From: an uncultured Gammaproteobacteria bacterium
GTDB taxonomy: Bacteria; Patescibacteriota; Microgenomatia; UBA12405
Length of the DNA: 64,000 bases
Direction: 5' to 3'
Assembly (NCBI GenBank): GCA_964448465.1
Contig: CAYUVY010000001.1
Span: forward strand, 25,196-89,195
Part shown: positions 1 through 64,000 of the stretch, in pieces
How positions within the stretch are numbered: position 1 is the stretch's first letter
Layout of the letters: every line of letters starts with the position of its first letter
Program-made: the position numbers and the translations under genes
The notes under the pieces: model-generated
The model's database searches: none
The model's input: the letters and a program-made list of their open reading frames with translations, nothing else
What the model was told of the DNA's origin: nothing

Positions 1-609
1 CCAATAGATTTGCCAATTAAAAACAAGACAATTTCGAAGAGCAAACAAATATTATCAGTAGGCAGGTTTGACAACATATTAAACACCAAAAGACATGATA
101 TTTTAATTGAAGCCTTCAAGGAATTCTCTAAACATACCAAAGAATACAAGCTTATTCTTGTTGGCGGGTCGGTAGATATTAACTCACAGTATATAAATAA
201 ACTCAAGTCTTCCATCGCTAAACTGCCTGCAGAGATTAGGTTAAACGTAAACCCAAATGAGTTAATTAGTTTGTATCAATCCTCTTCTATTTACTGGCAT
301 GCCGCTGGTTTTGGTGTAGATGAAAAATCTAATCCAGAAAATACAGAACATTTTGGTATTAGCATTGTCGAAGCTATGTCTTATGGCTGTCTAGTTTTTG
401 CTCCACAAAAAGGTGGCATAAAAGAAATAATTATAGATAACAAAAATGGATTTTTTTACGACACCGTAAGAGAATTAGTAAACAAAACTCTTAAAATAAT
501 TACTCAAAAAAATCAAATTAAACTTCGCACCAATGCTATAAAAACAATTAGATTGTTTGGGAAAACACACTTTTTTAACAATTTTAAAAATATTATCAAT
601 CATGGTTAA
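1..609 (+). CDS. Glycosyltransferase family 4 (GT4), C-terminal part; gene starts upstream of window
   Basis: Reading frame is open to base 1. The C-terminal GT4 donor-binding motif EAMSYGCLVFAPQKGGIKEII (E-x7-E-like region) is present. The TTG at 10 in the track is probably internal. Confidence 0.7.
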   Translation, partial: PIDLPIKNKTISKSKQILSVGRFDNILNTKRHDILIEAFKEFSKHTKEYKLILVGGSVDINSQYINKLKSSIAKLPAEIRLNVNPNELISLYQSSSIYWHAAGFGVDEKSNPENTEHFGISIVEAMSYGCLVFAPQKGGIKEIIIDNKNGFFYDTVRELVNKTLKIITQKNQIKLRTNAIKTIRLFGKTHFFNNFKNIINHG

Positions 610-1489
610 GAAAAAAGTTAGTGTCGTTGTCACGAACTGGAATGGTGCCAATTTACTTAAAAAGAGCTTGCCAATAATATTAAAAAATAGCCCAGAAGCT
701 TCAGAAATTTTGGTGGCAGATGATGCTTCTTCAGACAATAGTCTTCAGATTGTTAAAGAATTTCAGAAGTCAGACTCTCGGATAATACTTATTAGTCACA
801 AAAAAAATCTAGGTTTTGCCAATAACTCTAACCATGCTATTTCAAAAACAAAAAATAATCTAGTGGTCCTACTAAATAACGATATTTACCCCGAACCAGA
901 TTACATCAAAAACTCTTTAATATATTTTAATGATAAAAAGTTATTTGGTGTATCATTCTGTGAAATAAATAATCCTAACTGGGCAAAAATATTTTTTAAG
1001 AATGGTTATTTTCAATATTCGGAAGGACAGTCAATCAAAGAAATACACATTACCGGATGGGTTTCCGGGGGTTCCTCGATAATAAATAAATCAATTTTTC
1101 ATAAACTAGGAGGTTTTGATAATATTTACGAACCGTTTTATTCTGAAGATTTGGACATAGGCTATCGGGCCTGGAAAAGCGGCTACCACTTACTTTGGAA
1201 TCCAACATCAAAAGTAAGTCATAAACACGAAACCACTACCTCTAAGTTTCCACGCAGGTTCCTTGACTATGTTAAGGAAAGGAACAGGTTGCTTACAGTA
1301 TACAGAAATATTACTGATGTCCAATATCTACGACACAACACTATCGCAAAATTTACCAGGATACTGTTTGGACCAAATTATTTAAAAATAATTTTAGCTG
1401 CTCAACGCCAACTCAACTCCTACCCAAAACCAGTAGTATTCCCAAAGCTTACTGACAAAGAAATTTTTGCCAAATTCGACCATGACTAA
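602..1489 (+). CDS. Glycosyltransferase family 2 (GT2)
   Basis: VSVVVTNWNGANLLKKSL...ADDASSDNS is a GT2 N-terminal Rossmann/DXD-type signature. The ATG at 602 overlaps the upstream stop (ATGGTTAA). The track ORF starts at 557. Confidence 0.8.
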   Translation: MVKKKVSVVVTNWNGANLLKKSLPIILKNSPEASEILVADDASSDNSLQIVKEFQKSDSRIILISHKKNLGFANNSNHAISKTKNNLVVLLNNDIYPEPDYIKNSLIYFNDKKLFGVSFCEINNPNWAKIFFKNGYFQYSEGQSIKEIHITGWVSGGSSIINKSIFHKLGGFDNIYEPFYSEDLDIGYRAWKSGYHLLWNPTSKVSHKHETTTSKFPRRFLDYVKERNRLLTVYRNITDVQYLRHNTIAKFTRILFGPNYLKIILAAQRQLNSYPKPVVFPKLTDKEIFAKFDHD

Positions 1490-2282
1490 ACAATATTCTA
1501 TTATTATTATTAATTACAACACTTCACAAATTACCTTAAATTGCATACAAAGTATAATTAAGTTCACTAATAATCTTGAGCATGGCGAGTTAATTGTTCT
1601 AGACAATGGGTCTACCGATGATTCTGTAGAGAAAATTAGTAAATTTAAGAACAAAAACATTCAACTGATTTTAAGTAAAGATAACCTAGGGTTTGCGCGA
1701 GGTAATAATTTAGGAGCAAAACATGCCCAAGGATCCTATCTATTTTTTTTAAATTCCGATACCCTTCTGATTAAAAACGATTTACAAAGTAACATTAGTT
1801 ATTTACACAATCATCCCACAATTGGTTTACTAGCACCCAGGCTACTTAATCAAGACTTGAGTATTCAAGACAGCTGCTTTCAAGATCAGTCTATACTTAA
1901 TGCTTTAAAATATCTTTTTGGAAACAAACAGGCAATAGGGAAATATTCTCCCAAGCAGCAAATAAAGGTTCAATACGTTGTGGGTGCAGCTATGCTTATT
2001 AGTAGAAACTTGTTTACAGACATGGGCGGGTGGAACGAAAAATACTTCATGTATTTTGAAGATCTGGACTTTTGTGACAAAGTTAGATCATTTGGCAAAC
2101 AAATAATATACAAACCAGATTGGCAAGTTATACATCTTCATGGTCAAAGTGGTATAAGTTCAAAACAACCATCCCAAAGCTATAATTTTTTAGTTCAAAG
2201 TAGTAAAACCTACCACGGTAAAATTAAATACTATCTTATGACGGGTATTCTTAAGCTGGCAAACAGACTAAACCTAAATTAA
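1482..2282 (+). CDS. Glycosyltransferase family 2 (GT2)
   Basis: YSIIIINYNTSQITLNCIQSI...LDNGSTDDS is a GT2 signature. The ATG at 1482 overlaps the preceding stop (ATGACTAA). The track ORF begins at TTG 1467. Confidence 0.8.
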   Translation: MTKQYSIIIINYNTSQITLNCIQSIIKFTNNLEHGELIVLDNGSTDDSVEKISKFKNKNIQLILSKDNLGFARGNNLGAKHAQGSYLFFLNSDTLLIKNDLQSNISYLHNHPTIGLLAPRLLNQDLSIQDSCFQDQSILNALKYLFGNKQAIGKYSPKQQIKVQYVVGAAMLISRNLFTDMGGWNEKYFMYFEDLDFCDKVRSFGKQIIYKPDWQVIHLHGQSGISSKQPSQSYNFLVQSSKTYHGKIKYYLMTGILKLANRLNLN

Positions 2283-2332
2283 CCGATGTCGCTAGATAGC
2301 CAAATTAACTATCAATAAAGTATAATTGTGTT

Positions 2333-4057
2333 GTGATATATATTCTGATATTTTTCATATCATTTTTTACTAAGATTTATAAGATAAATTTCGTCCCCCC
2401 AAGCCTTTTTTCCGACGAGGTAGATATTGGATATCAAGCTCAAATATTTAATAAATGTTATAGTGACTACTACGGTAATTTTTTACCAACCCATTTCCAC
2501 TCCTTTTCTGACTGGCGAACCTCCGGATATTTATATTCCACAATAATTCTTGAAAAGTTAGGTATAAATTCTGACTTATCTATTAGACTACCAGCAGCTA
2601 TTTATGGTTCTTTGTGTGTCTTACTCTTAATTCTTATCATTAATATCTCTACCAAATTAACTATTATTCAAAAAATAACCCTAGCTATCGTTTTTTCCCT
2701 AAATCCTTGGTTGTATCACTACAGTAGAACAGGTTTTGAAGTCACCGGGATGCTATTTTTTATACTATTGGGCATATTCTGGCTAATCAAGTCCTACCAC
2801 AAATTTCAAACAAAACTATTTACCATGGGATTGATTTCTTTGGTAGTTAGTACTTATTTTTACTCCACTGCTAAGTTTTTTTCGCCAGCCTTAGCTTTGA
2901 TTTTTATAATTCTAACTATAACCAAAAACAAGATTAAGATATCTAAAATACTTTTACCGATATTTATCGTATTTCTGTTTTGTATCCCACAGGTTAAAGA
3001 TATTTATCAGCAAAAATCTGGATACAGATTTTCTTATATTAGTGTTTTTTCCGATCCTTTTATCTCCAAGAAAATTGATTTTCAAAGATATTTAGATTCT
3101 TTTCCCAATGTTGAAAAGAAAGTTGGCTATCAAACCACCTTATTTGAAAAAATATTACACAACAAAATAACCAATGTTGGTCAGACCATTTTAAATAATT
3201 ACTTTAATTCATTTTCCACAAGCTTTTTAATTATCAAAGGGGACGAAAACTTACGACAGGGATTTGGAGAGTACGGTATGCTTTTGATCGTAGAATACAT
3301 ATTCTTGTTCTTGGGATTATATCTATGTTTTAAAAAAACTCCATCTTTTACTTCTAAGCTTTTTTTAGTAATTCTAATTTTAGCGCCCATACCTTCCTCT
3401 TTAACCCGAGACTCAGCCGGACCCCATGCTACCAGATTAATACTCCTTCTACCATCAATAATGTATTTTTATGGAAATAGCCTTATTTACCTATTTAATA
3501 AAAAAATATTAGTCACAATTGTCTTTATCTTATTAGCGACAAATTCCATATTTTTTTATGAATCATATTTTGTTCATTATCCAAGCATATCCGAAGAATC
3601 CTGGCACCTAGGCTTAAAAGAAGCTGTACTTTTTGCAAACAATCAACAACAAGCTAATCCACAAACTATTAATTATTACAGCAGTCAAGTTGAGTCTTTT
3701 GTTCCTTTCTTTTTGTATTACACAAAATACTCACCCGTGTTAAATAGTTGTGCTCCAGCACTAACCATTTCTTCACAAAAAATTCAAAATGAGGAGTATC
3801 TTAAAGCAGAAAATAACAACTATTTTGGTAAATTTGACTGGCAGGAGTTAATAAAACAAGACTTTGGACTTAATTCCCACTTTATACTAAGAAACTCTGA
3901 GCTAACAAATCTAAAGCAAGGGGTTGATAATTACAACAATAATTATCAACCCACAAGCAAACTAACGACAAAAATACTTTGGAAATACAACAGTCCATAT
4001 TATGAAGGCAATTATCCGCTAGTCGTAGGTCTTGATTTCATACCAAACACACAATGA
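2333..4057 (+). CDS. Polytopic membrane glycosyltransferase, GT-C fold (ArnT/PMT_2-like, GT39/GT83-like)
   Basis: 574 aa with many predicted TM helices. Acidic first-loop motif SLFSDEVDIGYQ sits shortly after the first hydrophobic segment. GTG start at 2333 is preceded by TATAAT at 2321-2326. The start codon is uncertain. Confidence 0.65.
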   Translation: MIYILIFFISFFTKIYKINFVPPSLFSDEVDIGYQAQIFNKCYSDYYGNFLPTHFHSFSDWRTSGYLYSTIILEKLGINSDLSIRLPAAIYGSLCVLLLILIINISTKLTIIQKITLAIVFSLNPWLYHYSRTGFEVTGMLFFILLGIFWLIKSYHKFQTKLFTMGLISLVVSTYFYSTAKFFSPALALIFIILTITKNKIKISKILLPIFIVFLFCIPQVKDIYQQKSGYRFSYISVFSDPFISKKIDFQRYLDSFPNVEKKVGYQTTLFEKILHNKITNVGQTILNNYFNSFSTSFLIIKGDENLRQGFGEYGMLLIVEYIFLFLGLYLCFKKTPSFTSKLFLVILILAPIPSSLTRDSAGPHATRLILLLPSIMYFYGNSLIYLFNKKILVTIVFILLATNSIFFYESYFVHYPSISEESWHLGLKEAVLFANNQQQANPQTINYYSSQVESFVPFFLYYTKYSPVLNSCAPALTISSQKIQNEEYLKAENNNYFGKFDWQELIKQDFGLNSHFILRNSELTNLKQGVDNYNNNYQPTSKLTTKILWKYNSPYYEGNYPLVVGLDFIPNTQ

Positions 4058-5646
4058 AAAAATACATCTTACTTCTTTTTTTAATAATCTTATTACCATA
4101 TTTCAAACTAATTTTACCCGGATTCCCTTCTTTACAAGATCAAATGCACCCTCTACGACTTACTGACTTGAGACAGTGTCTTTCGGATCACCAAATACCT
4201 TGCCGTTATTCTACAAAATCTGCCTTAGGTTATGGCTACCCCTTGTTTAATTTTTACGGCCAAGGTGCTTATCTTCTACCAGCATTATTCAGCTATATTT
4301 TACCCTTAAATTCCTACGATTTGATGAAAATTCAAATTATTCTTTTTGCCTGTATCGGTGGTTTGGGCATATTTTTATTAGCAAAAACCAACAAATTGGA
4401 CAACCCCACCTCGATCCTGTTTGCAACTATTTTTAGTTATACGCCATATTTTGCCTTAGATGTATATGTTCGAGGAGCAATACCTGAATTTTCCGCCTTA
4501 ATGCTCATACCATGGATCTTTCTTCTCTCTTACCAAAACAGAACTATTTTCACCAACCTCGCCCTATCCTTAATTATCTTGACCCACATTCAAACAGGTT
4601 TAATAACCTTATTAATTTACTTATTTTATCTTATATTCTCCCACAAAAACAGACAGGCTCTTCTAAGCCTTTTGACTACATTGTTACTTTGTAGTTTTTA
4701 CTTAATCCCCGTTATCTTAGAAAACAATTTGGTCCAACTGAGCTCTACAACGAAAGGCATTTTTGACTACAATATCCATTTTCTCAACTTAAAGCAAATA
4801 TTTATCTCACCTTTTTGGGGATACGGAGCCTCAACATGGCTTGACAAAGACGGTATGGGTTTTACGTTGGGAATACCTTTAATTTTTCTTATTGCTACCA
4901 GTGTGTATCTCTATTTTAAATATCAGCAAAAAAAATTACCAAGTACATTTTTACTAATTATTTCCATTCTTTTTATATTTCTGGCCCATACTCGTTCAGC
5001 TTTTATATGGAAAATATTACCACTCGGTTATTATCAATTCCCCTGGAGATTTTTAGGTCTGGCCTCAATATTCACAATTATATTTTCTATTAACATTGTC
5101 AGCAAAAGCAATCTCCAGGCAAAATCCTTACCATTATTTGGAATCATACTTATCACTATACTTATCAACGCTCCTTATTTTCGGCCAGATATGGTCTTAT
5201 CCTACGATTACTTAAATACTCCCCAAAAACAAATCGAAATATCCTTGGGTGGTATTCAAGACTATTGGCCTACTACAGCCAAATCTATTCCCACTACACC
5301 AGCTCCAAATTTATTGCTTAACCTTGGACCAAAATACTATCCAACAACAACTAGTTTTACAAGAAAAAGTAATAGCATAGAAATAAAAGCCATTAACCCA
5401 GTTAGACAAGAATTAATCATCCCCATGTCCTATTATCCCGGGTGGGAGCTATTCGTAAACAGTAATCCAACACACATCACCCTGGATTCCACTTCAGGGT
5501 TTCCTAAGATAACTTTAGATCCGGGGCAGTACCAAATAAACATGTACCTCCAGAAAACAAAAGTACAAAAATATTCTGAATACTTAAGCTTGTTAACTAT
5601 TTTTGCTTTAATTTTTATAAAGATCAAAAATGTCAAACAAGCATAA
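4054..5646 (+). CDS. Polytopic integral membrane protein, probable GT-C-like/YfhO-like glycan-modifying protein
   Basis: 530 aa and highly hydrophobic with more than 10 predicted TM segments. ATGA overlap with the upstream gene. No DE motif was seen, so assignment to GT-C is by context only. Confidence 0.5.
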   Translation: MKKYILLLFLIILLPYFKLILPGFPSLQDQMHPLRLTDLRQCLSDHQIPCRYSTKSALGYGYPLFNFYGQGAYLLPALFSYILPLNSYDLMKIQIILFACIGGLGIFLLAKTNKLDNPTSILFATIFSYTPYFALDVYVRGAIPEFSALMLIPWIFLLSYQNRTIFTNLALSLIILTHIQTGLITLLIYLFYLIFSHKNRQALLSLLTTLLLCSFYLIPVILENNLVQLSSTTKGIFDYNIHFLNLKQIFISPFWGYGASTWLDKDGMGFTLGIPLIFLIATSVYLYFKYQQKKLPSTFLLIISILFIFLAHTRSAFIWKILPLGYYQFPWRFLGLASIFTIIFSINIVSKSNLQAKSLPLFGIILITILINAPYFRPDMVLSYDYLNTPQKQIEISLGGIQDYWPTTAKSIPTTPAPNLLLNLGPKYYPTTTSFTRKSNSIEIKAINPVRQELIIPMSYYPGWELFVNSNPTHITLDSTSGFPKITLDPGQYQINMYLQKTKVQKYSEYLSLLTIFALIFIKIKNVKQA

Positions 5647-7243
5647 GATTGTCCTTATCTTAATATTCTTTCTTGGTTTATTCCTTCGAACTTACAAGCT
5701 AGGCGAATATCCTGCTAGCCTAAACTGGGATGAGGTAAGTCACGGTTATACTGCCTACAGCATTCTAAAAACTAGTAAAGATCAATGGGGGCAAAAATTA
5801 CCCATATTTAATTTTCGAGCTTACGGTGATTATCCTACAACCTTAAACATGTACACAACCATACCTCTAATTAAGCTATTGGGATTACAAGACTGGGTTA
5901 TTAGGCTTCCAACGGCGATTTTGGGCGCATCTATGATTATTTCAGCCTATTTTATCTCGCAATATTTTCTACAAAATGGCGCTGGTTCTTTATTAGTTAG
6001 TTTATTGGTTGCCATCTCACCTTGGACATTTTTCTCCAGTAGGGGAGTCTATCAGTCTACCGTAGGTCAGGCTATTTTTATGCTTGGACTTGCAGTTTTT
6101 TTTAGACAAAAAAACAAATTTGCCTTAGGTTTTGGGTCTTTAATTATTTCCTTATCAGTTTTTGGTTATCATTCCAATCGTATAGTTTCAAGTTTAATTT
6201 TAGTCTATTTAATTTACAAATATAAGCGAACTATTATTCAGCAACACTTATTTTCCAAATTACTGATTACTATCTCTATTCTCATAATTTGTTTTTCTAC
6301 GATAAACATCATTAGTCCCGAGTCTAGGGCCAGATCTGCCTGGGTTGGCATCCTAAACATTTCCTCTGAAAACACCATAAACGAGGCAAGGCGAATATCC
6401 CCACAACCAGAAATAATTAAAAAAGTACTCTACAACAAAGCCACCTACCTAATTCCCAGATTAATTGGTAATTTTTTTAACTTACAAAACCCAATACCAC
6501 TATTTGTTACTGGTTCCAACCAATATCAATACAATCTACCCAACTTTGGACTTATTTACCCCACGCTCTTACCTTTCTTCTACTTGGGCTTAATAATTAT
6601 TTTATTTAATCCAAAAAGAAGTAAAAATACCGATTTTCTTGTACTTTGGGCTGTTGCCTTAATTCCAAGTCTAATTACCACAGGTGACTTTCCTACGCTT
6701 CGTTTGGCGACCATAATTCCACTACCTTTTATCGCCATAACCTATGCACTAATAAAACTGCCCAAACTCTTTAGACCTTTAATTTTACTGGTGACTATTC
6801 CTTTGTTTATATTTTATTATTATCAATATTTTTTCAATTACAACACAACCTATTCCAGTTCTTGGCAATATGGTTATAAACAAGTTGTCGAAATAGTTAG
6901 GCCTTTATATCCCCAATATGACCATATCATTATTACCAAAAAATATGGTGAACCACATGAATTTGTACTATATTATTGGCCGTGGGACCCCCAAACTTAC
7001 CAACAAGATCAACAAAAAATAACAGATTATCACGCTAACTGGTATTGGGTCGATGCTTTTGATAAATTTGTTTTTGTCAACGACTGGGAGATGAGCTCTT
7101 ACCTACTACAACACAATAGTGAAAATAATTTAATAATTACCTCGCCAAATAATTACCCCAAAGATATAAACTATTCTCATCTTCAAACAATTAACTTTTT
7201 AAACCAGCAACCAGCTTTTGAAATAATTGCCAATGAAATATAA
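5630..7243 (+). CDS. GT-C fold membrane glycosyltransferase (ArnT/PMT_2-like)
   Basis: First-loop motif NWDEVSHGYTAYSILKTSKDQWG and an SRGVYQ motif are paralogous to the next two genes. 537 aa, polytopic. Confidence 0.75.
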   Translation: MSNKHKIVLILIFFLGLFLRTYKLGEYPASLNWDEVSHGYTAYSILKTSKDQWGQKLPIFNFRAYGDYPTTLNMYTTIPLIKLLGLQDWVIRLPTAILGASMIISAYFISQYFLQNGAGSLLVSLLVAISPWTFFSSRGVYQSTVGQAIFMLGLAVFFRQKNKFALGFGSLIISLSVFGYHSNRIVSSLILVYLIYKYKRTIIQQHLFSKLLITISILIICFSTINIISPESRARSAWVGILNISSENTINEARRISPQPEIIKKVLYNKATYLIPRLIGNFFNLQNPIPLFVTGSNQYQYNLPNFGLIYPTLLPFFYLGLIIILFNPKRSKNTDFLVLWAVALIPSLITTGDFPTLRLATIIPLPFIAITYALIKLPKLFRPLILLVTIPLFIFYYYQYFFNYNTTYSSSWQYGYKQVVEIVRPLYPQYDHIIITKKYGEPHEFVLYYWPWDPQTYQQDQQKITDYHANWYWVDAFDKFVFVNDWEMSSYLLQHNSENNLIITSPNNYPKDINYSHLQTINFLNQQPAFEIIANEI

Positions 7244-8750
7244 AAACTTAATTATATTTTTAATCCTGATCTTAGCCAGCCTACTCAGGATATACAAAGT
7301 TAACGTTTATCCGCCCTTACTTTGGGACGAAGCCTCCCTTGGTTACAATGCCTACAGTCTACTAAAAACAGGCAAAGATGAATTTGGTACAATCCTACCC
7401 CTCACTCTTAAGTCCTTTGGAGACTACAAGCCAGCCCTATACGCCTATATAGACATACCTTTTGTGGCCATTTTTGGATTAACCCAGTTTGCGGTTAGAC
7501 TACCTTCCGTTTTGGCCGGAATTCTTACTGTGTACTTAATTTATCTAGTCATAGATTTATATACTAAAAATACTAAACTAGCACTTCTGGCTAGTTTTTT
7601 ACTAGCAACTAATCCTTTTCATATCCTTCTTTCTCGAGGTGCCTGGGAAACAAATCTAGTTTCTACTTTCTTTTTAGCTGCTATATACTTTCTTCAAAAT
7701 AAAAAGTATTTGTTCTCAATCATATTTTTTGTTCTACCCGCCTACACCTATCAATCTGCCAAGTTAACTGCCCCACTTCTGTTTTTAACTACCTTATTAA
7801 TCTACCCAAAAGTAAAAACAGTATACAAATTAGCTATCTTTTTTTGTTTATTTTCTCCGTTAATTTTTCTAAATTTTTTTGGCAAGGATAGTAACCGATT
7901 TAAAACTATGACTATTCTTAGCTATACCCAGCCAGACATCAGTAAAACTAGTATTTTCTTTCCTCAGTTATGGTTTATGACTAAAAATGTATTGATACGC
8001 TATTTTAACCACTTTTCTCCTCAGCTATTGTTTACTCAAGGTGATTGGCAAAACCCCAGGCAATCCGCACCATATACAGGTATCTTGTTGCTAATTACCT
8101 TACCGTTTCTAATAATTGGTTTATTTTCTTCCAAACCAAATAAATTACATCAATTGCTGTTAATTTGGCTATTTTTGGCACCCATACCCAGTAGTCTGAC
8201 CAAAGACATTGTCCAACCTGTTCGTGCTACCTCTTTTATAATACCCCTAGTTTTTTTTACTGCAGTAGGTATCGAAAAAATTCTCAAACACAAGTTCCTC
8301 TTGAGTCTGTTCATTATTGTTTTGGTAATAAATTTAGCATATGTTCAAGAAATGTACTACCAACATATGGTTAAAAAATCACCGCAAGAGTGGCTATTTG
8401 GCTATCAAGAAGCAATCCAGTTTGCACTAAATAAACAATCCGAACAAACTTTTTTTACTAACTTTTATGGACAACCACACATCTATTATGCCTTTGTCTC
8501 CAAGATGGACCCAGTTTATTATCAGTCGCAGATAAAGTTGACAACCACAAGCAACGATGTGGGTACGGTTGACAAACTAAACAGCTGGGAATTTAAGGAT
8601 ATAAATTTTAACCAATACAAAGACTATAAAAATATTACTTTGGTTATGTCAAGAGACGAACTGTTAAGGCAAAACTTGGATTTTGCAATGTTTACACCAC
8701 TTGGTTCTACTGATATTAATTATGCAAATTTTTATGGTTATAAAAAATAA
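7227..8750 (+). CDS. GT-C fold membrane glycosyltransferase (ArnT/PMT_2-like), paralog
   Basis: Motifs LWDEASLGYNAYSLLKTGKDEFG and SRGAWETN are present. Clear paralog of the 8734..10311 gene. Confidence 0.75.
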   Translation: MPMKYKNLIIFLILILASLLRIYKVNVYPPLLWDEASLGYNAYSLLKTGKDEFGTILPLTLKSFGDYKPALYAYIDIPFVAIFGLTQFAVRLPSVLAGILTVYLIYLVIDLYTKNTKLALLASFLLATNPFHILLSRGAWETNLVSTFFLAAIYFLQNKKYLFSIIFFVLPAYTYQSAKLTAPLLFLTTLLIYPKVKTVYKLAIFFCLFSPLIFLNFFGKDSNRFKTMTILSYTQPDISKTSIFFPQLWFMTKNVLIRYFNHFSPQLLFTQGDWQNPRQSAPYTGILLLITLPFLIIGLFSSKPNKLHQLLLIWLFLAPIPSSLTKDIVQPVRATSFIIPLVFFTAVGIEKILKHKFLLSLFIIVLVINLAYVQEMYYQHMVKKSPQEWLFGYQEAIQFALNKQSEQTFFTNFYGQPHIYYAFVSKMDPVYYQSQIKLTTTSNDVGTVDKLNSWEFKDINFNQYKDYKNITLVMSRDELLRQNLDFAMFTPLGSTDINYANFYGYKK

Positions 8751-10311
8751 ACAACTTTTAGTAACAGTCATAATCATGATACTGGCTGTATTCCTAAGAG
8801 CATATCATCTTGATACTTACCCTCCAATCAACGCCGACGAGGCTGCCTTAGGTTATAACGCCTACAGTTTGTTGCAAACAGGCAAAGATGAACACGGTGC
8901 CTCCTGGCCTCTCCATTTCCAATCATTTGGAGACTATAAACCAGGTGGCTACATCTATTTATTGTTACCTTTTGTTAAAATTTTAGGATTAAATTCTCTT
9001 GCCTTACGTCTGCCAAACTTGCTTTTGTCGATTCTCTGTATTTATCTAGTGGGGCAAATATCTAGACTTATGTTAAAAAATGATTATGCACAATATTTTT
9101 CCATGTTATTTATGGCTATTTCACCTTGGCACATAATCTTTAGTCGTGGTGCCTGGGAAAGTAGTTTTGCTTTTTCTTTGTTTATTCTTGGTTTATATTT
9201 ATTCCTAAAAAAACAAAAGATAGTTATTACCGCCATCTTTTGGGCCCTTAGTCTATATTTTTATCATTCAGCTAGGGTTTTTCTTCCTTTGTTTTTATTA
9301 AGTTTACTTATTTCTAATATTAAAGATAAAATTGAGTTTAAACGAGTACTATTAATCGGTGTCTTAGTTGCACTTTTAAGTTTACCGGCTTTCGTTTCCT
9401 TTCTTAAAAATAGTGGCACAGCTAGGTTTAACGGTGTTGGCATTTTTGCTGACCTCGGACCAAAAAATCGTGCCGAAGAGTTGCTAAACCAAGATGCAAA
9501 CACAAAACTTATCAACAGAATCACCCACAACTACAGATTACTTTATCTATTTTCTTTTGTAGATAAATATTTATCCCATTTCAACCTAAACTTCTTATTT
9601 ATAGAAGGGGATAGCGTCCCACGCTCTAAACTACCAGACCTTGGGCAAACTAGTCTATTTTTCTTTCCTTTATTTCTTTTGGGTTTATTTGCTTTGACCA
9701 AGCTAGACAGCAAGACAAAAATACTAATGCTTATTTTGTTATTTACCTCTCCCATTGCCTCTGCTTTAACCTTTCAGGCACCTTCTGCCCTTCGCAGTCT
9801 TTATCTTTTGCTTCCTTTGACTTTAATACTTACTCTTGGCTCACTACAACTACTAAAGTATAAAAGGACTTTTTTAACATTATTCACAATAGCCACACTT
9901 TTTAGCACCACCCAGCTAATCTATAGTTATTTCTATCGCTATCCTCGAGAACTATCCTTAGCTTGGCCTTATAGATTCCAGGAAGTAGTTAACTATCTAA
10001 AGACAAATAATTCCAATAACCTACCAGTTTATTTTACAAATACTTACGATCAGCCATATATACTTTACCTGTATTATTCCCAGTACCCTCCTTCCCGAGC
10101 CCAGACTCAAACTAAACTTACCACTCCCGACCAGTTTGGTTTCTCCACTGTCGAAAAGATAGATAACATAACTTTTGAGATTCCCAAATATACTGATATC
10201 GCCTCAAATTCCACCATAGTTGCTTCTAATGAAGTTATTCCAATCCTGCCAAAATTAACTTTTAATTTCGCAAATGGCCAAAATGCGTTTAAAATATATC
10301 AAAAGCCATGA
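8734..10311 (+). CDS. GT-C fold membrane glycosyltransferase (ArnT/PMT_2-like), paralog
   Basis: Motifs NADEAALGYNAYSLLQTGKDEHG and SRGAWESS are present. The N-terminus aligns with the 7227 gene when started at ATG 8734. The track start at 8683 is probably too far upstream. Confidence 0.75.
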   Translation: MVIKNKQLLVTVIIMILAVFLRAYHLDTYPPINADEAALGYNAYSLLQTGKDEHGASWPLHFQSFGDYKPGGYIYLLLPFVKILGLNSLALRLPNLLLSILCIYLVGQISRLMLKNDYAQYFSMLFMAISPWHIIFSRGAWESSFAFSLFILGLYLFLKKQKIVITAIFWALSLYFYHSARVFLPLFLLSLLISNIKDKIEFKRVLLIGVLVALLSLPAFVSFLKNSGTARFNGVGIFADLGPKNRAEELLNQDANTKLINRITHNYRLLYLFSFVDKYLSHFNLNFLFIEGDSVPRSKLPDLGQTSLFFFPLFLLGLFALTKLDSKTKILMLILLFTSPIASALTFQAPSALRSLYLLLPLTLILTLGSLQLLKYKRTFLTLFTIATLFSTTQLIYSYFYRYPRELSLAWPYRFQEVVNYLKTNNSNNLPVYFTNTYDQPYILYLYYSQYPPSRAQTQTKLTTPDQFGFSTVEKIDNITFEIPKYTDIASNSTIVASNEVIPILPKLTFNFANGQNAFKIYQKP

Positions 10312-11099
10312 AAACCAAAAGATTCCACACCTTATCTGTCGCTATCGCCACCTACAACGAAGAAAACTTTATTGGTAGCCTACTAGACCAGATATCAAAC
10401 TGGGCAGAAGAAATTATTATTGTCGATGGCTCCTCCACTGACAAAACTCAAGAAATCATCAAAAAATATTCCAAAGTAAAAGTAATCACCACCAGCAATA
10501 AACCCATTTTTCATATTAATAAACAAATGGCCATAGATGCCTGTACACGGGATTGGGTCTTGCAGTTAGATGCCGACGAGATCCCGTCTGAAAATTTAAA
10601 AAATGAAATTGACCAGCTACTTTCCAATAAGATCATCGAAAAACAAGGCTACTGGTTAAATCGGGCCAACTATTTTTTGGGTAGGTTTCTAAAAAAAGGT
10701 GGTCAATATCCAGATCCCACCTTGCGACTTTACCAACGGGGACTGGGCAGTCTTCCTTGCAAATCAGTGCACGAACAAGCAGTAGTCCAGGGAACCACCG
10801 GGCACCTAAAAAATGATCTTTTACATTACGCCGACCGTTCATTTACACGTTATCTAACCAGACATAATCGTTATACTACCCTAATTTCCCAGGAAATTAC
10901 TAATCCAGATTTTTTTGATTATTTTATCTTAAAACCACATCTTTGGTTTTTAACTACTTACTTCCGCCACAAAGGTTTCCAAGACGGTTTCCCCGGGTTT
11001 GTTTTTTCATTTTTTTCTGCACTCAGATTTCCAATAGCTTATGTTAAATATTGGGAAAATAAAACTACCAAACACATTCAAAGCAATGACTGGCAATAA
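10308..11099 (+). CDS. Glycosyltransferase family 2 (GT2)
   Basis: LSVAIATYNEENFIGSLLDQI...IVDGSSTDKT, with the DADE acidic motif at QLDADEIP. ATGA overlap with the upstream gene. Confidence 0.8.
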   Translation: MKTKRFHTLSVAIATYNEENFIGSLLDQISNWAEEIIIVDGSSTDKTQEIIKKYSKVKVITTSNKPIFHINKQMAIDACTRDWVLQLDADEIPSENLKNEIDQLLSNKIIEKQGYWLNRANYFLGRFLKKGGQYPDPTLRLYQRGLGSLPCKSVHEQAVVQGTTGHLKNDLLHYADRSFTRYLTRHNRYTTLISQEITNPDFFDYFILKPHLWFLTTYFRHKGFQDGFPGFVFSFFSALRFPIAYVKYWENKTTKHIQSNDWQ

Positions 11100-12141
11100 A
11101 CAAAAAATAGTTCAAATAGTTCTACCTCCTCAAACCGATACAAGTAAATTTAGAGGTATAGGTGAATACACCCAACACCTAATTGACCACGTATCTAAAC
11201 AAAAAAAATATCAACTTCTTTTGCAACATGAAATTTCACCCAAGGCAGATTTAATCCACTATCCCAGTTTAGACTTTTTTAAAACCACCTTACCTTTAAT
11301 TTTTAAGCAACCAACTATTTTAACAGTTCACGACGTTATCCCGATAGAATACGCCAATCATTTCCCCGTGGGCCTTAAAGGCAAATTGGCCTGGTTATAT
11401 CAAAAACAACGCTTACAATCTGCAAATTTTATTCTTACCGACTCCCATAGCTCTAAATATAGTTTGCATAGACAAACCGGTTACCCTCTTTCTAAGATAT
11501 ACAATGTTTACCTAGGTGCAGACACCAATTATCATCCGATCCAAAAACTTGAAGCCAAAAAACTAGCTCAAAATTTACACTTACCCGAGCAATTTGTTCT
11601 ATATGTAGGCGATATTAATTGGAATAAAAATATACCCAACTTATTAAATGCCTGCATAAATATTTCAATACCTCTGGTTTTAGTAGGCAAAACTGCTAGT
11701 ACCCCACTAAACGAAGTGCCACATCATCCTTGGACAGAAGATATTCGATATCTCAAAATAATGCAAGAAAAATACCCCAAACTAATTCTTACCCCAGGCT
11801 ACTTAGAAACAAAAACTATTAATGCCTTATACCAACTAGCCTTGTGTTATTGTCAACCTTCTTTTGCCGAAGGATTTGGCCTACCACTGCTACAGGCTAT
11901 GCAGGCCGGTTGCCCCATTGCTTATAGCTACACTACCAGTTTAATTGAAATAGGTAATTATGTGGGGCAAATCTTTAATCCTGAAAAAACAAAGCAAATA
12001 GAAAAATGTGTATTACAATACAAAAACGATCCCAAACTTCGAGAAAATTCCATCAATAGTGGTTTAATCCAAGCCCAAGCTTTCTCTTGGGAAAAAGCTG
12101 CCACACAAACTTTAGCTGTCTATGACTTAGCTATAAAATGA
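11086..12141 (+). CDS. Glycosyltransferase family 4 (GT4)
   Basis: EGFGLPLLQAMQAGCPIAYS is a GT4 C-terminal motif. The internal ATG at 11086 was chosen because the track start at 11041 overlaps the upstream gene by 59 bp. Confidence 0.75.
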   Translation: MTGNKQKIVQIVLPPQTDTSKFRGIGEYTQHLIDHVSKQKKYQLLLQHEISPKADLIHYPSLDFFKTTLPLIFKQPTILTVHDVIPIEYANHFPVGLKGKLAWLYQKQRLQSANFILTDSHSSKYSLHRQTGYPLSKIYNVYLGADTNYHPIQKLEAKKLAQNLHLPEQFVLYVGDINWNKNIPNLLNACINISIPLVLVGKTASTPLNEVPHHPWTEDIRYLKIMQEKYPKLILTPGYLETKTINALYQLALCYCQPSFAEGFGLPLLQAMQAGCPIAYSYTTSLIEIGNYVGQIFNPEKTKQIEKCVLQYKNDPKLRENSINSGLIQAQAFSWEKAATQTLAVYDLAIK

Positions 12142-12944
12142 TTACTACCAACCATTTTTTGAGTGTTATTGTCCCTATTTATAAGCAGGAAAAAACAATT
12201 CAAGAAGACATAAGTCAAATTTTAAACACACTCTCGCTTTTACGCTACGATTTTGAACTAATTGCCGTTGTCGATGGCATTAATGTTGATAATTCCTATA
12301 AAATATTAAAAAAAATAAACAATCCAAAACTAATTGTCACCGGATATTTACACAACAAAGGTAAGGGTAATGCTGTTCGTTTTGGTATGGCCAAATCCAA
12401 AGGTGACTATGTCGCCTTTATTGATTCTGGTATGGATATCGACCCCAACGGTATCTCCATGCTTATAGAACACCTTGAGTGGTATAAAGCCGATATTATC
12501 ATTGCCTCCAAAAATCATCCAGCCTCTATGGTTGTCTATCCTCTACAACGTAAGATTTTGAGTCTAATTGTTCAGACTTATATGCGCTTGTTCTTAGGTC
12601 TAAAGATTACCGATTCCCAAGCAGGACTAAAATTATTTAAACGAAAGGTTTTAGTCGCAGTTTTACCAAGGCTGCTAGTAAAAAATTTTGCTATAGATCT
12701 GGAAATATTAAGTGTGGCAAAATACTTGGGCTTTGACAAAATTTACGAAGCCCCTATTAAACTTAAATATGACTTTAAACCACTTACTCATTCCTCCACA
12801 AACTTAAAGGCTATCAAGCAGTTTGCTATCGACGCCTTAGCAATTTTTTATCGTATATATATTAAGCGCTACTATCGTGATAATAATTATCGGCAGTGGG
12901 TTTTTGATCCTGAACTAAAAATGCGCGTCAATACTGGCCAATGA
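12138..12944 (+). CDS. Glycosyltransferase family 2 (GT2), DPM1-like soluble type
   Basis: LSVIVPIYKQEKTIQEDI...VDGINVDNS. ATGA overlap with the upstream gene. Confidence 0.75.
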   Translation: MITTNHFLSVIVPIYKQEKTIQEDISQILNTLSLLRYDFELIAVVDGINVDNSYKILKKINNPKLIVTGYLHNKGKGNAVRFGMAKSKGDYVAFIDSGMDIDPNGISMLIEHLEWYKADIIIASKNHPASMVVYPLQRKILSLIVQTYMRLFLGLKITDSQAGLKLFKRKVLVAVLPRLLVKNFAIDLEILSVAKYLGFDKIYEAPIKLKYDFKPLTHSSTNLKAIKQFAIDALAIFYRIYIKRYYRDNNYRQWVFDPELKMRVNTGQ

Positions 12945-13924
12945 CACCTGTACCAATTTTTACTATCATTATTGCCGGTCGTAGTCACAATAAACTATTA
13001 GACCAAACTATCTCTGCTTTAAATAAACAAACCTGTAAATCCTATGAGGTAATTATTATTTTAGACAAAGATATAGATTCTACCCAAAGAGAACAAGTTA
13101 TTCCTGCCTTTAAGCGCAACCTTGGAGCAAAAAGAGCCAAAGGGGAAATACTTGCGTTTTTAGACGACGACTCCTATCCGGATCCATTGTGGCTAACAAA
13201 CGCTCTAACGATCTTTAGTACTAACGCACAAACTCTTGCTCTGGGTGGACCAAGCCTTACCCCTCCAGAAAACAACATCCTTCAACAAGCCAGCGGTTTA
13301 ATCTATTCCAGCTTTTTAGGTTCGGGTGGAGCAGGGGACTATCGCAATTTAATTAAACCCGAAAGATATGTAGACGATTATCCAACTGTCAATTTTTTTA
13401 TTCGCAAAAAAATATTTAACCAACTTGGTGGCTTTGACACCAAACATTGGCCAGGAGAAGATACCTTACTTTGTCGAAAACTAATCAAATATCAAGCAAA
13501 TTCCATCTTATATTCTCCTTTGCCCATTGTTTACCACCACCGTCGACCAATTGGACTAAGTTTACTAAAACAAATTAGTCGTTACGGCCAACACCGAGGT
13601 TTTTTTGCCAAAATATATCCCGAAAATAGCCTTAAACTTGGCTACCTTATACCGCCAATATTTACACTATATATCCTAAGTTTATTTTTCTTTCATACCA
13701 AAATATATCTTACCCCCTTGCTTGCCTACGCCTCGCTAGTTCTTGTTAATTTCTTTTTGCAAATCAAAAATAATCTTTGGGCCAATCTGGTTTCCAACTT
13801 ATTTATCCCCTTAGTTCACCTTACCTACGGGTTATTTTTTCTAAAAGGCTTTTTGTTTACCAAAGATTTATTAAGTCAGCCACACACCCTTAATACCAAG
13901 ACTGGTCAATATCAAGGTGGATAA
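12941..13924 (+). CDS. Glycosyltransferase family 2 (GT2) with C-terminal TM helices
   Basis: FTIIIAGRSHNKLLDQTISALNKQT...LDDD is a GT2 signature. Hydrophobic C-terminal segments are present. ATGA overlap with the upstream gene. Confidence 0.75.
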   Translation: MTPVPIFTIIIAGRSHNKLLDQTISALNKQTCKSYEVIIILDKDIDSTQREQVIPAFKRNLGAKRAKGEILAFLDDDSYPDPLWLTNALTIFSTNAQTLALGGPSLTPPENNILQQASGLIYSSFLGSGGAGDYRNLIKPERYVDDYPTVNFFIRKKIFNQLGGFDTKHWPGEDTLLCRKLIKYQANSILYSPLPIVYHHRRPIGLSLLKQISRYGQHRGFFAKIYPENSLKLGYLIPPIFTLYILSLFFFHTKIYLTPLLAYASLVLVNFFLQIKNNLWANLVSNLFIPLVHLTYGLFFLKGFLFTKDLLSQPHTLNTKTGQYQGG

Positions 13925-13939
13925 GGTATACTGGAATTC

Positions 13940-15457
13940 ATGTCTAAGAAAAAACTATCCATAGCTATTTCTTACCCCCCTCTAGAAACCAACAAAGGCA
14001 CAGCCTTTTTATCCCAAAATCGCCAGTTTCAATGGACAAATACAGGAAATTGTATATATCCAGTAATCCCAGCTTATGCCGCTAGTTTGTTAGAAAGAGA
14101 AGGCTACCAGGTTTATTGGGACGACGCTATTGCCGAAAAACTCAGCAAAGATCAATGGCTCAAACGGATATTAGAATTAAAGCCAGACGTCATTGCCATT
14201 GAGTCCAAAACACCTACTATCAAATGGTACTGGCAAGTTATCGATGAACTACGCACCTACCAAACTAAATCCTGGCAACCCACCATAGTCTTGCTTGGTG
14301 ATCATCTTACGGCTCTTCCCCAAGAATCCCTAGAAAATTGCTCTGTAGACCTGGTAATCACTGGTGGCGACTATGATTTTATGTTGCTAAATCTAATGAA
14401 CAACTTGGATCACGGAGAAACCTTAGAACCTGGTATCTGGTACAGGGATGGTAAAACTATAAAAAACACCGGTCCATATGCTTTAAAACACCACAATCTC
14501 GACAGCTTGCCTTTTATTAACCGAGATCTAACTAAATGGGAACTTTATGCCTACAACAATGGCAATTATAAATACACTCCAGCCACCTATATGATGACCG
14601 GACGCGACTGCTGGTGGGGTAAGTGTACCTTTTGCTCTTGGACCACTATTTTCCCCGGTAAGGCATTTCGGTTTTTTACTCCCAAGCGTACTCTTGCCGA
14701 AGTAAAACACGTGGTCGACAATTATAGTATCCGCGAGATTTTTGATGACGCCGGTACTCTCACTCCGGGCGCCTGGATTCATGAATTTACCAAAGGACTA
14801 ATATCATCAGGTCTACACCAAAAGGTTCGTTATGGAGCCAATATGCGCTTTAATGCTGTTGGTGAAAAAGAGTACCAAACCATGGGTGAAGCCCGATTTA
14901 GATTTATGCTCTATGGCCTAGAATCTAGTAATCAAAAGACTTTAGATCTACTTGAGAAAGGTACCAAAACCGAGGACGCCAGAAAGTCCCTAACTTTAGC
15001 CAAAAAATACGGTATGGAACCACACTTAACTATCATGATTGGTTATCCTTGGGAAACTCGTCAAGATGCCCTAAATACTCTAGAAGAAGCCCGAAGCTTA
15101 TTTCGAGACTGCCTGGCCGATTCTATGCAAGCCACCATTGTCATACCCTATCCTGGTACACCGCTATTTAAACAATGCCAAGAAAATAATTGGCTTTTAA
15201 CCAACGATTGGAACGATTATGATATGCGCCAAGCTATCATGAAATGCGACATGGGCACAGAAGAATTAAAAGCCATGGTTCAGAGTTTATTCAAAGGGGT
15301 GCTTACACCAAAATTCTTAACCAAAAAGATTAGTTCTATTCGCAGCGTAGATGACGTTAAGCATCTGGGTAGCTATGCCTATAAGTTTATTAAAAAACTG
15401 AAGGATTTCCCAGTCTACAATGCCAACACTCTCGGTAGTCATACCCACGCTCAATAG
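13940..15457 (+). CDS. B12-binding-domain radical SAM-like enzyme (class B-like), function unknown
   Basis: N-terminal Rossmann-like B12-binding-type domain (KPDVIAIESKTPT...IVLLGDHLTALP...LVITGGDYDF). Cys triad GRDCWWGKCTFCSW has Cx4Cx2C spacing rather than the canonical Cx3Cx2C. A downstream GLESSNQKTLDLLEKG motif matches the rSAM core. Locally elevated GC. Confidence 0.65.
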   Translation: MSKKKLSIAISYPPLETNKGTAFLSQNRQFQWTNTGNCIYPVIPAYAASLLEREGYQVYWDDAIAEKLSKDQWLKRILELKPDVIAIESKTPTIKWYWQVIDELRTYQTKSWQPTIVLLGDHLTALPQESLENCSVDLVITGGDYDFMLLNLMNNLDHGETLEPGIWYRDGKTIKNTGPYALKHHNLDSLPFINRDLTKWELYAYNNGNYKYTPATYMMTGRDCWWGKCTFCSWTTIFPGKAFRFFTPKRTLAEVKHVVDNYSIREIFDDAGTLTPGAWIHEFTKGLISSGLHQKVRYGANMRFNAVGEKEYQTMGEARFRFMLYGLESSNQKTLDLLEKGTKTEDARKSLTLAKKYGMEPHLTIMIGYPWETRQDALNTLEEARSLFRDCLADSMQATIVIPYPGTPLFKQCQENNWLLTNDWNDYDMRQAIMKCDMGTEELKAMVQSLFKGVLTPKFLTKKISSIRSVDDVKHLGSYAYKFIKKLKDFPVYNANTLGSHTHAQ

Positions 15458-16427
15458 TCAAAATACTCTTGCCCTTTGTCTAGACAGCCTTTTTAAGCAA
15501 AAATATAGGAACCTGGAGTTAATCATCTGCGACGGAGGCTCTCTTGACCAAACACTTTTAATAGCCAAAAAATATCATGCAATTATCCTAAAAAATACTC
15601 TCAAAACTGCCGAAGCCGGCAAAGCTCTGGGCCTAAAAAAGGCCACCGGTAAATATGTATTATTGCTAGATTCCGACAATATTTTACCAAATTCCAATTG
15701 GCTAGATGAGTTAATAAAACCACTAGACGGCGACCTGGTAGCTATAGGAAGTGAACCCTGGGCTTTTACTTATCGCCCAAAGGCAGGTTTTATCGAGCGT
15801 TACAGTGCCTTAATAGGGGCCAATGATCCATATGCCTGGTTTACCCACAAACTAGACAAAATAAATTATTTAAGTAACACTTGGCCACACCCTGAGCTCA
15901 TAAATGAAGAAAATTCCCAATACTTGACTCTAAAACTAACTAAAAATAAAATTATCCCCACGATAGGAGCCAATGGCACAATTTTCCGCACGAACTTCCT
16001 AAAAAAGCACAGCAATAAAGACTTTTTGTTTGATATAGATATTATTAATCAGGCTGTAAACAAACAAGATTTACTATTTATAAAAACGAAAAATAGCATT
16101 ATTCATACTTATTGCGAGTCGTCTGTTAAAAAATTTATACGTAAACAGACCCGTAGAATGCTAGATTACTACCAATACCAAGCAGTACGCCAGACTTCTT
16201 GGCAAACCACTTCCACCTCCCCAGACAATCTGCTCTTTACTTTATATAGCATATTATTTTTACCTGCACTTGGTACCTGTCTGTATGGTTATTTCAAAAA
16301 GCCAGACAGAGCTTGGTTTTTTCATCCATTAGCTTGTTTTCTTAGCGCTTGGATTTACATTTCTAAATATATACAAAACAAGTTGGGCTTACTAAAATAT
16401 CAAAATAGGTTAAACTGGTCACAATGA
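15420..16427 (+). CDS. Glycosyltransferase family 2 (GT2)
   Basis: LSVVIPTLNSQNTLALCLDSL...CDGGSLDQT, plus an LLDSDN acidic motif. Confidence 0.75.
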   Translation: MPTLSVVIPTLNSQNTLALCLDSLFKQKYRNLELIICDGGSLDQTLLIAKKYHAIILKNTLKTAEAGKALGLKKATGKYVLLLDSDNILPNSNWLDELIKPLDGDLVAIGSEPWAFTYRPKAGFIERYSALIGANDPYAWFTHKLDKINYLSNTWPHPELINEENSQYLTLKLTKNKIIPTIGANGTIFRTNFLKKHSNKDFLFDIDIINQAVNKQDLLFIKTKNSIIHTYCESSVKKFIRKQTRRMLDYYQYQAVRQTSWQTTSTSPDNLLFTLYSILFLPALGTCLYGYFKKPDRAWFFHPLACFLSAWIYISKYIQNKLGLLKYQNRLNWSQ

Positions 16428-17413
16428 AAATAAGTATACTTTTAACTACATACAACGGAGCAAGCTGTATCAAAGAAACAGTTGACAGTCTCTTAAAACA
16501 AAACTATAAAAATTACGAAATAATAGCTCACGACAATAGCTCTAAGGACAACACCGTTGGGATCTTAAAATCCTATAAAAATCCCAAGATTAAGATATAT
16601 ATTAACAAAATTAATTTGGGATACCCCAAAAATCTCGAAGGTGCACGACAAAAGGCTACTGGAGACATTTTGTTCCTCATGGGACAAGACGACTTGCTTG
16701 CAGATGGGGTATTGCAAAAAATCAATGACACCTTCCAAGCTAACCCAGAGATAGGAGCAATAAGTAGACCTTACTACTGGTTTAACCAATCATCACTTAG
16801 ACCAGTACGGGCAAAACCCTATCTTTCCCTAGAAAAAGATATTCTACTAAATTACAAATCCAACCTCAGCGACATATTTTGCTTAATAGACAGTCTAGAC
16901 CAACTTTCTGGATTAGCCTATCGACGCAAGTTTATGACCTCTGGATTCCATCCCGACATATTCCCTTGTCACATCTATCCTTTTTTGGAAATCTTTAAAA
17001 AACACCCCGTAGTATTCCAAGGTGAATACACCATTGCCGTACGTATCCAAACCAGTCAATCTCGTTGGCTCAAGTCAACCTACGAAAAATCACCAATATT
17101 AAGCTGGGTTGAAATGATAAAAAATACATTTAGGGAGCATAAATTTATAAAATTACAAAAAAATATAATAGAAAATTTTGTTGCAAAAAATTACGTTGGC
17201 TTAGTGCAAATTAGAAATTACGGATCATATATTTACCTCCTAAGAGAGGCATATTACCTAATTAAATTTCGACCACGAAACATCTTAGAGCCTAAATTTT
17301 GGTTTTATTTTCTTATGTGTGCTTTAACTCCAAGAAAAATACTTATTGCCATAACCGATTGGTACAAAGATCACCTACTTTCAAAAACAATACACATTAA
17401 AACTATTTCATAA
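16424..17413 (+). CDS. Glycosyltransferase family 2 (GT2)
   Basis: ISILLTTYNGASCIKETVDSL...HDNSSKDNT. ATGA overlap with the upstream gene. Confidence 0.75.
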   Translation: MKISILLTTYNGASCIKETVDSLLKQNYKNYEIIAHDNSSKDNTVGILKSYKNPKIKIYINKINLGYPKNLEGARQKATGDILFLMGQDDLLADGVLQKINDTFQANPEIGAISRPYYWFNQSSLRPVRAKPYLSLEKDILLNYKSNLSDIFCLIDSLDQLSGLAYRRKFMTSGFHPDIFPCHIYPFLEIFKKHPVVFQGEYTIAVRIQTSQSRWLKSTYEKSPILSWVEMIKNTFREHKFIKLQKNIIENFVAKNYVGLVQIRNYGSYIYLLREAYYLIKFRPRNILEPKFWFYFLMCALTPRKILIAITDWYKDHLLSKTIHIKTIS

Positions 17414-17423
17414 ATAAACATCC

Positions 17424-18395
17424 ATGGCTAAAAATACACATAGCAAGGTAACTGTCATCATACCTGCCAGAAACTCCGAAACAACCATAGAACAAACAAT
17501 ATTGTCTTTAAACAAGCAATCTAAATATTTTGGAGAGCTTATCATCGTAGACAACGCATCCACAGATAATACCCTGAAAATTATAAAACAAACAGTTGAG
17601 AAAATAAATACAAACATACTGGTAACAATTATTAATCACCCCAAAGACAAAGGACTTTCCGAAAGTTACAACGAAGCCATAAAAATATCTAAGGGTACAA
17701 TAATCGTAACTTTACATTCTGACATTTTACTAGAGAAAGACGCTCTCGTCTTGTTAACAAAGCCACTATTAGAAAATAGTAATGTCCTAGCCACCACACA
17801 TCAGGTCATCCACCCTCTCAAAATTTGGCTAAACTATAATTTTTGGCAAAAGTCACTTTTTTCCAGACACCTTGGAAAAACGTTATCTGGAATGGATGGA
17901 AAGTTTGATGGTTTTAACAAAAAAGCAATAATTGAAGTGGGATTGTTTGATTCTACATCTTTCCGTACGGCAGGTGAGGACAGTGATATCGTAAACAGAT
18001 TAAAGAAAATAGGGGAGATAATCTATACCAAGGCAACCATCGTCCACATGCATACATATAGTAAAAACTTTAATTTGAATGATTTAATTTATAAGCACGC
18101 ACAATATGCAGAAGCACAAGGTACTTTACTAAGAAAACATGGACCCGTTGGTTTCAAATATATATTAATAGTTTACTTTAGAGAAATACTTATCCTCTCT
18201 TTGCTAATACCATATTTTAGAATAATTTCCTTGGTCCTAATATTAATATACTCATTTTTGTATACAAAAAATACATATATTTACGAACACAAAAATCCGA
18301 GAATAATTATTCTTCCGTTTGTAAACGTATTCCTACTTTTTGTAAGCTTGATATTTACAATCAGAGGCTACTTGCGAAATAAGCAAACTATTTAA
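17424..18395 (+). CDS. Glycosyltransferase family 2 (GT2) with C-terminal TM helices
   Basis: VTVIIPARNSETTIEQTILSL...VDNASTDNT, with a hydrophobic C-terminal region. Confidence 0.75.
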   Translation: MAKNTHSKVTVIIPARNSETTIEQTILSLNKQSKYFGELIIVDNASTDNTLKIIKQTVEKINTNILVTIINHPKDKGLSESYNEAIKISKGTIIVTLHSDILLEKDALVLLTKPLLENSNVLATTHQVIHPLKIWLNYNFWQKSLFSRHLGKTLSGMDGKFDGFNKKAIIEVGLFDSTSFRTAGEDSDIVNRLKKIGEIIYTKATIVHMHTYSKNFNLNDLIYKHAQYAEAQGTLLRKHGPVGFKYILIVYFREILILSLLIPYFRIISLVLILIYSFLYTKNTYIYEHKNPRIIILPFVNVFLLFVSLIFTIRGYLRNKQTI

Positions 18396-18840
18396 ATTTT
18401 ATTGACCAATCGTAGGGAATTTCAGTATTATTTATTGGATCTAGTCTAATAATCTCCTCGGGATCATGGGGTAAAGTTGCGCAATTAGCTACTATAGCCA
18501 CAGGAGAGCTTATTCCTTTAAATCCATTCCAAACCCCAGTAGGAATTGTTACCAAACTATAGTTTTCGGAACCTAAAAATATTTCTTGGACTTCTCCTTT
18601 GGTCTTAGAATTTTCTCTTGGATCATACAAAACTAGCTTGATCATTCCTGAAACAACGGCATAATTTAAAGTCATCAATTTGTGCAAGTGCCAACCCTTA
18701 ACTACCCCAGGGTAAACAGTTGAAAAATATATTTCTCCAAACTTAATAAAATCAGGATCGTCTGATCTTAACATGGGGTAAATAGCCCCTCTTTCGTCCG
18801 GTCGCTTTGTTAATTGTTTAATCCTTACTCCTTCAATCAT
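18388..18840 (-). CDS. RmlC-like cupin nucleotide-sugar epimerase/isomerase (3,5-epimerase or FdtA/WxcM-like)
   Basis: 150 aa. ERGAIYPMLRSDDPDF...GEIYFSTVYPGVVKGWHLH is typical of dTDP/CDP-4-keto-6-deoxyhexose 3,5-epimerase-type cupins. Last gene of the CDP-sugar operon. Confidence 0.65.
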   Translation of the reverse strand: MIEGVRIKQLTKRPDERGAIYPMLRSDDPDFIKFGEIYFSTVYPGVVKGWHLHKLMTLNYAVVSGMIKLVLYDPRENSKTKGEVQEIFLGSENYSLVTIPTGVWNGFKGISSPVAIVANCATLPHDPEEIIRLDPINNTEIPYDWSIKFK

Positions 18841-19753
18841 AATTTTTTAAATAACTCTTAATGGTTAATTTTAAACCATCTTCAATTGCAGTGGTAGGTT
18901 CCCATCCTAGCATGGCCTTTGCTTTTGAAAAGTTACAGCTCAAGAATCTAACGTCTTTGGGTATAACATTCCCCCAGCTAACTATAGGTTTTTTCTTTAA
19001 GTACTTTTCAACCACAGCTACGATTTTTCTGATAGTTACTACTTTTCTATTACCGATCAGAAAAGACTCATATTTGGTATTACTTATACTTGATGCAAAC
19101 TTAATTGCTTTAAGATAAGCCATAACCACATCTCCCACATAAGTAAAACACAATTTTTGCCTACCATCAGACAAACCATACGTGGTGTTATTTATAGTAT
19201 TTATAATAATTTTCGGAACAACTTTGTCGTTGTCAGCCTCACCATACACATATATTGGCTTCAAAGTAATCCCTCTTATTAGACCTCTATCCACTTGGTA
19301 CTTAAAAATATTTTCAAAAGCAATCTTCAGAGCGGCATAGTAATTTAAAGGCTTAAGTATGGAGTTTTCGTTAATAGCTTTTGAGCTCAAAGCATATTCA
19401 AAACAAGTACCGGTATTAATAAAAGCCTTTACTTTTCCAACAATGCACCACTCTAACAATCTAGATGGTAAAACAAAGTTTGATTCAATCATCCGCATTT
19501 TTTCCTCGTAAGTACTCTCGTCTCGCACATAATCAGTTGCCATATGAATCAACACATCCACACCACCTAGTTCAAGTATCCTACGACAATCATCCAAATC
19601 TACAATTAGCTTAACCTTGCTGGATATGTCTCTAATTCTGTCAAATTTTGAGTTAGCACGAGCTAATAAAAATACTTCATAACGCAAATCAACCAACTTT
19701 CTAACCAAGTGACTTCCTACAAAGCCCGTGCCGCCAGTCAACAAAATTTTCAT
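18833..19753 (-). CDS. NAD(P)-dependent sugar epimerase/reductase (SDR), RfbJ/RfbS-like CDP-4-keto-3,6-dideoxyhexose reductase candidate
   Basis: MKILLTGGTGFVGSHLVRKL Rossmann motif and a YAALK YxxxK motif. About 300 aa. Sits directly downstream of the E1 gene. Confidence 0.65.
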   Translation of the reverse strand: MKILLTGGTGFVGSHLVRKLVDLRYEVFLLARANSKFDRIRDISSKVKLIVDLDDCRRILELGGVDVLIHMATDYVRDESTYEEKMRMIESNFVLPSRLLEWCIVGKVKAFINTGTCFEYALSSKAINENSILKPLNYYAALKIAFENIFKYQVDRGLIRGITLKPIYVYGEADNDKVVPKIIINTINNTTYGLSDGRQKLCFTYVGDVVMAYLKAIKFASSISNTKYESFLIGNRKVVTIRKIVAVVEKYLKKKPIVSWGNVIPKDVRFLSCNFSKAKAMLGWEPTTAIEDGLKLTIKSYLKNYD

Positions 19754-20985
19754 AAATATTTTGTCAAAAATTCTTGTGTGGTTTTTACTACATATTCTAT
19801 GTCTTCAACAGAAATACCTGGATAAACACCCAACCAAAAAGCATTATTCATAATCATATCGGCTTTTTCCATCAAACCCACTATTTTATATTTAGACTTG
19901 TGTTCCAAATAGGCCGGATGTCGCAGTAAGTTACCAGAAAATACATTACGAGTGCCTATCATGTGGTTTTCCAAATAGGATGTTAGCTCGTTGCGAGTAA
20001 AAGGAGCCTTTGGTTTAACTAATATGGGAAATCCAAAATAGGAGACATCTTCTTTTGGATTATTTTTTAACAACTTAAAGAATTTTTTATACTTTCCAAA
20101 AAATTCTTCTAACAAATTATAATTACGTTGCCTAATTTTTATAAAATTTGGCAATTTCCTCAATTGGGCTAATCCTATGGCTGCCTGGAAATCTGTAAGC
20201 TTTAAATTAAACCCTATCTCCGAATATATATATTTATGATCATAACCTTCGGGTAGTTCTCCAAGTTTCCAGCCAAATCTCTTGTTACAGGTGTTATCTT
20301 TGCCAGGAGCACACCAACAATCTCTTCCCCAATCTCTAAACTGGCGCATTTTTGTGTGCAATATAGCACTGTTAGTCACCACGGCGCCTCCCTCACCCAT
20401 AGTTATTTGATGTGCAGGGTAAAAGCTATAAGTAGCCATATCCCCAAAGGTTCCAAGCATCTTACCTTTATACTTTGAACCCAAAGCATCACAACAATCT
20501 TCGATTAACCATAAATTATACTTTTTACACAACTTTACAATTTTATCTATCTCAAAAGGCTTACCAAGAGTATGAGCCAACATTATCAACTTTGTTTTTT
20601 TTGTTATATTTTTTTCTATTTGGGAAGTATCAATATTTAGTGTGTCCAAAGAAGCATCAATAAAAATTGGTTTTAGTCCAAACATCAAGGCGGGGTTAAC
20701 CGTAGTGGGAAATGCCACTGCAGTGGTTATAAACTCATCTCCTGCTCTTAATCTTCTTTCTTTAAAAATACGAGAGGTCAAAGTGGCCAATGCCAGCAAA
20801 TTTGCCGAGGAACCAGAATTTACCAAAGAAACATGCCTAACCCCCAAAAACTTCTTAAATTCTGACTCAAACTCCAAAGCGAATCTTCCCTCAGTCCACC
20901 AACCATCTTTTGCTGCTTCAATTGCGTTATTTATTTCCGACTCATCAAAAACTTTCCCAGAAACTTGGATATATTTTCTATTCAT
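19750..20985 (-). CDS. rfbH: CDP-6-deoxy-D-xylo-4-hexulose 3-dehydrase (E1, DdhC/RfbH-type; DegT/DnrJ/EryC1 fold)
   Basis: SFYPAHQITMGEGG has His in place of the PLP-binding Lys, as in E1 and ColD. The Cys pattern DCC-x57-CWC-x7-C matches the E1 [2Fe-2S] motif Cx57CxCx7C as I remember it. Adjacent to rfbF and rfbG. Confidence 0.8.
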   Translation of the reverse strand: MNRKYIQVSGKVFDESEINNAIEAAKDGWWTEGRFALEFESEFKKFLGVRHVSLVNSGSSANLLALATLTSRIFKERRLRAGDEFITTAVAFPTTVNPALMFGLKPIFIDASLDTLNIDTSQIEKNITKKTKLIMLAHTLGKPFEIDKIVKLCKKYNLWLIEDCCDALGSKYKGKMLGTFGDMATYSFYPAHQITMGEGGAVVTNSAILHTKMRQFRDWGRDCWCAPGKDNTCNKRFGWKLGELPEGYDHKYIYSEIGFNLKLTDFQAAIGLAQLRKLPNFIKIRQRNYNLLEEFFGKYKKFFKLLKNNPKEDVSYFGFPILVKPKAPFTRNELTSYLENHMIGTRNVFSGNLLRHPAYLEHKSKYKIVGLMEKADMIMNNAFWLGVYPGISVEDIEYVVKTTQEFLTKYL

Positions 20986-21955
20986 TAAAATAAGTCTTGT
21001 ACCATTTATAAATTTTTTTAACTACTTTCTCATAAGTATACAATCTTTTCCAACCTAGCATTTTTTTAGCCTTTTCATCATCTAACTTTTGGTATGCTAA
21101 TTCGTTTTTTGCATTATCCAAAATACTATACTTCAATTTTTTACCCAAGACACTTTCTGATAATCTTATTAAATCAATTACACTAAGGGAGTCCTCTGAG
21201 CCAAAATTAAAAGCTTCACCTTTAATATTTTCGATCTTAGACCCCATCAACAAATAACCATTTACCACATCATCTACGTACAAATAATCCCTTACTTGTT
21301 TGCCGTTGCTCCTTAACTCTAATAGCTGATTTAGGCAAAAACTTTTCATAATTGCTGGTACTATCCTAGAAAAGTATAAATCACCTTCTCCATATATATT
21401 ACCAGCCCTAGCTATGGCAACAGGTAATTGATAGGTTTTCCAGTAAGTATGGGCAATTAAATCAGCACAACTCTTAGATACATCATAAGGATGATCGCCC
21501 TTTAGGGGGTCAGACTCCTTATATTTATCCCCAGACCTTAGTGGCCCATAGGCCTTGTCCGAGGTAACCACTACAATTGCTTTAATTCTAGGATAATTTC
21601 TGGCAGCCTCCAGTATATTAACTGTCCCCATTATATTAGTCTCTAGGCACTCTTTTGGGTTAACATAAGCCACACCCACAATTGGTTGAGCAGCTAAATG
21701 AAAAATATAGTCAATCTCGGCGCCAGTGATCAAATTAAATAAGCCATTGTAGTCTCTTACATCTAAATTTTCCAAAACCAATCTTGGAGAATGCATCTTT
21801 ATGAGGTCAAATTTTATTAAATTATCCTGCTTATAGGTACAAACCACGCTAGCCCCCAAACTTAGTAACTTTCTTACTAGGTTACTCCCCACAAAGCCGG
21901 TACCCCCTGTCACCAATACGTTCTTGTTAAGATACGCGTCCCTTAAAGTTCCCAT
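20978..21955 (-). CDS. rfbG: CDP-glucose 4,6-dehydratase-like SDR
   Basis: VLVTGGTGFVGSNLVRKL, TSDKAYG and YDVSK (YxxxK) motifs. Located between rfbF and rfbH. Confidence 0.7.
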   Translation of the reverse strand: MGTLRDAYLNKNVLVTGGTGFVGSNLVRKLLSLGASVVCTYKQDNLIKFDLIKMHSPRLVLENLDVRDYNGLFNLITGAEIDYIFHLAAQPIVGVAYVNPKECLETNIMGTVNILEAARNYPRIKAIVVVTSDKAYGPLRSGDKYKESDPLKGDHPYDVSKSCADLIAHTYWKTYQLPVAIARAGNIYGEGDLYFSRIVPAIMKSFCLNQLLELRSNGKQVRDYLYVDDVVNGYLLMGSKIENIKGEAFNFGSEDSLSVIDLIRLSESVLGKKLKYSILDNAKNELAYQKLDDEKAKKMLGWKRLYTYEKVVKKIYKWYKTYFNE

Positions 21956-22707
21956 ACCTTACCTTTCTCATCTACAATTTTATTTAAATCTTCAAGCTCT
22001 TTGTATGTGTCAACAGCATACCAAAAACCAGTATGCTTAAATATTGCCAACTGTCTATCTTTAGCCATTTTATCCAAGGATACAAAGTCCATTTCATCTT
22101 TAGAAAAATATTTTAAAGCTTTTCTCTTATAAACCATAAATCCAGCATTTGTCCAGTCTGACATTATGGGTTTTTCTTCAATTTGCACAACAACTCCCTT
22201 CTCATCAACATGAATCTTGCCGTATTTTGACCTAGGATGAGCACACAATACTGTACCAGCCAGTCCAGTCTTTTTGTGAAACTCGTGAAACTTTTTAAAA
22301 TCTACAGAAGCCAAGCCGTCAGCATAGCAAACCATAAAATCTTCGTCCTCCTTGGGAATATATTTGGCGCACATCAAAATTCTTTCTGCGGTTTTTGTAT
22401 AACTACCCGTAGCTAATAAGGTAACTTTAAAATTTAAGTTAAGCTTATTAAAATATTTTATTTTACCTGTTTTTAAGTTTAGCTGAAGGTCGTTATCTCG
22501 TTGTTTAAAGTTTAAAAAATATTCCTTTATCTGGTTACCCATTAACCCTGTTGTCAAAATAAAATCATTGTAACCATACTTCATAAAATGATTCATAATG
22601 TGCAACACTATCGGCTTCCCTGCAACTTCCACCATCGACTTAGGTTTGAATTGTGTTTCTTCTTTTAGTCTTGTACCCGTACCCCCACACAAAATAATTA
22701 CTTTCAT
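21943..22707 (-). CDS. rfbF: Glucose-1-phosphate cytidylyltransferase
   Basis: MKVIILCGGTGTRLKEETQFKPKSMVEVAGKPIVLHIMNHFMKYGYNDFIL is a near-textbook RfbF/DdhA N-terminus. 254 aa. Confidence 0.85.
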   Translation of the reverse strand: MKVIILCGGTGTRLKEETQFKPKSMVEVAGKPIVLHIMNHFMKYGYNDFILTTGLMGNQIKEYFLNFKQRDNDLQLNLKTGKIKYFNKLNLNFKVTLLATGSYTKTAERILMCAKYIPKEDEDFMVCYADGLASVDFKKFHEFHKKTGLAGTVLCAHPRSKYGKIHVDEKGVVVQIEEKPIMSDWTNAGFMVYKRKALKYFSKDEMDFVSLDKMAKDRQLAIFKHTGFWYAVDTYKELEDLNKIVDEKGKVWEL

Positions 22708-22743
22708 ATAAGTTTAGTCAACAAATTAGGAAATATTATAACA

Positions 22744-22770
22744 TTTACAATATCGAACACAATTATACTA
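22744..22770 (+). promoter_or_regulatory. Candidate sigma70-like promoter (TTTACA-15 bp-TATACT) in the 138-bp divergent intergenic region upstream of the GT4 at 22846
   Basis: Hexamers read directly from the sequence. This is an AT-rich context, so chance occurrence is likely. Confidence 0.15.
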
Positions 22771-22845
22771 TATTTGGCAATTTGACCACACGATTAAAGA
22801 TAGAATAGAAATGTTAAAATTGACCAATTAACTAGACAAGAGTTT

Positions 22846-23961
22846 ATGAAAATAGCATTTTTTTGTGCACCCTCCTTACTTAGTGGTGCTGGGGCAGAAC
22901 AATATATGATCAACATAGCAAAGCTAATTCACAATGAAAACCCCAAATACACTGTAGAAATCGTTACTCTAAACACTAATTTTATGGTATTTCTATCCAA
23001 AGTGTTAAACATTGTCTATTCTTTTGATTTTTTTTCAAAATTGAAGTTTAGACATACACGCGATGAAGTTAATAGTATGATAAGTCCTATACCTTGGAAA
23101 GAAATTTCAACTAGAAACATTGGTCTATTAAACGATTACGATATTATTTATACAAAAAACGAAATAATCGATTTATTTTTTTTAAAAATTGCAAAGTTAT
23201 CAAAAAATATTAAGGTTATCGTGGGAGTACATACACCCATCTACTACCCGCATCCAGAAAATTTATTTGGTAAATTACATAATTTCATCTATACATCCTT
23301 TATTTACAAGTGGTTAATCGAGAAAAATTGGATACTTCACACCAGCAATTCTCAAGATCTAAAATGTCTCAAAGAGTATAAAAATGTTTACATACCCTAC
23401 CCGTTTAATTTTAAGTTGAATTCCAATAGTATTGTAAAAAGGGAAATTAAAAATGTTGGATTTACCGGAAGAATATCCATACAAAAGGGAATACGAGTTC
23501 TCGTGTCTACACTTGAAACTGTGGCCCCAAAGTTTCCCAAAATAAATTTTTATATTTATGGATCGGGGGAAAAATGGTTAGAAAATAGCTTGCAAGAACT
23601 AAGCAATAAGTGTCTAAACATAAAATATGACGGCCACGTTTCACACCCAAAATTACTTACCAAACTAAAAAAAATTGATCTCTTGCTAGCACCAAGCATG
23701 TGGGAAGTCTTACCCTTTTCAGTGCTCGAAGCTCAGTCTCTGGGCATCCCGGTAGTCAGTTTTAATATCCCTGGACCCAAAGACATAATTATCAACCACC
23801 AAACAGGTGAACTAGTAAATTCGGAAATAGAATTTCAAAATACTAGTCAAAAGTTACTTAAGGGGGGGTATGTAGCATATGACCGCCAAAGTTATAATAA
23901 GCAAAAGCAATTTTTTGACCCAAAAAAAGTAAACAAACAAATCTTGAAACTCTTTCAGTAA
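22846..23961 (+). CDS. Glycosyltransferase family 4 (GT4)
   Basis: WEVLPFSVLEAQSLGIPVVSFNIPGPKDII is a GT4 C-domain motif. Confidence 0.75.
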   Translation: MKIAFFCAPSLLSGAGAEQYMINIAKLIHNENPKYTVEIVTLNTNFMVFLSKVLNIVYSFDFFSKLKFRHTRDEVNSMISPIPWKEISTRNIGLLNDYDIIYTKNEIIDLFFLKIAKLSKNIKVIVGVHTPIYYPHPENLFGKLHNFIYTSFIYKWLIEKNWILHTSNSQDLKCLKEYKNVYIPYPFNFKLNSNSIVKREIKNVGFTGRISIQKGIRVLVSTLETVAPKFPKINFYIYGSGEKWLENSLQELSNKCLNIKYDGHVSHPKLLTKLKKIDLLLAPSMWEVLPFSVLEAQSLGIPVVSFNIPGPKDIIINHQTGELVNSEIEFQNTSQKLLKGGYVAYDRQSYNKQKQFFDPKKVNKQILKLFQ

Positions 23962-23962
23962 T

Positions 23963-25126
23963 ATGAAAAATAAAAAACGAATTTTAATAAATTTTGTAAA
24001 CTCTGAACAACACCCATTTGCAGTCTGGAGCGAAAGAGTTAAACAACTAGAAAAGAAATTTAAGTGCACCATTTTGTGTAGTAAAAGTGTTCAGTCTATC
24101 ATCATCAAGAGAAAGTTAATTCCCAATGTTGATTTCATCACCATAGGTGAACTCGACCCCAATGATGAAAAAATAAAAAATAAAAACAGATTAGGCTTTA
24201 TGTATATTGCCCTAAAGAGGAACCTTATAGCTCTTAAATATCTGAATAAGTTACAGAATTTTGACGCAAGTTATAGCTTTTCTAGTGTATTGGACCTTAT
24301 CATAATTAATTTTATTCTAAAATTACAACGTAAAGATATTAAGTGGATAACCTATCTTGATAACACGGTTCCATTTACAGACAAAGGAAATAAAATGGTT
24401 AAATTATTAGCTTGGATATTCTTTAAACTTAGCTTGTTTATGATAAGAGATTGCGACCTGGTTTTTGTTATCTCCAATGATTTATTTAACTTCTTGGCAG
24501 AAAGGGGATTCCCAAAATCAAAACTAGCCCTGACTTCAAATGGTATTGAATACGATTCTATACAAATAGCAAAACCCAAAAAACAGTTCTCCAGCGACCT
24601 GGTATATATGGGAAGAATAAACGAAGCCAAGGGTATATTTGACCTTATAAGGCTAATTAGCTTGTTCAAATCCGAAGGTAAAAACTACAAATTGAGTATC
24701 GTTGGAGCAGGGGACAGAAATACTGAATCTCACCTGAAAAAAGAAATTAATAAACTTGGGCTTAAATCACAAATTAAAATTTACGGCTGGATAGAAGGTG
24801 TGAAAAAATACCAGATAATTAAAAGTTCAAAAATATTTATTTCCTTAAGTTCCAACGAAAGCTTTGGGGTAGCACTATTAGAAGGAGTATCCTGTGGTCT
24901 TCCTGCAGTAGCCTATAAACTGAAAAGCTATTTATCTATCTACAAAAACAACGAGGTACAATTTGCCCAAACTAATAATCTTGCTGAGATAAAAACTTTA
25001 GTTGAAAACATACTAAGTAATAAAAATTTCATAAATACTAAAGGAATAGAACTAGGAAAAAAATATTTTTTGCCAACTTTAGCCAAACAAGAATGTCGAA
25101 GAGTCAGTGATTGTTTAAACCAGTGA
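23963..25126 (+). CDS. Glycosyltransferase family 4 (GT4)
   Basis: ESFGVALLEGVSCGLPAVAYK is a GT4 C-domain motif. Confidence 0.75.
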   Translation: MKNKKRILINFVNSEQHPFAVWSERVKQLEKKFKCTILCSKSVQSIIIKRKLIPNVDFITIGELDPNDEKIKNKNRLGFMYIALKRNLIALKYLNKLQNFDASYSFSSVLDLIIINFILKLQRKDIKWITYLDNTVPFTDKGNKMVKLLAWIFFKLSLFMIRDCDLVFVISNDLFNFLAERGFPKSKLALTSNGIEYDSIQIAKPKKQFSSDLVYMGRINEAKGIFDLIRLISLFKSEGKNYKLSIVGAGDRNTESHLKKEINKLGLKSQIKIYGWIEGVKKYQIIKSSKIFISLSSNESFGVALLEGVSCGLPAVAYKLKSYLSIYKNNEVQFAQTNNLAEIKTLVENILSNKNFINTKGIELGKKYFLPTLAKQECRRVSDCLNQ

Positions 25127-25154
25127 ACAATTTGTTAATATACAACTAAACTAT

Positions 25155-25667
25155 ATGTATCAAACAAATATCCAAAAACTAAACTTTGGCTGTGGAAACG
25201 ACATAAAGACCGGTTACCTTAACTGCGATATCGAAAAGTTTAAAGGGGTGGATGTTTGCTTTGATTTTAATGTTATTCCTTATCCTTTTAAGGCTAACAC
25301 TTTTAATTATATCTACTCTGACAATGTCATCGAACACCTGACAAACATCCCCTTGGTCTTAAAAGAGCTCCACCGTATTTCTAAAAATAATGCACAAATA
25401 CGCATCATTGTTCCCTATTACAATTGCTACGGTGCTTACAACGATCTTACCCATACCCATTATTTTAGCCATTTATCCTTTGAACCATTTTATAAGTCCA
25501 ATACCAGAGGAAATTATTTTATAAAAGAAAAATTCAAATTAGTTGAACTAAAATTAGTACCAACTAGGCTTGGAAAACTTATAATTAACAAACTTCGTTT
25601 ACCTTTGAGTTTTATTTTTGGACAAATATATCAAGCTATTGATATAACCATGCAAGTGTCAAAATAA
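25155..25667 (+). CDS. Class I SAM-dependent methyltransferase (small, Methyltransf_11-like)
   Basis: LNFGCGNDIKTGYLNCD glycine-rich motif I, plus DNVIEHL motif. Confidence 0.6.
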   Translation: MYQTNIQKLNFGCGNDIKTGYLNCDIEKFKGVDVCFDFNVIPYPFKANTFNYIYSDNVIEHLTNIPLVLKELHRISKNNAQIRIIVPYYNCYGAYNDLTHTHYFSHLSFEPFYKSNTRGNYFIKEKFKLVELKLVPTRLGKLIINKLRLPLSFIFGQIYQAIDITMQVSK

Positions 25668-26371
25668 TGATACCTTCCTTTTTATCCACATATTTTCTTA
25701 TCCACTACTACCTAAAAAGAGACTTGACCAAGATTGTCGAAAAATACCACATAAAAGGTAGCTTGATCGACGTTGGTTGCGGTCAAAAACCACTCCGCAA
25801 CATTTTTAGTAAATGTCCAACATATCACGGTATAGATTTTAAGAGTTATTCCACCACCAAAGATTTTCCAGTTAGTAAACCTAATTTTTTCTTTTCCAAG
25901 GGATATGTAAAATCACAAACCCTACCTTTTGTGAACAATAGCTATGAAAACAGCGTTTGTTTTCAGGTACTTGAACACCACCCAAACCCACAAAAATTAA
26001 TTTCAGAACTCATTAGGGTTACCAAGAGAGAAGGATACATCCTCATAACCGCACCCTTTCTTTACCCGCTTCATGAAGTTCCCAATGATTACCAAAGAAT
26101 CACAATTTATGGATACAAAGAACTTATAAAACTTCACAAAGATGCTCGCATTATAGAAATAGTTGAACAAGGAAGCTACTTTTCTGTTACAGCCATGTTC
26201 TACTCAGAAATTCTGAATAGCTTTGCTGCAAAAAGTGCCCTTGCCTACCTCATCTCAGCGATTTTCTTAATTCCACTGCTTACTTATCAATACCTAGCCC
26301 TAATTTTAGATAAATATTTTCCTACGCCAACTTTTTGCCTGAATTATTTGCTAGTAATTAGAAAATCATAA
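25667..26371 (+). CDS. Class I SAM-dependent methyltransferase with C-terminal hydrophobic segment
   Basis: LIDVGCGQKPL motif I and FQVLEHHPNPQKL. The start overlaps the upstream stop. Confidence 0.6.
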   Translation: MIPSFLSTYFLIHYYLKRDLTKIVEKYHIKGSLIDVGCGQKPLRNIFSKCPTYHGIDFKSYSTTKDFPVSKPNFFFSKGYVKSQTLPFVNNSYENSVCFQVLEHHPNPQKLISELIRVTKREGYILITAPFLYPLHEVPNDYQRITIYGYKELIKLHKDARIIEIVEQGSYFSVTAMFYSEILNSFAAKSALAYLISAIFLIPLLTYQYLALILDKYFPTPTFCLNYLLVIRKS

Positions 26372-26382
26372 GTATTAGTAAA

Positions 26383-27216
26383 ATGAACAAATTAAGATCC
26401 GTTAATCCCTCCTTCTACAACAAGGTCTATTTTAAGGGCATAAATTTTGGCAAAGTTGACCCCAGAAAAACAAGTACCTACCCAAAAAAATACTTAGAAA
26501 TACTGAATATTTGCCCAATTAAATCAACAGATAAAATTGTCGATTTTGGTTGCGGCAATGGCCTGTTAAGCCTAATATTGGCTTATAAGAAAAACATTGA
26601 AGTTATTGGTATAGATTACTCCAAAGATGCCATAACTAACTCAATTGCCGCCCAACTAGACTTTCAAAAAACACTAGGTAGAACCTTAAAACTTAAATAT
26701 CTCCAGAGAGATAACCTACATCTACCTATGTTAAAAAATATCTCCATAGTCTATCTTTCAGATGTGGTTGAACACTTATACGATGAAGAATTAACTTATA
26801 TTTTTAATATTTTTAAAACCTGGGGTAAAAAAATTACAATAATAATTCACACAGACAATTCTTATTATTTAAAATTCGTTAAACCAATTCAAGATATCTT
26901 GGCACTGATTACCAGAAAAACCAGTATAAACAAAATCCTCTATGCAAATAATCTTAATGCAAAGTATCACATAAATCTTACGAACCCCCAAAAATTTAAC
27001 AAACTAATGTTTTTGAATGGATATAAAAATATCCAAATAATATATCCTCAAACCACAAAAGAAGCAATTATTCAACAAATGGGTCAACTGTCAAATATTC
27101 CCGGTGCTTATTGGTTAATACAAAGAATATTAAAAATAGACATTTTCAAACAATTACTTTCACCAGGGTTTTACGCCGTATACGAGCACAAAAATAATAA
27201 AAAAACTGTTAGTTAA
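26383..27216 (+). CDS. Class I SAM-dependent methyltransferase
   Basis: IVDFGCGNGLLSLILA motif I and a LSDVVEHL motif. Confidence 0.65.
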   Translation: MNKLRSVNPSFYNKVYFKGINFGKVDPRKTSTYPKKYLEILNICPIKSTDKIVDFGCGNGLLSLILAYKKNIEVIGIDYSKDAITNSIAAQLDFQKTLGRTLKLKYLQRDNLHLPMLKNISIVYLSDVVEHLYDEELTYIFNIFKTWGKKITIIIHTDNSYYLKFVKPIQDILALITRKTSINKILYANNLNAKYHINLTNPQKFNKLMFLNGYKNIQIIYPQTTKEAIIQQMGQLSNIPGAYWLIQRILKIDIFKQLLSPGFYAVYEHKNNKKTVS

Positions 27217-28975
27217 TTTGTTTTAGTAAGTCTCTTGCCGGAGTAAAACCCGGATTAATATTCAATGATTGCTCGACTAGTTTTTTAGCGGAATCCCTCT
27301 TCCCTTGGGTCAGCTCATTAACTGCTTTCATATACAATCCTTGAAAATTGTTATTATCTAAACTTAACAATCGATCCAGTATCATGTCAACTAAGGGGTA
27401 ATCCTTTTCTGTGTATACAACCTGAGCCAAACTAAGATAACTTTGATATAAAGTTGGGTTTAATTTTATTGCCGTAAGGTAGCTATCTTTTGCCAGGTCT
27501 AGTCTACCCATTTTATAAAATATGTTTGCCCTATTGTGAAAGGCATCTGCATAATCAGGCTTAACCACCGTCGACTGAGTAAAACCCTTAACCGCGTTCT
27601 CATATTGTGCTAATTTATCGTAATCATCCCCAATGTTGTTCCAAGCATTATGAGAGTTAGGTGAGACCTGGCAAGTATTAACCCATAAATTATGATTGGT
27701 CTGCCAGTCAATATTTCTTAAGTAAATTCTAAAAGCAAACACACCACAAACCACAGTTAACAGAAAATAACCAAAAAGAGGCAATTTTGAGTTTAGTTTA
27801 TAAAACATTAAACCAAATATCAAACTAATCCCTAAACTACCAAAAAATACATAACGTTCAGCCACCATCCAACTTACCCTCAATGGTGACATGGCAATGC
27901 TGCTTGCCAAAAACGTAAATGCAAGGCCCCAAAATATAATTTTATTTTGTTTGGCAAAATAAAATAAACAAGCAAAATAGAGTATAAAAATCAACCAATT
28001 TAACCATACTGGATTTATAAATAAGGTGTGATATAGAGTTAAGTCAACCGGAAAAACTATCAACTGCAGATATTTTGATACTGAAGTTGGGTATTGCTCA
28101 AATGGATTATAAAAAACACTAACCGTCCCACTGTTAACTACCGTAACTCTCTCTTTAATAGCTGGAAAATAAAATGCAATCATAGTAAGAACCAGAAAAG
28201 TTACCATCAAAAAATAACTCAATTTGAGTTTCCTTGTAAATTGTCCAAACTCCCCAACTGAAAATTTTAAGAGTAGATACAAGAATATTGTGTTGGCGAC
28301 CCAAAATTTTACTGTAAAAATGCCAACAAAAAGGGCTGATATAAGGGAAATCAGATAAGTTTTACTTTTAGTTTTTTCCAAGTAGTAAAAAGACAAGACT
28401 ATCCACAAACTAGTTATAGCTAAATATAAATATGGCTTACCAGAAATCCAGGTAACTCCTTCTACGTGAACTGGTAAGACAGCGTAAATAACTAAAGATA
28501 GATTAGTAAGTTCCTTAGATTTCGTTATTAGATACAAGAAAACATAGCCTAAAACTAAGCTTGTTCCATACAAAAACAAACTAAACAGATGGTATGGCGT
28601 AGGGTTTTGATTGCCAAAAAGATGATAAAAAATATAGTAACCCACAGAAAGTAAGCTAAAATTTTCTCTAACATACGAAATATTCCCAACCTCACTATTT
28701 TGGTTCAAAGTAGCATAATCATCCGAGACAAAATTAGCGTTCATTCCGTTGGCGTATACAGCCACAACCAAAGCTAGAATAATCAACAAAAACTTCCAAT
28801 TACCCTTAATTATTTGCCAAATACTTTCCACTTTTTCTGTCTGTAAGCCCTGTACTCTTTCGGCCACAAACTCTTTAATATCATTTATGCCCGCACCTAC
28901 CTTTTTGGATAGTTCTTCAGGCGAAAGATGTGCATTTTGTAATACAAATTTACGCTTCTTTTTGCTTAAACCCAT
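27209..28975 (-). CDS. TMTC-like membrane protein: N-terminal polytopic GT-C-like domain with DD motif plus C-terminal TPR repeats
   Basis: FVSDDYATL acidic motif follows the first TM helix. More than 10 hydrophobic segments. The C-terminus carries 3-4 TPR-like repeats (AWNNIGDDYDKLAQYENAVKGF...AFHNRANIFYKMGRLDLAKDSYLTAIKLNP...). Confidence 0.6.
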   Translation of the reverse strand: MGLSKKKRKFVLQNAHLSPEELSKKVGAGINDIKEFVAERVQGLQTEKVESIWQIIKGNWKFLLIILALVVAVYANGMNANFVSDDYATLNQNSEVGNISYVRENFSLLSVGYYIFYHLFGNQNPTPYHLFSLFLYGTSLVLGYVFLYLITKSKELTNLSLVIYAVLPVHVEGVTWISGKPYLYLAITSLWIVLSFYYLEKTKSKTYLISLISALFVGIFTVKFWVANTIFLYLLLKFSVGEFGQFTRKLKLSYFLMVTFLVLTMIAFYFPAIKERVTVVNSGTVSVFYNPFEQYPTSVSKYLQLIVFPVDLTLYHTLFINPVWLNWLIFILYFACLFYFAKQNKIIFWGLAFTFLASSIAMSPLRVSWMVAERYVFFGSLGISLIFGLMFYKLNSKLPLFGYFLLTVVCGVFAFRIYLRNIDWQTNHNLWVNTCQVSPNSHNAWNNIGDDYDKLAQYENAVKGFTQSTVVKPDYADAFHNRANIFYKMGRLDLAKDSYLTAIKLNPTLYQSYLSLAQVVYTEKDYPLVDMILDRLLSLDNNNFQGLYMKAVNELTQGKRDSAKKLVEQSLNINPGFTPARDLLKQIN

Positions 28976-28989
28976 AGTCCTAGTATAAT
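28962..28989 (+). promoter_or_regulatory. Candidate sigma70-like promoter TTGCTT-16 bp-TATAAT, ending 6 nt before the wzm ATG; would give a leaderless or near-leaderless transcript
   Basis: TTGCTT at 28962-28967 and TATAAT at 28984-28989, read directly. Only 20 bp separate the divergent genes. Confidence 0.25.
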
Positions 28990-28995
28990 CTATAC

Positions 28996-29796
28996 ATGCC
29001 TCTTGTGGTAAAAGAAATTATCAGCATATATAAGTACAGAGAATTATTGTACCAGCTCACCCTGCGCGAAATAAAGTCCCGCTACAAACAGTCCATTCTT
29101 GGCTATTTTTGGGTTATTTTTAATCCCTTGGCTCAAATGATTGTCATGAGCTATGCCTTTTCCATTATTTTAAAAGTACCCACCAACGCCACCTCCAACA
29201 TTCCTTATTCTGTTTTTTTATTTACAGCTCTTTTACCTTGGAACCTGTTTGCTAATTCTTTAACTTCAGCCTCCAATTCCTTGGTTACTAATTCCGGTTT
29301 ACTTACAAAAATATATTTCCCTCGCACTATCCTACCTATTTCTACCATTCTCGCCAAAATCGTCGATTTTCTCTTTGCTAGCCTAATCTATATTATTTAT
29401 ATGCTTTGGTACCAAATACCCATAAATTTCAATGTACTCTGGATAATTCCAATATTTTTTATCCAATTAATTTTCACCACTGGTTTATCCTTGTTCCTTA
29501 GTGCTACCAATTTACTATATCGAGACATTCAATACCTCCTAGGCTTAATCTTAACGCTATGGATCTACATCACCCCCGTCTTTTACCCTGCCGACCTAAT
29601 TCCCGCCAAAGCCAGGTTTATCTTTCAATTTAATCCCATGGCCGTGATTATCAACGCCTACCGCCAAGTTATCCTAGCCGGTGGGAACCCCAATTTCACC
29701 AGTCTTTGGATAGCTCTAGTAGTCTCTGTTACTACACTAATTTTGGCCTTAGCTTATTTTAAACAGCAAGAAAAAACCTTTGCAGACAATGTTTAA
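28996..29796 (+). CDS. wzm: ABC-2 type polysaccharide/teichoic-acid exporter permease
   Basis: YKYRELLYQLTLREIKSRYKQSILGYFWVIFNPLAQM is a classic Wzm/TagG N-terminal signature. Six predicted TM segments. Confidence 0.8.
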   Translation: MPLVVKEIISIYKYRELLYQLTLREIKSRYKQSILGYFWVIFNPLAQMIVMSYAFSIILKVPTNATSNIPYSVFLFTALLPWNLFANSLTSASNSLVTNSGLLTKIYFPRTILPISTILAKIVDFLFASLIYIIYMLWYQIPINFNVLWIIPIFFIQLIFTTGLSLFLSATNLLYRDIQYLLGLILTLWIYITPVFYPADLIPAKARFIFQFNPMAVIINAYRQVILAGGNPNFTSLWIALVVSVTTLILALAYFKQQEKTFADNV

Positions 29797-30529
29797 TCCA
29801 ACCCCCATCATCCAATTTAAAAACGTAACCAAGAAGTTCTCCTTTAACAAGCAGAAAACCTTCAAAGAATTTATCCCGGCCCTACTAGGTCAGCAAGAAA
29901 CCAAAACTATGTTTACAGCTCTAGATAACATCAGCTTCGAAGTATATCCTGGTGAAACCGTAGGAATAATTGGCCCCAACGGTAGTGGCAAGTCTACTAT
30001 CTTAAAACTAATTGCCAACGTCACTAGTCCCACCTCGGGAGAAGTTATTGTCAACGGCCGAGTCTCGCCATTAATTGAACTGGGGGCGGGCTTTCATCCA
30101 GATCTAACTGGGCGCGAAAATATATTTTTAAACGGCAGCATTCTTGGCCTAACTCAAAAGGAAATAAAGCACAATTACAAAAGTATTGTCGACTTTGCCG
30201 AGCTTGCCGAATTTATTGACCAGCCAGTCAAGCACTACAGTTCTGGCATGTATATGCGCCTAGCCTTTGCTGTGGCTGTACACACTAACCCACAAATCCT
30301 CCTGGTCGACGAAATCCTAGCAGTAGGGGACTCCACCTACCAAGCCAAATGCTTTAAAAAAATGGAAGAGTTCAAAAAATCCGGCGTAACTATCATCTTC
30401 GTCTCCCATTCTTTATCTTCTATTAGAAATTTTTGTGATAAAACAATATCTCTTAGCAAAGCAACAATAAAATATCAAGGTAAGACAGCCGATGTCCTAA
30501 ACAAAACAACAAGTCATGAACAAAGTTAA
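29780..30529 (+). CDS. wzt: ABC transporter ATP-binding protein, short form (no C-terminal glycan-binding domain)
   Basis: Walker A GPNGSGKST, signature YSSGMYMRLAFA, and Walker B LLVDEILAVGD. Confidence 0.85.
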   Translation: MQTMFNPTPIIQFKNVTKKFSFNKQKTFKEFIPALLGQQETKTMFTALDNISFEVYPGETVGIIGPNGSGKSTILKLIANVTSPTSGEVIVNGRVSPLIELGAGFHPDLTGRENIFLNGSILGLTQKEIKHNYKSIVDFAELAEFIDQPVKHYSSGMYMRLAFAVAVHTNPQILLVDEILAVGDSTYQAKCFKKMEEFKKSGVTIIFVSHSLSSIRNFCDKTISLSKATIKYQGKTADVLNKTTSHEQS

Positions 30530-31940
30530 TATTGGCAATAGCTTGAAAATTAATCATATTAAAAACAGTAATCAGCTTAAGACCCCCTCCAAAGTTAATG
30601 TACAATTTACAACAATTTCCGACTTAAAAAGAATTATAAAAAAAATAAAGATTTCTAAGTATTTTAAGGTTATGAATTTTTTTAAAATATACGAGAATAA
30701 GAAATTAAATAATCAAGGAAATGCTGCAAAGCATAAAGCTTTAGTAGAAATTGAGTACTATTCAAAACCTGTTACTTTCAAAGTATGGCGTAAATATAAC
30801 AACATAAAGGGTATAATTTTGCACTTACTTCTTGGCGTATTCTTGCTTATACCAAGCTTATTCTACTTATTGGCAACAATCATCTACATTGTTTATTTCA
30901 CAATTTATGAACAATTAATGCGGGGTAAAAAAAGATTCCTAAACCTAAAACCAGAGGAATGTAGGCTAGACGGAATTAGCTTCATAATCCCCACTTGGAA
31001 CAAAAGAGACATGGTAGTTAAGTGCATTAAGCTGCTTGACCAAGCTATTGTTGCAGAAAATCAAGGACTAAATTGTGAAATAATTGTCGTCGACAATGGT
31101 TCAAAGGACGGAACTTATCAGGCTTTATTAAATTTATCTACTAAAACAAAACTGGAAATTATTAAAAACGAAATTAACTTGGGATATGCCAAGGGAATAA
31201 ACGAAGCGGTGGATAAATCAAAATATAATTATGTTTACCTCCTAAACAACGACATGGAGGTACAAAACGGCTTTTTGGCATCTTTAATATCTTTTGCTAA
31301 AAATAAAATTGACAAAAGTGAAAAATTTTTTGGCTTAGCGTCCCAAATATTTTTCTTTGACCCAAAGAAAAGAAGGGAGGAGTCAGGCAAAACTTATTGT
31401 CAGCCCAAAGCAGGCTTTATCAACATAGCCCATGTTGTTAGCAAGCAGAATTTGACTCAAAATTCTATTACGCTTTATCCGGGTGGCGGGTCATCGCTTA
31501 TTAATAAACATGTCTTCAACAAACTTGGACAGTATGATTATAAATCCTATACACCTCTTTACTGTGAGGACCTAGATCTTGGTTACTTAGCCTGGAAATA
31601 TGGCTATCCCTCTTATTTTATTTCCAAGTCACACGTCATCCATCACCACCAATCCTCTACTAAAAAGTTAAACAAGGACCCAACCTATTTTTTATACAAA
31701 AATCTATTAGTATTTATCTTAAAAAATTTTACTTCTCCAAAAGTAATCTTAAAACACACATTGCTTTTTGTTCCACAGCTTATTGTCAACACAAAATACA
31801 CCAGGTATGCACTTGAGACGATCAAAAACATTCACAATATTTTTGCATCTAGACTTAAACTTGCTCAATATCAACCAATGCACACAGATCAACAACTAGA
31901 AAATTTTATATTATTTGAAGCGATATATAAAGATGATTGA
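30516..31940 (+). CDS. Glycosyltransferase family 2 (GT2) with N-terminal extension of about 150 aa and a TM segment
   Basis: ISFIIPTWNKRDMVVKCIKLL...VDNGSKDGT and EDLDLGY motifs. A hydrophobic stretch HLLLGVFLLIPSLFYLLATIIYIVYF precedes the catalytic domain. Confidence 0.75.
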   Translation: MNKVNIGNSLKINHIKNSNQLKTPSKVNVQFTTISDLKRIIKKIKISKYFKVMNFFKIYENKKLNNQGNAAKHKALVEIEYYSKPVTFKVWRKYNNIKGIILHLLLGVFLLIPSLFYLLATIIYIVYFTIYEQLMRGKKRFLNLKPEECRLDGISFIIPTWNKRDMVVKCIKLLDQAIVAENQGLNCEIIVVDNGSKDGTYQALLNLSTKTKLEIIKNEINLGYAKGINEAVDKSKYNYVYLLNNDMEVQNGFLASLISFAKNKIDKSEKFFGLASQIFFFDPKKRREESGKTYCQPKAGFINIAHVVSKQNLTQNSITLYPGGGSSLINKHVFNKLGQYDYKSYTPLYCEDLDLGYLAWKYGYPSYFISKSHVIHHHQSSTKKLNKDPTYFLYKNLLVFILKNFTSPKVILKHTLLFVPQLIVNTKYTRYALETIKNIHNIFASRLKLAQYQPMHTDQQLENFILFEAIYKDD

Positions 31941-33153
31941 AAATAAAAAGATACTTTTAGTAACTGCCATCTCTCCAGTCCCCAAATCCAGTGGTGGTGC
32001 TGTTCGTATTTACAACACAATCAAAGAACTATCTAAACATTTTGACCTTCACCTAGTTATCTTCAAAGACTCTAGGTATAAATTTAGCCAAGAAGATACT
32101 AATTTTTTAACTTGCAACAGCAAGTCCTGGACTAGCTATAACGCTAATCCAAACAAAACGGAGCAAACATTTATTGACTTTAGCCAGCCCTACTGGTTTT
32201 CCGACTGGTATAGTCCAGAAGCCATTATAGGTATCAACCAAATTATCAAAAGGTACAATATACTTACCGTACACATTGAGTTAACACAATTATTATACTT
32301 GTACGATTATTTACCTGAACATATCTATAAAATATTTGTAGCCGAAGATATTTCTACTATCTCCTTTTTAAGAAGATTAGGCGAAATTAAGAGCCTAAAA
32401 ACGAAAATAATACATCTTTTTCGTTGGCTAGAAATATATTATTACGAAAAAAAGTATCTAAAAAAATATGATTTGGTAGCCTCAGTTTCTGAGTATGATA
32501 AAAAGATACTTCAAGACAGATTTAATCTTAAAAATGTGATTTGCATTCCAAATGGAATCGAAACTATAGATTTTCAAGAAATTAAAACAACTAAAAGGGA
32601 AATTCGACTTGGCTATTTTGGCTCATTTAGCCACCCACCCAACAAATACGCCTTTATTTATTTCTTAAACAAGATTGCCCCATTATTAGAAAAAAACAAA
32701 ATAAAATACACTTTTTACTTAGCTGGCAAAAATGATCCAGCAGAAGTGATTGATTTAGTAAACAAGTCAGAACTAAAAAACAAGAAGTCTATTCTCGATT
32801 TAGGATTTGTAAAAGAAGTTAAGGAGTTCTATAAAAATATAGACATACTAGTAACTCCCATATCTTCAGGCTCAGGATCAAGAATAAAAATACTAGAATC
32901 ACTCGGGCTTGGCACACCGGTAATTTCCTCCCAAATCGGAGCAGAAGGCAACAACATAGTCTCACCCTATCTAAAAATAGCTAACAACGAATCGGAATTT
33001 GTCGAACAAATAGTCTTAACTCACAAACAATTGCTAAACAAAAGCTTATTTAGCCACCAAACCAATCTGAAAACCCAAATTCAATCTCAACTCTGGTCAT
33101 CCATAATATCAACATACGCAAAAATTATTGTTAATATAAACATATATAAATAA
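31933..33153 (+). CDS. Glycosyltransferase family 4 (GT4)
   Basis: KILLVTAISPVPKSSGGAVRIYNTIKELSKH is a GT4 N-domain signature. The ATG at 31933 overlaps the upstream stop (ATGATTGA). The track start is a TTG at 31915. Confidence 0.7.
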   Translation: MIENKKILLVTAISPVPKSSGGAVRIYNTIKELSKHFDLHLVIFKDSRYKFSQEDTNFLTCNSKSWTSYNANPNKTEQTFIDFSQPYWFSDWYSPEAIIGINQIIKRYNILTVHIELTQLLYLYDYLPEHIYKIFVAEDISTISFLRRLGEIKSLKTKIIHLFRWLEIYYYEKKYLKKYDLVASVSEYDKKILQDRFNLKNVICIPNGIETIDFQEIKTTKREIRLGYFGSFSHPPNKYAFIYFLNKIAPLLEKNKIKYTFYLAGKNDPAEVIDLVNKSELKNKKSILDLGFVKEVKEFYKNIDILVTPISSGSGSRIKILESLGLGTPVISSQIGAEGNNIVSPYLKIANNESEFVEQIVLTHKQLLNKSLFSHQTNLKTQIQSQLWSSIISTYAKIIVNINIYK

Positions 33154-33154
33154 T

Positions 33155-33943
33155 GTGAAGCCCCTATATCCAATACCTTACGCTAACCATAATATTGATA
33201 ATCTTGCCTCCATTCTGGGCAAATGGCCCATTTATTGCCCGATTTGTGACAGTTTTTCATACATCAGCCATATCGATGCACAGAACCTCCGGGAGAGTTG
33301 TATTTGTCATCGCTGTAAATCTACCAACAGACAAAGACAATTGGCTATCGGCATATTGGAATTTCTAAAACTAAAAAAACTAAAAGACATATTTAAACTA
33401 GACATCAATATATACAACACCGAGACGGGTGGTGCTCTACACAATCTACTAAAAACACACCAAAATTATCAATCAAGCGAATACTTTGGACCAAAATATA
33501 AAAGTGGAGATATTATTAACAACACAATGAACCAGGATTTAATGGGGTTATCATTTAAAAACAACATCTTTGATCTTGTCTTATCAAGCGAAGTATTTGA
33601 ACATATTCCAGATCCATACAAAGCCCACACAGAAGTGCACCGAGTACTTAAAAAAGAAGGAGCACACATATTTACAGTACCCTTTTATCAAACCGGATAT
33701 ACTGATGAAAAAAGAGCCTTTGTTGACAGTAAGGGAAAACTTAAGCACCTACTACCTCCCCAATACCACCTTGACGGTATCAGACCAGACGAAGGCATTC
33801 TTGTTTACAACATATTCTCAATAGAGATGCTTGGTAAACTTGATAGTATTGGCTTAAAGACAGCATTGTATTTACTACATAAAATTAATTTAGGTATCCT
33901 GGGAAATAATTGTACTTTATTTATTGCAGTTAAAAACTCATAG
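33155..33943 (+). CDS. Class I SAM-dependent methyltransferase with N-terminal Cys4 zinc-ribbon
   Basis: CPICDS...CICHRC gives a CxxC-x20-CxC-xx-C motif. MTase motifs FDLVLSSEVFEHIPDP and KKEGAHIFTVPF. Confidence 0.6.
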   Translation: MKPLYPIPYANHNIDNLASILGKWPIYCPICDSFSYISHIDAQNLRESCICHRCKSTNRQRQLAIGILEFLKLKKLKDIFKLDINIYNTETGGALHNLLKTHQNYQSSEYFGPKYKSGDIINNTMNQDLMGLSFKNNIFDLVLSSEVFEHIPDPYKAHTEVHRVLKKEGAHIFTVPFYQTGYTDEKRAFVDSKGKLKHLLPPQYHLDGIRPDEGILVYNIFSIEMLGKLDSIGLKTALYLLHKINLGILGNNCTLFIAVKNS

Positions 33944-33990
33944 TCTTTTTACGAATTAAGACCGATACGAAGTAAGTGATAAAATAAACC

Positions 33991-34797
33991 ATGATTTACG
34001 ATTGCTTCATGATTTACAACGAGCTTGAAATGTTAAAGATTAGACTTAACATACTCTCAAAATACGTCGATTATTTTGTAATAGTAGAGTCTACGCATAC
34101 TCACTCCGGTAAACCGAAGAAGCTGTATTTTAAAGAAAACAAAAACAAATTTAAGAAATTTTTAAACCAAATTGTGTATATAGTTGTAGATGATTTGAAC
34201 AACGCTCCTATAATAACAGACAAACCACCGTACGATAAAATAGAATTATTTCAATTAAATCCTTTAACCTGGTCAAGGGAGTTCTACCAAAGAAATTGCA
34301 TTACCAGAGGTCTAATAAACGCAAAAGATAGTGATCTTATCTTAATCGGAGATATAGATGAAATTCCAAAACCAGAAAAAATTAAATTAGTTAAATATTC
34401 ACAAAAACCTACTTGCTTTGAACAAGACTTTTATTATTACTTTCTAAACTGTCTTTCGAGCGAAAAATGGAGAAAGGGAACAAAAGGCATATATAAAAAA
34501 TTTCTCACTACTCCACAAGAAATAAGACATGTAGACTACAACAATTCACACTTACTCAAAGATGCTGGATGGCACTTTTCATATCTTGGTGGTAGGGAGC
34601 AAATAGTAAAAAAAATTGACTCATTTAGCCATCAAGAACTTAATAATATAGAAATAACAAATTTTAAAAGATTAAAATTCAACATTGATAATAATTTGGA
34701 TATATTTGACAGACCTTATACTTACAAAATTGTAAAGATTAATAACAAATACCCACACTACATTATTAATAATAAAAAATACTTAGTAAATTTATAA
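33991..34797 (+). CDS. Glycosyltransferase family 17-like (MGAT3/bisecting-GlcNAc-transferase family homolog)
   Basis: N-terminal signature MIYDCFMIYNELEMLKIRLNILSKYVDYFVIVESTHTHSGKPKKLYF matches the Glyco_transf_17 hallmark DxFxFxNExDxLxxRLxxLxxxVDxFVIVES...GxxKPL. Confidence 0.7.
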   Translation: MIYDCFMIYNELEMLKIRLNILSKYVDYFVIVESTHTHSGKPKKLYFKENKNKFKKFLNQIVYIVVDDLNNAPIITDKPPYDKIELFQLNPLTWSREFYQRNCITRGLINAKDSDLILIGDIDEIPKPEKIKLVKYSQKPTCFEQDFYYYFLNCLSSEKWRKGTKGIYKKFLTTPQEIRHVDYNNSHLLKDAGWHFSYLGGREQIVKKIDSFSHQELNNIEITNFKRLKFNIDNNLDIFDRPYTYKIVKINNKYPHYIINNKKYLVNL

Positions 34798-35038
34798 AAA
34801 AGAAAACAAAAATTTCTAATATAATATTAGACCTAAGGAGCGAAATAATTCTAAACAGAAAATTAATCTCAAAATTACACCACGAAAAAGAACAAGAAAT
34901 ATCAAGTATTAGAAATGAATTGTTTGAAACTAAACAGACGTTGTCTAGAATATATAATTCAAAAACATGGAAAATCTCTACTGCGTATCAGGGTATTAAA
35001 TCCAAAATATCAAAAATATTTAATAGATAAACAAGCGA

Positions 35039-36769
35039 TTAATTTGTTCTAGTACAGCGGTAGATCAATGTATTCTCAAACAACGCTAGGCTTTGAAAAT
35101 ACCAAGCAGATTTATCTAACTCAAGCTTCTTGCAAACTCGATTTCGGTTCCAATAAATTATTTCTAAATTTAACCACTGCTTATCGCCAATTACCAATAT
35201 ACTCTTCTCAGCATCAACTCTCTTCAATAGCAGTTTAAAATTCTCTGAGACCAGCTTGCTGTTAATCAATTCAACATATCTTGTTTCATCAACGGCATTT
35301 ACTATATTTGCACCTTTATAACTAGCCAAATATGCGAAAAAAGATTCCGGTCCACGAAAAGCAACTACAACCGTTTCCTTCTCTCCAATTATCGACTCGT
35401 ATCCATTTACCATATCGTCTAGCCGATCTTTCCCCAATAATTTTAGACTATCTATATATGTTTTTACAAAAAAAGGCCTATTGGCAGTATTTTGTAACCA
35501 AATCAAGTTAGGTCGCCAACCAAAATCAGTTGAAACCGAAGTAAAACACAAGATCACAAAAACAACGAATAGCAGCCACCACCTCTTTAATCTAAGGCTG
35601 TAATTAAGTTTTAATGCGTATACTAAATACAACCAATAAACTGCAGCAAAAGTTAACAAATAGCGCGAGTAACCCATTAGCACCGACCAAATCAAATAAC
35701 AAAAAATAAATATAATATATTTCCACTTTCTTTTAATTAGTAACAAATACCACGATAGCAAGTAGGGGAATGCCCAAAAACACGCAAAAAAGTACTTAGC
35801 TTCAGTTTTTACAATACCTTCTCCAAATCTTTGAGTAAATTGAGCCATTACCGGCCATGCCAATATCTCTTGCCAATTTTGTGGCCCCCACCTCGTGTCT
35901 TTAAAACTAACCAATGCATAAAATGGTGACTTAAAAAATCCATTGTATAAAAATGAAATTGGGTTTCCAGTATTTATGTATGATGCTCCAAAAAATATAA
36001 ACACAAACAATACAATTAATATTACCCAAAACCATTTAATTTCTCTTTTATTTTGCCAGACAAAGTATAAAAATATTGGCATTAAGACAATCCCAGCAGA
36101 TTGTTTGATTATCATTGATAGCAAACCCACAATAACTCCCAATGTTCGATTACCTGTCTTAACAACAAGCTGATAAAACATTTCCAAACCCAAAACAAGC
36201 GTCAAAAAATCTACCATAAATGTTGTGTGGGTTGCCATCAGGTGAGGAACAAAAAATATGTATATAAAAATAATGTCCCACCATATCTTTTTATTATTAT
36301 TTTTCTCTACTTGCTTTAGTCTTAAATTAATCGAGGCGTACCATGCAATCAACAAAATACCATTAAATAGTAAACTTAACCTTATCCCAAAAACCTTTAA
36401 TAATAACGGATATCCCAACTGGGCAACAGGATAAATATATGAACCAAAATCTAGGGGCAAAAAATTTACTGCCTGCCAAATATTTTTTGCATACCATCCA
36501 GCCTCCAAGTGGAAAGCAAAATCATCATAAACAGGATAATAAATAGGGAAGCGACTCAATAAGACTACCCACAGAGGCACGGTCCACCACCAATCGATTA
36601 AATAAAATTTAATTTGCTTGTCCTTATTATTTCTCCACAAAACATACCAAATTATTATCCACAAAATCAATAATCCCCATCCAAAATAATCACTAATATT
36701 AAAAACCGAAATCACGGCCAGCATCACCACCCCTGCCAACAAAAAACTAATATAAATCAATCTTGCCAT
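35039..36769 (-). CDS. Large polytopic membrane protein with C-terminal soluble domain; possible GT-C-like glycosyltransferase
   Basis: 576 aa with more than 12 hydrophobic segments. A YPVYDDFAFH acidic motif is near the N-terminus. The C-terminal 150 aa are hydrophilic. Confidence 0.45.
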   Translation of the reverse strand: MARLIYISFLLAGVVMLAVISVFNISDYFGWGLLILWIIIWYVLWRNNKDKQIKFYLIDWWWTVPLWVVLLSRFPIYYPVYDDFAFHLEAGWYAKNIWQAVNFLPLDFGSYIYPVAQLGYPLLLKVFGIRLSLLFNGILLIAWYASINLRLKQVEKNNNKKIWWDIIFIYIFFVPHLMATHTTFMVDFLTLVLGLEMFYQLVVKTGNRTLGVIVGLLSMIIKQSAGIVLMPIFLYFVWQNKREIKWFWVILIVLFVFIFFGASYINTGNPISFLYNGFFKSPFYALVSFKDTRWGPQNWQEILAWPVMAQFTQRFGEGIVKTEAKYFFACFWAFPYLLSWYLLLIKRKWKYIIFIFCYLIWSVLMGYSRYLLTFAAVYWLYLVYALKLNYSLRLKRWWLLFVVFVILCFTSVSTDFGWRPNLIWLQNTANRPFFVKTYIDSLKLLGKDRLDDMVNGYESIIGEKETVVVAFRGPESFFAYLASYKGANIVNAVDETRYVELINSKLVSENFKLLLKRVDAEKSILVIGDKQWLNLEIIYWNRNRVCKKLELDKSAWYFQSLALFENTLIYRCTRTN

Positions 36770-36798
36770 AACTTTTCTTCATGATATCATTATGACAA

Positions 36799-38187
36799 AT
36801 GCTTTTCAGCTCGAATATATTTTTACTAATATTCCTTCCCGCAATCCTTCTTTTGTATTTCTCGGTCTCCAAAATATTTAAAAATCCAAATAATTTTCTA
36901 AATTTAATACTTATCTTTTTTAGCCTATTTTTTTACTATTGGGGCAGTGGCAAATTTATTCTAATCTTCTTCTGTTCCATCATGTTAAATTTTCTTTTAG
37001 GCCAATTAATTGCAAAAAAAACAAACTTAAAAAAATATTTTTTATTTCTTGGCATTACTGGCAACATTTCCTTACTTATATATTTCAAATATTTTCAATT
37101 TTTTTATCAGCAAACATCTTTTTTACTTCATCTTGGTCTACCACCACTAAATCCTATATTTCTCCCCATTGGTATTTCCTTTTATTCTTTTATGGCCATT
37201 TCCTATCTTGTAGATGTTTACCAACAAAAACAAAAACCTGCAAACCTCCTCAGCTTTACACTGTATATTAGTTTGTTCCCTCATTTAGTTGCTGGACCAA
37301 TTGTCCGCTATCAGGAAATTGCCGACAGTATTAAGAAACGAAGTCCCAACACAGATCAGTTTTTCAATGGACTATGGCGATTTTCCCTGGGACTTGGTAA
37401 AAAAGTAATTATTGCCAATTCCGTAGGACAGCTTGCTGATAAAGTTTTTAGCCTCCCGTTAAACGAAATTGGCTCGCTACTCGCAATTTTGGGAGTACTT
37501 GCTTATACAATTCAAATCTATTTCGATTTTTCTGGTTACTCCGATATGGCGATAGGTCTTGCCAGTTTCTTTGGTTTTACTTTTCCTGAAAATTTCAATC
37601 ATCCTTACCGTGCTGTTTCCATCACTGACTTTTGGCGTCGTTGGCACATGTCTCTATCCCGATTTTTTCGTGACTATCTGTATATACCCCTAGGTGGTAG
37701 TCGTACAGGATCTGCCAGAACCTATTTCAACCTACTTGTTGTCTTTATTCTCTGTGGTCTTTGGCATGGTGCAGCTTGGACCTTTGTAGCCTGGGGTTTA
37801 TACCACGGATTGTTACTAACCATCGAAAGAATTGCTAAGAACAAATTTAATTTTGAACCAAGTGGCATAATATTTCAGTTATTTACTTTCTTACTGGTTT
37901 CTATTGGCTGGATAATATTTCGTTCACCGAACCTTACCTTTGCATTATCTTACGTAAAAAATATATTTTCGTTTACTAACACCATACCTGAGTTTTACAC
38001 ACTTCGATATTTTGTACCCAACAACATTGCTTTCTTTTTAGCGCTTGGCTTGTTACTTTCATTCATACCAGCAACCAAACCAAAAAACGTTGTCATTTGC
38101 GGACTTGTCTCCATATTTATACTAATACTTTCACTTGCCTATCTATCCAAAACCTCATTTACTCCTTTTATATATTTTCAATTTTAA
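36799..38187 (+). CDS. MBOAT-family membrane O-acyltransferase (AlgI/DltB-like)
   Basis: WRRWHMSLSRFFRDYLYIPLGG and FPHLVAGPIVRY are hallmark MBOAT/AlgI motifs. The conserved His is in GLWHGAAW. Confidence 0.85.
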   Translation: MLFSSNIFLLIFLPAILLLYFSVSKIFKNPNNFLNLILIFFSLFFYYWGSGKFILIFFCSIMLNFLLGQLIAKKTNLKKYFLFLGITGNISLLIYFKYFQFFYQQTSFLLHLGLPPLNPIFLPIGISFYSFMAISYLVDVYQQKQKPANLLSFTLYISLFPHLVAGPIVRYQEIADSIKKRSPNTDQFFNGLWRFSLGLGKKVIIANSVGQLADKVFSLPLNEIGSLLAILGVLAYTIQIYFDFSGYSDMAIGLASFFGFTFPENFNHPYRAVSITDFWRRWHMSLSRFFRDYLYIPLGGSRTGSARTYFNLLVVFILCGLWHGAAWTFVAWGLYHGLLLTIERIAKNKFNFEPSGIIFQLFTFLLVSIGWIIFRSPNLTFALSYVKNIFSFTNTIPEFYTLRYFVPNNIAFFLALGLLLSFIPATKPKNVVICGLVSIFILILSLAYLSKTSFTPFIYFQF

Positions 38188-39395
38188 TGACTGCCTTTTC
38201 CTCTTTAATGTTTTGGCACAACATAAAAGTTATCTTTTTAACGGTTATCTTCGGGCTTATTATCTTAAAGATACTTAACAAATATCTTAACCAAAAGAGA
38301 ATTTTTATAGGGTTATTTTTTGTTCTATTACTTATTCCATTTGTTCAAACTAAAACAAACCTCATTCAGTATCGCCCCTTAGAAGAAAATCGCAAAAAAT
38401 TAACCCTCCCTACCGGTAACCCTGTTATTGAAATTTTCAACAACCAAAAAACATACACCTTGGCTTATGAAAAATACTTCAACGATAACTATGGTCTGCG
38501 AGATTTATTTATTCGTGTAAAAAACCAAATCGACTACTCACTATTTAGGGTATCTGACGAAGTATTAATAGGAAAAGATAATTGGCTTTTTTACAAAAGT
38601 GTTGTTGAGAAGGAACAAGTATATATGGAACAGCAAAGCAATACACAATTATTAGCCATACAAGACAAAATGATTTCATTGAATAACTATTTTAAAAAGA
38701 GGGGTGTGTTGTTTGTGGTAATGCCAATACCTTTAAAAAACTCTATATATCCAGAGTTGTATATTAATAGAACAACAAACAGACCTAGTCCAACAAAATT
38801 CGAACGATTTATTGCATTTCTCCAAACACACCCTGAAATTAAATCTATAGACGCAAGATCTATTTTGCTTAACAATAAAGATAAATACCAACTTTTTTAT
38901 AAAACAGATTTTCATTGGACAGATACTGCAGCATATTTAGTCAACAAAGATACTGTTGAATCAATAAATAAATGGGTACACGGAACAACCAAGTGGAGCT
39001 ACTCACTTCAAACCCAAGAAGATAGTAGTTTTACAGGTGGACAAACTGATTCACTTGCAACACTTGTCTCACCTAGAGAAGTGGCAATTCATGTAATAAA
39101 CTCACCAAAAGGCTCTACACCTGACCCTAAAACACCAAAACCTTTCTTATACTACTTTAAATCTTCACTTACAAATCAGAAGTTATTGCCAAAAACCTTG
39201 CTTATTGGCAATTCATACTTTTTAAACATGCTTAACACTGGTTTTGTTGATCACTTTGATGAATTTTTGATGATCCATGGTAATGACATGGATAAAATAC
39301 CAGAATCAATCCCTAAAGATGTAAAAGTGGTAATATTTCAAATGATAGAAGTAGACCTGTTAAAAAATTTTTTGTTCAGTAAATCTAACACATAA
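38187..39395 (+). CDS. AlgJ/AlgX/DltD-like SGNH-type O-acyltransferase partner (N-terminal membrane anchor)
   Basis: N-terminal TM helix, then the KTDFHWTDTAAY motif (DxHW is typical of the AlgJ/AlgX family). Immediately downstream of the MBOAT gene, with the ATG overlapping its stop (TAATG). Confidence 0.55.
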   Translation: MTAFSSLMFWHNIKVIFLTVIFGLIILKILNKYLNQKRIFIGLFFVLLLIPFVQTKTNLIQYRPLEENRKKLTLPTGNPVIEIFNNQKTYTLAYEKYFNDNYGLRDLFIRVKNQIDYSLFRVSDEVLIGKDNWLFYKSVVEKEQVYMEQQSNTQLLAIQDKMISLNNYFKKRGVLFVVMPIPLKNSIYPELYINRTTNRPSPTKFERFIAFLQTHPEIKSIDARSILLNNKDKYQLFYKTDFHWTDTAAYLVNKDTVESINKWVHGTTKWSYSLQTQEDSSFTGGQTDSLATLVSPREVAIHVINSPKGSTPDPKTPKPFLYYFKSSLTNQKLLPKTLLIGNSYFLNMLNTGFVDHFDEFLMIHGNDMDKIPESIPKDVKVVIFQMIEVDLLKNFLFSKSNT

Positions 39396-39415
39396 TAATA
39401 TGTTATTGTTAACAC

Positions 39416-40135
39416 ATGTTATATAAAATAATTAACGTTACTCTAAAAAAAATACTTGCCATTATTTTACGGTTAATTATTCCAAATAGCATTTACAGTG
39501 ATAGTAATATCAAAAATACAGTTAGCCTATACAAAAGTAAAGGTTTCGGTGGTCTTTCTGCCAATATTCGCTTTTGGGACTCACCACTAGTCTTTGTCGA
39601 AACAATAACTCCTGATAAAGGGAAAATACTTGATCTTGGCTGTGGCGAAGGTGTGCTTACCAACTACTTGGCATTGTGCAAACCATCCAGAAGTATTATT
39701 GGTATGGAGATTAGTCATAGGATAAAACTAGCGAACCATGGCCTTAAAAATGTAAAATTTCTACAAGGCAATGTTCTAAAAGACGATCTACCGGCGTGTG
39801 ATGTAATTATCACAAGTCACTTACTGCACCATCTCCCATCACAAAAAAGCCAAGAAGAATTAATCAAAAAATGTTATCAGAGACTTGAAAAAGGAGGAAA
39901 ACTTATAATTCTCGAAATAAACAGAGAATTTAGTTTTAGATATTTTATTGTTTGGATTACTGATGTTTTTATAGTACCAATTTTATTTGAAGGACAGCTT
40001 TCAAATATGAATGTTTTTCATCGCCAAGCTAAAGATTGGAAAAATATTCTCTTGAAAACTGGTTTTAAGATAAAATTAATAAATCATTTCAAGAAAGGAC
40101 CGTTTCCAGATATATTATTTATATGCCAAAAATAA
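39416..40135 (+). CDS. Class I SAM-dependent methyltransferase
   Basis: ILDLGCGEGVLTNYLA motif I, an acidic DVIITSHLLHHL motif, and GGKLIILE. Confidence 0.7.
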   Translation: MLYKIINVTLKKILAIILRLIIPNSIYSDSNIKNTVSLYKSKGFGGLSANIRFWDSPLVFVETITPDKGKILDLGCGEGVLTNYLALCKPSRSIIGMEISHRIKLANHGLKNVKFLQGNVLKDDLPACDVIITSHLLHHLPSQKSQEELIKKCYQRLEKGGKLIILEINREFSFRYFIVWITDVFIVPILFEGQLSNMNVFHRQAKDWKNILLKTGFKIKLINHFKKGPFPDILFICQK

Positions 40136-40145
40136 AACCCATTGC

Positions 40146-41096
40146 ATGAAACAAACTGCTAAATTAATAAGTATTGTGATCCCTGCATTTAATGAAAGTA
40201 AAATAATTTCAACTTCTGTTTCTAGGGTGATTAAAACATTAATCAAAATTATAAAAATATCGTTAATAAATAACTATGAAATAATTTTTGTAGATGACGG
40301 TAGCAAAGATAACACATGGGGTTGCATTAAAAATTTACATAAAAAAAATTCAAGAATCAAAGGTATAAAGTTATCACGAAATTTTGGTATGCAGACTGCA
40401 CTGATGGCTGGTTTAAAAAAAGCAACGGGGGATTACACAGTAATACTTGAATGCGACCTACAAGATCCACCGGAATTAATTGAGGGAATGTTAAATAAAT
40501 TGATAAAAACAAGAAGTGATATTGTATGTGGAAAGAGAATAAGTCGATCAGAATCAGGTCAAAAGCAATTTGTATTTAAACTATTCCATTATATTTTTCA
40601 CAACATTAGTAACATAAAGGTCCCTCAAAATGTCGGCACCTTTTCAATTTTAAACAGAAGAGCGCTAACTGCCCTGTTAAGTTTTAAAGAAAAAAACCGG
40701 TACATACCTGCTCTAAGATATCTTGTCGGATATAAACAAATATATGTAAACTATGAAAGACTTGACAGGGTTGATGGACCAGCCAAAATGAGCACATCAA
40801 AATTACTTGCTCTAGCATCAGACGCTCTCTTTTCATTCACTGATTTTCCTTTAAAGTTTTGTCTATTCCTGGGTTTTACTGGCGTTTTGCTATCTTTATT
40901 AGTAGGGTTGTATGCAATAATTTCAAGACTATTTAATTTCAATGTGATTATTGGTTGGAGCTCAACACTACTTAGTATCTATTTTTTTGGCAGCCTACAA
41001 TTAATCTTTCTTGGAGTTATTGGACAATATATTTTTAAAATATACATAGAGGTTCAGGATAGGCCCGACTATTTTATATCAGACGAAACAAAATAA
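40146..41096 (+). CDS. Polyprenyl-phosphate glycosyltransferase (GT2; GtrB/ArnC/DPM1-like, two C-terminal TM helices)
   Basis: ISIVIPAFNESKII...FVDDGSKDNTW and DLQDPPEL motifs. Two C-terminal TM helices (FLGFTGVLLSLLVGLYAII...LIFLGVIGQYIFKIY) are typical of GtrB/ArnC. Confidence 0.75.
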   Translation: MKQTAKLISIVIPAFNESKIISTSVSRVIKTLIKIIKISLINNYEIIFVDDGSKDNTWGCIKNLHKKNSRIKGIKLSRNFGMQTALMAGLKKATGDYTVILECDLQDPPELIEGMLNKLIKTRSDIVCGKRISRSESGQKQFVFKLFHYIFHNISNIKVPQNVGTFSILNRRALTALLSFKEKNRYIPALRYLVGYKQIYVNYERLDRVDGPAKMSTSKLLALASDALFSFTDFPLKFCLFLGFTGVLLSLLVGLYAIISRLFNFNVIIGWSSTLLSIYFFGSLQLIFLGVIGQYIFKIYIEVQDRPDYFISDETK

Positions 41097-41121
41097 TTAT
41101 TCTTAACTAATCAAATCTTTT

Positions 41122-42720
41122 CTACGGTTGTTTTTTTCTTTTAATTATTGCCATATTATTTATTATTTTTGGATTACTTAGGTCATAACCTAATTTATCC
41201 ATTCTGTTTAATAAATACTGATCTGCCTTTTTTGCATTATCTGCACCAAGAAAGGAAAGGTACCCACTCATTTCCATATGACTATCTCCAATTTTATTTA
41301 CTCTAAGTATCACATAGTCTGCTGAATCAATTCCTAACGGGTAATAATACACCTTTCTTCCTTCAAAAATAGGCACCCAAAATTCTTCTGGTGCTGACAC
41401 AATTGTCCCTTTTAACATGCTGTCGTCAATAGAGTTATTCCTCTGTACTAAGTAATCATAATACCCTCGATGCTTAAGGAAATCTTGGGCTATATTTTTA
41501 TATTGAAGCCAAGCATTTTTTCTAACATCGTTAATGTTAAATTTTAAGTTTTTCCAACCAAAAGGATTAGTACTCCATAGCACTATTGCTATACCAAAAA
41601 GCACTAAATAACTAAAATATATCCAATGCCTCTCTTTAATATATTTATTTAGTTTCACATATCCTTTGGCAGACGCCCAAACTAATACAGGAAAATAAAT
41701 CGAATGGTAGTGAGTTGACCAACCCATTTTTTCTGCTCCTCCAATACTGCCAACAATGTTTGGCAACATAACCATAATCGCGAGTAGGGATGCTTTTTTT
41801 TCCCAAACTCCAAAAATTAATAAGAAAATACCGTTAAACAACAAAAACACTGCCAAATTCTTAACTAACAAAGGGTCCTTAATCAAATTTGGAAAAAAAT
41901 TTATAAAACTATGTATTGTTAAAAAAGACGAGTAGTAAACGTTTTCCAGATAGATATTGGTTATTAAGTAGCCAACAATAAATATTAATGAGCCAGCTAA
42001 CAACAACCACACCTTCTCTTTCTTCGTCAGCCTAGTATGATATAAAAACACATAACCAATAATAAACATTCCGGTGATTAAGGCCGTCTTTTCTACTATC
42101 ATCGCACAAATAACCGCTACCAAAACAACCCATTTCATTCGAATCTTATTATTATCCACCAATAAGGCCAACAATAAACCAAACAACATAAACAATCTAT
42201 CAGGATAAATTTGCCATTGAACAGAATAATTCCAGGCAGGATGAGCCGAAATTAACAAGCAAAATAACACTGATCCTATTACCGATACACTCTTGCTACG
42301 CAAAAACCAATATATTAATCCCAACATTCCTATAAATACGACAGATGTTGCTATAGCCCAGACCCAAACAGCTGGAAATAGCCAAACAAAAGGAACAAGC
42401 AGATAAAGAATTAAATAAAAATGAATTTTAAATGCATTCGCGTTGCCATAGTCTTTAGGACTAAAATCCAAAAATTTTAAATCATCTGCTTTTATATTTA
42501 GCAAATCGGACTTGGTCTGAAAATCAACAGTCATTGGCAACATTTGGCTTTTGGGTAGAAAATATTTAGCCATATCCTCTAGTAAACTAACATAAATAGC
42601 ATCATCACCTTGTCCACTCATCCAGTTCACTTTTATTGAAATCGAGAATATTGTCATAAATGTCAATAAAAATATTGACACTACTACTACCTCTAATTGT
42701 TTAATCGAGGTAAACATCAT
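41122..42720 (-). CDS. Large polytopic membrane protein, function unknown (possible glycan-processing membrane enzyme)
   Basis: 532 aa with more than 10 hydrophobic segments. No soluble catalytic motif was recognised. Confidence 0.45.
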   Translation of the reverse strand: MMFTSIKQLEVVVVSIFLLTFMTIFSISIKVNWMSGQGDDAIYVSLLEDMAKYFLPKSQMLPMTVDFQTKSDLLNIKADDLKFLDFSPKDYGNANAFKIHFYLILYLLVPFVWLFPAVWVWAIATSVVFIGMLGLIYWFLRSKSVSVIGSVLFCLLISAHPAWNYSVQWQIYPDRLFMLFGLLLALLVDNNKIRMKWVVLVAVICAMIVEKTALITGMFIIGYVFLYHTRLTKKEKVWLLLAGSLIFIVGYLITNIYLENVYYSSFLTIHSFINFFPNLIKDPLLVKNLAVFLLFNGIFLLIFGVWEKKASLLAIMVMLPNIVGSIGGAEKMGWSTHYHSIYFPVLVWASAKGYVKLNKYIKERHWIYFSYLVLFGIAIVLWSTNPFGWKNLKFNINDVRKNAWLQYKNIAQDFLKHRGYYDYLVQRNNSIDDSMLKGTIVSAPEEFWVPIFEGRKVYYYPLGIDSADYVILRVNKIGDSHMEMSGYLSFLGADNAKKADQYLLNRMDKLGYDLSNPKIINNMAIIKRKKQP

Positions 42721-42721
42721 A

Positions 42722-43276
42722 TCAAAAACTCCTATCCTTTATTTTTCTCGCCGGAACACCAACAACCACCGAGTATCGTTCTGTAGATTTGGTGACAATT
42801 GAGCCAGCTCCCACAACCGTACCTTTTGAAATAGTAACTCCCGGCATAACCACAACATTCGCCGCTATCCACACATTATCTTCAATAATGATTGGTTTTC
42901 TCAGTATAGGTTGGAACAAAACTGCAACTTTATTGTTCTCAATTTGATGTTCGCCCGAGGAGATAACAACATTAGGACCAATGAGAACATTGTCCCCAAT
43001 ACTAACAGCACCTATACCATTTATATATGTATTCGAATTACATGCAAAATTATTACCAATACTAATGTTTTTAGTAAATATAAAGATTACTCCTGGCTGT
43101 ACAAACGCCATACCTTTTATACTATGAGAAAATATCTTTAAATATAAATATCTTAATATATAACCTACGGATCCGGGTAAATATTTTACAAAAAAATATA
43201 TGTCCGACTCGATTTCGCTAACTAAAATATCTTTAAGAGAATAGGCATTAAGTTTCTTGAGGATAAAAGATATCAT
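42722..43276 (-). CDS. Hexapeptide-repeat (left-handed beta-helix) sugar O-acetyltransferase
   Basis: Repeating [LIV]GxxxxI pattern: IGDNVLIGPNVVISSGEHQIE...IIEDNVWIAANVVVMPGVTISKGTVVGAGSIVTKS. Confidence 0.75.
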   Translation of the reverse strand: MISFILKKLNAYSLKDILVSEIESDIYFFVKYLPGSVGYILRYLYLKIFSHSIKGMAFVQPGVIFIFTKNISIGNNFACNSNTYINGIGAVSIGDNVLIGPNVVISSGEHQIENNKVAVLFQPILRKPIIIEDNVWIAANVVVMPGVTISKGTVVGAGSIVTKSTERYSVVVGVPARKIKDRSF

Positions 43277-43731
43277 AATCTTATTGCTAAAACATTGTTA
43301 TATTTTGAGATGACTAGATTAGTATAGTTAACTTTTACACCAGTATATGATAAGTATTTTGTTGCTAAACCATTGTTTGCGGTCAAGAACCCAACAGAAA
43401 TATTATTTTTTTTGAAAAAATTAATAAATAGAGAAACTAACTCTTTTCTATTAAACACGACCGCCATATCAAACATTTGATTGTGAAGATACACGGTCTT
43501 AGGCATCCTCTTTAACGAGAAATAATCCAATAAAACCAAAAGCATTACTCCAGCAGAATAATCCTTTTTCACAATCAAACTTAACATTGGCAAGCAGGCG
43601 ACTACAAACCCTATCTTTGACTTAATTGGTAGCTTTAAAAACCCTTCAACTACAAGCATGATTTGAGACTTACTTGTTAATTTTCTAGCCAAGGAAGCGA
43701 CATCTGGCAAGATTACTAATTTATTTTTCAT
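43273..43731 (-). CDS. Hypothetical protein (152 aa), co-transcribed between the SDR-GFO fusion and the acetyltransferase
   Basis: ORF only. The start overlaps the upstream gene by 11 bp and the stop overlaps the downstream start (ATGA). No recognisable motif. Confidence 0.35.
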   Translation of the reverse strand: MKNKLVILPDVASLARKLTSKSQIMLVVEGFLKLPIKSKIGFVVACLPMLSLIVKKDYSAGVMLLVLLDYFSLKRMPKTVYLHNQMFDMAVVFNRKELVSLFINFFKKNNISVGFLTANNGLATKYLSYTGVKVNYTNLVISKYNNVLAIRL

Positions 43732-45622
43732 TTCTTGAATTTTTATAGCACATACTAATAATCTTCTCGATATTGGTAGCTTCCGAAATTGGACTAAGTA
43801 ATAATTTTGGTTTTACACCAATAATCAAGTTCAAAAATGCCAGATGTTCTAAATAATACTCCTCCCCATATGCATCAGGGTTAATATTAAATATATTTTG
43901 AACACTAGACTCTAAATCTTCAAACATAGTTATAGATTTTTTCTTAGTCTTATTTTCCAATACGACTACCCTAGACTTGTTAACATTTATGGTGTAATTA
44001 TCATAAAATATTTTGCACTCAAGACTGGAGATATCATGCCCAGGTTCTGACCAAGATGCATATACCTTGCCTGAAAAGTCCGGGTAATACAAATCTATAT
44101 TCGCTTCGTCTTCTACTTCAACAGAATACTTCTTATTCAGTATCGAGTTAACTTTGGTTGGAATACCAAAAAATAAGTAGATTATCGAAAAAAAGTGTGG
44201 TCCTGGGTTCATTAGTACACCACCACCAGAAATATCCTTTTTAAACATCCAGCCAGACTTTGGCTTGCCTATAACTTCTGAGTGAAAATAAGTCATTTCA
44301 AAATTTTTAATTTTCCCATATTTACCAGAAAGAATAATCTCCTTGGCTTTCAAAAAGCAACGATTGTACAACATGGTATAACCCGTATAAGCAACCACAT
44401 TATATTTAATGGCAAGATCTCTCAATTCCTTGGTTTGTTCTACGGAAATACAAACCGGTTTTTCTATAAAGACATTAATGTATTTAGAAATAACTTTCCT
44501 TGCAATTTCATAATGATAAGCAGTCGGTGTAAAAACGTAACATGCGTCATAATTTTTTGACGAAAGAGCTAAATCAAGATCCGAATAAACTGGCACAACC
44601 AAACCTAACGTTCTAACTGTGCCAAGAGACACTTTGTTCGTATCCACAATGCCAGCTATCTCGACATTCGAAAAAGATTTTAAAATAGACAAATGCAGTA
44701 AGCCAATTTTTCCTAGCCCTACTATTAAAACTTTCAACTTCGTATTTACTCCAAAGTTACGAGGTGTAAAACCAAACTTATTAACATAAAGACTTACATC
44801 ACAGTTAGTATCCTGAGTTGAACCAAGAATATTGTCAGGGTAAAACGGAGGATTTTTCATTTTCAATATCAAAAAGAATTTTGATGCCAACAATCCAATC
44901 CAAACTGGAATATGTATAACTTTTACACTGCCTAGGCCTAAATATGTAATAAGTCTCTCGTAAAATTGATCGTATGTAATATTCTCTCTAGACCCAAGGT
45001 CAAAAATACCGCCTTCACAATTTTTATCTAGTGCTATATCCATCAGACACCTACACAAATCTTCGATATGAATCGGGCAAACTTTCGCTTGACCATCTCC
45101 AAAAACCGGAATAAACGGCAACATTTTAGCCAATTTTCTAATTTTATTAAACAGACCTAGCTCGCCTTCACCGTAAACAAGACTTGGGCGAACTATTGTA
45201 TAAGGTAAACCAGAATCTATAATAATTTGTTCTCCTTCCAGTTTTGTTTTTGCATAAACACCTTTATTGGTAATCTTTACTGCCTGTGAACTAACGTAAA
45301 CAACTCTTTCAACTTTCTTTATACGACACACCTCGACGAGGTTTCTGGTCCCCTCCACGTTTACCTTGTGACTTAGAACTGGATGATACGGATTTGCGGC
45401 TAAATGAACCACTATCATCCCTGGCTTTATACATTTCGAAATGCTATCTCGATCAAGGATATCTCCAAACACGACCTTTACATTTTTATCGACGATAAAA
45501 TGAGGTAAGCCACTCCTTATCAATGCCATTACTGAAACACCCTGGGCTGCACAATATTCCACAAAACTAGACCCAATAAAACCATTTGCACCGGTAATAA
45601 ATATGCTATTAGTTTTTGACAT
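43721..45622 (-). CDS. Fusion protein: N-terminal NAD-dependent sugar epimerase/dehydratase (SDR) plus C-terminal Gfo/Idh/MocA-family oxidoreductase
   Basis: N-terminus has IFITGANGFIGSSFVEY (Rossmann) and YAKTK (YxxxK). C-terminus has LKVLIVGLGKIGLLHLSIL (second Rossmann) and the FIEKPVCISVEQTKEL EKP motif typical of Gfo/Idh/MocA. Confidence 0.65.
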   Translation of the reverse strand: MSKTNSIFITGANGFIGSSFVEYCAAQGVSVMALIRSGLPHFIVDKNVKVVFGDILDRDSISKCIKPGMIVVHLAANPYHPVLSHKVNVEGTRNLVEVCRIKKVERVVYVSSQAVKITNKGVYAKTKLEGEQIIIDSGLPYTIVRPSLVYGEGELGLFNKIRKLAKMLPFIPVFGDGQAKVCPIHIEDLCRCLMDIALDKNCEGGIFDLGSRENITYDQFYERLITYLGLGSVKVIHIPVWIGLLASKFFLILKMKNPPFYPDNILGSTQDTNCDVSLYVNKFGFTPRNFGVNTKLKVLIVGLGKIGLLHLSILKSFSNVEIAGIVDTNKVSLGTVRTLGLVVPVYSDLDLALSSKNYDACYVFTPTAYHYEIARKVISKYINVFIEKPVCISVEQTKELRDLAIKYNVVAYTGYTMLYNRCFLKAKEIILSGKYGKIKNFEMTYFHSEVIGKPKSGWMFKKDISGGGVLMNPGPHFFSIIYLFFGIPTKVNSILNKKYSVEVEDEANIDLYYPDFSGKVYASWSEPGHDISSLECKIFYDNYTINVNKSRVVVLENKTKKKSITMFEDLESSVQNIFNINPDAYGEEYYLEHLAFLNLIIGVKPKLLLSPISEATNIEKIISMCYKNSRNEK

Positions 45623-46292
45623 TGAGTTTAATCCAAAGTTTAAAAATGTGAAGCATAATCTTTATACCATCTACTGGTTGCAGACCATGCTTTTTGTTTA
45701 AATATACCGTTTCAACTTCAACCGTGTCAAAACTTATACTATTATTACCTGCTAAACAGGTCATCTCCGCTTCAACCCCATACCTATCATCACTCCACAC
45801 AAGATCATTATAAACGCTTTTTTTCATAGCCCTAAAACCACAAAGTAAATCCTTAATATGAACCCCAAACAACAAGTTAACCAAAGAGAACATAGTAGTA
45901 TTTCCTATCCGTCTCAAAATCGGCATTTCTCCTTTTAGGTGTCTAATGCCGATAACCAAATCCTTATTCTTTAATTTTGTGGTAAAAGAATTTATGTGTT
46001 TTGGATTGTGTTGGCCATCCCCATCAATAAATATAACTGCCTCAGCTCCCAAATCCCAGGCTTTTTCTGCACCTACTCGCATTGCATATCCCTTGCCTTT
46101 ATTAACCAGATAATCAATCAAAACAATATTATTTATTTTCTTTAAGACAAGACTAGTTTTATCTGTCGATCCGTCATTAACTACAATAATATTTTTTGCA
46201 TATTTTTTAATCTCCCTTATCGTGTTTACAATCTTTTTGTCCTCGTTAAAAACTGGAACAATCACAAAAATTTTCATAATAAATTGTAGCAC
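45609..46292 (-). CDS. Glycosyltransferase family 2 (GT2), small DPM1-like
   Basis: IFVIVPVFNEDKKIVNTIREI...VNDGSTDKT and FIDGDGQH motifs. Confidence 0.75.
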   Translation of the reverse strand: MLQFIMKIFVIVPVFNEDKKIVNTIREIKKYAKNIIVVNDGSTDKTSLVLKKINNIVLIDYLVNKGKGYAMRVGAEKAWDLGAEAVIFIDGDGQHNPKHINSFTTKLKNKDLVIGIRHLKGEMPILRRIGNTTMFSLVNLLFGVHIKDLLCGFRAMKKSVYNDLVWSDDRYGVEAEMTCLAGNNSISFDTVEVETVYLNKKHGLQPVDGIKIMLHIFKLWIKLNVKN

Positions 46293-46307
46293 GCAATACC
46301 TGAGTAT

Positions 46308-47018
46308 CTATTTAGTTTTTTCCGCCATTAAATTCCCAGCTTTCAGTAAGCTCTCAAAGGTTCCCGCGTCTTCCCACATCCCATCCATAATCTCCACCTT
46401 TAACTCACCCAGGTCCAGATAATGATTGTTTACGGCTGTTATCTCTATTTCTCCCCGTGCCGAGGGTTTTAAGTTCTTGGCTATCTCAATTACCCGATTA
46501 TCGTAGACATACAGACCAGGAACAACATAGTTGCTTCTGGGTTTTACTGGTTTTTCTTCAATAGACACCACTTTCATCTCCTTATCAAATTCCACGACCC
46601 CATAACGACTTGGATCTGGCATTTTCTTGGCAAAAATCAAGGCCCCACCTTTAAAACTATTTATTTGCTTACCAAAATCCTGATCGAAAATATTGTCTCC
46701 AAGTATTAAGGTCACACTATCCTGACCAATATGGTTTTCACCAATTATAAAGGCATCTGCCAACCCTCGCGGCTCCTCCTGAATTTCGTAGCTAAACTTT
46801 GCTCCAAAATTTTTACCCGAACCTAGTAAGTTTAAAAACTGTCCAGCATAATCTGGTGCAATAATTATTAAAATATCTTTTATTCCAGCTTTAACTAGCG
46901 TTTCAATCGGATAATAAATCATCGGCTTATCGTATACCGGCAATAATTGCTTGGAAGTTATTTTAGTCAAAGGCAACAAGCGGGTACCCTTACCCCCAGC
47001 TAGTATAATTCCTTTCAT
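46308..47018 (-). CDS. rmlA: Glucose-1-phosphate nucleotidylyltransferase, short RmlA-like form
   Basis: [52 protein letters not shown] is an RmlA-type N-terminal signature. 236 aa, shorter than the canonical ~290. Confidence 0.75.
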
Positions 47019-47035
47019 TTTAGTATTATAACAAC

Positions 47036-48058
47036 ATGCAGATTTTAGTTACTGGAGGCATGGGGTTTATTGGCACCAACTTTATTCGCTATTGGAAAAA
47101 TAAGTATCCTCAGGATTTAATTCTTAATCTAGACAGTTTAACTTATGCCGCTAATACCTCCAATCTTGAAGATCTAGAAGGGGATAGTCACTATAAGTTT
47201 ATTAAGGGTGATATACGAGACGCAGATATTGTTAAAAAAGCTATGGACGGTGTTGAGCTAGTTGTCCACTTTGCCGCTGAATCTCATGTCGACAGATCTA
47301 TTGATAATCCTACTAAATTTCTAGAAACCAATGTTCTGGGTACCTACACTCTCCTCAGCGAAGCCAAAAATAGCAAAACGTTAAAGAGATTCCACCATAT
47401 TTCTACCGACGAGGTTTATGGCTCCGTCAATCGACATGACCCCAAAGACACTTTTAGTGAAAGTCGTCCTTATGACCCCAGTAGTCCATATTCTGCCAGC
47501 AAGGCCTCTTCCGATCATTTAGTTAATTCTTTTCACAAAACTTTTGGTTTACCAATTTCCATCTCCAATTGTTCCAATAACTACGGTCCTTATCAACATC
47601 CTGAAAAATTCATTCCTAGGGCCGTCACTAGCCTGATCAAGGGAGAGAAAATAAAGATCTACGGCACAGGAGAAAATATTCGCGACTGGCTATATGTGGA
47701 AGACCATTGTCGTGCTATTGATTTAATCATCAATCAAGGCAAACCAGGTTGTAATTATTGCCTTGGCGGGAATTTTCAAGATGTAACTAATTTAGAAATT
47801 GTCAAAAAATTGTGCGAACTGATGAAACTGGATTTTGATAAAAGTGTGGAGTTTGTCGCCGACCGACCTGGACATGATGATTATCGAATTAGTCGAGAAA
47901 AAATTAAAAGTGAACTAGGCTGGGAGCCAACTTATTCTTTTGATACGGGTATTGCAGCCACAATTAATTGGTATAAAGATAACCCCACCTGGTGGCAAGA
48001 AACCAAAAAAGAAGCCGAACAATTTTATTTAAAAACTAGCCCAAAAAAAACCAAATGA
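47036..48058 (+). CDS. rmlB: dTDP-glucose 4,6-dehydratase
   Basis: [41 protein letters not shown] and [12 protein letters not shown] (YxxxK) motifs. Confidence 0.85.
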
Positions 48059-49071
48059 ACAAAACTAAAACTGCTTTTATTACCGGTATAACCGGACAAG
48101 ATGGTTCTTATTTAGCCGAATTATTGCTTAGTAAAAACTACCAAGTTTATGGATTCCTACGTCGTAACAGCAAACAAAGCTATGGCAACGTGGCCCACCT
48201 TAAGCACGAAATAAAATTTGTTCAAGGCGATTTGGCCGACCCTACCTGCCTCAGTATGTACATCAGCCAAATCCAGCCAGATGAAATTTATAATCTGGGT
48301 GCTCAGTCGCATGTGGGCGAATCCTGGAATCAACCCATTGCTACCGCAGACCAAACCGGCCTTGGGGCTCTAAGAATTTTTGAGGCAGTACGCAATGTCA
48401 GCCCTAAATCCAAAGTCTACCAGGCCAGTACTAGCGAGCTTTTTGGCGAAACCAAAATAGTACCACAAGACGAAAATACGCCGATTAGTCCAGCAAATCC
48501 CTATGCTGCCGCCAAAGCATTGGCCCATTTTGATGCCAGAATTTATCGTAAATCTTTTAACTTATTTATCTCCACCGGCATACTTTTTAATCACGAATCT
48601 CCCCGCCGTAGTCCCGATTTTGTCACTCGCAAGGTATCTCTGGCCGTTGCCGCAATTAAACTTGGCCTTCGAGGGAATAGTGTTCCCATTGCCGAAGGGG
48701 GAATGCCAGTCATCGATGACAAATTTAAGTTACAACTAGGCAATCTAGATGCCCAGCGTGATTGGGGTTTTGCCGGAGATTTTGTCGAGGCTATGTGGCA
48801 AATCATGCAACAAGATAAACCCGACGATTATGTTGTGGCCACAGGAGTTGTCCATACTATTAGAGAGTTATGCGAAGAGGCCTTTTCTAACGCGGGCTTA
48901 AAATGGCAAGACCACGTGGTCATAAACCCCAAGTGGGTTAGACCCATTGAAACAGGACCACTGGTAGGGGATGCTAGCAAAATTCGCAAAGCTATTGGCT
49001 GGAAACCCAAAACTACTTTTAAGCAACTAATTAAAATGATGGTCGAGGCAGATTTGGCCCTACTTCGCTAA
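48055..49071 (+). CDS. gmd: GDP-mannose 4,6-dehydratase
   Basis: KTAFITGITGQDGSYLAELLLSKNYQVYGFLRRNS is the canonical Gmd N-terminus. STSELFG and YAAAK motifs. ATGA overlap with rmlB. Confidence 0.85.
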   Translation: MNKTKTAFITGITGQDGSYLAELLLSKNYQVYGFLRRNSKQSYGNVAHLKHEIKFVQGDLADPTCLSMYISQIQPDEIYNLGAQSHVGESWNQPIATADQTGLGALRIFEAVRNVSPKSKVYQASTSELFGETKIVPQDENTPISPANPYAAAKALAHFDARIYRKSFNLFISTGILFNHESPRRSPDFVTRKVSLAVAAIKLGLRGNSVPIAEGGMPVIDDKFKLQLGNLDAQRDWGFAGDFVEAMWQIMQQDKPDDYVVATGVVHTIRELCEEAFSNAGLKWQDHVVINPKWVRPIETGPLVGDASKIRKAIGWKPKTTFKQLIKMMVEADLALLR

Positions 49072-49077
49072 TCCAAT

Positions 49078-50007
49078 CTATCTAACAAGCAGCAACGGCA
49101 GGCCTACTAATTGGCTTATTAAACCAATTACCCCACTAACTCCAGATACCAACACGGCTTTGTGAGGATCCACTCCAACTTGAGAAAAAAAGTATCCATA
49201 CAATAATTCCCTAGCTCCCCAGCCAGAAAGTGAAATTGGCAGTACCAAGATAAAAGAAATTATTGGGAAAATTGAGTAAATACTGGCCAAACTCATATTT
49301 GCCTGCAAAATAACTGCCAAAAAATAATTTGGTAAGATCCAAACTAGTTGAGCAAAAATAGAGATAACATATGCCCCTGCAACCCTGGATAAACCCTCTT
49401 GATTTAATACTTCTTCTATAGATACTATTTTTTGTAACCACTTAATTTTTAGGGCATATTTTTTTAAATCCAATAAATACGCCAAGCCAATTGCCACCCA
49501 CATCCCCACAAACAACCCCAGACAGATAAAAACAATATTGGCAGGCAAGCTTAGTCCTACAACTTTTGCCAAAACAATCCCAATAAAGGCCACGGTTACC
49601 AATGAAACTAGTCCTACTAATCTATCGGCCACCATGGACATGGCCAGTTGTGATTTTTTCAGTTCCGGAAAACTTTTATGTAGTATTAACCACTTGGTCA
49701 CATCCCCACTTAAACTGCCAGGTAAAAACATTCCATAAAAACCCGCCATCGCATTGGCCTTCCAAATTAGCCACAGTCTTTTTGGATCTATCTTTCCCCA
49801 TAACAACCAAGACCAGCGCACTCCCGCCAAAACTCCTACCACTTGAGAATAAATAACAAACATTGGTATTGTCCACCAGGGAATTAAACTAATTTGACCA
49901 ATAATTTCACTAAAACTTATTTTCGTGGAAAGTAAATACACACAACCCAACGTAAACACTAGTCGGAAAGGCAAGGAAGTTATAATTCTCTTAAGCCATG
50001 TCATCAT
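49078..50007 (-). CDS. UPF0104 / LPG-synthase-TM-like flippase-like membrane protein
   Basis: 309 aa with about 8 TM segments. N-terminus LVFTLGCVYLLSTKISFSEI...WWTIPMFVIYSQVVGVLAGVRWSWLL resembles the lysylphosphatidylglycerol synthase TM (flippase-like) domain. Assignment is by architecture. Confidence 0.5.
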   Translation of the reverse strand: MMTWLKRIITSLPFRLVFTLGCVYLLSTKISFSEIIGQISLIPWWTIPMFVIYSQVVGVLAGVRWSWLLWGKIDPKRLWLIWKANAMAGFYGMFLPGSLSGDVTKWLILHKSFPELKKSQLAMSMVADRLVGLVSLVTVAFIGIVLAKVVGLSLPANIVFICLGLFVGMWVAIGLAYLLDLKKYALKIKWLQKIVSIEEVLNQEGLSRVAGAYVISIFAQLVWILPNYFLAVILQANMSLASIYSIFPIISFILVLPISLSGWGARELLYGYFFSQVGVDPHKAVLVSGVSGVIGLISQLVGLPLLLVR

Positions 50008-51081
50008 CTTTATATTCTATCCTATGTTTGTCTCATATTTTCCCCCCGGCTGTCGACGGTGGTTCCCAGATTATTTTCAACCTAGGTAAGCAACTAGAAA
50101 AACATGGTCACCAGGTCACCTATTTCGCAGGTCCAGGTCAGAGTACCGACGATTATCTAAACTCATTTTCTAGATATCTAAAATTTATCCCCATTCTTGG
50201 ACCTATTCTAAAAATCGGACCAATTTTCTCACCCCTAACTTTATTCAAACTAACCAGACTTAAGCCTCAAATTATCTTAGCTGGACCCTTACCCACCACC
50301 ATTGCCCTATATGCATATCTACTTAAGCTGCTAACTGGAGCCAAATTAATTCTTGTGCCTTGCTACCATCCTACTGATCCAAGTTTTAATAACCCAATCT
50401 TTACCTATATTCTCCGAAACTCCAATTTAGTGATAACTCTAACTAACTACGAAACTTACTTCAAACTTCAAACTGTCAAGTTCTACCTCCTGGTATTAAT
50501 GCTGATTTGATACTAAAAAGTAAGCCTAGCTTTCCCAAAACTAAAAATGTTTTGTTTCTTGGTAATTTTGCCGCTCACAAACAAATAATCTTGCTAATTC
50601 AAGCTTTTTGTAAATTAAAAGCACCCTGTACTCTCACTATTGCGGGCAAAAAAACCTTGTATTATCCTGAAATTCAAAAATATCTCCACAACTTACCCAA
50701 ACCAATTCAAACCAAAATTACTTTCATCGACATGGGCTATAATCCTGATTTACTTGTTAACTTGTTAAACTCTTGTACTATCATGTGCCTTCCTTCTTCT
50801 CAAGAAAGCTTTGTATAGTTTTTGCCGAAGCTTGGGCCAGAGGTAAGCCAGTAGTGGGTACCGATATTCCCGCAGTTACCGAACTTTTCCAACAAACCAA
50901 AGGTGGCACAACCTTTAAAAATCTTGATTCCCAATCGCTAACTCAAACCCTAGAAAAACTATTAACAAACCCACAATTCTGCCAAAAACTTGGTCAAAAT
51001 GGTCATAAGTATGTACGACAACAACTCACTTGGGATAAAATTGGTAACCAACTATGCGCTATTTTGCCATCCTTATTTTAA
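49998..51081 (+). pseudogene. Frameshifted GT4 glycosyltransferase, split over three frames (49998-50510, 50507-50818, 50773-51081)
   Basis: Three consecutive ORFs encode the N-domain (VDGGSQIIFNLGKQLEKHGHQV), the middle (PPGINADLILKSKPSFPKTKNVLFLGNF, readable only in the second frame) and the C-domain (FAEAWARGKPVVGTDIPAV) of one GT4. Single-base frame changes are near 50465 and 50813. Confidence 0.6.
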
Positions 51082-51503
51082 TCTTAATCACCATTAGCCT
51101 AATTTACACCAGAAACAAACCTTCCAAACTGTCTACAATTAACCTAACTTTAGGCAATAATACTTATTCTATTGAACTGGCTAGTAGTCTTTTAGAAAAA
51201 ACTAAAGGTCTTGGTGGGCGCACCAGTCTCTGCTCCACCTGTGGCATGCTTTTTATCTATAATTCCGAGGGTGTCTATCCCTTTTGGATGAAAGATACTT
51301 TAATCCCCTTAGACATGCTTTGGCTCGATTCTAGTGGTAAAATTGTTGCGATTCATACTGCCCAACCCGAGCCAGGAGTCTCTGATTTTCAACTAAAAAA
51401 TTATTCTAACTCAACTCCCGCTAAATACGTTCTAGAAATTAATGCCCTCCAGTCACAAAAACTAAATCTACGAGTAGGGGACACAATACTCATAAAATTA
51501 TGA
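51054..51503 (+). CDS. DUF192-family protein (N-terminal signal/anchor)
   Basis: MLFIYNSEGVYPFWMKDTLIPLDMLWLDSSGKIVAI matches the DUF192 (COG1430) core pattern. N-terminal hydrophobic segment. Confidence 0.55.
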   Translation: MRYFAILILILITISLIYTRNKPSKLSTINLTLGNNTYSIELASSLLEKTKGLGGRTSLCSTCGMLFIYNSEGVYPFWMKDTLIPLDMLWLDSSGKIVAIHTAQPEPGVSDFQLKNYSNSTPAKYVLEINALQSQKLNLRVGDTILIKL

Positions 51504-52408
51504 CCGGTATTTCTGTCATTATTCCCAACTTAAACGGACAAAAATTTTTATCTGATTGTCTAAGTTCTATTCTTGTTGCTCAAAAAAATCTAGATCTAGA
51601 CTTACAAATTATTCTTGTGGACAATGGTTCTACCGACCAAAGTCTAGAAATTTTTGATCAACTTACCAAAAATTACCAAACCATAAAAATCCGCAACTCC
51701 AAAAATCTTGGCTTTGCCCAGGCTGTTAACCAGGGGATAGCTGCAAGTTCGTACGACTGGGTGCACGTCTGCAACAACGATTTAAAACTTCATCCCGAAT
51801 GGTATAAAAAATTATTACCTTATTTAAGACCAGAATATGCCTGTCTAGCTGGTACCGTTTTAAACCTAACAGGGAATGAATATGAAAGTACAGGTTTAAC
51901 TTTCTTTGATTATGGTAAATGCCAAAATATTAAAAATCACCAGAAGTTTGATAGAACAAAACTACCCAGCCAACCCGAGATAATCTGGGGGGCCAATGCA
52001 GCTTGCACACTCTATTACAAACCAGTTTTAAGACATTTAGGTGGCTTTGATGCACGTTTTTTTGCTTACGAAGAAGATGTGGATTTGGCTTATCGCTTGA
52101 ACCAGCAAAAATTTACAACTCTTTATGTTCCCCTAGCAATTTCTTACCATCTAGGTGGTGGAACCAGTAATAAAATGGGTATTTTTAGGCAAAAAATGGA
52201 TGCCAAAAACTGGTGGCTTTTAATCTTAAAAAATTATTCTCTTGCTAAAATTATCCAAAACCTCCCCAAACTTCTCCTAGAACGTTTTATTAACTTAGCC
52301 AGTCTATATCAAGCCATTATCAAAACCTATGGCTGGCGCTCGATTTACCTAATACCCATGCAAACCCTTTGGCTCAAGTTTTCTATACTATATAACCTGC
52401 TAAAATAA
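51500..52408 (+). CDS. Glycosyltransferase family 2 (GT2)
   Basis: ISVIIPNLNGQKFLSDCLSSIL...VDNGSTDQS and YEEDVDLAYR motifs. Confidence 0.75.
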   Translation: MTGISVIIPNLNGQKFLSDCLSSILVAQKNLDLDLQIILVDNGSTDQSLEIFDQLTKNYQTIKIRNSKNLGFAQAVNQGIAASSYDWVHVCNNDLKLHPEWYKKLLPYLRPEYACLAGTVLNLTGNEYESTGLTFFDYGKCQNIKNHQKFDRTKLPSQPEIIWGANAACTLYYKPVLRHLGGFDARFFAYEEDVDLAYRLNQQKFTTLYVPLAISYHLGGGTSNKMGIFRQKMDAKNWWLLILKNYSLAKIIQNLPKLLLERFINLASLYQAIIKTYGWRSIYLIPMQTLWLKFSILYNLLK

Positions 52409-52412
52409 ATAA

Positions 52413-53525
52413 ATGATCATCGGCCTAGATATTTCTTCCATACCCTATGGCACTGGAGTTAGTAACTACACTCAAAATTTAGTCCTCAACCTTCTACAAA
52501 ACGACACCAAAAATACTTACAAACTATTTTTCTCTTCTTTGCGCCAAAACCTACCTGCAGATTTTCTCCAAGAACTAAAAAAATATAAAAACTACAAGTT
52601 ATATTTATACAGATTCCCACCTACCATCCTGTCTATTCTTTGGAACAAACTACATATTTTATCCATTGAACATTTAATTGGCCAATGTGACATTTTTCAT
52701 TGTAGCGACTGGACCCAACCCCCCACTCAACAAGCTAAAACCACAACCACTATTCACGACCTAACTCCCTTTATACAGCCAAACTGGCACCACCCATTGG
52801 TTGTCTCTACGCACCGTCAAAAAATGTCCCAAGCCATTAAACATTGCGACCACTATATTTGTGTTTCATATAACAGCCAAACTGATTTACACAAACTATT
52901 TCCACAAACTATCGACAAATCTAGTGTAATATACGAGGCTTGTGAAGATATTTATTCACCCAAATTAATCAAGACTTCCAAACATCCCTTTGGCAATGTT
53001 CCTTATTTTTTGGCCCAAGGTACTCGCGAGCCACGAAAAAATTTAACTCGTACCATCCAGGCTTTTGTCCGTTTTAAAAAAGAGAACCCTAATAATAAAT
53101 CTATTTTAGCCGTGGCAGGCAAATATGGCTGGGGAGAGGACTTAGAAATCCAGCAACCCCAGTTTATTAAAATACTTGGCTACGTTAGTGATGAATATTT
53201 ACAACAACTCCATGTTCATGCTTTAGCTTTAGTTTGTGTTTCTCTCTACGAAGGTTTTGGCCTACCCCTAGTCAAAAGTTTTGCCTGTGGAGTTCCAGTA
53301 ATTACCGGCAACCTGTCTTCACTTCCCGAAATCACCAAAGATGCAGGCCTTATCGTCAACCCATATTCTACCGAAGCCATTAAGACTGCTTTTGTAAACA
53401 TCTCCAAAACCAAAACCAGAGAGGACTTGGCCAAAAAAGCCCTACTCAGAGCCAAAGATTTTAGCTGGCAGACAACCGCCTTAAAAACGCTTAAACTATA
53501 CCAACAACTATGCGCATCGGAATAG
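52413..53525 (+). CDS. Glycosyltransferase family 4 (GT4)
   Basis: EGFGLPLVKSFACGVPVITGNLSSLPEI. Confidence 0.8.
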   Translation: MIIGLDISSIPYGTGVSNYTQNLVLNLLQNDTKNTYKLFFSSLRQNLPADFLQELKKYKNYKLYLYRFPPTILSILWNKLHILSIEHLIGQCDIFHCSDWTQPPTQQAKTTTTIHDLTPFIQPNWHHPLVVSTHRQKMSQAIKHCDHYICVSYNSQTDLHKLFPQTIDKSSVIYEACEDIYSPKLIKTSKHPFGNVPYFLAQGTREPRKNLTRTIQAFVRFKKENPNNKSILAVAGKYGWGEDLEIQQPQFIKILGYVSDEYLQQLHVHALALVCVSLYEGFGLPLVKSFACGVPVITGNLSSLPEITKDAGLIVNPYSTEAIKTAFVNISKTKTREDLAKKALLRAKDFSWQTTALKTLKLYQQLCASE

Positions 53526-54577
53526 ACGGCAACGAAGCCAACATTTCTCAAAAAGTAGGTGTTGGCTTGTTTGCTTACCAACTTTTGTTGCAGCTTTACC
53601 ACCAAAAAACCGATAATCAGTATTTTATTTTTCTCAAGTCAACTCCAGGCAAAGATCTGCCTCCCGAAAAAGCTAACTGGCATTATCTAGTCTTTGGGCC
53701 CCAAAAACTATGGACACGCTTTGCCCTACCCTTCAAGCTCTATTTTGGTTCACCCAGACTTGATTTATTTTTTTCTCCCAGTCATTACACTCCGCTTTTT
53801 TGTCCTGTTCCCAAGCTAGCCGCCATTATGGACTTGGGGTATCTGGACACGCCAGAACAATTTACTAAAAAGGACTACTACCAACTTACCCAGTGGACTA
53901 AAGAGTCTATAAAAACTTGTGCCCATCTAATTGCTATTTCCGAGTTTACCAAACAAGAAATTATCACTCGTTTTCACTATAACCCAAATAAAATAACCGT
54001 GGTTTACCCTAGCGTTACTCCACCAAATAAAATCAATAAAAACCTAATTTCTAAGTGGAATTTACAAAACACGCCCTATTTTCTCTATTTGGGCACTCTC
54101 AAACCGAGTAAAAATATTCCTTTCTTAATTAACACTTTTTCACAATATAATGGTCTAGAAAAATTAGTTATCGCCGGTAAAAAAGGCTGGCTTTACAACA
54201 GTATCTTTGAGCTTGTTAAATCCTTAAAGCTTGAAAACAAAATTGTCTTTACTGACTATATAACTGAACCCGAAAAATGGGCTTTATTAAAACAGGCCAA
54301 GGCTCTATGTATACCTTCGCTTTACGAAGGTTTTGGCATACCAGCCCTCGAAGCACTATTAATAGGTACACCGGTAATTGCAAGTTTTTGTGGATCCTTA
54401 CCTGAAATAGTTGGGTCTTGTGGCCATTTACTGGATTCTAACGATACCCAATCCTGGCTTTTAGCCTTAAAACAACCTCAAAGAGTTTTGGCCCCAGATA
54501 TCGGCAAATTGAACCTAAAGTTTGGCTGGCCAGACAACCTAATTCGCTTAAAAACTGCCTTTTTGAAAGTTATTTAG
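53510..54577 (+). CDS. Glycosyltransferase family 4 (GT4)
   Basis: EGFGIPALEALLIGTPVIASFCGSLPEIVG. Confidence 0.8.
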   Translation: MRIGIDGNEANISQKVGVGLFAYQLLLQLYHQKTDNQYFIFLKSTPGKDLPPEKANWHYLVFGPQKLWTRFALPFKLYFGSPRLDLFFSPSHYTPLFCPVPKLAAIMDLGYLDTPEQFTKKDYYQLTQWTKESIKTCAHLIAISEFTKQEIITRFHYNPNKITVVYPSVTPPNKINKNLISKWNLQNTPYFLYLGTLKPSKNIPFLINTFSQYNGLEKLVIAGKKGWLYNSIFELVKSLKLENKIVFTDYITEPEKWALLKQAKALCIPSLYEGFGIPALEALLIGTPVIASFCGSLPEIVGSCGHLLDSNDTQSWLLALKQPQRVLAPDIGKLNLKFGWPDNLIRLKTAFLKVI

Positions 54578-54589
54578 GTATAATTAAGC

Positions 54590-55186
54590 ATGTTTACAGA
54601 TAAAGATGGTAAATCACTCCCTTTAGACACTGCTGTAATGAAAATTTTCAACCGTTTTGCTACGTATTTTCTGGAATTTGAACTTATGCTTTTGCGCTGG
54701 ACTGGCAATATACCCTCCCACTTATTCCGTCGCCTTATTTACCAGCTTGCCGGTATGAACCTTACAACGTCTACCACCATTCACATGTGGGCCAACTTCT
54801 TTCAACCCCGAGGTATCACCATAGGGCAAGACTCTGTTATTGGTGATCATTGTTTTTTAGATGGTCGCGCCCCGCTTAATATTGGTAATCACGTAGATAT
54901 TGCCTCTCAAGTTCTCATCTACAACGATGAACACGATGTTCATTCCGAGACTTTTACCAATCACTTTGGTCCTGTCACTATTCACGATTATGTTTTTATC
55001 GGACCACGCGCCATAATTTTACCTGAAGTCACTATCGGCAGGGGAGCCGTAGTTGCAGCTGGGGCTGTAGTCACCAAAGATATACCAGAATTTGAAATTT
55101 GGGGTGGTGTGCCAGCCAAAAAAATAGGAGAGAGAACCAACAAAAATCCACATTACCGCCTGGGTCGAGTCATGCTCTTTCAATAA
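54590..55186 (+). CDS. Hexapeptide-repeat acetyltransferase (WcaF/CysE-like)
   Basis: IGDHCFLDGRAPLNIGNHVDIASQVLIY...IGPRAIILPEVTIGRGAVVAAGAVVTKDIPEFEIWGGVPAKKI. Confidence 0.75.
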   Translation: MFTDKDGKSLPLDTAVMKIFNRFATYFLEFELMLLRWTGNIPSHLFRRLIYQLAGMNLTTSTTIHMWANFFQPRGITIGQDSVIGDHCFLDGRAPLNIGNHVDIASQVLIYNDEHDVHSETFTNHFGPVTIHDYVFIGPRAIILPEVTIGRGAVVAAGAVVTKDIPEFEIWGGVPAKKIGERTNKNPHYRLGRVMLFQ

Positions 55187-55187
55187 C

Positions 55188-55724
55188 ATGTTAGTCAAAA
55201 ACATCCTAAAAATAGGTATAATCGCATTTAATCTGGCAGCTTTTGTTTATTTTCTTATTCCCTTTCCAAATTTACCCGATCTGCCCAATTCTCTGCGTTC
55301 AGTCGAACCAGGTGATACTATCCAACTTAAAAATGTCAAAGCTTACTACACCAATTCCAACCGTAATGCCGTCACAGGTTTTTACCTAAAAAACACCCCT
55401 CACCCCTTTATTTACAAAATCAACCACCCACCCGAGTACGCACGACAAGTTATCAAGGCTACTACTCAAACTTATTACCTAGAAGAATATGTTTTACCTT
55501 TTAAAGGTTCCTTCTTTGTCAATGGCTACGAATGGAAAAATGATGTTTTTACTAAACCCGATGCTCGCGGTCAAAACAAACTCCTGGTGGGTACTCAACT
55601 TTTTGACGCCAAGATAACCCTTAAGTGGATACCTGCCATTTTTCCAATAAATTACTTTATTTTTTTATTAACCCAAGTCTTAATATTTTTCGCGCTTAAA
55701 AAAATCCCTGCCATATTTAAATGA
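55188..55724 (+). CDS. Hypothetical bitopic membrane protein (TM at both termini, central extracytoplasmic domain)
   Basis: ORF only. Hydrophobic N-terminus (IGIIAFNLAAFVYFLIPF) and C-terminus (INYFIFLLTQVLIFFAL). Confidence 0.4.
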   Translation: MLVKNILKIGIIAFNLAAFVYFLIPFPNLPDLPNSLRSVEPGDTIQLKNVKAYYTNSNRNAVTGFYLKNTPHPFIYKINHPPEYARQVIKATTQTYYLEEYVLPFKGSFFVNGYEWKNDVFTKPDARGQNKLLVGTQLFDAKITLKWIPAIFPINYFIFLLTQVLIFFALKKIPAIFK

Positions 55725-56611
55725 AACCAGTCTTAAGCATTATTATCGTTTCCTACAACACCTCCAAGTTAACTCTGGCTTGTCTTAAATCAATACTCGC
55801 CGACAAGGGTTTGCTTTTTGGAGCCAAGTCCAAAGTTGAAACCAGTATTCCCACCGAAATTATAGTAGTCGACAATGCTTCAAAGGACGACACCATAAAA
55901 AAATTATTGAACTTTCCACAAATAAAAATATTAAAAAACAAAACAAACCTTGGCTTTGGTCCAGCCAATAACCAAGGCCTAAAAGCTAGTAGTGGAGAAT
56001 ATATCTTGTTTCTCAATAGCGATACTTTAATTAATAATTCTGCCATCAGCCAATCCTTAACCTATTTTTGCACCCATCCAGAACTGGCCTGTCTTACTAC
56101 CCAACTTTTAAATTCCGACGGAAGCATTCAGGAGTGTGGAGGGTACTTCCCCAACCTACTAAACACTTTTACTTGGTGCTCCCACATGGATGACCTGCCT
56201 TGGATTAACAAGTTTATCCCAGCCATTCATCCCCACACTCCCAACTTTTATCTTCACGATGATTTTTACAAACATGACCAATATCTAGATTGGGTCAAAG
56301 GTGCCTACTTTTTAACTCGCAAAACAATTCTAGACAAAGTTGGCGGTTTTGACCCAAAGATATTTATGTATGCCGAAGACATAGACTTAAGCTATCGCAT
56401 CAAAAATCAATTTCCAAACTTAAAAAATTATCTTTATTCCACCGCCAAAGTCACCCACCTTGGGGGTGGCTCGGCAAAAGTTAACAGTACAAAGTTAAAT
56501 AAAGAGCGAGAGGGTATTAAATATTTTTATAAAAAACATCAACCCAACCAACTTCCAATAATCCAATTATTATTAGTCATTAACCAAATTCTTGGTATAT
56601 TTTTTAAATGA
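55721..56611 (+). CDS. Glycosyltransferase family 2 (GT2)
   Basis: LSIIIVSYNTSKLTLACLKSI...VDNASKDDT and YAEDIDLSYR motifs. ATGA overlap with the upstream gene. Confidence 0.75.
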   Translation: MKPVLSIIIVSYNTSKLTLACLKSILADKGLLFGAKSKVETSIPTEIIVVDNASKDDTIKKLLNFPQIKILKNKTNLGFGPANNQGLKASSGEYILFLNSDTLINNSAISQSLTYFCTHPELACLTTQLLNSDGSIQECGGYFPNLLNTFTWCSHMDDLPWINKFIPAIHPHTPNFYLHDDFYKHDQYLDWVKGAYFLTRKTILDKVGGFDPKIFMYAEDIDLSYRIKNQFPNLKNYLYSTAKVTHLGGGSAKVNSTKLNKEREGIKYFYKKHQPNQLPIIQLLLVINQILGIFFK

Positions 56612-58020
56612 ATATTTTTCGTGTTTTAGTCTCCATCTTGCTAATTTTTATTCCACTTTATCCTAAGTTTCCACTTTTTGACGCCTTAAATACTTATGTT
56701 AACTTTCGTTTAGACGATGTTTTAGTTGGTATTTCTGTCTTAATTTGGTTTATCTTTCAATTAAAACACAACTTTCCTGTGTTAAAAGAAAAAATAAGTT
56801 GGCTTTTTATCTTATTTTTTGCTTCTCTGGGGCTCAGTTTTCTTTCCGGAGTTTTTATCCATCAAACCAATTTTAATAATATTTATCTCCTGCACACTCT
56901 GCGAAAAATTGAATACATCAGTCTCTTTTTCATTACTATCCAAGGTATTCGTACCAAGCAGGACTTTAAATATCTCTATTTATTCACTTGTTTAGCTGCG
57001 GTCTTGGTTAACGTATACGGTGTTGGTCAAAAATATTACAACTTTCCGGTAGTCTCTACTATGAACGAGGAGTTCTCTAAAGGGATACTTTTAACCATTT
57101 CTGCTTGGACTCGCATTAGTTCCACTTTTGCCGGTCACTACGATCTGGCCATTTATGCCTCCGTAGTTTTGATCATCATTGGTGGAACCATGTTTTTTAT
57201 CCCCAAAAAATGGCTGATTTTGACTATCCCCACTTGGCTCTCTACCTATTATGTCCTAACCCTCACCGCCTCCAGAGTCTCTATCTTTGCACTCTTGGGT
57301 GGATTTACCTTATGTTTAATATTTCTACGTAAATATTTTTGGCTTATTCCCCTTTGGATTTTGGTTATTTTAAGTATACGAACATCGGATGACCTAAGTC
57401 ACCGTCTTGCTGCAACCTTTACCCTTGTTAAATTACCAAAAATTACTATCTTTCAGACCAGGCCAAAATCAACTCCTATCCCAACACCTGTTGTGCTTCC
57501 AACCCCAGCTCCAATTGCCGTTGCTCCTATTGTCACCAAACCAAAACCCATTATCCTAGCCACTCCCACACCGCTTGCCACCCCTGTAAGAGCCAGGCCG
57601 ACCGAAGGCTATCCACCTGTGGACTTAGATGCTGGCGTAGCCAGATCAGGCGAAATACGTTTCAACGTAGAATGGCCAAGAGCCATTAATGCCTTTCTCA
57701 TAAGTCCCCTGATTGGTAATTCTCCGGGATCTATGGGCCTAGCAACCGACAACGAATACTTGCGTCTGGCTGGTGAAATTGGCCTCATTGGTTCTTTTCT
57801 TTTTTACTCCATACTTGCCTGGTTTGTTTACCAAACTTTTTTGACTTCTCAAAAACATAATAAATATAAATACATCTTTTTTTGTGCCATGCTTACAATG
57901 TTAATAAACGCCATTTTTATTGATGCTTTTTCTGCCTCTAAAACAGCCTACCTCTTCTGGATTATGATGGCAGCTTATTATCAATGTCTAAAACTATGGG
58001 AAAATTCCAAACAATTCTAG
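56608..58020 (+). CDS. Wzy_C-family membrane protein (O-antigen ligase / O-oligosaccharyltransferase / polymerase-like) with Pro/Thr-rich linker
   Basis: Polytopic. C-terminal region ISPLIGNSPGSMGLATDNEYLRLAGEIGLIGSFLF resembles the Wzy_C conserved block (GxGxG...[H]NxYL..L.E.G..G). It is preceded by a low-complexity TPIPTPVVLPTPAPIAVAPIVTKPKPIILATPTPLATP segment. Confidence 0.6.
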   Translation: MNIFRVLVSILLIFIPLYPKFPLFDALNTYVNFRLDDVLVGISVLIWFIFQLKHNFPVLKEKISWLFILFFASLGLSFLSGVFIHQTNFNNIYLLHTLRKIEYISLFFITIQGIRTKQDFKYLYLFTCLAAVLVNVYGVGQKYYNFPVVSTMNEEFSKGILLTISAWTRISSTFAGHYDLAIYASVVLIIIGGTMFFIPKKWLILTIPTWLSTYYVLTLTASRVSIFALLGGFTLCLIFLRKYFWLIPLWILVILSIRTSDDLSHRLAATFTLVKLPKITIFQTRPKSTPIPTPVVLPTPAPIAVAPIVTKPKPIILATPTPLATPVRARPTEGYPPVDLDAGVARSGEIRFNVEWPRAINAFLISPLIGNSPGSMGLATDNEYLRLAGEIGLIGSFLFYSILAWFVYQTFLTSQKHNKYKYIFFCAMLTMLINAIFIDAFSASKTAYLFWIMMAAYYQCLKLWENSKQF

Positions 58021-59378
58021 TAACAATACTTCTCATTCTCGGTTTCCTCGTTCGTCTATATCGAATTGATCAACCAGTGGCCGACTGGCATTCCTTTCGT
58101 CAAGCTGACACTGCCTCGGTCACTAAAAACATTTATCTTGGCAAAGGCACAATCCTTGTTCCCACTTATCACGATTTTGGTGATGTGGCTTCAGGTAAAT
58201 GGAACCCCAAAGGCTATCGTATGGTGGAATTTCCCATCTACAACCAAATATCTGCAACCTTAGCCAAAGCTCTACCGTTCTTTAGTTTGGATAAAACTTC
58301 CAGACTAGTTAATATTAGCTTTTGGATCATTGCTAGTCTCTGCGCTTGGCTTCTCTTTAAGTCCAAATTTGGAGCTACCTCGGCTTTTTTTGGCTTAGTC
58401 GCATACTTGTTTTTACCCTACGGTATCTATTACAGTCGCGTAATCTTACCCGACCCTTTTGCTTTAAGTATGATGGTCATCAGTATCTATCTATACAGCC
58501 GTGATCAGAAAATATTTTCCTCCATATTTTTTATTTTTAGTCTTCTTGCCAAACCCTATGTCATTCTTATTTCACTTCCGCTTTTTTTCTTTTTTGCCAA
58601 AGACAGAAATATCTTCAAATTAGGTTTTTTTGCTTTTATTTCTTGTTTGCCACTACTTGCTTGGCGTGTCTGGATCCTTCAGTTCCCCACTGGAGTTGCT
58701 AGCTACGACTGGCTCCTAAATGGCGGCGGTATTCGCTTTAGACCCAGTTGGTTTCGTTGGTTATTTTATGAACGACTAGGGCTATTAATCACCGGTGCTA
58801 TCCCAGCAGCCCTGCTATATCTAGGCTTACTAAAAAAACCTCTTGGGTCGCTATTAGCTTGGTCTGGGATCTTGGTCTATTTTTCCATTATCGCTCGTGG
58901 CAATGTTCAACATGATTACTATCAAGTTTTAGTATTTTTTAGTCTATGTTTTTTACTTGCTTCTTCATTTTCTGTTCTTACTACCGTACTACCGTACTAC
59001 AGTTCTAAAGTTCTATTATTCTTTTTGTTACTCGCCGGTATTGCTTTTAGTTGGTATAACATTAAAGGCTACTATCAAATTAACAACTCCCAAATGATTC
59101 AAGTGGCCGAGCAACTACGCACGCTAATTCCCTCAAATTCCATTCTTATTGCTCCCTATAATGGAGACACTGCGTATCTTTATCACGCAGGTTTTGACGG
59201 TTACCCCATCGAAATTTACAATTTTCCACAAATAATTGCCAGTCACCCGGGGTTACCTATATATCTTGCCTCCTTATCTAAAGATAACTACACCCATATC
59301 ATGCAAAAACAATTTAAGACCATCAAAGAAACGGACCAGCTAGTTCTTCTAGATATTCGCCAAACACTATCTCCATGA
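57984..59378 (+). CDS. Polytopic membrane protein, GT-C-like (ArnT/PMT-like) candidate
   Basis: 464 aa with more than 10 hydrophobic segments. N-terminal loop has RIDQPVADWHSFRQADTAS after the first TM helix. Assignment is by architecture. Confidence 0.5.
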   Translation: MSKTMGKFQTILVTILLILGFLVRLYRIDQPVADWHSFRQADTASVTKNIYLGKGTILVPTYHDFGDVASGKWNPKGYRMVEFPIYNQISATLAKALPFFSLDKTSRLVNISFWIIASLCAWLLFKSKFGATSAFFGLVAYLFLPYGIYYSRVILPDPFALSMMVISIYLYSRDQKIFSSIFFIFSLLAKPYVILISLPLFFFFAKDRNIFKLGFFAFISCLPLLAWRVWILQFPTGVASYDWLLNGGGIRFRPSWFRWLFYERLGLLITGAIPAALLYLGLLKKPLGSLLAWSGILVYFSIIARGNVQHDYYQVLVFFSLCFLLASSFSVLTTVLPYYSSKVLLFFLLLAGIAFSWYNIKGYYQINNSQMIQVAEQLRTLIPSNSILIAPYNGDTAYLYHAGFDGYPIEIYNFPQIIASHPGLPIYLASLSKDNYTHIMQKQFKTIKETDQLVLLDIRQTLSP

Positions 59379-60580
59379 CCAAAAAACGTGTTTTAATGAT
59401 TACTCCTTATCTTCCACGAACTTCTACTTCTGGTGGCCAAACCAGATCCTATTATCTTATCAAGCACATATCTAAACTAATTGACATTAGCTTAATCTGT
59501 TTTACACGTGACGAAGAAGGCTTAAAAGAGCTACAACCTTATTGTAAAAAAATTATTATTATTAAGCGTGGCAAAACTTGGGATTTAAAAAAAATACTGT
59601 CTACGGGCTTTGGACCTTACCCTTTTCTTATTACTAATTACATCAGTAACGAACTAAAAGAAAAGATTGCCCAGGAAATTGCCACCAATCAATACGACCT
59701 AATTCACACCGAATGCTTTTATCTGATGCCTAATATTCCCCAAACAAATTTACCAATTTTTTTGGTCGACCAAACTATCGAATATGCAGTTTATCAACAC
59801 TACACTGACACCCTCCGTGGCTTGATCAAGATATTAACCCCACTCTTGTATATTGATGTTTACAAACTAAAATACTGGGAAAATTACTATTGGAAACAAA
59901 CTAACTATTTGGCAGCAGTTTCCGAAGATGACAAAAAAGTTATTCAACAAGACACGGGACGAAAAGATGTCTTAGTCTTGCCAAACGGAGTAGACCAAAA
60001 TTATTTAAATACCAAACACTTAACCCCCAAAACCCCATATCCTTCCATTTTGTTTGGTATCTCCAACATGAAATGGATGCAAAACCGCGAAGGTGCTGAA
60101 CTTCTTTTAAAACAAGTCTGGCCCAAAATTCAACAAGCCATACCGGATTGTCGTTTATACATTATTGGCCGCAACGCCCCCCAAATCTTTCATGATTATG
60201 CCAACGACAACGTCATCATTGCCGAAGCCGAAACTGACGGCCAAGCCAACGACCCCGTCTCTTATTACCAGCGCTGTTGGCTCTTAGTTGCTCCTATCTT
60301 GAGCGGTAATGGGACTAGAACCAAATTCTTCGAAGCTATGGCCACAGGGCTGCCTATTTTGACAACCAAACAAGGTATGGAAGGCATACCTGCCAAAAAT
60401 GGCGAACACGCACATATTGTTCCCTTTAATCAACTTGTCAATCAAGCCATCAAATTACTAAAAAATAGTGGCCTTAGAAATCCTCTTGGTCAAAAAGCTA
60501 AAAAATTTGTGGAGTCTAATTACACTTGGGAAATTAGTGCCCAAAAACAGGTCAACATATATGAACAAATTACCAGATAA
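59375..60580 (+). CDS. Glycosyltransferase family 4 (GT4)
   Basis: RVLMITPYLPRTSTSGGQTRSYYLIKHIS N-domain, and a C-domain TKFFEAMATGLPILTTKQGMEG. Confidence 0.75.
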   Translation: MTKKRVLMITPYLPRTSTSGGQTRSYYLIKHISKLIDISLICFTRDEEGLKELQPYCKKIIIIKRGKTWDLKKILSTGFGPYPFLITNYISNELKEKIAQEIATNQYDLIHTECFYLMPNIPQTNLPIFLVDQTIEYAVYQHYTDTLRGLIKILTPLLYIDVYKLKYWENYYWKQTNYLAAVSEDDKKVIQQDTGRKDVLVLPNGVDQNYLNTKHLTPKTPYPSILFGISNMKWMQNREGAELLLKQVWPKIQQAIPDCRLYIIGRNAPQIFHDYANDNVIIAEAETDGQANDPVSYYQRCWLLVAPILSGNGTRTKFFEAMATGLPILTTKQGMEGIPAKNGEHAHIVPFNQLVNQAIKLLKNSGLRNPLGQKAKKFVESNYTWEISAQKQVNIYEQITR

Positions 60581-61502
60581 TAAACAACAAAGTTTTTTGT
60601 CTATTATCATTCTCAACTATAATTCAGGCAATTATTTACAAAAGTGTTTATCAAGTATTCAAAGTTCTAATTTGGATCCCAAATACTACGAAATTATTGT
60701 CGTAGACAATAATTCCACAGACGAAAGCATCTCTTTGGCAAAGCAATTAAAATTTGGTAACCTGAAATTTAAAATTTTATCTGATAATCAAGGCTTTGCT
60801 CACGGCAACAACCAAGGAGTCAAACTAATTTCTTCCAAGTCCACCCTGGTCATGTTTTTAAATCCAGACACAATTCTGGAAACCAACACCTTGTCCAAAC
60901 TTACAAATTATTTTGATGCAAACCCCCAAGTCTGTGCCGTTACCCCCCAGATAATTTTGGCCAAAACTGGTCAGCTACAACCAGAATGCCATCGCGGATT
61001 TCCCACCCCCTTACGATCTTTTTTTCACTTTTCCAAAATTGCCAAACTCTTTCCTGGCAGTTCATTTTTTAATGGATATTTTCAGGGCCATTTGAATACC
61101 AACACTGTTCACCCCGTAGAAGCAGGCGTCGGTGCTTGCCTGATCCTCCGTCGCAAAGTAGGGGATAATCTACGGTGGTGGGATGAAGACTACTTTATGT
61201 ATGGTGAAGACTTACAACTTAGCTGGGATTTGTGGCACCAGGGTTATAATTTATTTTTTGTACCAGACATCAAAATTACCCATTTTCAAGGCATATCCTC
61301 GGGTATTATCCAACATACAATTTCTACTACCAAAGCATCTTCTGAAACCAAAAAACGCTCCATTCTAGCCACTACTCAAGCTATGCGTGTCTTTTTTCAA
61401 AAAAATTTAGCTAGTAGTTATCCAAAAATATTTTCTAGTCTGATAATCCTTGCGATTAATTTGCTAGAGCATTATCGATTGGCCAAAATTCAGTATGTCT
61501 AA
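60561..61502 (+). CDS. Glycosyltransferase family 2 (GT2)
   Basis: LSIIILNYNSGNYLQKCLSSI...VDNNSTDES and YGEDLQLSWD motifs. The internal ATG at 60561 was chosen because the track start at 60468 overlaps the upstream gene by more than 100 bp. Confidence 0.75.
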   Translation: MNKLPDNKQQSFLSIIILNYNSGNYLQKCLSSIQSSNLDPKYYEIIVVDNNSTDESISLAKQLKFGNLKFKILSDNQGFAHGNNQGVKLISSKSTLVMFLNPDTILETNTLSKLTNYFDANPQVCAVTPQIILAKTGQLQPECHRGFPTPLRSFFHFSKIAKLFPGSSFFNGYFQGHLNTNTVHPVEAGVGACLILRRKVGDNLRWWDEDYFMYGEDLQLSWDLWHQGYNLFFVPDIKITHFQGISSGIIQHTISTTKASSETKKRSILATTQAMRVFFQKNLASSYPKIFSSLIILAINLLEHYRLAKIQYV

Positions 61503-62604
61503 AATTGCCATTGATGCCAGAAATTTTGGACCCAAACACACCGGTATCGGCAGATATGTTCAAAATCTCTTGGACCAAATTGCCCTAACTAAATTTGCTA
61601 AAAACAGTTCTATCTATTTAATTGTCAACAAAAATCAACAAAACGAAATTAGATCTCGCTATCAAGCTAAATTTAAATACCTCCCTACTACCATTGCTCA
61701 CTATTCTTTTGCAGAGCAACTTTTTCTGCCTTTTTTGCTGTATTCAAACAACTTTGACTTGGTTCACTTCACCCAGTTTAACAAACCTTTTTTGTATTTC
61801 AAAAAATCAGTTCTCACAATCCACGACCTAATTAAGCATCTTTCCAAAGGCCGTGAAACTACCACCAAAAGCCCATTGCTTTATTGGCCCAAATATCTTG
61901 CCTACAAACTACTTACTGACTTCAATATTCAACACAATCCCATTATTGTCCCCAGTAACTATTGGCGTAAGTATATTCTGGATAGTTACAAAATTAGTCC
62001 CAGTAAAATTATTACCACCTACGAGGCCCTCGATCCAACTTTTCTCAATAATAAAAAGATTATCGTCAATCCTGATAAATACCTCGTTTATACCGGTAAT
62101 GTTTACCCCCACAAAAATATCCAAATTGTTTTTCAGGCTTTACATAAATTACCAAACTTTAGGTTAAAAATAATTTGTGCCCGCAGTGTCTTTTTAGCTA
62201 GAATTGAAAATAAAATTAAACAACTAGGTATACAAAAACAAGTTGACATATTAGGCTACGTCCCCGACCAAGAATTTATAGATATTTATCAACATGCCAC
62301 TGCCCTGGTGCACCCATCCCTAATTGAGGGCTTTAGTTTAACCGGCCTTGAAGCCATGGCTCTGAATTGTCCTGTTATTTCCAGTAACGCCAGTTGTATG
62401 CCAGAAATTTATCAAGATAGTGTTTTGTACTTTGACCCAAAAAAACCAGACGATTTAATAGAAAAAATAAAAAGTTTGTCTGATAATCCAAAACTTAGGC
62501 ATGATTTAATCCAAAAAGGTAAACTTCAAATAAAAAAATACTCCTGGGCAACCACCGCCAAACAAACCACTGAATTTTATGACCACATCCTTCAGCAAAC
62601 TTAA
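61495..62604 (+). CDS. Glycosyltransferase family 4 (GT4)
   Basis: IEGFSLTGLEAMALNCPVISSNASCMPEI. Confidence 0.8.
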   Translation: MSKIAIDARNFGPKHTGIGRYVQNLLDQIALTKFAKNSSIYLIVNKNQQNEIRSRYQAKFKYLPTTIAHYSFAEQLFLPFLLYSNNFDLVHFTQFNKPFLYFKKSVLTIHDLIKHLSKGRETTTKSPLLYWPKYLAYKLLTDFNIQHNPIIVPSNYWRKYILDSYKISPSKIITTYEALDPTFLNNKKIIVNPDKYLVYTGNVYPHKNIQIVFQALHKLPNFRLKIICARSVFLARIENKIKQLGIQKQVDILGYVPDQEFIDIYQHATALVHPSLIEGFSLTGLEAMALNCPVISSNASCMPEIYQDSVLYFDPKKPDDLIEKIKSLSDNPKLRHDLIQKGKLQIKKYSWATTAKQTTEFYDHILQQT

Positions 62605-63640
62605 GGTAGCTATTTTTTACGATTGGCTTACTCGTTGGGGCGGAGCCGAACAGGTGCTACTCGACCTACTAAAACTATTTCCACAAGCCGAACTTATCAC
62701 TACAATTTATGACCCAACAAAAACTAGTTGGCTACCTAAAGGTCACAAAATAATTACCACTCCGTTATCTCACCCTAGCCTAGAGAAATTTCAAGGTTTA
62801 CTTTCCCCATTTTATCCAATTTTTTTGGAAAAGATTGACACCCGCTCTTATGACTTGGTTATAAGTTTAAGTTCCGTCTTTGGTCATTGCTTTTTAACTC
62901 AACCACAAACCAAATATATTCACTACTGCCTGACACCCAATCGTCATCTTTATCAAAAAAACAGGTTTAAACTATACCAACAGATAGATCAAATATTTGC
63001 CCAAAGACCTGATTATGTCCTTGCCACTAGTGTAGAAGTTGCCAAAAGAATTAAAAAATATCACCATCGCGACAGTCAAGTAATTTACCCAGGTATAGAT
63101 TCCAACTTTTTCAAACCAAATAAAAATATTAAAAAACAAAAACAATACTTAATAGTTTCAAGGTTAGTTCCGTATAAAAACATAGATCTTGCTATCCAGG
63201 CCTGTGGCCAACTAAACAAAAAGCTAATTATTGTTGGACAAGGAAGACTGGCCACATATCTAAAATCTCTTGCCACTAATTACAAAAATATATACTTTAA
63301 ATCCGACGTCCAGCCCGCAGAATTAAAAAAACTTTATCAACAATCTATCGCGCTTTTGGCTCCTCAAATTGAGGACTTTGGTCTAGCTATTGTCGAATCT
63401 CAAGCCTGTGGGACACCAGTTATTAGCTTAGCCCAAGGTGGAGCGCTAGAAACTGTAGAACACCAGCAAACTGGCTACCTTTATCCAGATTCAGACATTA
63501 ATAGTTTAAAAGAAGCTATTTTAAATTTTGAAAGATTAAAACTAAACTCAAAAATAATTCGCAACAATTCACTAAGATTCTCCAAACATATATTCATGCT
63601 AAAATTTAGACAATATCTAAACCAATGCTTAAAACCTTAG
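62579..63640 (+). CDS. Glycosyltransferase family 4 (GT4)
   Basis: EDFGLAIVESQACGTPVISLAQGGALETV. Confidence 0.8.
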   Translation: MTTSFSKLKVAIFYDWLTRWGGAEQVLLDLLKLFPQAELITTIYDPTKTSWLPKGHKIITTPLSHPSLEKFQGLLSPFYPIFLEKIDTRSYDLVISLSSVFGHCFLTQPQTKYIHYCLTPNRHLYQKNRFKLYQQIDQIFAQRPDYVLATSVEVAKRIKKYHHRDSQVIYPGIDSNFFKPNKNIKKQKQYLIVSRLVPYKNIDLAIQACGQLNKKLIIVGQGRLATYLKSLATNYKNIYFKSDVQPAELKKLYQQSIALLAPQIEDFGLAIVESQACGTPVISLAQGGALETVEHQQTGYLYPDSDINSLKEAILNFERLKLNSKIIRNNSLRFSKHIFMLKFRQYLNQCLKP

Positions 63641-64000
63641 ACACAATAATTTTTGAAACTTTTAAAAGAACTGTAGACATTCTGGGAGGAATTTTTTTAA
63701 TGATTCTTTTCTCACCCATTATTTTGGTTATCAGTCTTTTGGTTAAATTTACTTCCAAAGGCCCTATCTTTTTTAGTCAAATTAGAGTAGGCAAAGACAG
63801 TAAACCTTTTAAGATGTTCAAGTTTCGTACCATGTATACCGGAGACAACGACCTACGCCTTAAAAAATATCCGGAATTGTACAAAAAATACAAAAAGAAC
63901 GGCTGGAAACTATCTTTAAGAGAAGATCCACGACTTACCCAGATTGGTAAAATTATCCGCGCATTATCTCTTGATGAATTTCCTCAGTTTTACAATGTTC
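63625..64000 (+). CDS. Polyprenyl-phosphate hexose-1-phosphate transferase, small PglC/WbaP-C-terminal type (bacterial sugar transferase family); 3' end outside window
   Basis: Own translation from ATG 63625: MLKTLDTIIFETFKRTVDILGGIFLMILFSPIILVISLLVKFTSKGPIFFSQIRVGKDSKPFKMFKFRTMYTG... The KFRTM and GPIFF.Q.R.G motifs are hallmarks of the Bac_transf family. It is absent from the supplied track, presumably because no stop lies inside the window. Confidence 0.7.
   Translation, partial: MLKTLDTIIFETFKRTVDILGGIFLMILFSPIILVISLLVKFTSKGPIFFSQIRVGKDSKPFKMFKFRTMYTGDNDLRLKKYPELYKKYKKNGWKLSLREDPRLTQIGKIIRALSLDEFPQFYNV

Follow-up and report, generated by a model that had tools for sequence, protein, structure and literature searches.

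A native block of about 80 kb, probably for cell-envelope glycopolymers, in a bacterium placed in the Microgenomates near Ca. Shapirobacteria

Introduction

The biosynthesis of rhamnose-rich cell-wall polysaccharides combines ABC export, Wzx flipping, extracytoplasmic glycosylation by GT-A and GT-C enzymes, and LCP anchoring (PMC9574508). These polysaccharides are used here as the mechanistic template for a large gene block, which itself is known from its genes alone. The block fills the window, i.e., the whole stretch of 64,000 nucleotides that was analysed. It is read here, with a probability of about 60%, as a native block of ~80 kb with three modules, which builds cell-envelope glycopolymers in a Microgenomates bacterium near Ca. 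Shapirobacteria.

Results

Extent and host of the block

Flanking contigs place the block between about -13.5 kb and +66.3 kb in window coordinates (~80 kb, about 76 genes), and the window covers the central 64 kb of this chromosomal region. The initial annotation had described it as running off both ends and as far larger than the usual O-antigen or capsule locus of 15-25 kb, and both statements hold: the block extends about 13.5 kb beyond the left and about 2.3 kb beyond the right end. The left boundary reads RF, LCP, MTase, FtsE, FtsX and M23 peptidase, followed by GT2/PMT_2 and onward. The LCP ligase gene lies outside the block, 4.5 kb to its left, with the FtsEX and M23 peptidase genes intervening. 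On the right, the order is PGT, DUF4012, RecO, ClpP, aaRS, RsmH, Mur ligase, MraY and MurG (dcw genes past RecO), and DUF4012 and RecO were found downstream of the PGT gene in contig L087. Including the flanks, 92.7 kb were examined. Every base of the window is covered by contigs from separate sequencing runs at 98.2-100% identity; as independent assemblies thus tile the whole window, it is no chimera, a possibility raised in the initial annotation.

The host is a Microgenomates (CPR/Patescibacteria) bacterium near Ca. Shapirobacteria with a tiny genome, a placement based on the sources of homologues and on a strong G/C strand bias. Homologues are named after Ca. Shapirobacteria (71% and 67% identity), Woesebacteria, Amesbacteria and the 'Microgenomates group'. 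The G/C skew of the + strand is -0.18 regardless of gene direction, and such a skew has been published for the Microgenomates order UBA1400 (PMC7143001). The GC content of the block (0.352) is close to that of the flanks (0.363 and 0.376), and related Shapirobacteria-like genomes share its gene order. The block is therefore native and chromosomal, and the earlier term 'island' does not apply if it is taken to mean a region that was imported or varies between strains.

Gene content

The window contains 62 genes with a coding fraction of 0.989 (Table 1). Pfam scans of every ORF yielded 14 GT2, 11 GT4 and one GT17 glycosyltransferases, ten polytopic membrane proteins (464-588 aa, 7-10 hydropathy peaks each), five SAM methyltransferases plus a B12-binding radical-SAM enzyme, an MBOAT/AlgX-like SGNH pair, two hexapeptide acetyltransferases, a Wzm/Wzt exporter and a Bac_transf priming enzyme, which is cut by the window end. 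No ORF of the window matched a housekeeping family, a tRNA search of the window found no tRNA genes, and the window has no match to Rfam families. The ~36 glycosyltransferase-like genes uninterrupted by housekeeping genes that had been proposed are thereby recovered nearly gene for gene, and the five methyltransferases, three acyltransferase systems, ABC exporter and priming PGT are all present; the total of about 11 GT4 genes stands, but includes one pseudogene.

Table 1. Features of the window. Genes are named in the text by their first coordinate. Pfam values are E-values unless given in bits; percentages refer to protein identity; L numbers denote contigs, including those of relatives.
Position	Strand	Feature	Evidence and remarks
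1..609	+	GT4, 3' part	Pfam Glycos_transf_1 6.6e-24; full gene -467 to 609, 358 aa (intact in L093/L098)
602..1489	+	GT2, 295 aa	Pfam Glycos_transf_2 1.3e-21; orthologues 52-61% identical in L116, L121, L129
1482..2282	+	GT2, 266 aa	Pfam Glycos_transf_2 1.1e-21
2333..4057	+	GT-C-type, PMT_2-like paralogue, 574 aa	9 hydropathy peaks; BLASTP to 7233-8750 28.6%, E 5e-37
4054..5646	+	GT-C-type, PTPS_related/YfhO-like, 530 aa	homologues carry PF10131, PF09586, PF13231, some named GT39; paralogue of 530-aa gene at -7744 (29%, E 2e-58)
5630..7243	+	GT-C-type, PMT_2-like paralogue, 537 aa	BLASTP to 7233 and 8722, E 6e-33 and 3e-32; weak Agl23 match (TIGR03663), 27.5 bits, cut-off 126
7233..8750	+	GT-C-type, PMT_2/PMT, 505 aa	Pfam PMT_2 29.5 bits (cut-off 26.1), PMT 26.3 bits (cut-off 22.7)
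8722..10311	+	GT-C-type, PMT-like paralogue, 529 aa	Pfam PMT 22.5 bits, cut-off 22.7; 32% identical to 7233, E 2e-55
10308..11099	+	GT2, 263 aa	Pfam 3.3e-19
11041..12141	+	GT4, 366 aa	Pfam Glycos_transf_1 9.9e-16
12138..12944	+	GT2, 268 aa	Pfam 9.9e-20
12941..13924	+	GT2 with C-terminal membrane segments, 327 aa	Pfam 4.1e-11; three hydropathy peaks, residues 233-283
13940..15457	+	B12-binding radical-SAM enzyme, 505 aa	Pfam Radical_SAM + B12-binding; top NCBIfam match HpnJ, 138.8 bits, far under cut-off 577.6
15420..16427	+	GT2, 335 aa	Pfam 9e-22
16424..17413	+	GT2, 329 aa	Pfam 8.3e-26
17424..18395	+	GT2 with C-terminal membrane segments, 323 aa	Pfam 3e-24; hydropathy peaks at residues 247-294
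18388..18840	-	cupin, RmlC-like sugar epimerase, 150 aa	Pfam dTDP_sugar_isom 5.1e-10; NCBIfam rmlC 24 bits, cut-off 156
18833..19753	-	SDR sugar epimerase/reductase, 306 aa	Pfam Epimerase 5.8e-33; no NCBIfam equivalog at cut-off
19750..20985	-	RfbH-type CDP-6-deoxy-4-keto-hexose 3-dehydrase, 411 aa	NCBIfam RfbH 620.5 bits, cut-off 423
20978..21955	-	CDP-glucose 4,6-dehydratase-like, 325 aa	NCBIfam TIGR02622 best, 235 bits, below cut-off 278
21943..22707	-	glucose-1-phosphate cytidylyltransferase-like, 254 aa	NCBIfam TIGR02623 best, 202 bits, below cut-off 300
22846..23961	+	GT4, 371 aa	Pfam 6.4e-22
23963..25126	+	GT4, 387 aa	Pfam 8.7e-26
25155..25667	+	SAM methyltransferase, 170 aa	Pfam Methyltransf_11 6.4e-06
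25667..26371	+	SAM methyltransferase, 234 aa	Pfam Methyltransf_11 1.3e-08
26383..27216	+	SAM methyltransferase, 277 aa	Pfam Methyltransf_31 7e-09
27209..28975	-	polytopic protein (about 10 TM) with C-terminal TPR, 588 aa	hydropathy; Pfam TPR_1 6e-14, residues 476-508
28996..29796	+	Wzm-type ABC-2 permease, 266 aa	Pfam ABC2_membrane 2.4e-18; top NCBIfam match galactan exporter Wzm/RfbD; 66% identical in L132
29789..30529	+	Wzt/TagH-type ABC ATPase, 246 aa	Pfam ABC_tran 6.7e-24; top NCBIfam matches teichoic-acid export ATPases, 208-239 bits, under cut-off; no C-terminal glycan-binding domain
30516..31940	+	GT2 with 150-aa N-terminal extension, 474 aa	Pfam 1.1e-20; 44-51% identical in L132, L134
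31933..33153	+	GT4, 406 aa	Pfam Glyco_trans_1_4 1.5e-17; 44-50% identical in L132, L134
33155..33943	+	SAM methyltransferase, 262 aa	Pfam Methyltransf_11 3.4e-11
33991..34797	+	GT17-family glycosyltransferase, 268 aa	Pfam Glyco_transf_17 1.5e-30, 106.9 bits, cut-off 26
35039..36769	-	lineage-restricted polytopic protein, GT-C-like predicted fold, 576 aa	AF2 and Foldseek
36799..38187	+	MBOAT membrane O-acyltransferase, 462 aa	Pfam MBOAT 5e-33; top NCBIfam match DltB, 165 bits, below cut-off 375; 72-80% identical in relatives
38187..39395	+	AlgX/AlgJ-like SGNH acyl-transfer partner, 402 aa	Pfam ALGX 1.9e-22; 60-65% identical in relatives
39416..40135	+	SAM methyltransferase, 239 aa	Pfam Methyltransf_23 2.7e-14
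40146..41096	+	GtrB/ArnC/PgfS-like GT2, 316 aa	Pfam 1.8e-34; two C-terminal TM segments, peaks at residues 241 and 275; NCBIfam PgfS 233 bits, ArnC 138 bits, both under cut-off
41122..42720	-	DUF2079 polytopic protein, 532 aa	Pfam DUF2079 30.4 bits, cut-off 28.2; 35% identical in L132
42722..43276	-	hexapeptide-repeat O-acetyltransferase, 184 aa	Pfam Hexapep 1.1e-11; top NCBIfam matches of WcaF/LacA type
43273..43731	-	152-aa protein between acetyltransferase and SDR-GFO fusion	position conserved (188-aa gene in L132); no Pfam, NCBIfam or PDB match
43721..45622	-	SDR epimerase/reductase + GFO/IDH/MocA oxidoreductase fusion, 633 aa	Pfam Epimerase 2.1e-25, GFO_IDH_MocA 1.8e-22; 634-aa orthologue in L132, 41% identical
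45609..46292	-	short GT2, 222-227 aa	Pfam 6e-19
46308..47018	-	RmlA-like glucose-1-phosphate thymidylyltransferase, 236 aa	NCBIfam rmlA 320 bits, cut-off 361; short protein
47036..48058	+	RmlB dTDP-glucose 4,6-dehydratase, 340 aa	NCBIfam TIGR01181 443 bits, cut-off 365
48055..49071	+	GDP-mannose 4,6-dehydratase, 338 aa	Pfam GDP_Man_Dehyd 6.3e-114; NCBIfam gmd 365 bits, cut-off 415; 77% identical to Ca. Amesbacteria MAG
49078..50007	-	LPG_synthase_TM/flippase-like membrane protein, 309 aa	Pfam 1.6e-27; weak NCBIfam 'flippase-like domain' match; equivalent position in L135
49998..51081	+	GT4 pseudogene, three ORF fragments	relative to intact 362-aa allele in L002, L003: 4-bp deletion near 50452, 1-bp deletion near 50812
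51054..51503	+	DUF192 protein, 149 aa	Pfam 5e-25; equivalent position in L135
51500..52408	+	GT2, 302 aa	Pfam 1.2e-25
52413..53525	+	GT4, 370 aa	Pfam 4.1e-19
53510..54577	+	GT4, 355 aa	Pfam 1.8e-24
54590..55186	+	hexapeptide-repeat acetyltransferase, 198 aa	Pfam 5.6e-14; 61% identical in L135
55188..55724	+	small membrane protein, 178 aa	no Pfam or NCBIfam family match; 48% identical orthologue, equivalent place in L135
55721..56611	+	GT2, 296 aa	Pfam 8.3e-22
56608..58020	+	Wzy_C/O-antigen-ligase-like polytopic protein, 470 aa	PF04932 in 40/41 aligned homologues, no Pfam match itself; 50% identical in L135
57984..59378	+	polytopic protein, weakly PMT_2-like, 464 aa	Pfam PMT_2 E 0.0081; NCBIfam AZOBR_p60025 'cell surface glycopolymer formation' 32 bits, under cut-off; hhalign 81% to PMT-like profile; counterpart absent from L135
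59375..60580	+	GT4, 401 aa	Pfam 3.7e-17
60561..61502	+	GT2, 313 aa	Pfam 1.9e-21
61495..62604	+	GT4, 369 aa	Pfam 1.2e-31
62579..63640	+	GT4, 353 aa	Pfam 3.8e-30
63625..64000	+	priming polyprenyl-phosphate phosphoglycosyltransferase, 5' part	Pfam Bac_transf 2.8e-31; full gene 63625 to 64272, 215 aa; NCBIfam EPS_sugtrans 249 bits, WbaP 220 bits, under cut-off

About nine GT-C/Wzy-like membrane enzymes had been counted initially; the class is present, but the count is ten, and real support for a GT-C assignment exists for seven of them. The others are one weak case, one Wzy_C/O-antigen-ligase-like protein (56608), which could be a polymerase, ligase or O-oligosaccharyltransferase, and one unclassified protein. 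The GT-C assignment is based on the PMT_2/PMT matches of 7233 above cut-off, a D-E motif that is invariant across four PMT-like paralogues (alignment including 2333), the PTPS_related, YfhO and PMT_2 domains of the 4054 homologues, the DUF2079 match of 41122 above cut-off and the fold of 35039. The latter protein has no Pfam or NCBIfam match and only 13 homologues, whose named sources are Ca. Shapirobacteria, the Patescibacteria group or an unclassified 'bacterium'. Its AF2 model (pLDDT 78.6, pTM 0.86) matched GT-C enzymes in all seven best Foldseek hits against the PDB, at weak E-values of 4e-3 to 0.1 and TM scores of 0.24-0.40, and hhalign gave 86% against the PMT-like profile. Two of the ten window proteins (27209, 57984) are unclassified or weakly classified, as is a 531-aa protein upstream of the window. 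The N-terminal domain of 27209 fell into no class: hhalign matched the protein to neither the PMT-like nor the Wzy_C profile, and its single-sequence AF2 model (pLDDT 48.9) was unusable.

Genes of the three nucleotide-sugar branches proposed initially (CDP-, dTDP- and GDP-sugars) are present; however, each branch is incomplete compared to the textbook pathway. E3 reductase, Fcl, Rmd and ManC are absent from the window, in which no RmlC or RmlD scored above cut-off. Since the search of 92.7 kb found neither RmlC/RmlD equivalogs nor a TagO/WecA-type initiator, there is no support for a rhamnan-type backbone. The radical-SAM enzyme 13940 is a candidate for the C-methylation or rearrangement of a sugar.

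Three conserved modules

Judged by gene order and protein similarity, the block consists of three conserved modules side by side, which are syntenic in relatives; the question whether the region is conserved or strain-variable is thus answered in favour of conservation. The left module (about -13.5 kb to 18.4 kb) comprises a MOP/Wzx flippase, encoded just left of the window, many GT2 and nine GT-C-type membrane enzymes, and is conserved gene for gene in L116, L118, L121, L117 and L126 (40-70% protein identity). The middle module (about 18.4 to 49 kb; 35-80% in L132 and L134) contains the CDP-dideoxyhexose, dTDP-6-deoxyhexose and GDP-6-deoxyhexose genes, the Wzm/Wzt exporter, which adjoins methyltransferase genes and conserved genes of the GT2 and GT4 families, the MBOAT/AlgX pair, which adjoins 35039, and the GtrB-like GT2 40146 with the neighbouring DUF2079 protein 41122. 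The right module (about 49 to 66.3 kb) carries the priming PGT, GT2 and GT4 enzymes, an acetyltransferase, the Wzy_C-like and flippase-like proteins and DUF4012, a family that is enriched in CPR and has been linked to CPS/EPS clusters (PMC6744442). Its identity to L135 is 31-64%, or 44-64% without LPG_synthase_TM, and there it likewise ends with PGT, DUF4012 and RecO. In one relative, the right module is a stand-alone locus of ~19 kb adjoining MetK.

Discussion

The initial annotation had favoured one highly elaborated heteroglycan. The block holds three separate export/assembly routes, namely Wzx in the left module, Wzm/Wzt in the middle module and PGT, Wzy_C-like protein and LPG_synthase_TM in the right module, and the modules are conserved separately, the right one even standing alone. 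The more economical reading is therefore that several envelope glycopolymers are produced in parallel. Gene content, boundaries, contiguity, taxon and conservation of the block are established here; the number of polymers, the identity of their sugars, the acceptor and the division of labour are inferred.

Following the rhamnose-rich template, the Leloir-type GT2, GT4 and GT17 enzymes would assemble lipid-linked chains at the cytoplasmic side of the membrane, and the ABC transporter or flippases would export them; a GtrA-type small flippase was not detected. Outside the membrane, GT-C enzymes would extend, branch or join the chains, using polyprenyl-phosphate sugars supplied by GtrB-like GT2 enzymes. 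This donor supply is suggested by the PgfS/ArnC-like 40146, a putative polyprenyl-phosphate sugar synthase with two C-terminal TM segments, which adjoins the DUF2079 protein 41122, its presumed GT-C partner. The chains would also be O-acylated and methylated, in line with the methyl and acetyl decorations proposed earlier, for which the enzymes are present. The acceptor may be peptidoglycan, protein or lipid; most likely, the LCP ligase, whose gene lies 4.5 kb left of the block, would attach the finished chains to peptidoglycan.

The block is almost purely sugar-polymer machinery. Its enzymes are of ordinary kinds, yet it is unusually large for so tiny a genome, of which it would occupy about 7-10%, as reckoned from the sizes of related complete genomes.

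Extent and gene content of the glycan block

The window is part of a glycan block of approximately 79.8 kb with around 76 genes, whose main features are listed in the table. Each ORF of the window was scanned against Pfam and selected ORFs were also scanned against NCBIfam; five ORFs nested in larger genes were dropped, and start codons were taken from independent gene calls. The resulting 62 genes cover 98.9% of the bases. According to Pfam, they include 14 GT2 genes, 11 GT4 genes, one of which is truncated by the left edge and one of which is present as three ORFs, and a single GT17 gene (106.9 bits versus a cut-off of 26). Ten genes encode polytopic membrane proteins of 464 to 588 amino acids. 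The sugar-nucleotide genes consist of a five-gene CDP-sugar operon, RmlA, RmlB, Gmd and an SDR-GFO fusion, and the modification genes encode five SAM methyltransferases, a B12-binding radical-SAM enzyme, an MBOAT protein with an AlgX-like partner and two hexapeptide acetyltransferases. Other genes code for the ABC exporter Wzm/Wzt, a 'flippase-like' LPG_synthase_TM protein, a DUF192 protein and two small unknown proteins, and a Bac_transf priming phosphoglycosyltransferase (PGT) gene is represented by its 5' part. The initial annotation had counted 14 GT2, 11 GT4, one GT17 and about nine membrane enzymes, which is right almost to the gene, and its five methyltransferases, three acyl systems, exporter and primer were all recovered by the family scans. 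Likewise, the Pfam scan of all window ORFs moved no gene to a housekeeping family, and neither a tRNA search nor an Rfam family search of the window yielded a match. In total, the block encodes 19 GT2, 11 GT4, one GT17, around 12 GT-C-type, one Wzy_C-like and one priming enzyme; with 31 Leloir-type glycosyltransferases and the GT-C-type proteins, there are approximately 43 glycosyl-transfer enzymes. Each of these enzyme classes is already known; new enzymology has not been demonstrated for the block, which is unusual in scale and setting.

The island had been thought to run off both ends of the window, and both borders were found on flanking contigs. On the left, a release factor gene is followed by genes for an LCP (LytR-CpsA-Psr) ligase, a methyltransferase, FtsE, FtsX, an M23 peptidase and a small CLIPPER-domain protein. 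The block genes to the left of the window encode, in this order, a GT2, a PMT_2 protein (469 aa), a GT2, a 508-aa membrane protein, a GT87-like protein, a 530-aa paralogue of 4054, a MOP/Wzx flippase, a 531-aa membrane protein, three GT2 and the GT4 cut by the window. The 531-aa protein is called with 552 aa in some runs (contigs L095, L099 and L110 versus L093 and L098), which suggests a start-site or upstream-stop polymorphism between strains. On the right, the priming gene and a DUF4012 gene are followed by genes for RecO, ClpP, an aminoacyl-tRNA synthetase, RsmH, a Mur ligase, MraY and MurG. The block is therefore sandwiched between LCP, FtsE/FtsX and M23 peptidase genes on one side and dcw wall genes on the other.

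Coordinates of the features discussed in the text, relative to the window (negative values, left of it; values above 64000, right of it); numbered genes are named after their start coordinate
Feature	Position	Remark
LCP ligase gene	-19025 to -18015	4.5 kb outside the block
LCP to M23 peptidase genes	-19025 to -14166	left-flank contig L111, 38-4897
First glycan gene (GT2)	-13494	left border of the block (L111)
MOP/Wzx flippase	-6186 to -4741	about 70 kb from the PGT
531-aa membrane protein	about -4754 to -3096	
GT2	1482	end of the conserved left part
Tandem GT-C genes	2333-7243	
Last gap of the tiling	10424-23413	covered by contig L137
B12-binding radical-SAM enzyme	13940-15457	within the GT2 run
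GT17	33991-34797	
576-aa GT-C-like protein, MBOAT, AlgX-like protein	35039-39395	
SDR-GFO/IDH/MocA fusion, 152-aa protein, hexapeptide acetyltransferase	43273-45622	
Broken GT4	49998-51081	4-bp deletion near 50452, 1-bp deletion near 50812
Wzy_C-like protein	56608-58020	
PGT	63625, end 64272	right-flank contig L087
DUF4012	end 66261	right border of the block (L087)
Insertions in relatives	18662-20376 of L132; 13557-14750 of L135	contig coordinates

Contiguity of the assembly

A region this dense in glycan genes could be an assembly artefact, in which unrelated glycan loci of different organisms were fused in one contig. Metagenome assemblies carry a prior risk of such fusions, and the GC content climbs from around 0.33 to approximately 0.38 to 0.41 past 46 kb; nothing further speaks for this explanation. 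Exact-protein look-ups led to contigs from many separate sequencing runs and to one NCBI MAG; one protein has an identical entry on a 113 kb contig and in GCA_044227365.1. BLASTN revealed that independent contigs overlap each other over the whole window with 99.5 to 100% identity, while two variant contigs are 98.2 to 98.4% identical. Every junction is crossed by overlapping contigs from separate SRA runs, including the region between 44.7 and 52.7 kb, in which the GC content changes. The G/C skew is uniform along the window, and the GC content of the right flank (0.376) is likewise higher. An artefact is thus extremely improbable, and a chimera of several loci, which the initial annotation had named as a possible objection, is ruled out by the tiling with independent contigs.

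Host lineage and conservation in relatives

The names of the homologue sources consistently belong to Microgenomates-group CPR bacteria. The GT87-like protein shares 71% identity with proteins of Ca. Shapirobacteria, and the 576-aa protein 35039 is 67% and 58% identical to proteins of this group. Homologues of 4054 are assigned to the Microgenomates group, Blackburnbacteria and Amesbacteria, and the nearest relative of Gmd (77%) is found in a Ca. Amesbacteria MAG; in a synteny comparison with this MAG, Gmd was the only gene in common, which is uninformative. The + strand contains 14.4% G and 20.8% C, corresponding to a skew of -0.18. The skew is negative for gene blocks on either strand, and its sign matches that of the relatives L132, L134 (both of Ca. 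Shapirobacteria type) and L135 (a JGI contig) once these are co-oriented. Such one-directional strand disparity has been published for the Microgenomates order UBA1400, of which complete genomes have a size of 0.80 to 1.09 Mb (PMC7143001). If the genome is sized like those of its relatives, the block would account for roughly 7 to 10% of the chromosome.

All three parts of the block recur in relatives. The left part, which extends from FtsEX and the M23 peptidase as far as the GT2 at 1482, is found in the same order, gene for gene, on five metagenome contigs with 40 to 70% protein identity. One further contig (L129) carries homologues of 2333, 4054 and 5630, and the orthologues of the tandem GT-C genes are 33 to 48% identical there. 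Two Ca. Shapirobacteria contigs (564 and 574 kb) carry the middle part, with identities of 66% for Wzm, 65% for Wzt, 44 to 51% for a 474-aa GT2, 44 to 50% for a 406-aa GT4, 58 to 67% for the 576-aa protein, 72 to 80% for the MBOAT protein, 60 to 65% for the AlgX-like protein, 66% for a GtrB-like GT2, 35% for the DUF2079 protein, 54% for an acetyltransferase and 41% for the SDR-GFO fusion. The right part recurs gene for gene in L135, where it is preceded by MetK, with 44 to 64% identity; only LPG_synthase_TM is lower (31%). The conserved order is LPG_synthase_TM, GT4, DUF192, GT2, GT4, GT4, acetyltransferase, small membrane protein, GT2, Wzy_C-like protein, GT4, GT2, GT4, GT4, primer, DUF4012 and RecO. 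Lineage-specific additions include GT17, 57984 and the tandem GT-C array; no counterpart of GT17 or 57984 was detected among the relatives examined. The relatives' versions contain small selfish or defence-type insertions (Fic/RhuM, a 23S rRNA intervening-sequence protein, a nucleotidyltransferase/HepT toxin-antitoxin system and a GIY-YIG nuclease), none of which was found in the window.

The GT4 gene present as three ORFs is broken by two deletions. An intact 362-aa version occurs only in the variant contigs L002 and L003, which are around 1.6% divergent (98.2 to 98.4% identical), and the broken allele is also present in at least two other sequencing runs (L001 and L004). Phase variation was considered and rejected, since the deletions lie outside long homopolymer or repeat tracts and are fixed in several runs. 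The split gene is a case of gene decay.

It has to be considered whether the block is a strain-variable, horizontally acquired flexible island, comparable to the hypervariable regions of streamlined marine bacteria, whose diversity would be sustained by pressure from phages or hosts. Flexibility is common among glycan loci, and several observations fit this idea: the toxin-antitoxin, Fic and GIY-YIG insertions in the relatives, the low conservation of the tandem GT-C genes in L129, the absence of counterparts of 57984 and GT17 in the relatives examined, the decaying GT4, and the best Gmd match lying in a MAG that lacks the surrounding synteny. However, GC content (0.352 in the block, 0.363 and 0.376 in the flanks) and G/C skew match those of the flanks, the backbone gene order of the three modules is retained in several related genomes, contigs of the same species from many runs are 98.2 to 100% identical with equal gene content, and no integrase, transposase or tRNA gene was found at the block borders. 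A flexible island is therefore very unlikely, and horizontal transfer of the block as a whole is largely refuted by composition and synteny. The initial annotation had left it open whether the island is conserved or strain-variable; the comparison points to the former. Since the GC content matches and the three parts are syntenic in relatives, the block is, as far as gene order and composition can tell, an old, vertically inherited feature of the lineage, which is built of modules that are also able to stand alone.

Sugar supply and decoration

Three nucleotide-sugar branches had been proposed; all of them exist, but none is complete by textbook standards within the block. In the CDP-sugar operon, RfbH is unambiguous (620 bits versus a cut-off of 423). 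Its RfbF-like and RfbG-like partners match best to a cytidylyltransferase and a CDP-glucose 4,6-dehydratase, below cut-off, and are followed by an SDR and an RmlC-like cupin; an E3 reductase of the RfbI/AscD type is absent from the region. RmlB scores above its cut-off, and RmlA and Gmd fall slightly under theirs. The RmlC-like cupin is the only one in the region and reaches 24 bits versus 156. RmlC and RmlD were not found in the 92.7 kb examined, which thus contains no complete dTDP-L-rhamnose pathway (RmlA-D), and Fcl/Rmd and ManC were not found either. The SDR-GFO/IDH/MocA fusion (633 aa) is followed by the unknown 152-aa protein and the hexapeptide acetyltransferase, an arrangement that is kept in L132. 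With this set, a modified dTDP-6-deoxyhexose may be made in few steps that bypass canonical RmlC or RmlD.

The methyltransferase genes are grouped around the ABC exporter. Among the models, the hopanoid enzyme HpnJ comes closest to the B12-binding radical-SAM enzyme, at a score far below cut-off; the protein could catalyse the C-methylation or rearrangement of a sugar. Different radical-SAM genes are present in the middle module of the relatives (rSAM-SPASM in L132, rSAM in L134). The GT17 protein is a bacterial member of a family whose best-known representative is the eukaryotic bisecting GlcNAc transferase, and the two Shapirobacteria relatives examined have no counterpart at the same position.

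Polytopic membrane enzymes

A crude Kyte-Doolittle count, made with no topology predictor, gave seven to ten hydropathy peaks for all ten polytopic proteins of the window, in line with the approximately 8 to 13 TM helices expected of GT-C enzymes. 2333, 5630, 7233 and 8722 are old paralogues with 25 to 32% identity, and 7233 exceeds the cut-offs of PMT_2 (29.5 versus 26.1) and PMT (26.3 versus 22.7). An aspartate-glutamate pair near the N-terminus (D32-E33) is invariant in the alignment of the four paralogues and their L129 orthologues, which fits the acidic loop motif of GT-C enzymes; a D-E pair of the upstream 508-aa protein aligns with it. 4054 and the upstream 530-aa protein are paralogues as well (29%), and PTPS_related, YfhO and PMT_2 domains have been precomputed on their homologues. 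41122 matches DUF2079 (30.4 versus a cut-off of 28.2), and 57984 is weakly PMT_2-like. None of 2333, 5630, 8722, 35039, 57984 and 27209 scored above the cut-off of a curated GT-C family model.

The 576-aa protein 35039 had no family match. Among 8,000 word-sharing candidates scored from a database of 5.8 billion proteins, only 13 homologues were detectable, and those with names come from Ca. Shapirobacteria, the Patescibacteria group or an unclassified 'bacterium'. An AlphaFold model from 12 sequences reached a pLDDT of 78.6 and a pTM of 0.86; its seven best PDB matches, with weak scores, were ALG9 (two entries), STT3, ArnT, AftD, AftA and PglB, and hhalign against the profile of the PMT-like paralogues gave 86%. 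Together with the MBOAT and AlgX-like proteins, 35039 forms the most conserved trio of the block (58 to 80%), and both Shapirobacteria relatives have the same divergent arrangement. 27209, which has TPR repeats at its end, matched no class with its membrane domain, and a single-sequence AlphaFold model was unusable (pLDDT 48.9). In hhalign comparisons, 27209, 41122 and the 531-aa upstream protein were negative against the PMT-like profile, and 27209 and the 531-aa protein were also negative against the Wzy_C profile. PDB sequence searches with the PMT-like alignment, the Wzy_C-like family profile, 27209 and 43273 returned TPR matches only and none for membrane domains.

56608 itself does not match Wzy_C (PF04932) at an E-value of 0.01; however, 40 of its 41 aligned homologues (30 to 52% identical) do, with a best E-value of 1.9e-15. 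A Wzy_C domain is also carried by the O-oligosaccharyltransferases PglL, PilO and WsaB. It is therefore conceivable, though unlikely, that the block serves protein O-glycosylation, in which chains built on a lipid would be exported and moved to surface proteins, such as pilins or an S-layer protein, by the Wzy_C-like protein in the role of an O-oligosaccharyltransferase and/or by PMT-like GT-C enzymes, as in the S-layer glycan (slg) clusters of Gram-positive bacteria or the Pgf system. The four PMT/PMT_2-like paralogues fit such a role, the GT2 40146 has PgfS, the GT2 of the streptococcal protein-glycosylation system, as its best NCBIfam match, and the ABC exporter and methyltransferases recall methyl-capped S-layer glycans. 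However, an S-layer, pilin or other obvious target gene is absent from the 92.7 kb examined, the PgfS and PMT matches are all below or barely at the family cut-offs, and the Wzy_C fold cannot separate polymerase, ligase and O-oligosaccharyltransferase.

The GT-C enzymes could also synthesize lipoglycans or glycolipids that are anchored in the membrane and resemble lipomannan/lipoarabinomannan or glycosylated lipoteichoic acid; these would be built outside the membrane from polyprenyl-phosphate sugars. This would be in line with the GT87-like (PimE-type) protein just left of the window, with the around 12 GT-C-type genes and the several short GT2 genes adjoining them, with the YfhO-type domains in homologues of 4054, with DltB as the best match of the MBOAT protein, and with the fold matches of 35039, which include AftA, AftD, EmbC and PimE. 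The region, however, lacks LtaS as well as glycerol-phosphate, ribitol-phosphate or phosphatidylinositol-related genes, and DltA, DltC and DltD are absent, which makes D-alanylation unlikely; moreover, the PGT and the TagH-like ABC exporter indicate polymers linked to polyprenyl diphosphate. Lipoglycans as the product are thus rather improbable. Protein O-glycosylation and lipoglycan synthesis are both live alternatives and may coexist with wall polymers. Genes for an LPS acceptor (lpx, waa) were not found in the 92.7 kb, and CPR bacteria have been inferred to lack a Gram-negative envelope (PMC6744442).

Export, priming and possible attachment

The Wzm/Wzt pair (ABC2_membrane and ABC_tran) has its best NCBIfam matches, below cut-off, with galactan Wzm (RfbD/RfbE type) and TagH. 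Of the parts of a Wzx/Wzy-dependent heteropolysaccharide pathway, the PGT, the distant MOP flippase and a Wzy_C-like protein are present, and no Wzz/PCP chain-length regulator was found. The locus encodes the Bac_transf PGT; no TagO/WecA/RgpG-type initiator was detected, and the sole PF00953 protein in reach is MraY of the dcw cluster. The locus ends with DUF4012, a CPR-enriched family linked to capsule/EPS (CPS) loci (PMC6744442). The LCP gene outside the block reaches 48.5 bits with the NCBIfam LCP-domain model, below the cut-off of 62.3, and LytR_cpsA_psr is listed unmarked in Pfam. 40146 (PgfS 233 bits, ArnC 138 bits) has two C-terminal TM segments and abuts the DUF2079 gene 41122; the GT2/PMT_2 and GT2/508-aa genes form further pairs upstream. 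No ORF matched the small flippase family GtrA (PF04138), and candidates for its role are the Wzx flippase and the LPG_synthase_TM protein.

Rhamnose-rich wall polysaccharides of Gram-positive cocci are produced by a combination of an ABC-exported chain, a Wzx-flipped chain, extracytoplasmic sugar addition by GT-A and GT-C enzymes, and LCP anchoring (PMC9574508). By analogy, the component set of the block most likely follows the same logic. One chain would be assembled on a polyprenyl carrier in the cytoplasm and exported via the ABC transporter, and a second chain would be flipped by the Wzx-type flippase. The GT-C enzymes would then add sugars outside the membrane, using polyprenyl-phosphate sugars provided by GtrB-like GT2 enzymes, and the MBOAT/AlgX pair would O-acylate a polymer there. 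An LCP ligase, possibly encoded outside the cluster, would couple the product to peptidoglycan. A single heteroglycan had been suggested initially; the three export routes and the separately conserved modules instead favour several polymers, or a backbone with grafted chains, over one repeat unit.

Comparison with known systems

The rgp, gac, cwps and epa loci of streptococci, lactococci and enterococci are some tens of kb in size. [quoted passage not shown] Only a few GT-C enzymes per system are described for these loci (PMC9574508), whereas the block has around 12 GT-C-type proteins in approximately 80 kb. In addition, the block lacks RmlC/RmlD equivalogs and a TagO/WecA/RgpG-type initiator, adds CDP-dideoxyhexose and GDP-sugar branches, five methyltransferases, the B12-radical-SAM enzyme, GT17 and MBOAT/AlgX, and is found in a CPR host.

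Like the block, the arabinogalactan and LM/LAM pathways of mycobacteria and corynebacteria depend heavily on numerous GT-C enzymes whose donors outside the membrane are polyprenyl-phosphate sugars. Galactan is carried by Wzm/Wzt (RfbD/RfbE), the best NCBIfam match of the block permease, and the likeness extends to the GT87/PimE-like enzyme, probable attachment by an LCP ligase and the weak fold matches of 35039. However, recognisable Emb, Aft, GlfT or DprE orthologues are missing from the block, and the implied sugars are 6-deoxy and 3,6-dideoxy hexoses. In mycobacteria, the glycan genes are distributed among several loci, and the genome is several times larger.

The rfb locus of Leptospira, a very large O-antigen locus of tens of kb to around 100 kb, serves LPS synthesis in a diderm with a genome of approximately 4 to 5 Mb. 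In each of the two regions, dozens of glycan genes follow one another without interruption, and they encode several nucleotide-sugar pathways and many glycosyltransferases. The block differs in its presumed monoderm host with a genome of around 1 Mb, its conserved synteny, its native composition and its far higher number of GT-C enzymes; for the rfb locus, horizontal exchange between serovars has been described (PMC9736851).

The slg clusters of Geobacillus and Paenibacillus and the streptococcal Pgf system share with the block an ABC route, rml genes, methyltransferases, a Wzy_C-domain transferase, a PgfS-like GT2 and GT-C enzymes. In contrast to them, the block has no target protein gene nearby, is far larger, and all of its matches are below the family cut-offs. 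CPR genomes are rich in glycosyltransferases for their size: 29 genes in total were reported for the Microgenomates genome Ch65 of 801,504 bp (PMC7143001) and 20 for Ca. Parcunitrobacter (PMC5220378), and the block alone exceeds both whole-genome counts. No published CPR glycan supercluster of such a clustered arrangement was found, which is weak evidence given the incomplete literature coverage.

Implications for CPR cell surfaces

Most biosynthetic pathways have disappeared from CPR/Patescibacteria, which presumably live attached to other cells, and their surface chemistry is barely known. The most far-reaching reading, to which we assign a probability of about one in five, is that this single conserved block of Shapirobacteria-type CPR bacteria is a dedicated factory for a class of undescribed envelope polymers, which would be assembled largely outside the membrane by around twelve divergent GT-C enzymes. 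Among these would be a member of a near-lineage-only family that always occurs with the MBOAT/AlgX couple, and the polymers would form the main cell surface and mediate host attachment. The conserved three-module layout provides targets, namely the MBOAT/AlgX pair with the 576-aa GT-C-like protein, the tandem PMT-like array and the RfbH branch, which would be useful for comparative genomics and metatranscriptomics and, given enrichments, for glycan chemistry. With around 80 kb devoted in one place to surface glycans, including three deoxysugar routes as well as methyl and acyl decoration, the block suggests that the glycan coat is among the largest biosynthetic investments of the organism.

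Follow-up and report, generated by a model that had tools for sequence, protein, structure and literature searches.

A conserved operon encoding five GT-C-fold glycosyltransferases in a CPR bacterium

Systems in which a GT-A synthase, a flippase and a GT-C transferase act together have been brought into a common framework (PMC8035078; PMC5836110). GT-C enzymes are recognized by 8–13 transmembrane (TM) helices and a cytoplasmic N-terminus (PMC6801728; PMC5836110), and four conserved external-loop motifs together with an 11-TM, N-in topology have been described for them (PMC6801728). ArnT (GT83; Cupriavidus metallidurans, PDB 5EZM and 5F15; E. coli b2257) is encoded by a single gene of the arn operon and acts on lipid A, and the PMTs (GT39; Pmt1/2/4 and bacterial Pmt) transfer mannose to Ser/Thr residues of proteins. 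Sequentially acting series are known from the ER lumen (ALG3/9/12 and ALG6/8/10, the genes of which are unclustered) and from mycobacteria (Emb/Aft/Mpt/PimE). In Firmicutes, CsbB-GtcA-YfhO and GtlA-GtcA-GtlB decorate teichoic acids or cell-wall polysaccharides using one GT-A and one GT-C enzyme each, and the Pgf system of Streptococcus mutans (PgfS, PgfM1, PgfE, PgfM2) has a single synthase alongside more than one GT-C membrane protein.

Here, we analyzed a 64-kb stretch of DNA (the window) from a CPR bacterium that encodes five GT-C enzymes in a row, four from one family and one from another. In contrast to the single arnT gene, these 4+1 genes lie in a glycopolymer-type operon and, unlike the ALG genes, they are clustered; by analogy with the ALG and mycobacterial series, their products may act sequentially. 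The locus shares with the Firmicutes multi-component systems the logic of a GT-A synthase plus a GT-C transferase (PMC8035078), but it has five GT-C genes, and no GtrA/GtcA flippase was found in the window.

Gene structure and two GT-C families

The array comprises five consecutive ORFs on the + strand: g1 (2333..4057, 574 aa), g2 (4054..5646, 530 aa), g3 (5630..7243, 537 aa), g4 (7227..8750, 507 aa, or 505 aa from ATG 7233) and g5 (8734..10311, 525 aa from ATG 8734). The 542 aa first given for g5 include a TTG start at 8683 that is probably too far upstream, since gene callers take ATG 8722 or later and the alignment with g3 and g4 favours ATG 8734. With that start g4 and g5 overlap by 17 nt, as do g2/g3 and g3/g4 (11 nt for the latter counted from ATG 7233, the start chosen by gene callers), and g1/g2 overlap by 4 nt. 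The genes are real rather than chance ORFs, because their best homologues reach E-values of 1e-127 (g4) and 1e-81 (g2). The first-pass annotation had described five membrane-protein genes on one strand with overlapping stops and starts; coordinates, strand and overlaps all match, and all five products are polytopic.

Judged by sequence comparison, g1, g3, g4 and g5 are paralogues that diverged long ago within a PMT/ArnT-like family (family A), which is abundant in Microgenomates. Pairwise BLASTP identity is 27–32% among g3, g4 and g5, and 23–29% between g1 and these three, with E-values of 1e-20 to 5e-38 (29% and 5e-38 to g4, 25% to g5, 23% to g3). On this evidence g1 is as much a member of family A as the others, and it is the most divergent of the four; its DE, RLP, SR, Y and R alignment columns are invariant with those of g3, g4 and g5. 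Homology within family A is based on BLAST, and the family-A HMM scores of g1, g3 and g5 were left aside, as they are inflated by the presence of those sequences in the seed alignment. The acidic pairs quoted in the first-pass annotation for four genes are all present, in a single alignment column: D28-E29 in g1, D34-E35 in g3 and in g4, and in g5 D35-E36 from ATG 8734 (D52-E53 from the TTG start). The pair, 12 residues after TM1, is invariant in family A (52 of 52 sequences). A second pair of motifs, thought to be common to g3, g4 and g5, held in part: SRG[AV][WY][EQ] is in all three (g1 has the variant SRTGFE), but GDYKP is confined to g4 and g5, with GDYPT in g3.

Family A is only partly reached by existing profiles. 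Above Pfam thresholds, g4 matches PMT (PF02366, 26.3 vs 22.7) and PMT_2 (PF13231, 29.5 vs 26.1), and many of its orthologues carry precomputed matches to these models; g5 scores 22.5 bits against PMT, just below 22.7. A Pfam scan of all five proteins gave no match above gathering thresholds for g1, g2 or g3, and in none of them the MIR domain that eukaryotic-type PMTs have in their large luminal loop (E<=0.1). The likeness to PMTs is thus one of profile scores at threshold level, in a model that g1 and g3 miss. The NCBIfam result for g3 was a weak Agl23 match only. A scan of the 64-kb window found no further member of family A or of the g2 family, and only a single distant relative, at 57984–59378.

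All five proteins are assigned to the GT-C-fold glycosyltransferases. AlphaFold2 (AF2) models cover g4 and g2, and the fold of g1, g3 and g5 is assigned via homology to g4. The g4 model has 11 TM helices. In all four family-A paralogues the short loops on the inside carry 6–9 Lys/Arg per ~20 aa and those on the outside 1–2 per 24 aa, and the positive-inside rule gives an N-in orientation for these four and for g2. Together with the AF2 helices, this places the DE pair in the first external loop, outside the membrane. The residue pattern and topology agree with the GT-C motifs and topology described previously (PMC6801728).

Structural similarity to solved GT-C enzymes was found. ArnT was the top Foldseek match of g4, over the full length and including the C-terminal domain, and ArnT and ALG12 scored equal to or above PMTs. 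Sequence searches did not reach as far: phmmer of g4 and g2 against the PDB returned nothing relevant, the family-A profile retrieved no PDB chain at E<=1, and the alignment to E. coli ArnT was not significant (hhalign Prob 0.45%; hmmsearch ~0 bits). The similarity of family A to ArnT is therefore at the level of the fold only. On the Pfam PMT profile, an approximate and indirect mapping puts the Asp of the pair near position 24 (g4, g5) and ArnT D31 near position 29. As the ArnT alignment is not significant, equating the DE pair with the catalytic pair of ArnT and PMT rests on fold, position and topology rather than on residue-level superposition.

The second gene, g2, is unrelated to the other four by BLAST and belongs to a separate GT-C family (family B), which is YfhO/PTPS_related-like. 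When g2 was aligned with 55 sequences of its family, 41 of these matched PF10131 (PTPS_related) and 13 matched PF09586 (YfhO), whereas g2 itself has no Pfam match beyond DUF7649, at 21.4 bits against a threshold of 27. Its model shows 11 TM helices and a C-terminal TM anchor, with a β-rich external domain of 127 aa (residues 376–502) followed by the TM helix 503–529. This domain lies between the last two TM helices, as in YfhO (PMC5836110), but is much shorter than the 389 aa of B. subtilis YfhO. At the position equivalent to the DE pair, in external loop 1, g2 has D29-Q30, with a single Asp. Its own family has D-D/E there, and the activity of g2 is therefore less certain.

Operon order and its conservation

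The array opens a translationally coupled operon of 11 or more genes, conserved in both content and order in Shapirobacteria and Woesebacteria. Across a sample of 80 loci from these genomes, the order g1-g2-g3-g4-g5 recurs and is followed by six further genes at fixed positions, all on the + strand in the window. Directly downstream of g5 in every case is a GT2 gene (10308..11099, 263 aa, Pfam GT2), which overlaps g5 by 4 nt and was found in 66/80 loci at 57% identity. Next are a GT4/GT1 gene (11041..12141, 366 aa; Pfam Glycos_transf_1 and Glyco_transf_4; 64/80) and a DPMS-like GT2 gene (12138..12944, 268 aa, no TM helix; 53/80), the most conserved neighbour, at 61% identity. A GT2 with ~3 C-terminal TM helices (12941..13924, 327 aa; 46/80) precedes a B12-binding radical SAM enzyme (13940..15457, 505 aa; Pfam Radical_SAM and B12-binding; 38/80, 57% identity), which is HpnJ-like, its NCBIfam HpnJ score of 139 bits being below the cut-off. 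The last is a further GT2 (15420..16427, 335 aa; 34/80).

Each family-A protein has positional orthologues in other genomes. Median identity between positional orthologues is 35% for g1, 39% for g3 and 47% for g5. In the 80 genomes, every positional paralogue group keeps the D/E pair, D51, D66, R91, S136/R137, E141, Y175, K/R179, R224 and R333, including the g1 orthologues, which retain the catalytic-type residues. Residues of the external loops (EL) that are conserved in all groups are S136-R137 and E141 in EL2, Y175 and K/R179 in EL3, and T325, D327 and R333 in EL5 and at its boundary. Group-specific switches occur at positions 52, 273, 278 and 327, of which g3 has its own residues at 273, 278 and 327. 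Identity between paralogues is 32–62% in EL1 vs 19–30% in EL4 and the C-terminal domain.

Candidate donor synthases and flippase

The first-pass annotation had held that a GtrB-like synthase and a UPF0104 protein complete a three-component transfer system with the array. Both genes exist. The former (40146..41096, + strand) encodes a GtrB/ArnC/PgfS-type polyprenyl-phosphate sugar synthase of 316 aa with two C-terminal TM helices, which matches Synechocystis GtrB (5ekp) over its full length (E 6.8e-59) and ArnC (E 3.6e-34), and aligns full-length to the NCBIfam models PgfS (233 bits) and ArnC (138 bits). The PgfS score is below the 500-bit NCBIfam equivalog cut-off. The latter (49078..50007, − strand) encodes an LPG_synthase_TM membrane protein, the family formerly called UPF0104 (PF03706, 97 bits; TIGR00374 27.7 bits, below cut-off), and a flippase role for it in polyprenyl-phosphate-sugar transport is conjecture.

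Neither gene is linked to the array in relatives. They lie 30–40 kb away (30 kb for the GtrB-like gene), and homologues were found within ±10 kb of the array in 2/80 and 0/80 loci, respectively. The view that the system is complete also goes too far: GT-A synthase genes are present, but no dedicated flippase of the GtrA/GtcA, Wzx or ArnE/F type was found, there being no ORF of 60–230 aa with >=3 TM helices in the 64-kb window. Likewise, the polytopic ORFs scanned in the window gave no Wzx/Polysacc_synt match, and a Pfam search of the ORFs in the window detected no priming phosphoglycosyl transferase.

Linkage between a GT-A and the GT-C genes is instead provided by the DPMS-like GT2, which holds its fixed position in 53 loci. 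Its best PDB match is the Pyrococcus Dol-P-Man synthase 5mlz (E 2.9e-8 as a single sequence), and a profile of its orthologues aligns to 5mlz over residues 8–225 (E 7.7e-16), whereas the other GT2s align to the N-terminal half only. It also has weak NCBIfam matches to PgfS, AglJ, ArnC and PpgS. Because it sits inside the conserved operon, whereas the GtrB-like gene is unlinked elsewhere, it is our prime candidate for the donor synthase. The surrounding island is of the polysaccharide type, with a Wzm/Wzt ABC exporter, many GT2/GT4 genes, sugar-nucleotide enzymes and an MBOAT/AlgX pair. It also holds a DegT-type aminotransferase and formyl/acyl-transferase-like genes.

Possible functions of the array

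We consider it likely that the five GT-C enzymes of this operon carry out distinct steps on one cell-envelope glycopolymer or glycoconjugate, using lipid-linked sugar donors. A cytoplasmic GT-A enzyme, in the first place the DPMS-like GT2 and in the second the GtrB-like protein, would take a monosaccharide from a nucleotide sugar and attach it to polyprenyl phosphate, and a putative flippase would carry the lipid-linked sugar across the membrane. There, each GT-C enzyme would use the Asp/Glu pair of external loop 1 (D34/E35 in g4), together with conserved Arg, Lys and Tyr residues of external loops 2, 3 and 5, to pass the sugar on to an acceptor at the external side of the membrane. The cytoplasmic GT2/GT4 enzymes encoded next to the array would make the core of the glycan. 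We infer the use of polyprenyl-phosphate-sugar donors from the two synthase-like GT2s, one in the operon and one in the island. The paralogues most likely perform non-redundant steps that would differ in linkage, sugar or acceptor position, because they keep the catalytic-type residues and each has a fixed position across genomes, while they differ in external loops 4 and 5 and in the external C-terminal domain. Sequential action on one glycan is suggested by the conserved order, the retained catalytic residues and the diverged acceptor-side regions, features that would also fit parallel action on different acceptors.

More tentatively, the whole set of 11 or more genes (5–8 GT-C enzymes, the DPMS-like synthase, GT2/GT4 enzymes and the B12-radical-SAM enzyme) could be a lineage-wide extracytoplasmic assembly line of Microgenomates, in which the GT-C paralogues add one defined residue each, in a set succession, to a signature surface glycan. 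Were this possibility correct, the operon would play in these bacteria the part that the ER-lumen ALG3/9/12/6/8/10 or the mycobacterial Emb/Aft/Mpt series plays elsewhere, and its product, possibly with a radical-SAM-modified sugar, would be indispensable to these ultra-small and probably host-dependent organisms.

The family-A enzymes might instead be protein O-glycosyltransferases, PMT-like or PgfM-like, each with its own set of Ser/Thr-rich secreted or surface proteins (S-layer proteins, pilins, adhesins) and with no polysaccharide involved. We regard this as unlikely: the search for domains that bind protein, MIR included, found none, the GT2/GT4 and radical SAM partners and the Wzm/Wzt exporter of the island are typical of glycopolymer synthesis, relatives show no synteny between the PgfS-like gene and the array, and in structure comparison the enzymes with lipid-linked acceptors, ArnT and ALG12, do as well as PMTs or better. 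The rank of ArnT in the Foldseek search, the label "ArnT-like" given to relatives by JGI, and the aminotransferase and formyl/acyl-transferase-like genes of the island could also point to lipid modification, in which the head group of a membrane lipid or glycolipid gains a sugar or aminosugar that alters surface charge. This is very improbable, as no significant similarity to ArnT was seen in sequence, a set of five to eight different enzymes with a fixed order fits poorly with a single head-group change, and lipid A synthesis is not known from CPR bacteria.

A recent origin of the five genes by tandem duplication, whether they are redundant, dosage-related or a fast-diversifying, strain-variable surface decoration like serotype-converting gtr loci, is scarcely credible: four of the five are tandem paralogues on one strand and family-A copy number varies among genomes (1–8 per ±10 kb locus, mode 5, with extra copies upstream of the array in some), but for the core g3-g4-g5 and for g1-g2 this reading is contradicted by an identity of just 23–32% between the window's own paralogues vs 35–47% between same-order orthologues, which occur in dozens of genomes of two or more candidate phylum-level groups, by best-match scores that are nearly twice as high for the positional counterpart as for the second-best paralogue, and by the fixation of group-specific residues. 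The earlier view of the last three genes as recent paralogues thus fails; the array belongs to an ancient operon in which gene order has been conserved.

The enzyme class and reaction logic are textbook, and existing annotations of g4 relatives read "phospholipid carrier-dependent glycosyltransferase/GT39"; what is new, and only modestly so, is the conserved operon with its several GT-C genes. A literature search on GT-C, PMT, ArnT or undecaprenyl in Patescibacteria/CPR found nothing relevant, and to our knowledge almost nothing is known experimentally about the cell envelopes of these bacteria. Their genomes are ~1 Mb, and the upkeep of five to eight large GT-C enzymes in an order-conserved operon despite this size suggests a biologically important surface glycan, for example in host attachment or protection. 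The operon offers a defined, testable set of genes that could be reconstituted in a heterologous host and could guide the analysis of glycans or glycoproteomes in enrichments.

Two membrane-protein families in a five-gene array

Listing of open reading frames (ORFs) returned five consecutive plus-strand genes where the first-pass annotation had placed them, namely g1 (2333–4057, 574 aa), g2 (4054–5646, 530 aa), g3 (5630–7243, 537 aa), g4 (7227–8750, 507 aa) and g5 (8683–10311, 542 aa from a TTG start), and all five products are polytopic. Overlaps of 4 to 17 nt between stop and start codons within the array are consistent with translational coupling, and g5 overlaps the following GT2 gene (start 10308) by 4 nt. 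The TTG codon probably sets the start of g5 too far upstream; gene callers begin this gene at ATG 8722 or later, and its alignment with g3 and g4 favours ATG 8734. The array genes are real: we found more than 1200 homologues of g4 (E down to 1e-127 once its own species cluster is set aside) and about 200 of g2 (E = 1e-81).

By BLASTP, g1, g3, g4 and g5 (family A) are mutually homologous, at just 23–32% identity (g4–g5 32%, E = 1e-56; g1–g4 29%; g3–g4 28%; g3–g5 27%; g1–g5 25%; g1–g3 23%), while g2 had no BLAST similarity to any of the four. The earlier grouping of g3, g4 and g5 as paralogues was thus incomplete, because g1 is also homologous. Of the motifs on which it was based, SRG extends across the whole family (S136 is invariant and R137 occurs in at least 90% of members), and GDYKP is found in g4 and g5 only, with g3 reading GDYPT. 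In Pfam, g4 scored above threshold for PMT_2 (29.5 bits, threshold 26.1) and PMT (26.3, threshold 22.7), g5 fell just below the latter (22.5 bits), g1 and g3 had no match, and g2 matched DUF7649 only, below threshold; NCBIfam matches of the array proteins were all far below threshold. Most of the g4 relatives belong to Candidatus Shapirobacteria and Woesebacteria (Microgenomates, CPR/Patescibacteria), and the named ones are annotated as "phospholipid carrier-dependent glycosyltransferase", "glycosyltransferase family 39 protein" or "ArnT-like". Fifty-five aligned sequences of the g2 family (family B) matched PTPS_related (PF10131; 41 sequences), YfhO (PF09586; 13), PMT_2 (10) and STT3 (1); g2 therefore represents a second GT-C family. 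A profile–profile alignment covering the N-terminal ~180 residues linked families A and B (Prob 75%, E = 2.4e-5), placing the family A acidic pair D34-E35 opposite D29-Q30 of g2 (family B consensus D-D/E) and SRGAWE opposite VRGAxxE.

Conservation of the array was scanned in one genome per GTDB species, which yielded 246 loci with g4 relatives; the best 80 were kept, nearly all of them from Shapirobacteria, Woesebacteria or Microgenomates. HMM counts within ±10 kb, where many contigs are truncated, gave a mode of five family A copies per locus (range 1–8) and 0–2 family B copies. When each ORF in the best 80 loci was assigned to its best-matching window gene, the order g3-g4-g5 was almost universal and g1-g2-g3-g4-g5 was the commonest extended pattern. 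Positional counterparts had median identities of 35% (g1), 32% (g2), 39% (g3), 39% (g4) and 47% (g5), with best-match bit scores approximately twice those to the second-best paralogue. By these comparisons, orthologues are closer to each other than the window paralogues are, so the duplications predate the divergence of these lineages, and the array is an ancient, conserved operon. The first-pass annotation had called the paralogues recent, which both their low mutual identity and the closer positional orthologues contradict, and a recent, redundant duplication is an unlikely account of the array.

Compared with g3-g4-g5, the 5' part of the array has been more fluid in evolution. In many relatives, one to three additional family A copies lie before the g1 position, some of them on the other strand; there are relatives with two family B copies, and others with a family A copy in place of g2. 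Among the GTDB/GenBank MAG records with this operon, which is clearly of Microgenomates type, many (loci L007, L009, L010, L013 and others, from CAZ*/CAY* records) bear the title "uncultured Gammaproteobacteria bacterium" and one (L043) the title "Candidatus Methanoperedens sp."; such records are probably mislabelled, or their contigs mis-binned.

Predicted fold, topology and the acidic pair

AlphaFold2 models of g4 and g2, built from family alignments, were of high predicted quality (pLDDT 91.1 and pTM 0.91 for g4; 93.7 and 0.93 for g2), and both keep the GT-C fold, as the first-pass annotation had proposed. The top Foldseek match of g4 was ArnT (5f15/5ezm; E = 1.6e-6, TM 0.57, full-length coverage). 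Structural matches of lower rank included PIG-M, ALG9, PglB, AftA, AftB, AftD, ALG3, ALG6, DPY19, PimE and EmbA. We assigned g1, g3 and g5 to GT-C by their homology to the modelled g4.

In the g4 model, TM1 (residues 6–22) and TM2 (87–113) are separated by a 64-residue loop, and D34-E35 open its first helix. Loops were defined from the g4 helices and carried to the paralogues via alignment A1. In g1, g3, g4 and g5, the predicted cytoplasmic short loops hold 6–9 Lys/Arg per 18–23 residues and those on the opposite side 1–2 per 24 residues; the loops of g2 show the same asymmetry. The predicted family A layout is therefore 11 TM helices with the N-terminus inside, and an external C-terminal domain of ~125 aa. 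Helices and Lys/Arg distribution together place the loop bearing the acidic pair outside, and the quoted acidic strings were indeed recovered, in a single alignment column.

GT-C enzymes of the POMT, ALG12 and ALG9 types share a matching topology and four conserved external-loop (EL) patterns: a DxD/DE motif directly after TM1, an R and/or acidic residue in EL2, a basic residue in EL3, and a pattern in EL5/6 (PMC6801728). The family A counterparts are D34-E35, invariant in 52 of 52 sequences, S136-R137...E141 in EL2, Y175...K/R179 in EL3, and T325/D327/R333 in EL5/6. Sequence comparison gave no residue-level equivalence between this acidic pair and that of ArnT/PMT; through Pfam PMT profile coordinates, an indirect route, the family A and ArnT pairs lie ~5 profile positions apart or less. 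From position, invariance and fold, we infer that D34-E35 is the ArnT/PMT-type catalytic pair.

Every positional group keeps D34, E35, D51, D66, R91, S136/R137, E141, Y175, K/R179, R224 and R333, and group-specific switches occur at positions 52, 273, 278 and 327. Between paralogues, EL1 is best conserved (32–62%), and EL4 and the C-terminal domain least (19–30%), as expected if donor and catalytic chemistry were shared and acceptor recognition had diverged.

Operon partners and the surrounding island

Six plus-strand genes follow the array: a GT2 gene (10308–11099; homologue in 66 of the 80 loci), a GT4 gene (11041–12141; 64), a DPMS-like GT2 gene (12138–12944; 53), a GT2 gene with C-terminal TM helices (12941–13924; 46), a B12-binding radical SAM gene (13940–15457; 38) and another GT2 gene (15420–16427; 34). 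Order and strand are identical in 30 of the 80 loci, and most others have truncated versions of this order.

The DPMS-like product (12138–12944) is the most conserved partner (61% identity), and no TM helices are predicted for it. Its best solved relative is the Pyrococcus dolichol-phosphate mannose synthase (E = 2.9e-8 as a single sequence; E = 7.7e-16 with an orthologue profile, residues 8–225). This alignment runs the full length of the GT-A domain and takes in the acceptor-side loop; other GT2 structures match the N-terminal nucleotide-binding half only. The product is a candidate operon-encoded polyprenyl-phosphate sugar synthase. The radical SAM protein is HpnJ-like (139 bits, below cut-off), with 57% identity and a fixed position in the loci that carry it; its conserved operon membership hints at an unusual sugar modification, e.g. 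C-methylation or rearrangement.

The first-pass annotation had held that a three-component lipid-linked sugar transfer system was complete, with two distal genes as partners. The product of 40146–41096 is a genuine GtrB-family enzyme: it matched Synechocystis GtrB (5ekp) over its full length (E = 6.8e-59) and ArnC at E = 3.6e-34, had full-length profile scores of 233 bits for PgfS and 138 bits for ArnC, and has two C-terminal TM helices. The second partner (49078–50007, minus strand) is present, as an LPG_synthase_TM protein. Near the array in relatives, the former has a homologue in two of the 80 loci and the latter in none. Within the window we recognised no small polytopic GtrA-type ORF, no Wzx-type protein and no priming phosphoglycosyl transferase. 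The claim is therefore only partly supported, as synthase and transferase are present but no flippase was found in the window. A second GT2 protein with two C-terminal TM helices, a GtrB-like architecture (17424–18395, plus strand), lacks the full-length PgfS/ArnC similarity of the 40146–41096 product; it is possibly a third candidate for a lipid-sugar synthase.

The whole window (1–64000, 31–41% GC) is one glycosylation island, with at least 16 GT2 genes, at least 10 GT1/GT4 genes, six SAM methyltransferases and many sugar-nucleotide enzymes. It includes a Wzm/Wzt ABC exporter (28996–30529), a GT17-like gene (33991–34797), and an MBOAT gene (36799–38187) paired with one for an AlgX-like SGNH protein (38097–39395). 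A probable sixth GT-C-like enzyme is a 464-aa polytopic protein (57984–59378, plus strand) distantly related to family A (hhalign Prob 92%, E = 5.8e-7, residues 9–226), with weak matches to PMT_2 and to NCBIfam "cell surface glycopolymer formation" and with Q-A-D-T in place of W-D-E. For four other large polytopic proteins (35039–36769, minus; 56608–58020, plus; 41122–42720, minus; 27209–28975, minus), roles as additional GT-C-like enzymes, polymerases, ligases or flippases are conceivable. Two of them (576 aa and 470 aa) had no family match at all, one matched DUF2079 above threshold (30.4 bits), and one has ~9 TM helices and C-terminal TPR repeats. A 170-aa ORF (49998–50510, plus strand) matched the N-terminal half of GT4 only (Glyco_transf_4, 30.6 bits) and is perhaps a glycosyltransferase gene that has been truncated or split.

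A proposed role for the array

In the best-supported model, the array follows the logic of multi-component transmembrane glycosylation (review: PMC8035078), which has been shown genetically for CsbB/YfhO (PMC5836110). A GT-A enzyme would form a polyprenyl-phosphate sugar, the lipid-linked sugar would be flipped across the membrane, and a GT-C enzyme would move the sugar onto an acceptor outside. Fixed paralogue order, retained catalytic residues and diverged acceptor-side regions suggest that the paralogues carry out separate, non-redundant steps on a single product; the arrangement parallels that of the ALG or Emb/Aft/Mpt series. The wider island context fits a glycopolymer pathway; protein O-glycosylation of the PMT or Pgf kind is a serious rival to this reading, and lipid modification of the ArnT kind is unlikely.

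The enzyme class, motif and reaction logic are well established, and existing annotations already class relatives as GT39 or phospholipid-carrier-dependent glycosyltransferases. The literature searched, with incomplete coverage, yielded no description of a conserved multi-GT-C operon in CPR bacteria. The conservation of this operon in highly reduced genomes is the one moderately interesting feature.

What the first reader, a model, noticed from the sequence alone, without database searches (positions are those of the whole stretch)
13940..15457. B12-binding-domain radical-SAM-like enzyme with non-canonical Cx4Cx2C cysteine spacing embedded between GT2 genes
The 505 aa protein has an N-terminal cobalamin-binding-type Rossmann domain followed by a radical-SAM-like core. 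The only clustered cysteine triad is DCWWGKCTFC, with four residues rather than three between the first two cysteines. Class B radical SAM enzymes in sugar pathways usually perform C-methylation or unusual rearrangements. One sitting between GT2 genes here suggests a radical modification of a sugar or of the glycan, for example C-methylation. The gene also has noticeably higher GC than its neighbours, which may reflect stronger constraint or separate ancestry. If the host is a reduced-genome organism it probably cannot make cobalamin, so cofactor dependence would be interesting.
Basis: partly seen in the sequence, partly recalled or inferred. Interest (0 to 1): 0.65.

Follow-up and report, generated by a model that had tools for sequence, protein, structure and literature searches.

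The report
Sugar-cluster radical SAM enzyme, Patescibacteria family
This gene encodes an uncharacterised radical SAM enzyme with a B12-type domain, conserved across the tiny-celled Patescibacteria and almost always paired with a membrane glycosyltransferase; its unusual cysteine spacing is real but is already known from enzymes such as OxsB.

Summary
ORF 13940..15457 (+) encodes a 505-aa protein with a Rossmann-type N-domain, a radical SAM core, and a single Cys triad, C224-X4-C229-X2-C232.

- **Motif.** No canonical CX3CX2C exists in the protein. The spacing is present in 119 of 120 close homologues and 79 of 80 species orthologues. It aligns without gaps to the OxsB cluster motif, so it is a known variant.
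- **Fold.** The predicted structure matches MgmA, AprD4, OxsB and TsrM.
- **Family.** The nearest curated family is HpnJ, but at 139 bits against a 578-bit cut-off, so this is not HpnJ.
- **Distribution.** The family is large and, among informatively named records, Patescibacteria-wide.
- **Partner.** A 327-aa synthase-like membrane GT2 (12941..13924) lies directly upstream in 69 of 74 independent loci. More distant relatives include GT2–rSAM fusions.

A sugar or glycoconjugate role is well supported by context. The chemistry is unresolved: I lean towards an HpnJ/OxsB-like non-methylating rearrangement over C-methylation. Cobalamin use is unproven.

The raised GC content matches other conserved enzymes in the window and does not indicate foreign origin.

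Verdict: a new member of a known kind, of moderate interest.

The parts
13940..15457 (+). Radical SAM gene (505 aa) with a class-B-type architecture. It belongs to a Patescibacteria-wide uncharacterised family.
13958..14467 (+). N-terminal Rossmann-type, cobalamin-binding-like domain (about aa 7-176). The Pfam B12-binding match covers aa 35-142. Invariant E88, K90, T91 and P92 lie in the loop after strand 3. Invariant G120-D121-H122 and T141-G142-G143-D144 are also here. The family-specific loop QNRQFQW spans aa 26-32.
   Evidence: In one search, K90 aligns with OxsB N186, the residue beneath the cobalt.
14609..14635 (+). C224-WWGK-C229-TF-C232. This is the CX4CX2C motif presumed to bind the SAM-cleaving [4Fe-4S] cluster.
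14600..15088 (+). Radical SAM core (Pfam aa 221-383). It contains the GGE-equivalent F268-D269-D270, G326-x-E328-S329, and G368-Y-P-W-E372.
15161..15400 (+). C-terminal helical region (about aa 408-487), including invariant C413.
12941..13924 (+). Partner GT2 ('GT2c', 327 aa). It has a GT-A domain with a DDD motif, a Q211-x-x-R214-Y215 motif and C-terminal membrane helices. Its stop codon lies 15 nt before the radical SAM start codon.
   Evidence: the Q211-x-x-R214-Y215 reading comes from the translation and the invariant columns.
10308..12944 (+). Conserved upstream module in Microgenomates: GT2a (263 aa), GT4 (366 aa) and GT2b (268 aa). GT2b has weak, sub-cut-off hits to ArnC, PpgS, PgfS and AglJ, which are polyprenyl-phosphate sugar synthases.
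2333..10311 (+). Five consecutive large proteins of 507-574 aa; two hit PMT or PMT_2, the GT-C type. Four of the five (530-542 aa) are conserved upstream of the module in Microgenomates loci.
15420..16427 (+). Downstream GT2d (335 aa). Its start overlaps the 3' end of the radical SAM gene by 38 nt. It is found in 40 of 49 Microgenomates-type loci.

Best explanation
The gene encodes a functional radical SAM enzyme with class-B (B12-domain) architecture. It belongs to a large, uncharacterised clade that is sister to the HpnJ-like group and is found mainly in Patescibacteria. It works as a two-gene unit with the upstream synthase-like membrane GT2.

**Shown**
- The cluster and SAM motifs are intact and invariant.
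- The predicted fold is that of class-B-type radical SAM enzymes.
- The pairing with the GT2 is conserved.

**Inferred mechanism**
1. The C224/C229/C232 [4Fe-4S] cluster reductively cleaves SAM.
2. The resulting 5'-deoxyadenosyl radical abstracts a hydrogen from a sugar carbon. That sugar is either the membrane-bound product of the GT2 or, less likely, its nucleotide-sugar donor.
3. The substrate radical is resolved without methyl transfer, by ring contraction, carbocycle formation or a related rearrangement or redox step. This follows what is proposed for HpnJ and shown for OxsB.
4. The modified sugar is then elaborated by the neighbouring glycosyltransferases. In Microgenomates it is passed outward by the GT-C proteins.

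**Likelihoods**
I put about 0.75 on the general claim of a sugar- or glycoconjugate-directed radical SAM partnered with the GT2. I put about 0.4 on the specific non-methylating chemistry.
For: - **Motifs.** The CX4CX2C motif and the other radical SAM motifs are invariant. The motif aligns without gaps to the OxsB cluster motif.
- **Fold.** The model (pLDDT 85.8) matches MgmA at E 1.5e-19, and AprD4, OxsB and TsrM at TM 0.57-0.68.
- **Nearest families.** The best curated matches are non-methylases: HpnJ at 138.8 bits and BchE at 93.7 bits. Methylase models score 71 bits or less.
- **Bridge to HpnJ.** Intermediate sequences score progressively higher against HpnJ, from 191 to 471 bits. They share an N-terminal NRxxxW loop with the query family.
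- **Partner position.** The GT2 lies within 600 nt upstream in 69 of 74 independent loci and within 2.5 kb in 73 of 74. This includes Parcubacteria loci that lack the rest of the module.
- **Partner fold.** The GT2 model best matches membrane-embedded synthase-type GT2 enzymes, BcsA and hyaluronan synthases, at TMq 0.61-0.67.
- **Distant relatives.** Proteins 34-41% identical to the query sit next to a Bac_transf phosphoglycosyltransferase or a GT2, inside polysaccharide clusters.
- **Fusions.** Among relatives about 30% identical, GT2–rSAM fusions exist in both orders (P0245, P0255).
- **Parallel.** In hopanoid synthesis the glycosyltransferase HpnI acts before radical SAM HpnJ (PMC13459092).
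- **Importance of the cysteines.** Some homologues carry inteins inserted exactly at C224 or C232.
Against: - No biochemical data exist for any member of the family.
- The HpnJ score is far below its cut-off. HpnJ's own reaction rests only on genetics (PMC13459092).
- The partner GT2 shows no HpnI or Glyco_transf_21 signal. No HpnK-like deacetylase was found among the window ORFs of 120 aa or more.
- Most characterised class-B enzymes are methylases. The top structural hit, MgmA, is a methylase. Class-B methylases that act on sugars (GenK, GenD1, MoeK5) are known (PMC9204698, PMC4340712).
- Synteny cannot tell whether the enzyme acts on the GT2's donor or on its product.
Confidence: 0.4

Rival explanations
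1. It is a cobalamin-dependent sugar C-methyltransferase of the MoeK5, GenK or GenD1 type. The 5'-deoxyadenosyl radical abstracts a hydrogen from a sugar carbon, and methylcobalamin delivers a methyl radical.
For: - The architecture is class-B, and the top Foldseek hit is the methylase MgmA.
- GenD1, GenK and Sis14 are reported with a Cx4Cx2C motif (PMC4340712).
- HpnJ co-clusters with the methylases Fom3 and MoeK5 in a stringent similarity network (PMC9204698).
- Invariant K90 aligns with the residue beneath the cobalt in OxsB.
- W225 and W226 lie in the Cys loop, where TokK places Trp215 between its two cofactors (PMC9204698).
Against: - The best curated HMM hits are non-methylases, and methylase models score 71 bits or less.
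- The B12-binding signal is sub-threshold.
- The host lineage is not known to make cobalamin: cobS was absent from CPR genomes in one groundwater survey (PMC12023590).
- No cobalamin uptake gene or riboswitch is present in the window.
Confidence: 0.3
2. It is a cobalamin-independent enzyme with a vestigial Rossmann domain, acting on a sugar as a dehydratase, epimerase or oxidase in the manner of AprD4.
For: - AprD4 is the second-best match by both sequence and structure.
- AprD4 and ArsL carry related N-domains but bind no cobalamin (PMC12931638).
- PF02310 scores below its cut-off and is recorded in only 54 of 120 homologues.
- Cobalamin should be scarce for a Patescibacteria host; this is an inference.
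Against: - The Rossmann domain carries many invariant residues at the expected cofactor-facing loops, including E88/K90/T91/P92, G120-D121-H122 and T141-G142-G143-D144.
- The AprD4 model scores 37 bits against a 500-bit cut-off.
- Related loci encode further radical SAM enzymes with strong B12 domains, for example 68 bits in L072. This suggests these organisms do obtain cobalamin.
Confidence: 0.12
3. The substrate is not a sugar. It could be the lipid or polyprenyl carrier, or a peptide, as for lipid-modifying or RiPP class-B radical SAM enzymes.
For: There are weak hits to ApyD (71 bits) and to the ladderane-type lipid radical SAM family (69 bits). HpnJ-related enzymes act on lipid-linked substrates.
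Against: - The consistent neighbour is a glycosyltransferase, and GT2 fusions exist.
- No precursor-peptide or lipid-synthesis genes were found among the window ORFs of 120 aa or more.
Confidence: 0.1
4. It is an inactive relic or pseudoenzyme, and the odd Cys spacing reflects decay.
For: Full-length relatives that lack all three cysteines do exist: P0130, P0133, P0146, P0149 and P0153.
Against: - The motif and all SAM-binding motifs are invariant across hundreds of species.
- The median identity of 58% in Microgenomates-type loci is among the highest in the operon.
- OxsB is active with the same spacing (PMC9204698).
- The one Cys-less relative whose wider neighbourhood could be read (P0149) sits outside any glycan cluster; the short P0133 contig shows only ABC transporters.
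Confidence: 0.02

Closest known systems
[quoted passage not shown]
   Same: It is the best-scoring curated family, aligning over almost the full length (aa 39-476 to model positions 32-456 of 472). The two share the N-terminal NRxxxW loop and the overall architecture. Both act in a pathway with a glycosyltransferase (PMC13459092).
   Different: - The score is 138.8 bits against a 577.6-bit cut-off.
- HpnJ-like proteins carry the canonical CPYxCxFC motif.
- No hopanoid genes are present in the window.
- The partner GT2 is not HpnI-like.
- The host is Patescibacteria.
OxsB (PDB 5UL2-5UL4), the cobalamin-dependent radical SAM ring-contraction enzyme of oxetanocin A synthesis
   Same: It has the same CX4CX2C spacing, aligned without a gap (RGCDYSRCTFC against RDCWWGKCTFC). 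The fold is the same, with TMq 0.60-0.66 across the three OxsB entries. K90 aligns with N186, the residue beneath the cobalt.
   Different: - Sequence identity is only 14-16%.
- OxsB is 744 aa and has an extra N-terminal domain.
- OxsB needs the partner OxsA and acts on deoxyadenosine phosphates.
- No OxsA-like HD-domain gene lies nearby.
GenD1, GenK and MoeK5, class-B radical SAM C-methyltransferases that act on sugars
   Same: They share the class-B architecture. GenD1, GenK and Sis14 are reported with Cx4Cx2C (PMC4340712). All act on sugars within glycoside or glycolipid pathways (PMC9204698).
   Different: No sequence-level membership could be tested, because no model or reference sequence was available. 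Methylation is not shown here. Those enzymes belong to actinomycete antibiotic pathways, not to a conserved envelope operon.
AprD4 (PDB 6FD2), a radical SAM 1,2-diol dehydratase that acts on paromamine
   Same: It is the second-best match by sequence and structure (TMq 0.66-0.67). Its substrate is a sugar, and it has a Rossmann-like N-domain.
   Different: The AprD4 model scores 37 bits against a 500-bit cut-off. AprD4 binds no cobalamin (PMC12931638). Whether this protein binds cobalamin is unknown.
MgmA (PDB 9CCB), the methyl-coenzyme M reductase glutamine C-methyltransferase
   Same: It is the top PDB hit by sequence (E 1.9e-8, or 1.6e-10 with the family profile) and by Foldseek (E 1.5e-19).
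   Different: - Identity is 19%.
- MgmA has the canonical CX3CX2C, so the alignment needs a one-residue gap.
- Its substrate is a protein.
- It is from archaeal methanogens.

Membership tests
Radical SAM superfamily (PF04055) | A score above the Pfam gathering cut-off over the core domain. | tested here: met
   43.1 bits against a 29.5-bit cut-off, covering aa 221-383.
Radical SAM superfamily (PF04055) | A three-cysteine motif for the SAM-binding [4Fe-4S] cluster; the canonical form is CX3CX2C. | tested here: met
   The variant CX4CX2C lies at aa 224-232. It is conserved family-wide and aligns without a gap to the structurally validated OxsB motif (PMC9204698). Cluster binding itself was not tested.
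Radical SAM superfamily (PF04055) | A partial TIM-barrel fold with SAM-binding motifs (GGE-like, GxES, GxIxGxxE-like). | tested here: met
   The AlphaFold2 model matches radical SAM structures. F268-D269-D270, G326/E328/S329 and G368/P370/E372 are invariant within the family.
Class B (cobalamin-dependent) radical SAM enzymes | An N-terminal Rossmann-type cobalamin-binding domain (PF02310). | tested here: inconclusive
   PF02310 scores 28.8 bits, below its 32.1-bit cut-off, and is recorded for 54 of 120 homologues. The fold aligns with OxsB, TsrM and MgmA over the full length. AprD4, which binds no cobalamin, matches equally well.
Class B (cobalamin-dependent) radical SAM enzymes | Actual binding and use of cobalamin. 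| not testable with these tools
   Only indirect evidence is available: K90 aligns with OxsB N186, and no cobalamin genes or riboswitch occur in the window.
HpnJ (TIGR03471 equivalog) | A score at or above the curated cut-off of 577.6 bits. | tested here: not met
   138.8 bits.
HpnJ (TIGR03471 equivalog) | A hopanoid gene context, with shc, hpnH, hpnG, hpnI and hpnK nearby. | tested here: not met
   A Pfam scan of all 62 listed window ORFs of 120 aa or more found no squalene-hopene cyclase and no other radical SAM gene. The partner GT2 gave no HpnI or Glyco_transf_21 hit.
OxsB-type ring-contraction enzymes | A CX4CX2C cluster motif. | tested here: met
   Gap-free alignment.
OxsB-type ring-contraction enzymes | The extra N-terminal domain I and a partner OxsA HD-domain phosphohydrolase. 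| tested here: not met
   The protein is 505 aa against 744 aa for OxsB, and the alignment starts at OxsB residue 165. No HD-domain gene is present in the window.
Sugar C-methylating class-B enzymes (GenK, GenD1, MoeK5) | Sequence membership of those families, and a methylated sugar product. | not tested
   No reference sequences or models for these families were available in the tools. The motif resemblance rests on PMC4340712.
AprD4 family (NF033070) | A score at or above the curated cut-off of 500 bits. | tested here: not met
   37 bits.

The most novel reading that the evidence does not exclude
The GT2c–rSAM pair may build a previously unknown envelope glycoconjugate that is common across Patescibacteria. 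In this reading, a hexose attached at the membrane is converted by a radical reaction into a carbocyclic or ring-contracted head group that resists hydrolysis. This would be analogous to BHT cyclitol ether or archaeal calditol. The organisms involved cannot make cobalamin, so the enzyme would either depend on cofactor scavenged from a host or have lost the requirement altogether.
Probability: 0.12. Interest if true: 0.7.

Novelty: new member of a known kind. Interest (0 to 1): 0.4.

Why it matters
Little is known about how Patescibacteria build their cell surface, although they are thought to depend on it for attachment to hosts (background knowledge, not tested here).

This radical SAM enzyme and its partner GT2 stand out for several reasons:
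- The rSAM gene is among the most conserved in a large glycan operon, with a median identity of 58% (its partner GT2: 48%).
- They persist as a pair even where the rest of the operon changes.
- Some homologues carry inteins at the catalytic cysteines.

Together this marks a radical sugar-modification step that is probably important for the envelope. It also raises a clear and testable question about cofactor economy: does a cobalamin-type enzyme work in organisms that do not make cobalamin?

The cysteine spacing itself has precedent and is not the interesting part.

Tried and rejected
- **Canonical motif or second copy.** I looked for a canonical CX3CX2C elsewhere in the protein and for a second radical SAM gene in the window. 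Neither exists.
- **HpnI-like partner.** There was no HpnI hit in NCBIfam and no Glyco_transf_21 hit in 25 family members.
- **Partner as a GtrB- or DPMS-type synthase.** The Foldseek top 50 showed synthase-type GT2 and TarP/RmlT-type enzymes instead.
- **Published motif variants.** The RadicalSAM.org CX7CX2C megacluster (2-5) is ELP3/YhcC and unrelated. Megacluster-4-11 (CX4CX2C) could not be tied to this family.
- **Cobalamin riboswitch or other RNA.** There were no Rfam hits in the window.
- **Cobalamin uptake or synthesis genes.** None were found among all 62 listed ORFs of 120 aa or more. The rest of the genome could not be searched.
- **Foreign origin from GC content.** Rejected, because the pattern fits other conserved enzymes and synteny is stable.
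- **Literature.** No paper on this Patescibacteria family was found. The calditol synthase paper PMC6305003 is not held, so Cds could not be compared.
Full report
**1. Observation**

ORF 13940..15457 (+) starts at ATG and encodes 505 aa. Its cysteines lie at positions 38, 134, 224, 229, 232, 391, 413 and 436. The only cluster is C224-WWGK-C229-TF-C232, encoded by nt 14609..14635. No CX3CX2C occurs in this protein or in any other window ORF of 150 aa or more, and the window holds no second radical SAM gene.

Pfam gives Radical_SAM over aa 221-383 at 43.1 bits, above the 29.5-bit cut-off. It gives B12-binding over aa 35-142 at 28.8 bits and E 1.2e-6, just under the 32.1-bit cut-off. The flanking genes are GT2 glycosyltransferases.

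GC content is 0.418 against a mean of 0.353 for the window's ORFs (z = +1.95, rank 3 of 61). It is raised at all three codon positions.

**2. The motif is a lineage trait, and it has precedent**

The database holds thousands of homologues: 5,857 with E ≤ 1e-5 among the candidates scored. The top hits are 57-65% identical and, where a source gives an organism name, come from Shapirobacteria, Microgenomates or unclassified Patescibacteria.

RDCWWG[KRQ]C[TA]FCSW is invariant in a 28-sequence alignment. CX4CX2C is present in 119 of 120 close homologues and 79 of 80 species-level orthologues, and none of the 120 close homologues has CX3CX2C.

An exhaustive representative search found 410 cluster representatives at E ≤ 1e-30.
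- Relatives above roughly 35% identity mostly carry CX4CX2C or a longer CX7CX2C (CWWRKDGGCTFC), although a few at 33-41% already have the canonical spacing.
- Relatives near 30% identity carry the canonical CPYxCxFC.

A combined alignment shows the loop between Cys1 and Cys2 changing length within one clade. That clade shares an N-terminal QNRQFQW / NRxxxW loop.

The spacing itself is not new.
- The OxsB crystal structure has a CX4CX2C cluster motif (PMC9204698).
- GenD1, GenK and Sis14 are reported with Cx4Cx2C (PMC4340712).
- A profile of the family aligns RDCWWGKCTFC to OxsB RGCDYSRCTFC without a gap.

**3. Fold and family**

The AlphaFold2 model (pLDDT 85.8, pTM 0.88) has a Rossmann-type N-domain, a partial barrel and a C-terminal helical region. 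Its Foldseek matches in the PDB are listed below.

| Structure | Enzyme | Score |
|---|---|---|
| 9CCB | MgmA | E 1.5e-19 |
| 6FD2 | AprD4 | TMq 0.66-0.67 |
| 5UL2-5UL4 | OxsB | TMq 0.60-0.66 |
| 6WTE / 6WTF | TsrM | TMq 0.62-0.68 |

NCBIfam's best hits are HpnJ at 138.8 bits (cut-off 577.6) and BchE at 93.7 bits. Methylase models score 71 bits or less, and AprD4 scores 37 bits. The protein therefore belongs to no curated equivalog.

Intermediate sequences score progressively higher against HpnJ, from 191 to 471 bits. This places the clade beside the HpnJ-like group.

Invariant residues line the expected cofactor-facing loops: E88/K90/T91/P92, G120-D121-H122 and T141-G142-G143-D144. K90 aligns with OxsB N186, the residue beneath the cobalt (PMC13331322).

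None of this proves cobalamin binding. AprD4 and ArsL have related N-domains and bind none (PMC12931638). PF02310 is recorded for only 54 of 120 close homologues.

**4. Genomic context**

All genes from 2333 to 18395 lie on the + strand with short gaps or overlaps. The upstream GT2 stops 15 nt before the radical SAM start codon. The downstream GT2 start overlaps the radical SAM 3' end by 38 nt.

A scan of one genome per species found 293 genomes that encode a relative. Most informative record titles name Patescibacteria lineages, including Shapiro-, Woese-, Falkow-, Moranii- and Gribaldobacteria and Parcubacteria. A few titles name other taxa, and many carry a placeholder label.

In 82 independent loci I assigned ORFs to window genes by best BLASTP hit.
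- The 327-aa GT2 at 12941..13924 ('GT2c') lies within 600 nt upstream in 69 of 74 loci that have enough upstream sequence. It lies within 2.5 kb in 73 of 74.
- This holds in Parcubacteria-type loci that lack the rest of the module.
- In 49 Microgenomates-type loci, the order GT-C-like membrane proteins – GT2a – GT4 – GT2b – GT2c – rSAM – GT2d is largely conserved (GT2d in 40 of the 49).
- The radical SAM enzyme (median identity 58%) and GT2b (62%) are the most conserved genes. GT2c is at 48%, GT4 at 42% and the membrane proteins at 33-48%.

GT2c has about 2,000 homologues in the same lineages. Its model (pLDDT 90.3) has a GT-A domain followed by interface and membrane helices. Its best full-length matches are the synthase-type GT2 enzymes BcsA and hyaluronan synthase, at TMq 0.61-0.67. 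It has an invariant DDD motif and a Q211-x-x-R214-Y215 motif.

More distant clade members are also tied to glycosyltransferases.
- A deltaproteobacterial protein (P0141, 40% identical by the representative search) overlaps a Bac_transf phosphoglycosyltransferase gene.
- P0126 sits beside a 327-aa GT2, together with PMT, a faint YfhO hit and three other B12-type radical SAM genes.
- P0409 follows a GT2 fragment.
- P0423 lies between a FAD_binding_6 protein and a GT2, in a Wzy/heptose cluster.
- Among relatives about 30% identical, GT2–rSAM fusions occur in both orders (P0245, P0255).

**5. Mechanism**

Shown: the radical SAM machinery is intact and conserved, the fold is class-B-like, and the gene forms a conserved pair with a membrane GT2.

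Inferred: the C224/C229/C232 [4Fe-4S] cluster cleaves SAM. The 5'-deoxyadenosyl radical then abstracts a sugar hydrogen, either on the GT2c product at the cytoplasmic face of the membrane or, less likely, on its nucleotide-sugar donor.

I favour a non-methylating rearrangement or redox outcome, at about 0.4, for three reasons.
- The nearest families, HpnJ and BchE, are non-methylases.
- The clade shares the HpnJ-type N-terminal loop.
- The glycosyltransferase-plus-rSAM pairing mirrors the HpnI and HpnJ steps of hopanoid synthesis (PMC13459092).

The main rivals are these.
- **C-methylation, about 0.3.** Most characterised class-B enzymes are methylases. The top structural hit, MgmA, is a methylase. 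GenD1 and GenK share the motif.
- **An AprD4-like, cobalamin-independent reaction, about 0.12.**

The general claim, a sugar- or glycoconjugate-directed radical SAM enzyme, I put at about 0.75.

**6. GC content and ancestry**

The GC rise is real. The GC-richest ORFs in the window include GDP-mannose 4,6-dehydratase (0.449), a hexapeptide transferase (0.430) and an ABC ATPase (0.411). The gene keeps the same syntenic position in dozens of species. The rise therefore reflects constraint, not foreign origin.

**7. Cobalamin**

Pfam scans of all 62 listed ORFs of 120 aa or more found no cobalamin uptake or synthesis gene. No Rfam family, including the cobalamin riboswitch, matched the window. One groundwater survey reports cobS absent from CPR genomes (PMC12023590).

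Related loci often carry additional radical SAM enzymes with strong B12 domains. They occur in 25 of 82 loci, and the L072 example scores 68 bits for PF02310. These organisms may therefore scavenge the cofactor. The question stays open.

**8. Verdict**

This is an ordinary kind of enzyme belonging to an unstudied, very widespread Patescibacteria family. The feature that drew attention, CX4CX2C, has precedent. The more useful finding is the conserved GT2c–rSAM unit. It is a new member of a known kind, with interest 0.4.

Noticed in passing
Homologues P0122, P0123, P0124, P0127, P0128 (not in the window): Some homologues carry 160-420-aa intein-like inserts exactly at cluster-ligating cysteines. 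P0123's insert lies at C224 (RD|CFPAGT...VHN|CWW). The others have inserts at C232 (CTF|C...N|C[SV]W).
   Followed up: partly
Homologues P0130, P0133, P0146, P0149, P0153 (not in the window); L094-L096: These full-length relatives (31-40% identical) have lost all three motif cysteines. P0149 lies next to FlaA and MazG genes rather than glycan genes. They may be pseudoenzymes or repurposed proteins.
   Followed up: partly
window 1..64000: The whole window is one glycan-synthesis island, with roughly 30 glycosyltransferase genes (GT2, GT4, GT-C-like) and almost nothing else.
   Followed up: partly
window 18388..22707 (- strand): This is a set of CDP-3,6-dideoxyhexose pathway genes. It comprises an RfbF-like nucleotidyltransferase, an RfbG-like 4,6-dehydratase, RfbH (620 bits against a 423-bit cut-off), an SDR and a small epimerase-like protein.
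   Followed up: partly
window 2333..10311 (+): Five consecutive large proteins of 507-574 aa lie here. Two hit PMT or PMT_2 (GT-C), and three have no Pfam family apart from one weak DUF7649 hit. Four of them (530-542 aa) are conserved upstream of the radical SAM module in Microgenomates loci.
   Followed up: partly
window 28996..30529 (+): This is an ABC-2 permease and ATPase pair, resembling a Wzm/Wzt polysaccharide exporter. Both genes have raised GC, at 0.377 and 0.411.
   Followed up: no
window 36799..39395 (+): An MBOAT protein is followed by an AlgX-like SGNH-domain protein. This looks like a polysaccharide O-acetylation pair.
   Followed up: no
window 33991..34797 (+): This ORF hits Glyco_transf_17 (E 1.5e-30), a family best known from the eukaryotic GnT-III enzyme. 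It has the lowest GC in the window, at 0.283.
   Followed up: no
window 43721..45622 (-): This 633-aa protein fuses an NAD-dependent epimerase/dehydratase domain to a GFO/IDH/MocA oxidoreductase domain.
   Followed up: no
Related loci, e.g. L007-L010, L012, L044, L072 16337..17848, L088: Additional class-B radical SAM paralogues (21-29% identical) cluster near the orthologue in 25 of 82 loci; the L072 and L088 copies have strong B12-binding domains. L088 has four radical SAM genes in about 10 kb. The window has only one.
   Followed up: partly
L072 5600..9762: In a Falkowbacteria locus, UDP-glucose dehydrogenase lies directly upstream of the GT2c–rSAM pair, preceded in turn by a UXS-like SDR, a GT2 and a Wzx-like flippase. 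This hints at UDP-GlcA or UDP-Xyl as the donor.
   Followed up: no
L092/L093 6351..7001: A 216-aa FAD_binding_6 protein ends exactly where the radical SAM homologue P0423 starts. It is a candidate dedicated reductase. No such gene lies beside the window copy.
   Followed up: no
L017, L022, L024, L025, L030 and others: Many loci are fully syntenic with Shapirobacteria loci, yet their record titles read 'uncultured Gammaproteobacteria', 'Bdellovibrionales', 'Methanoperedens' or 'Clostridia'. These are probably placeholder or mis-binned labels.
   Followed up: no
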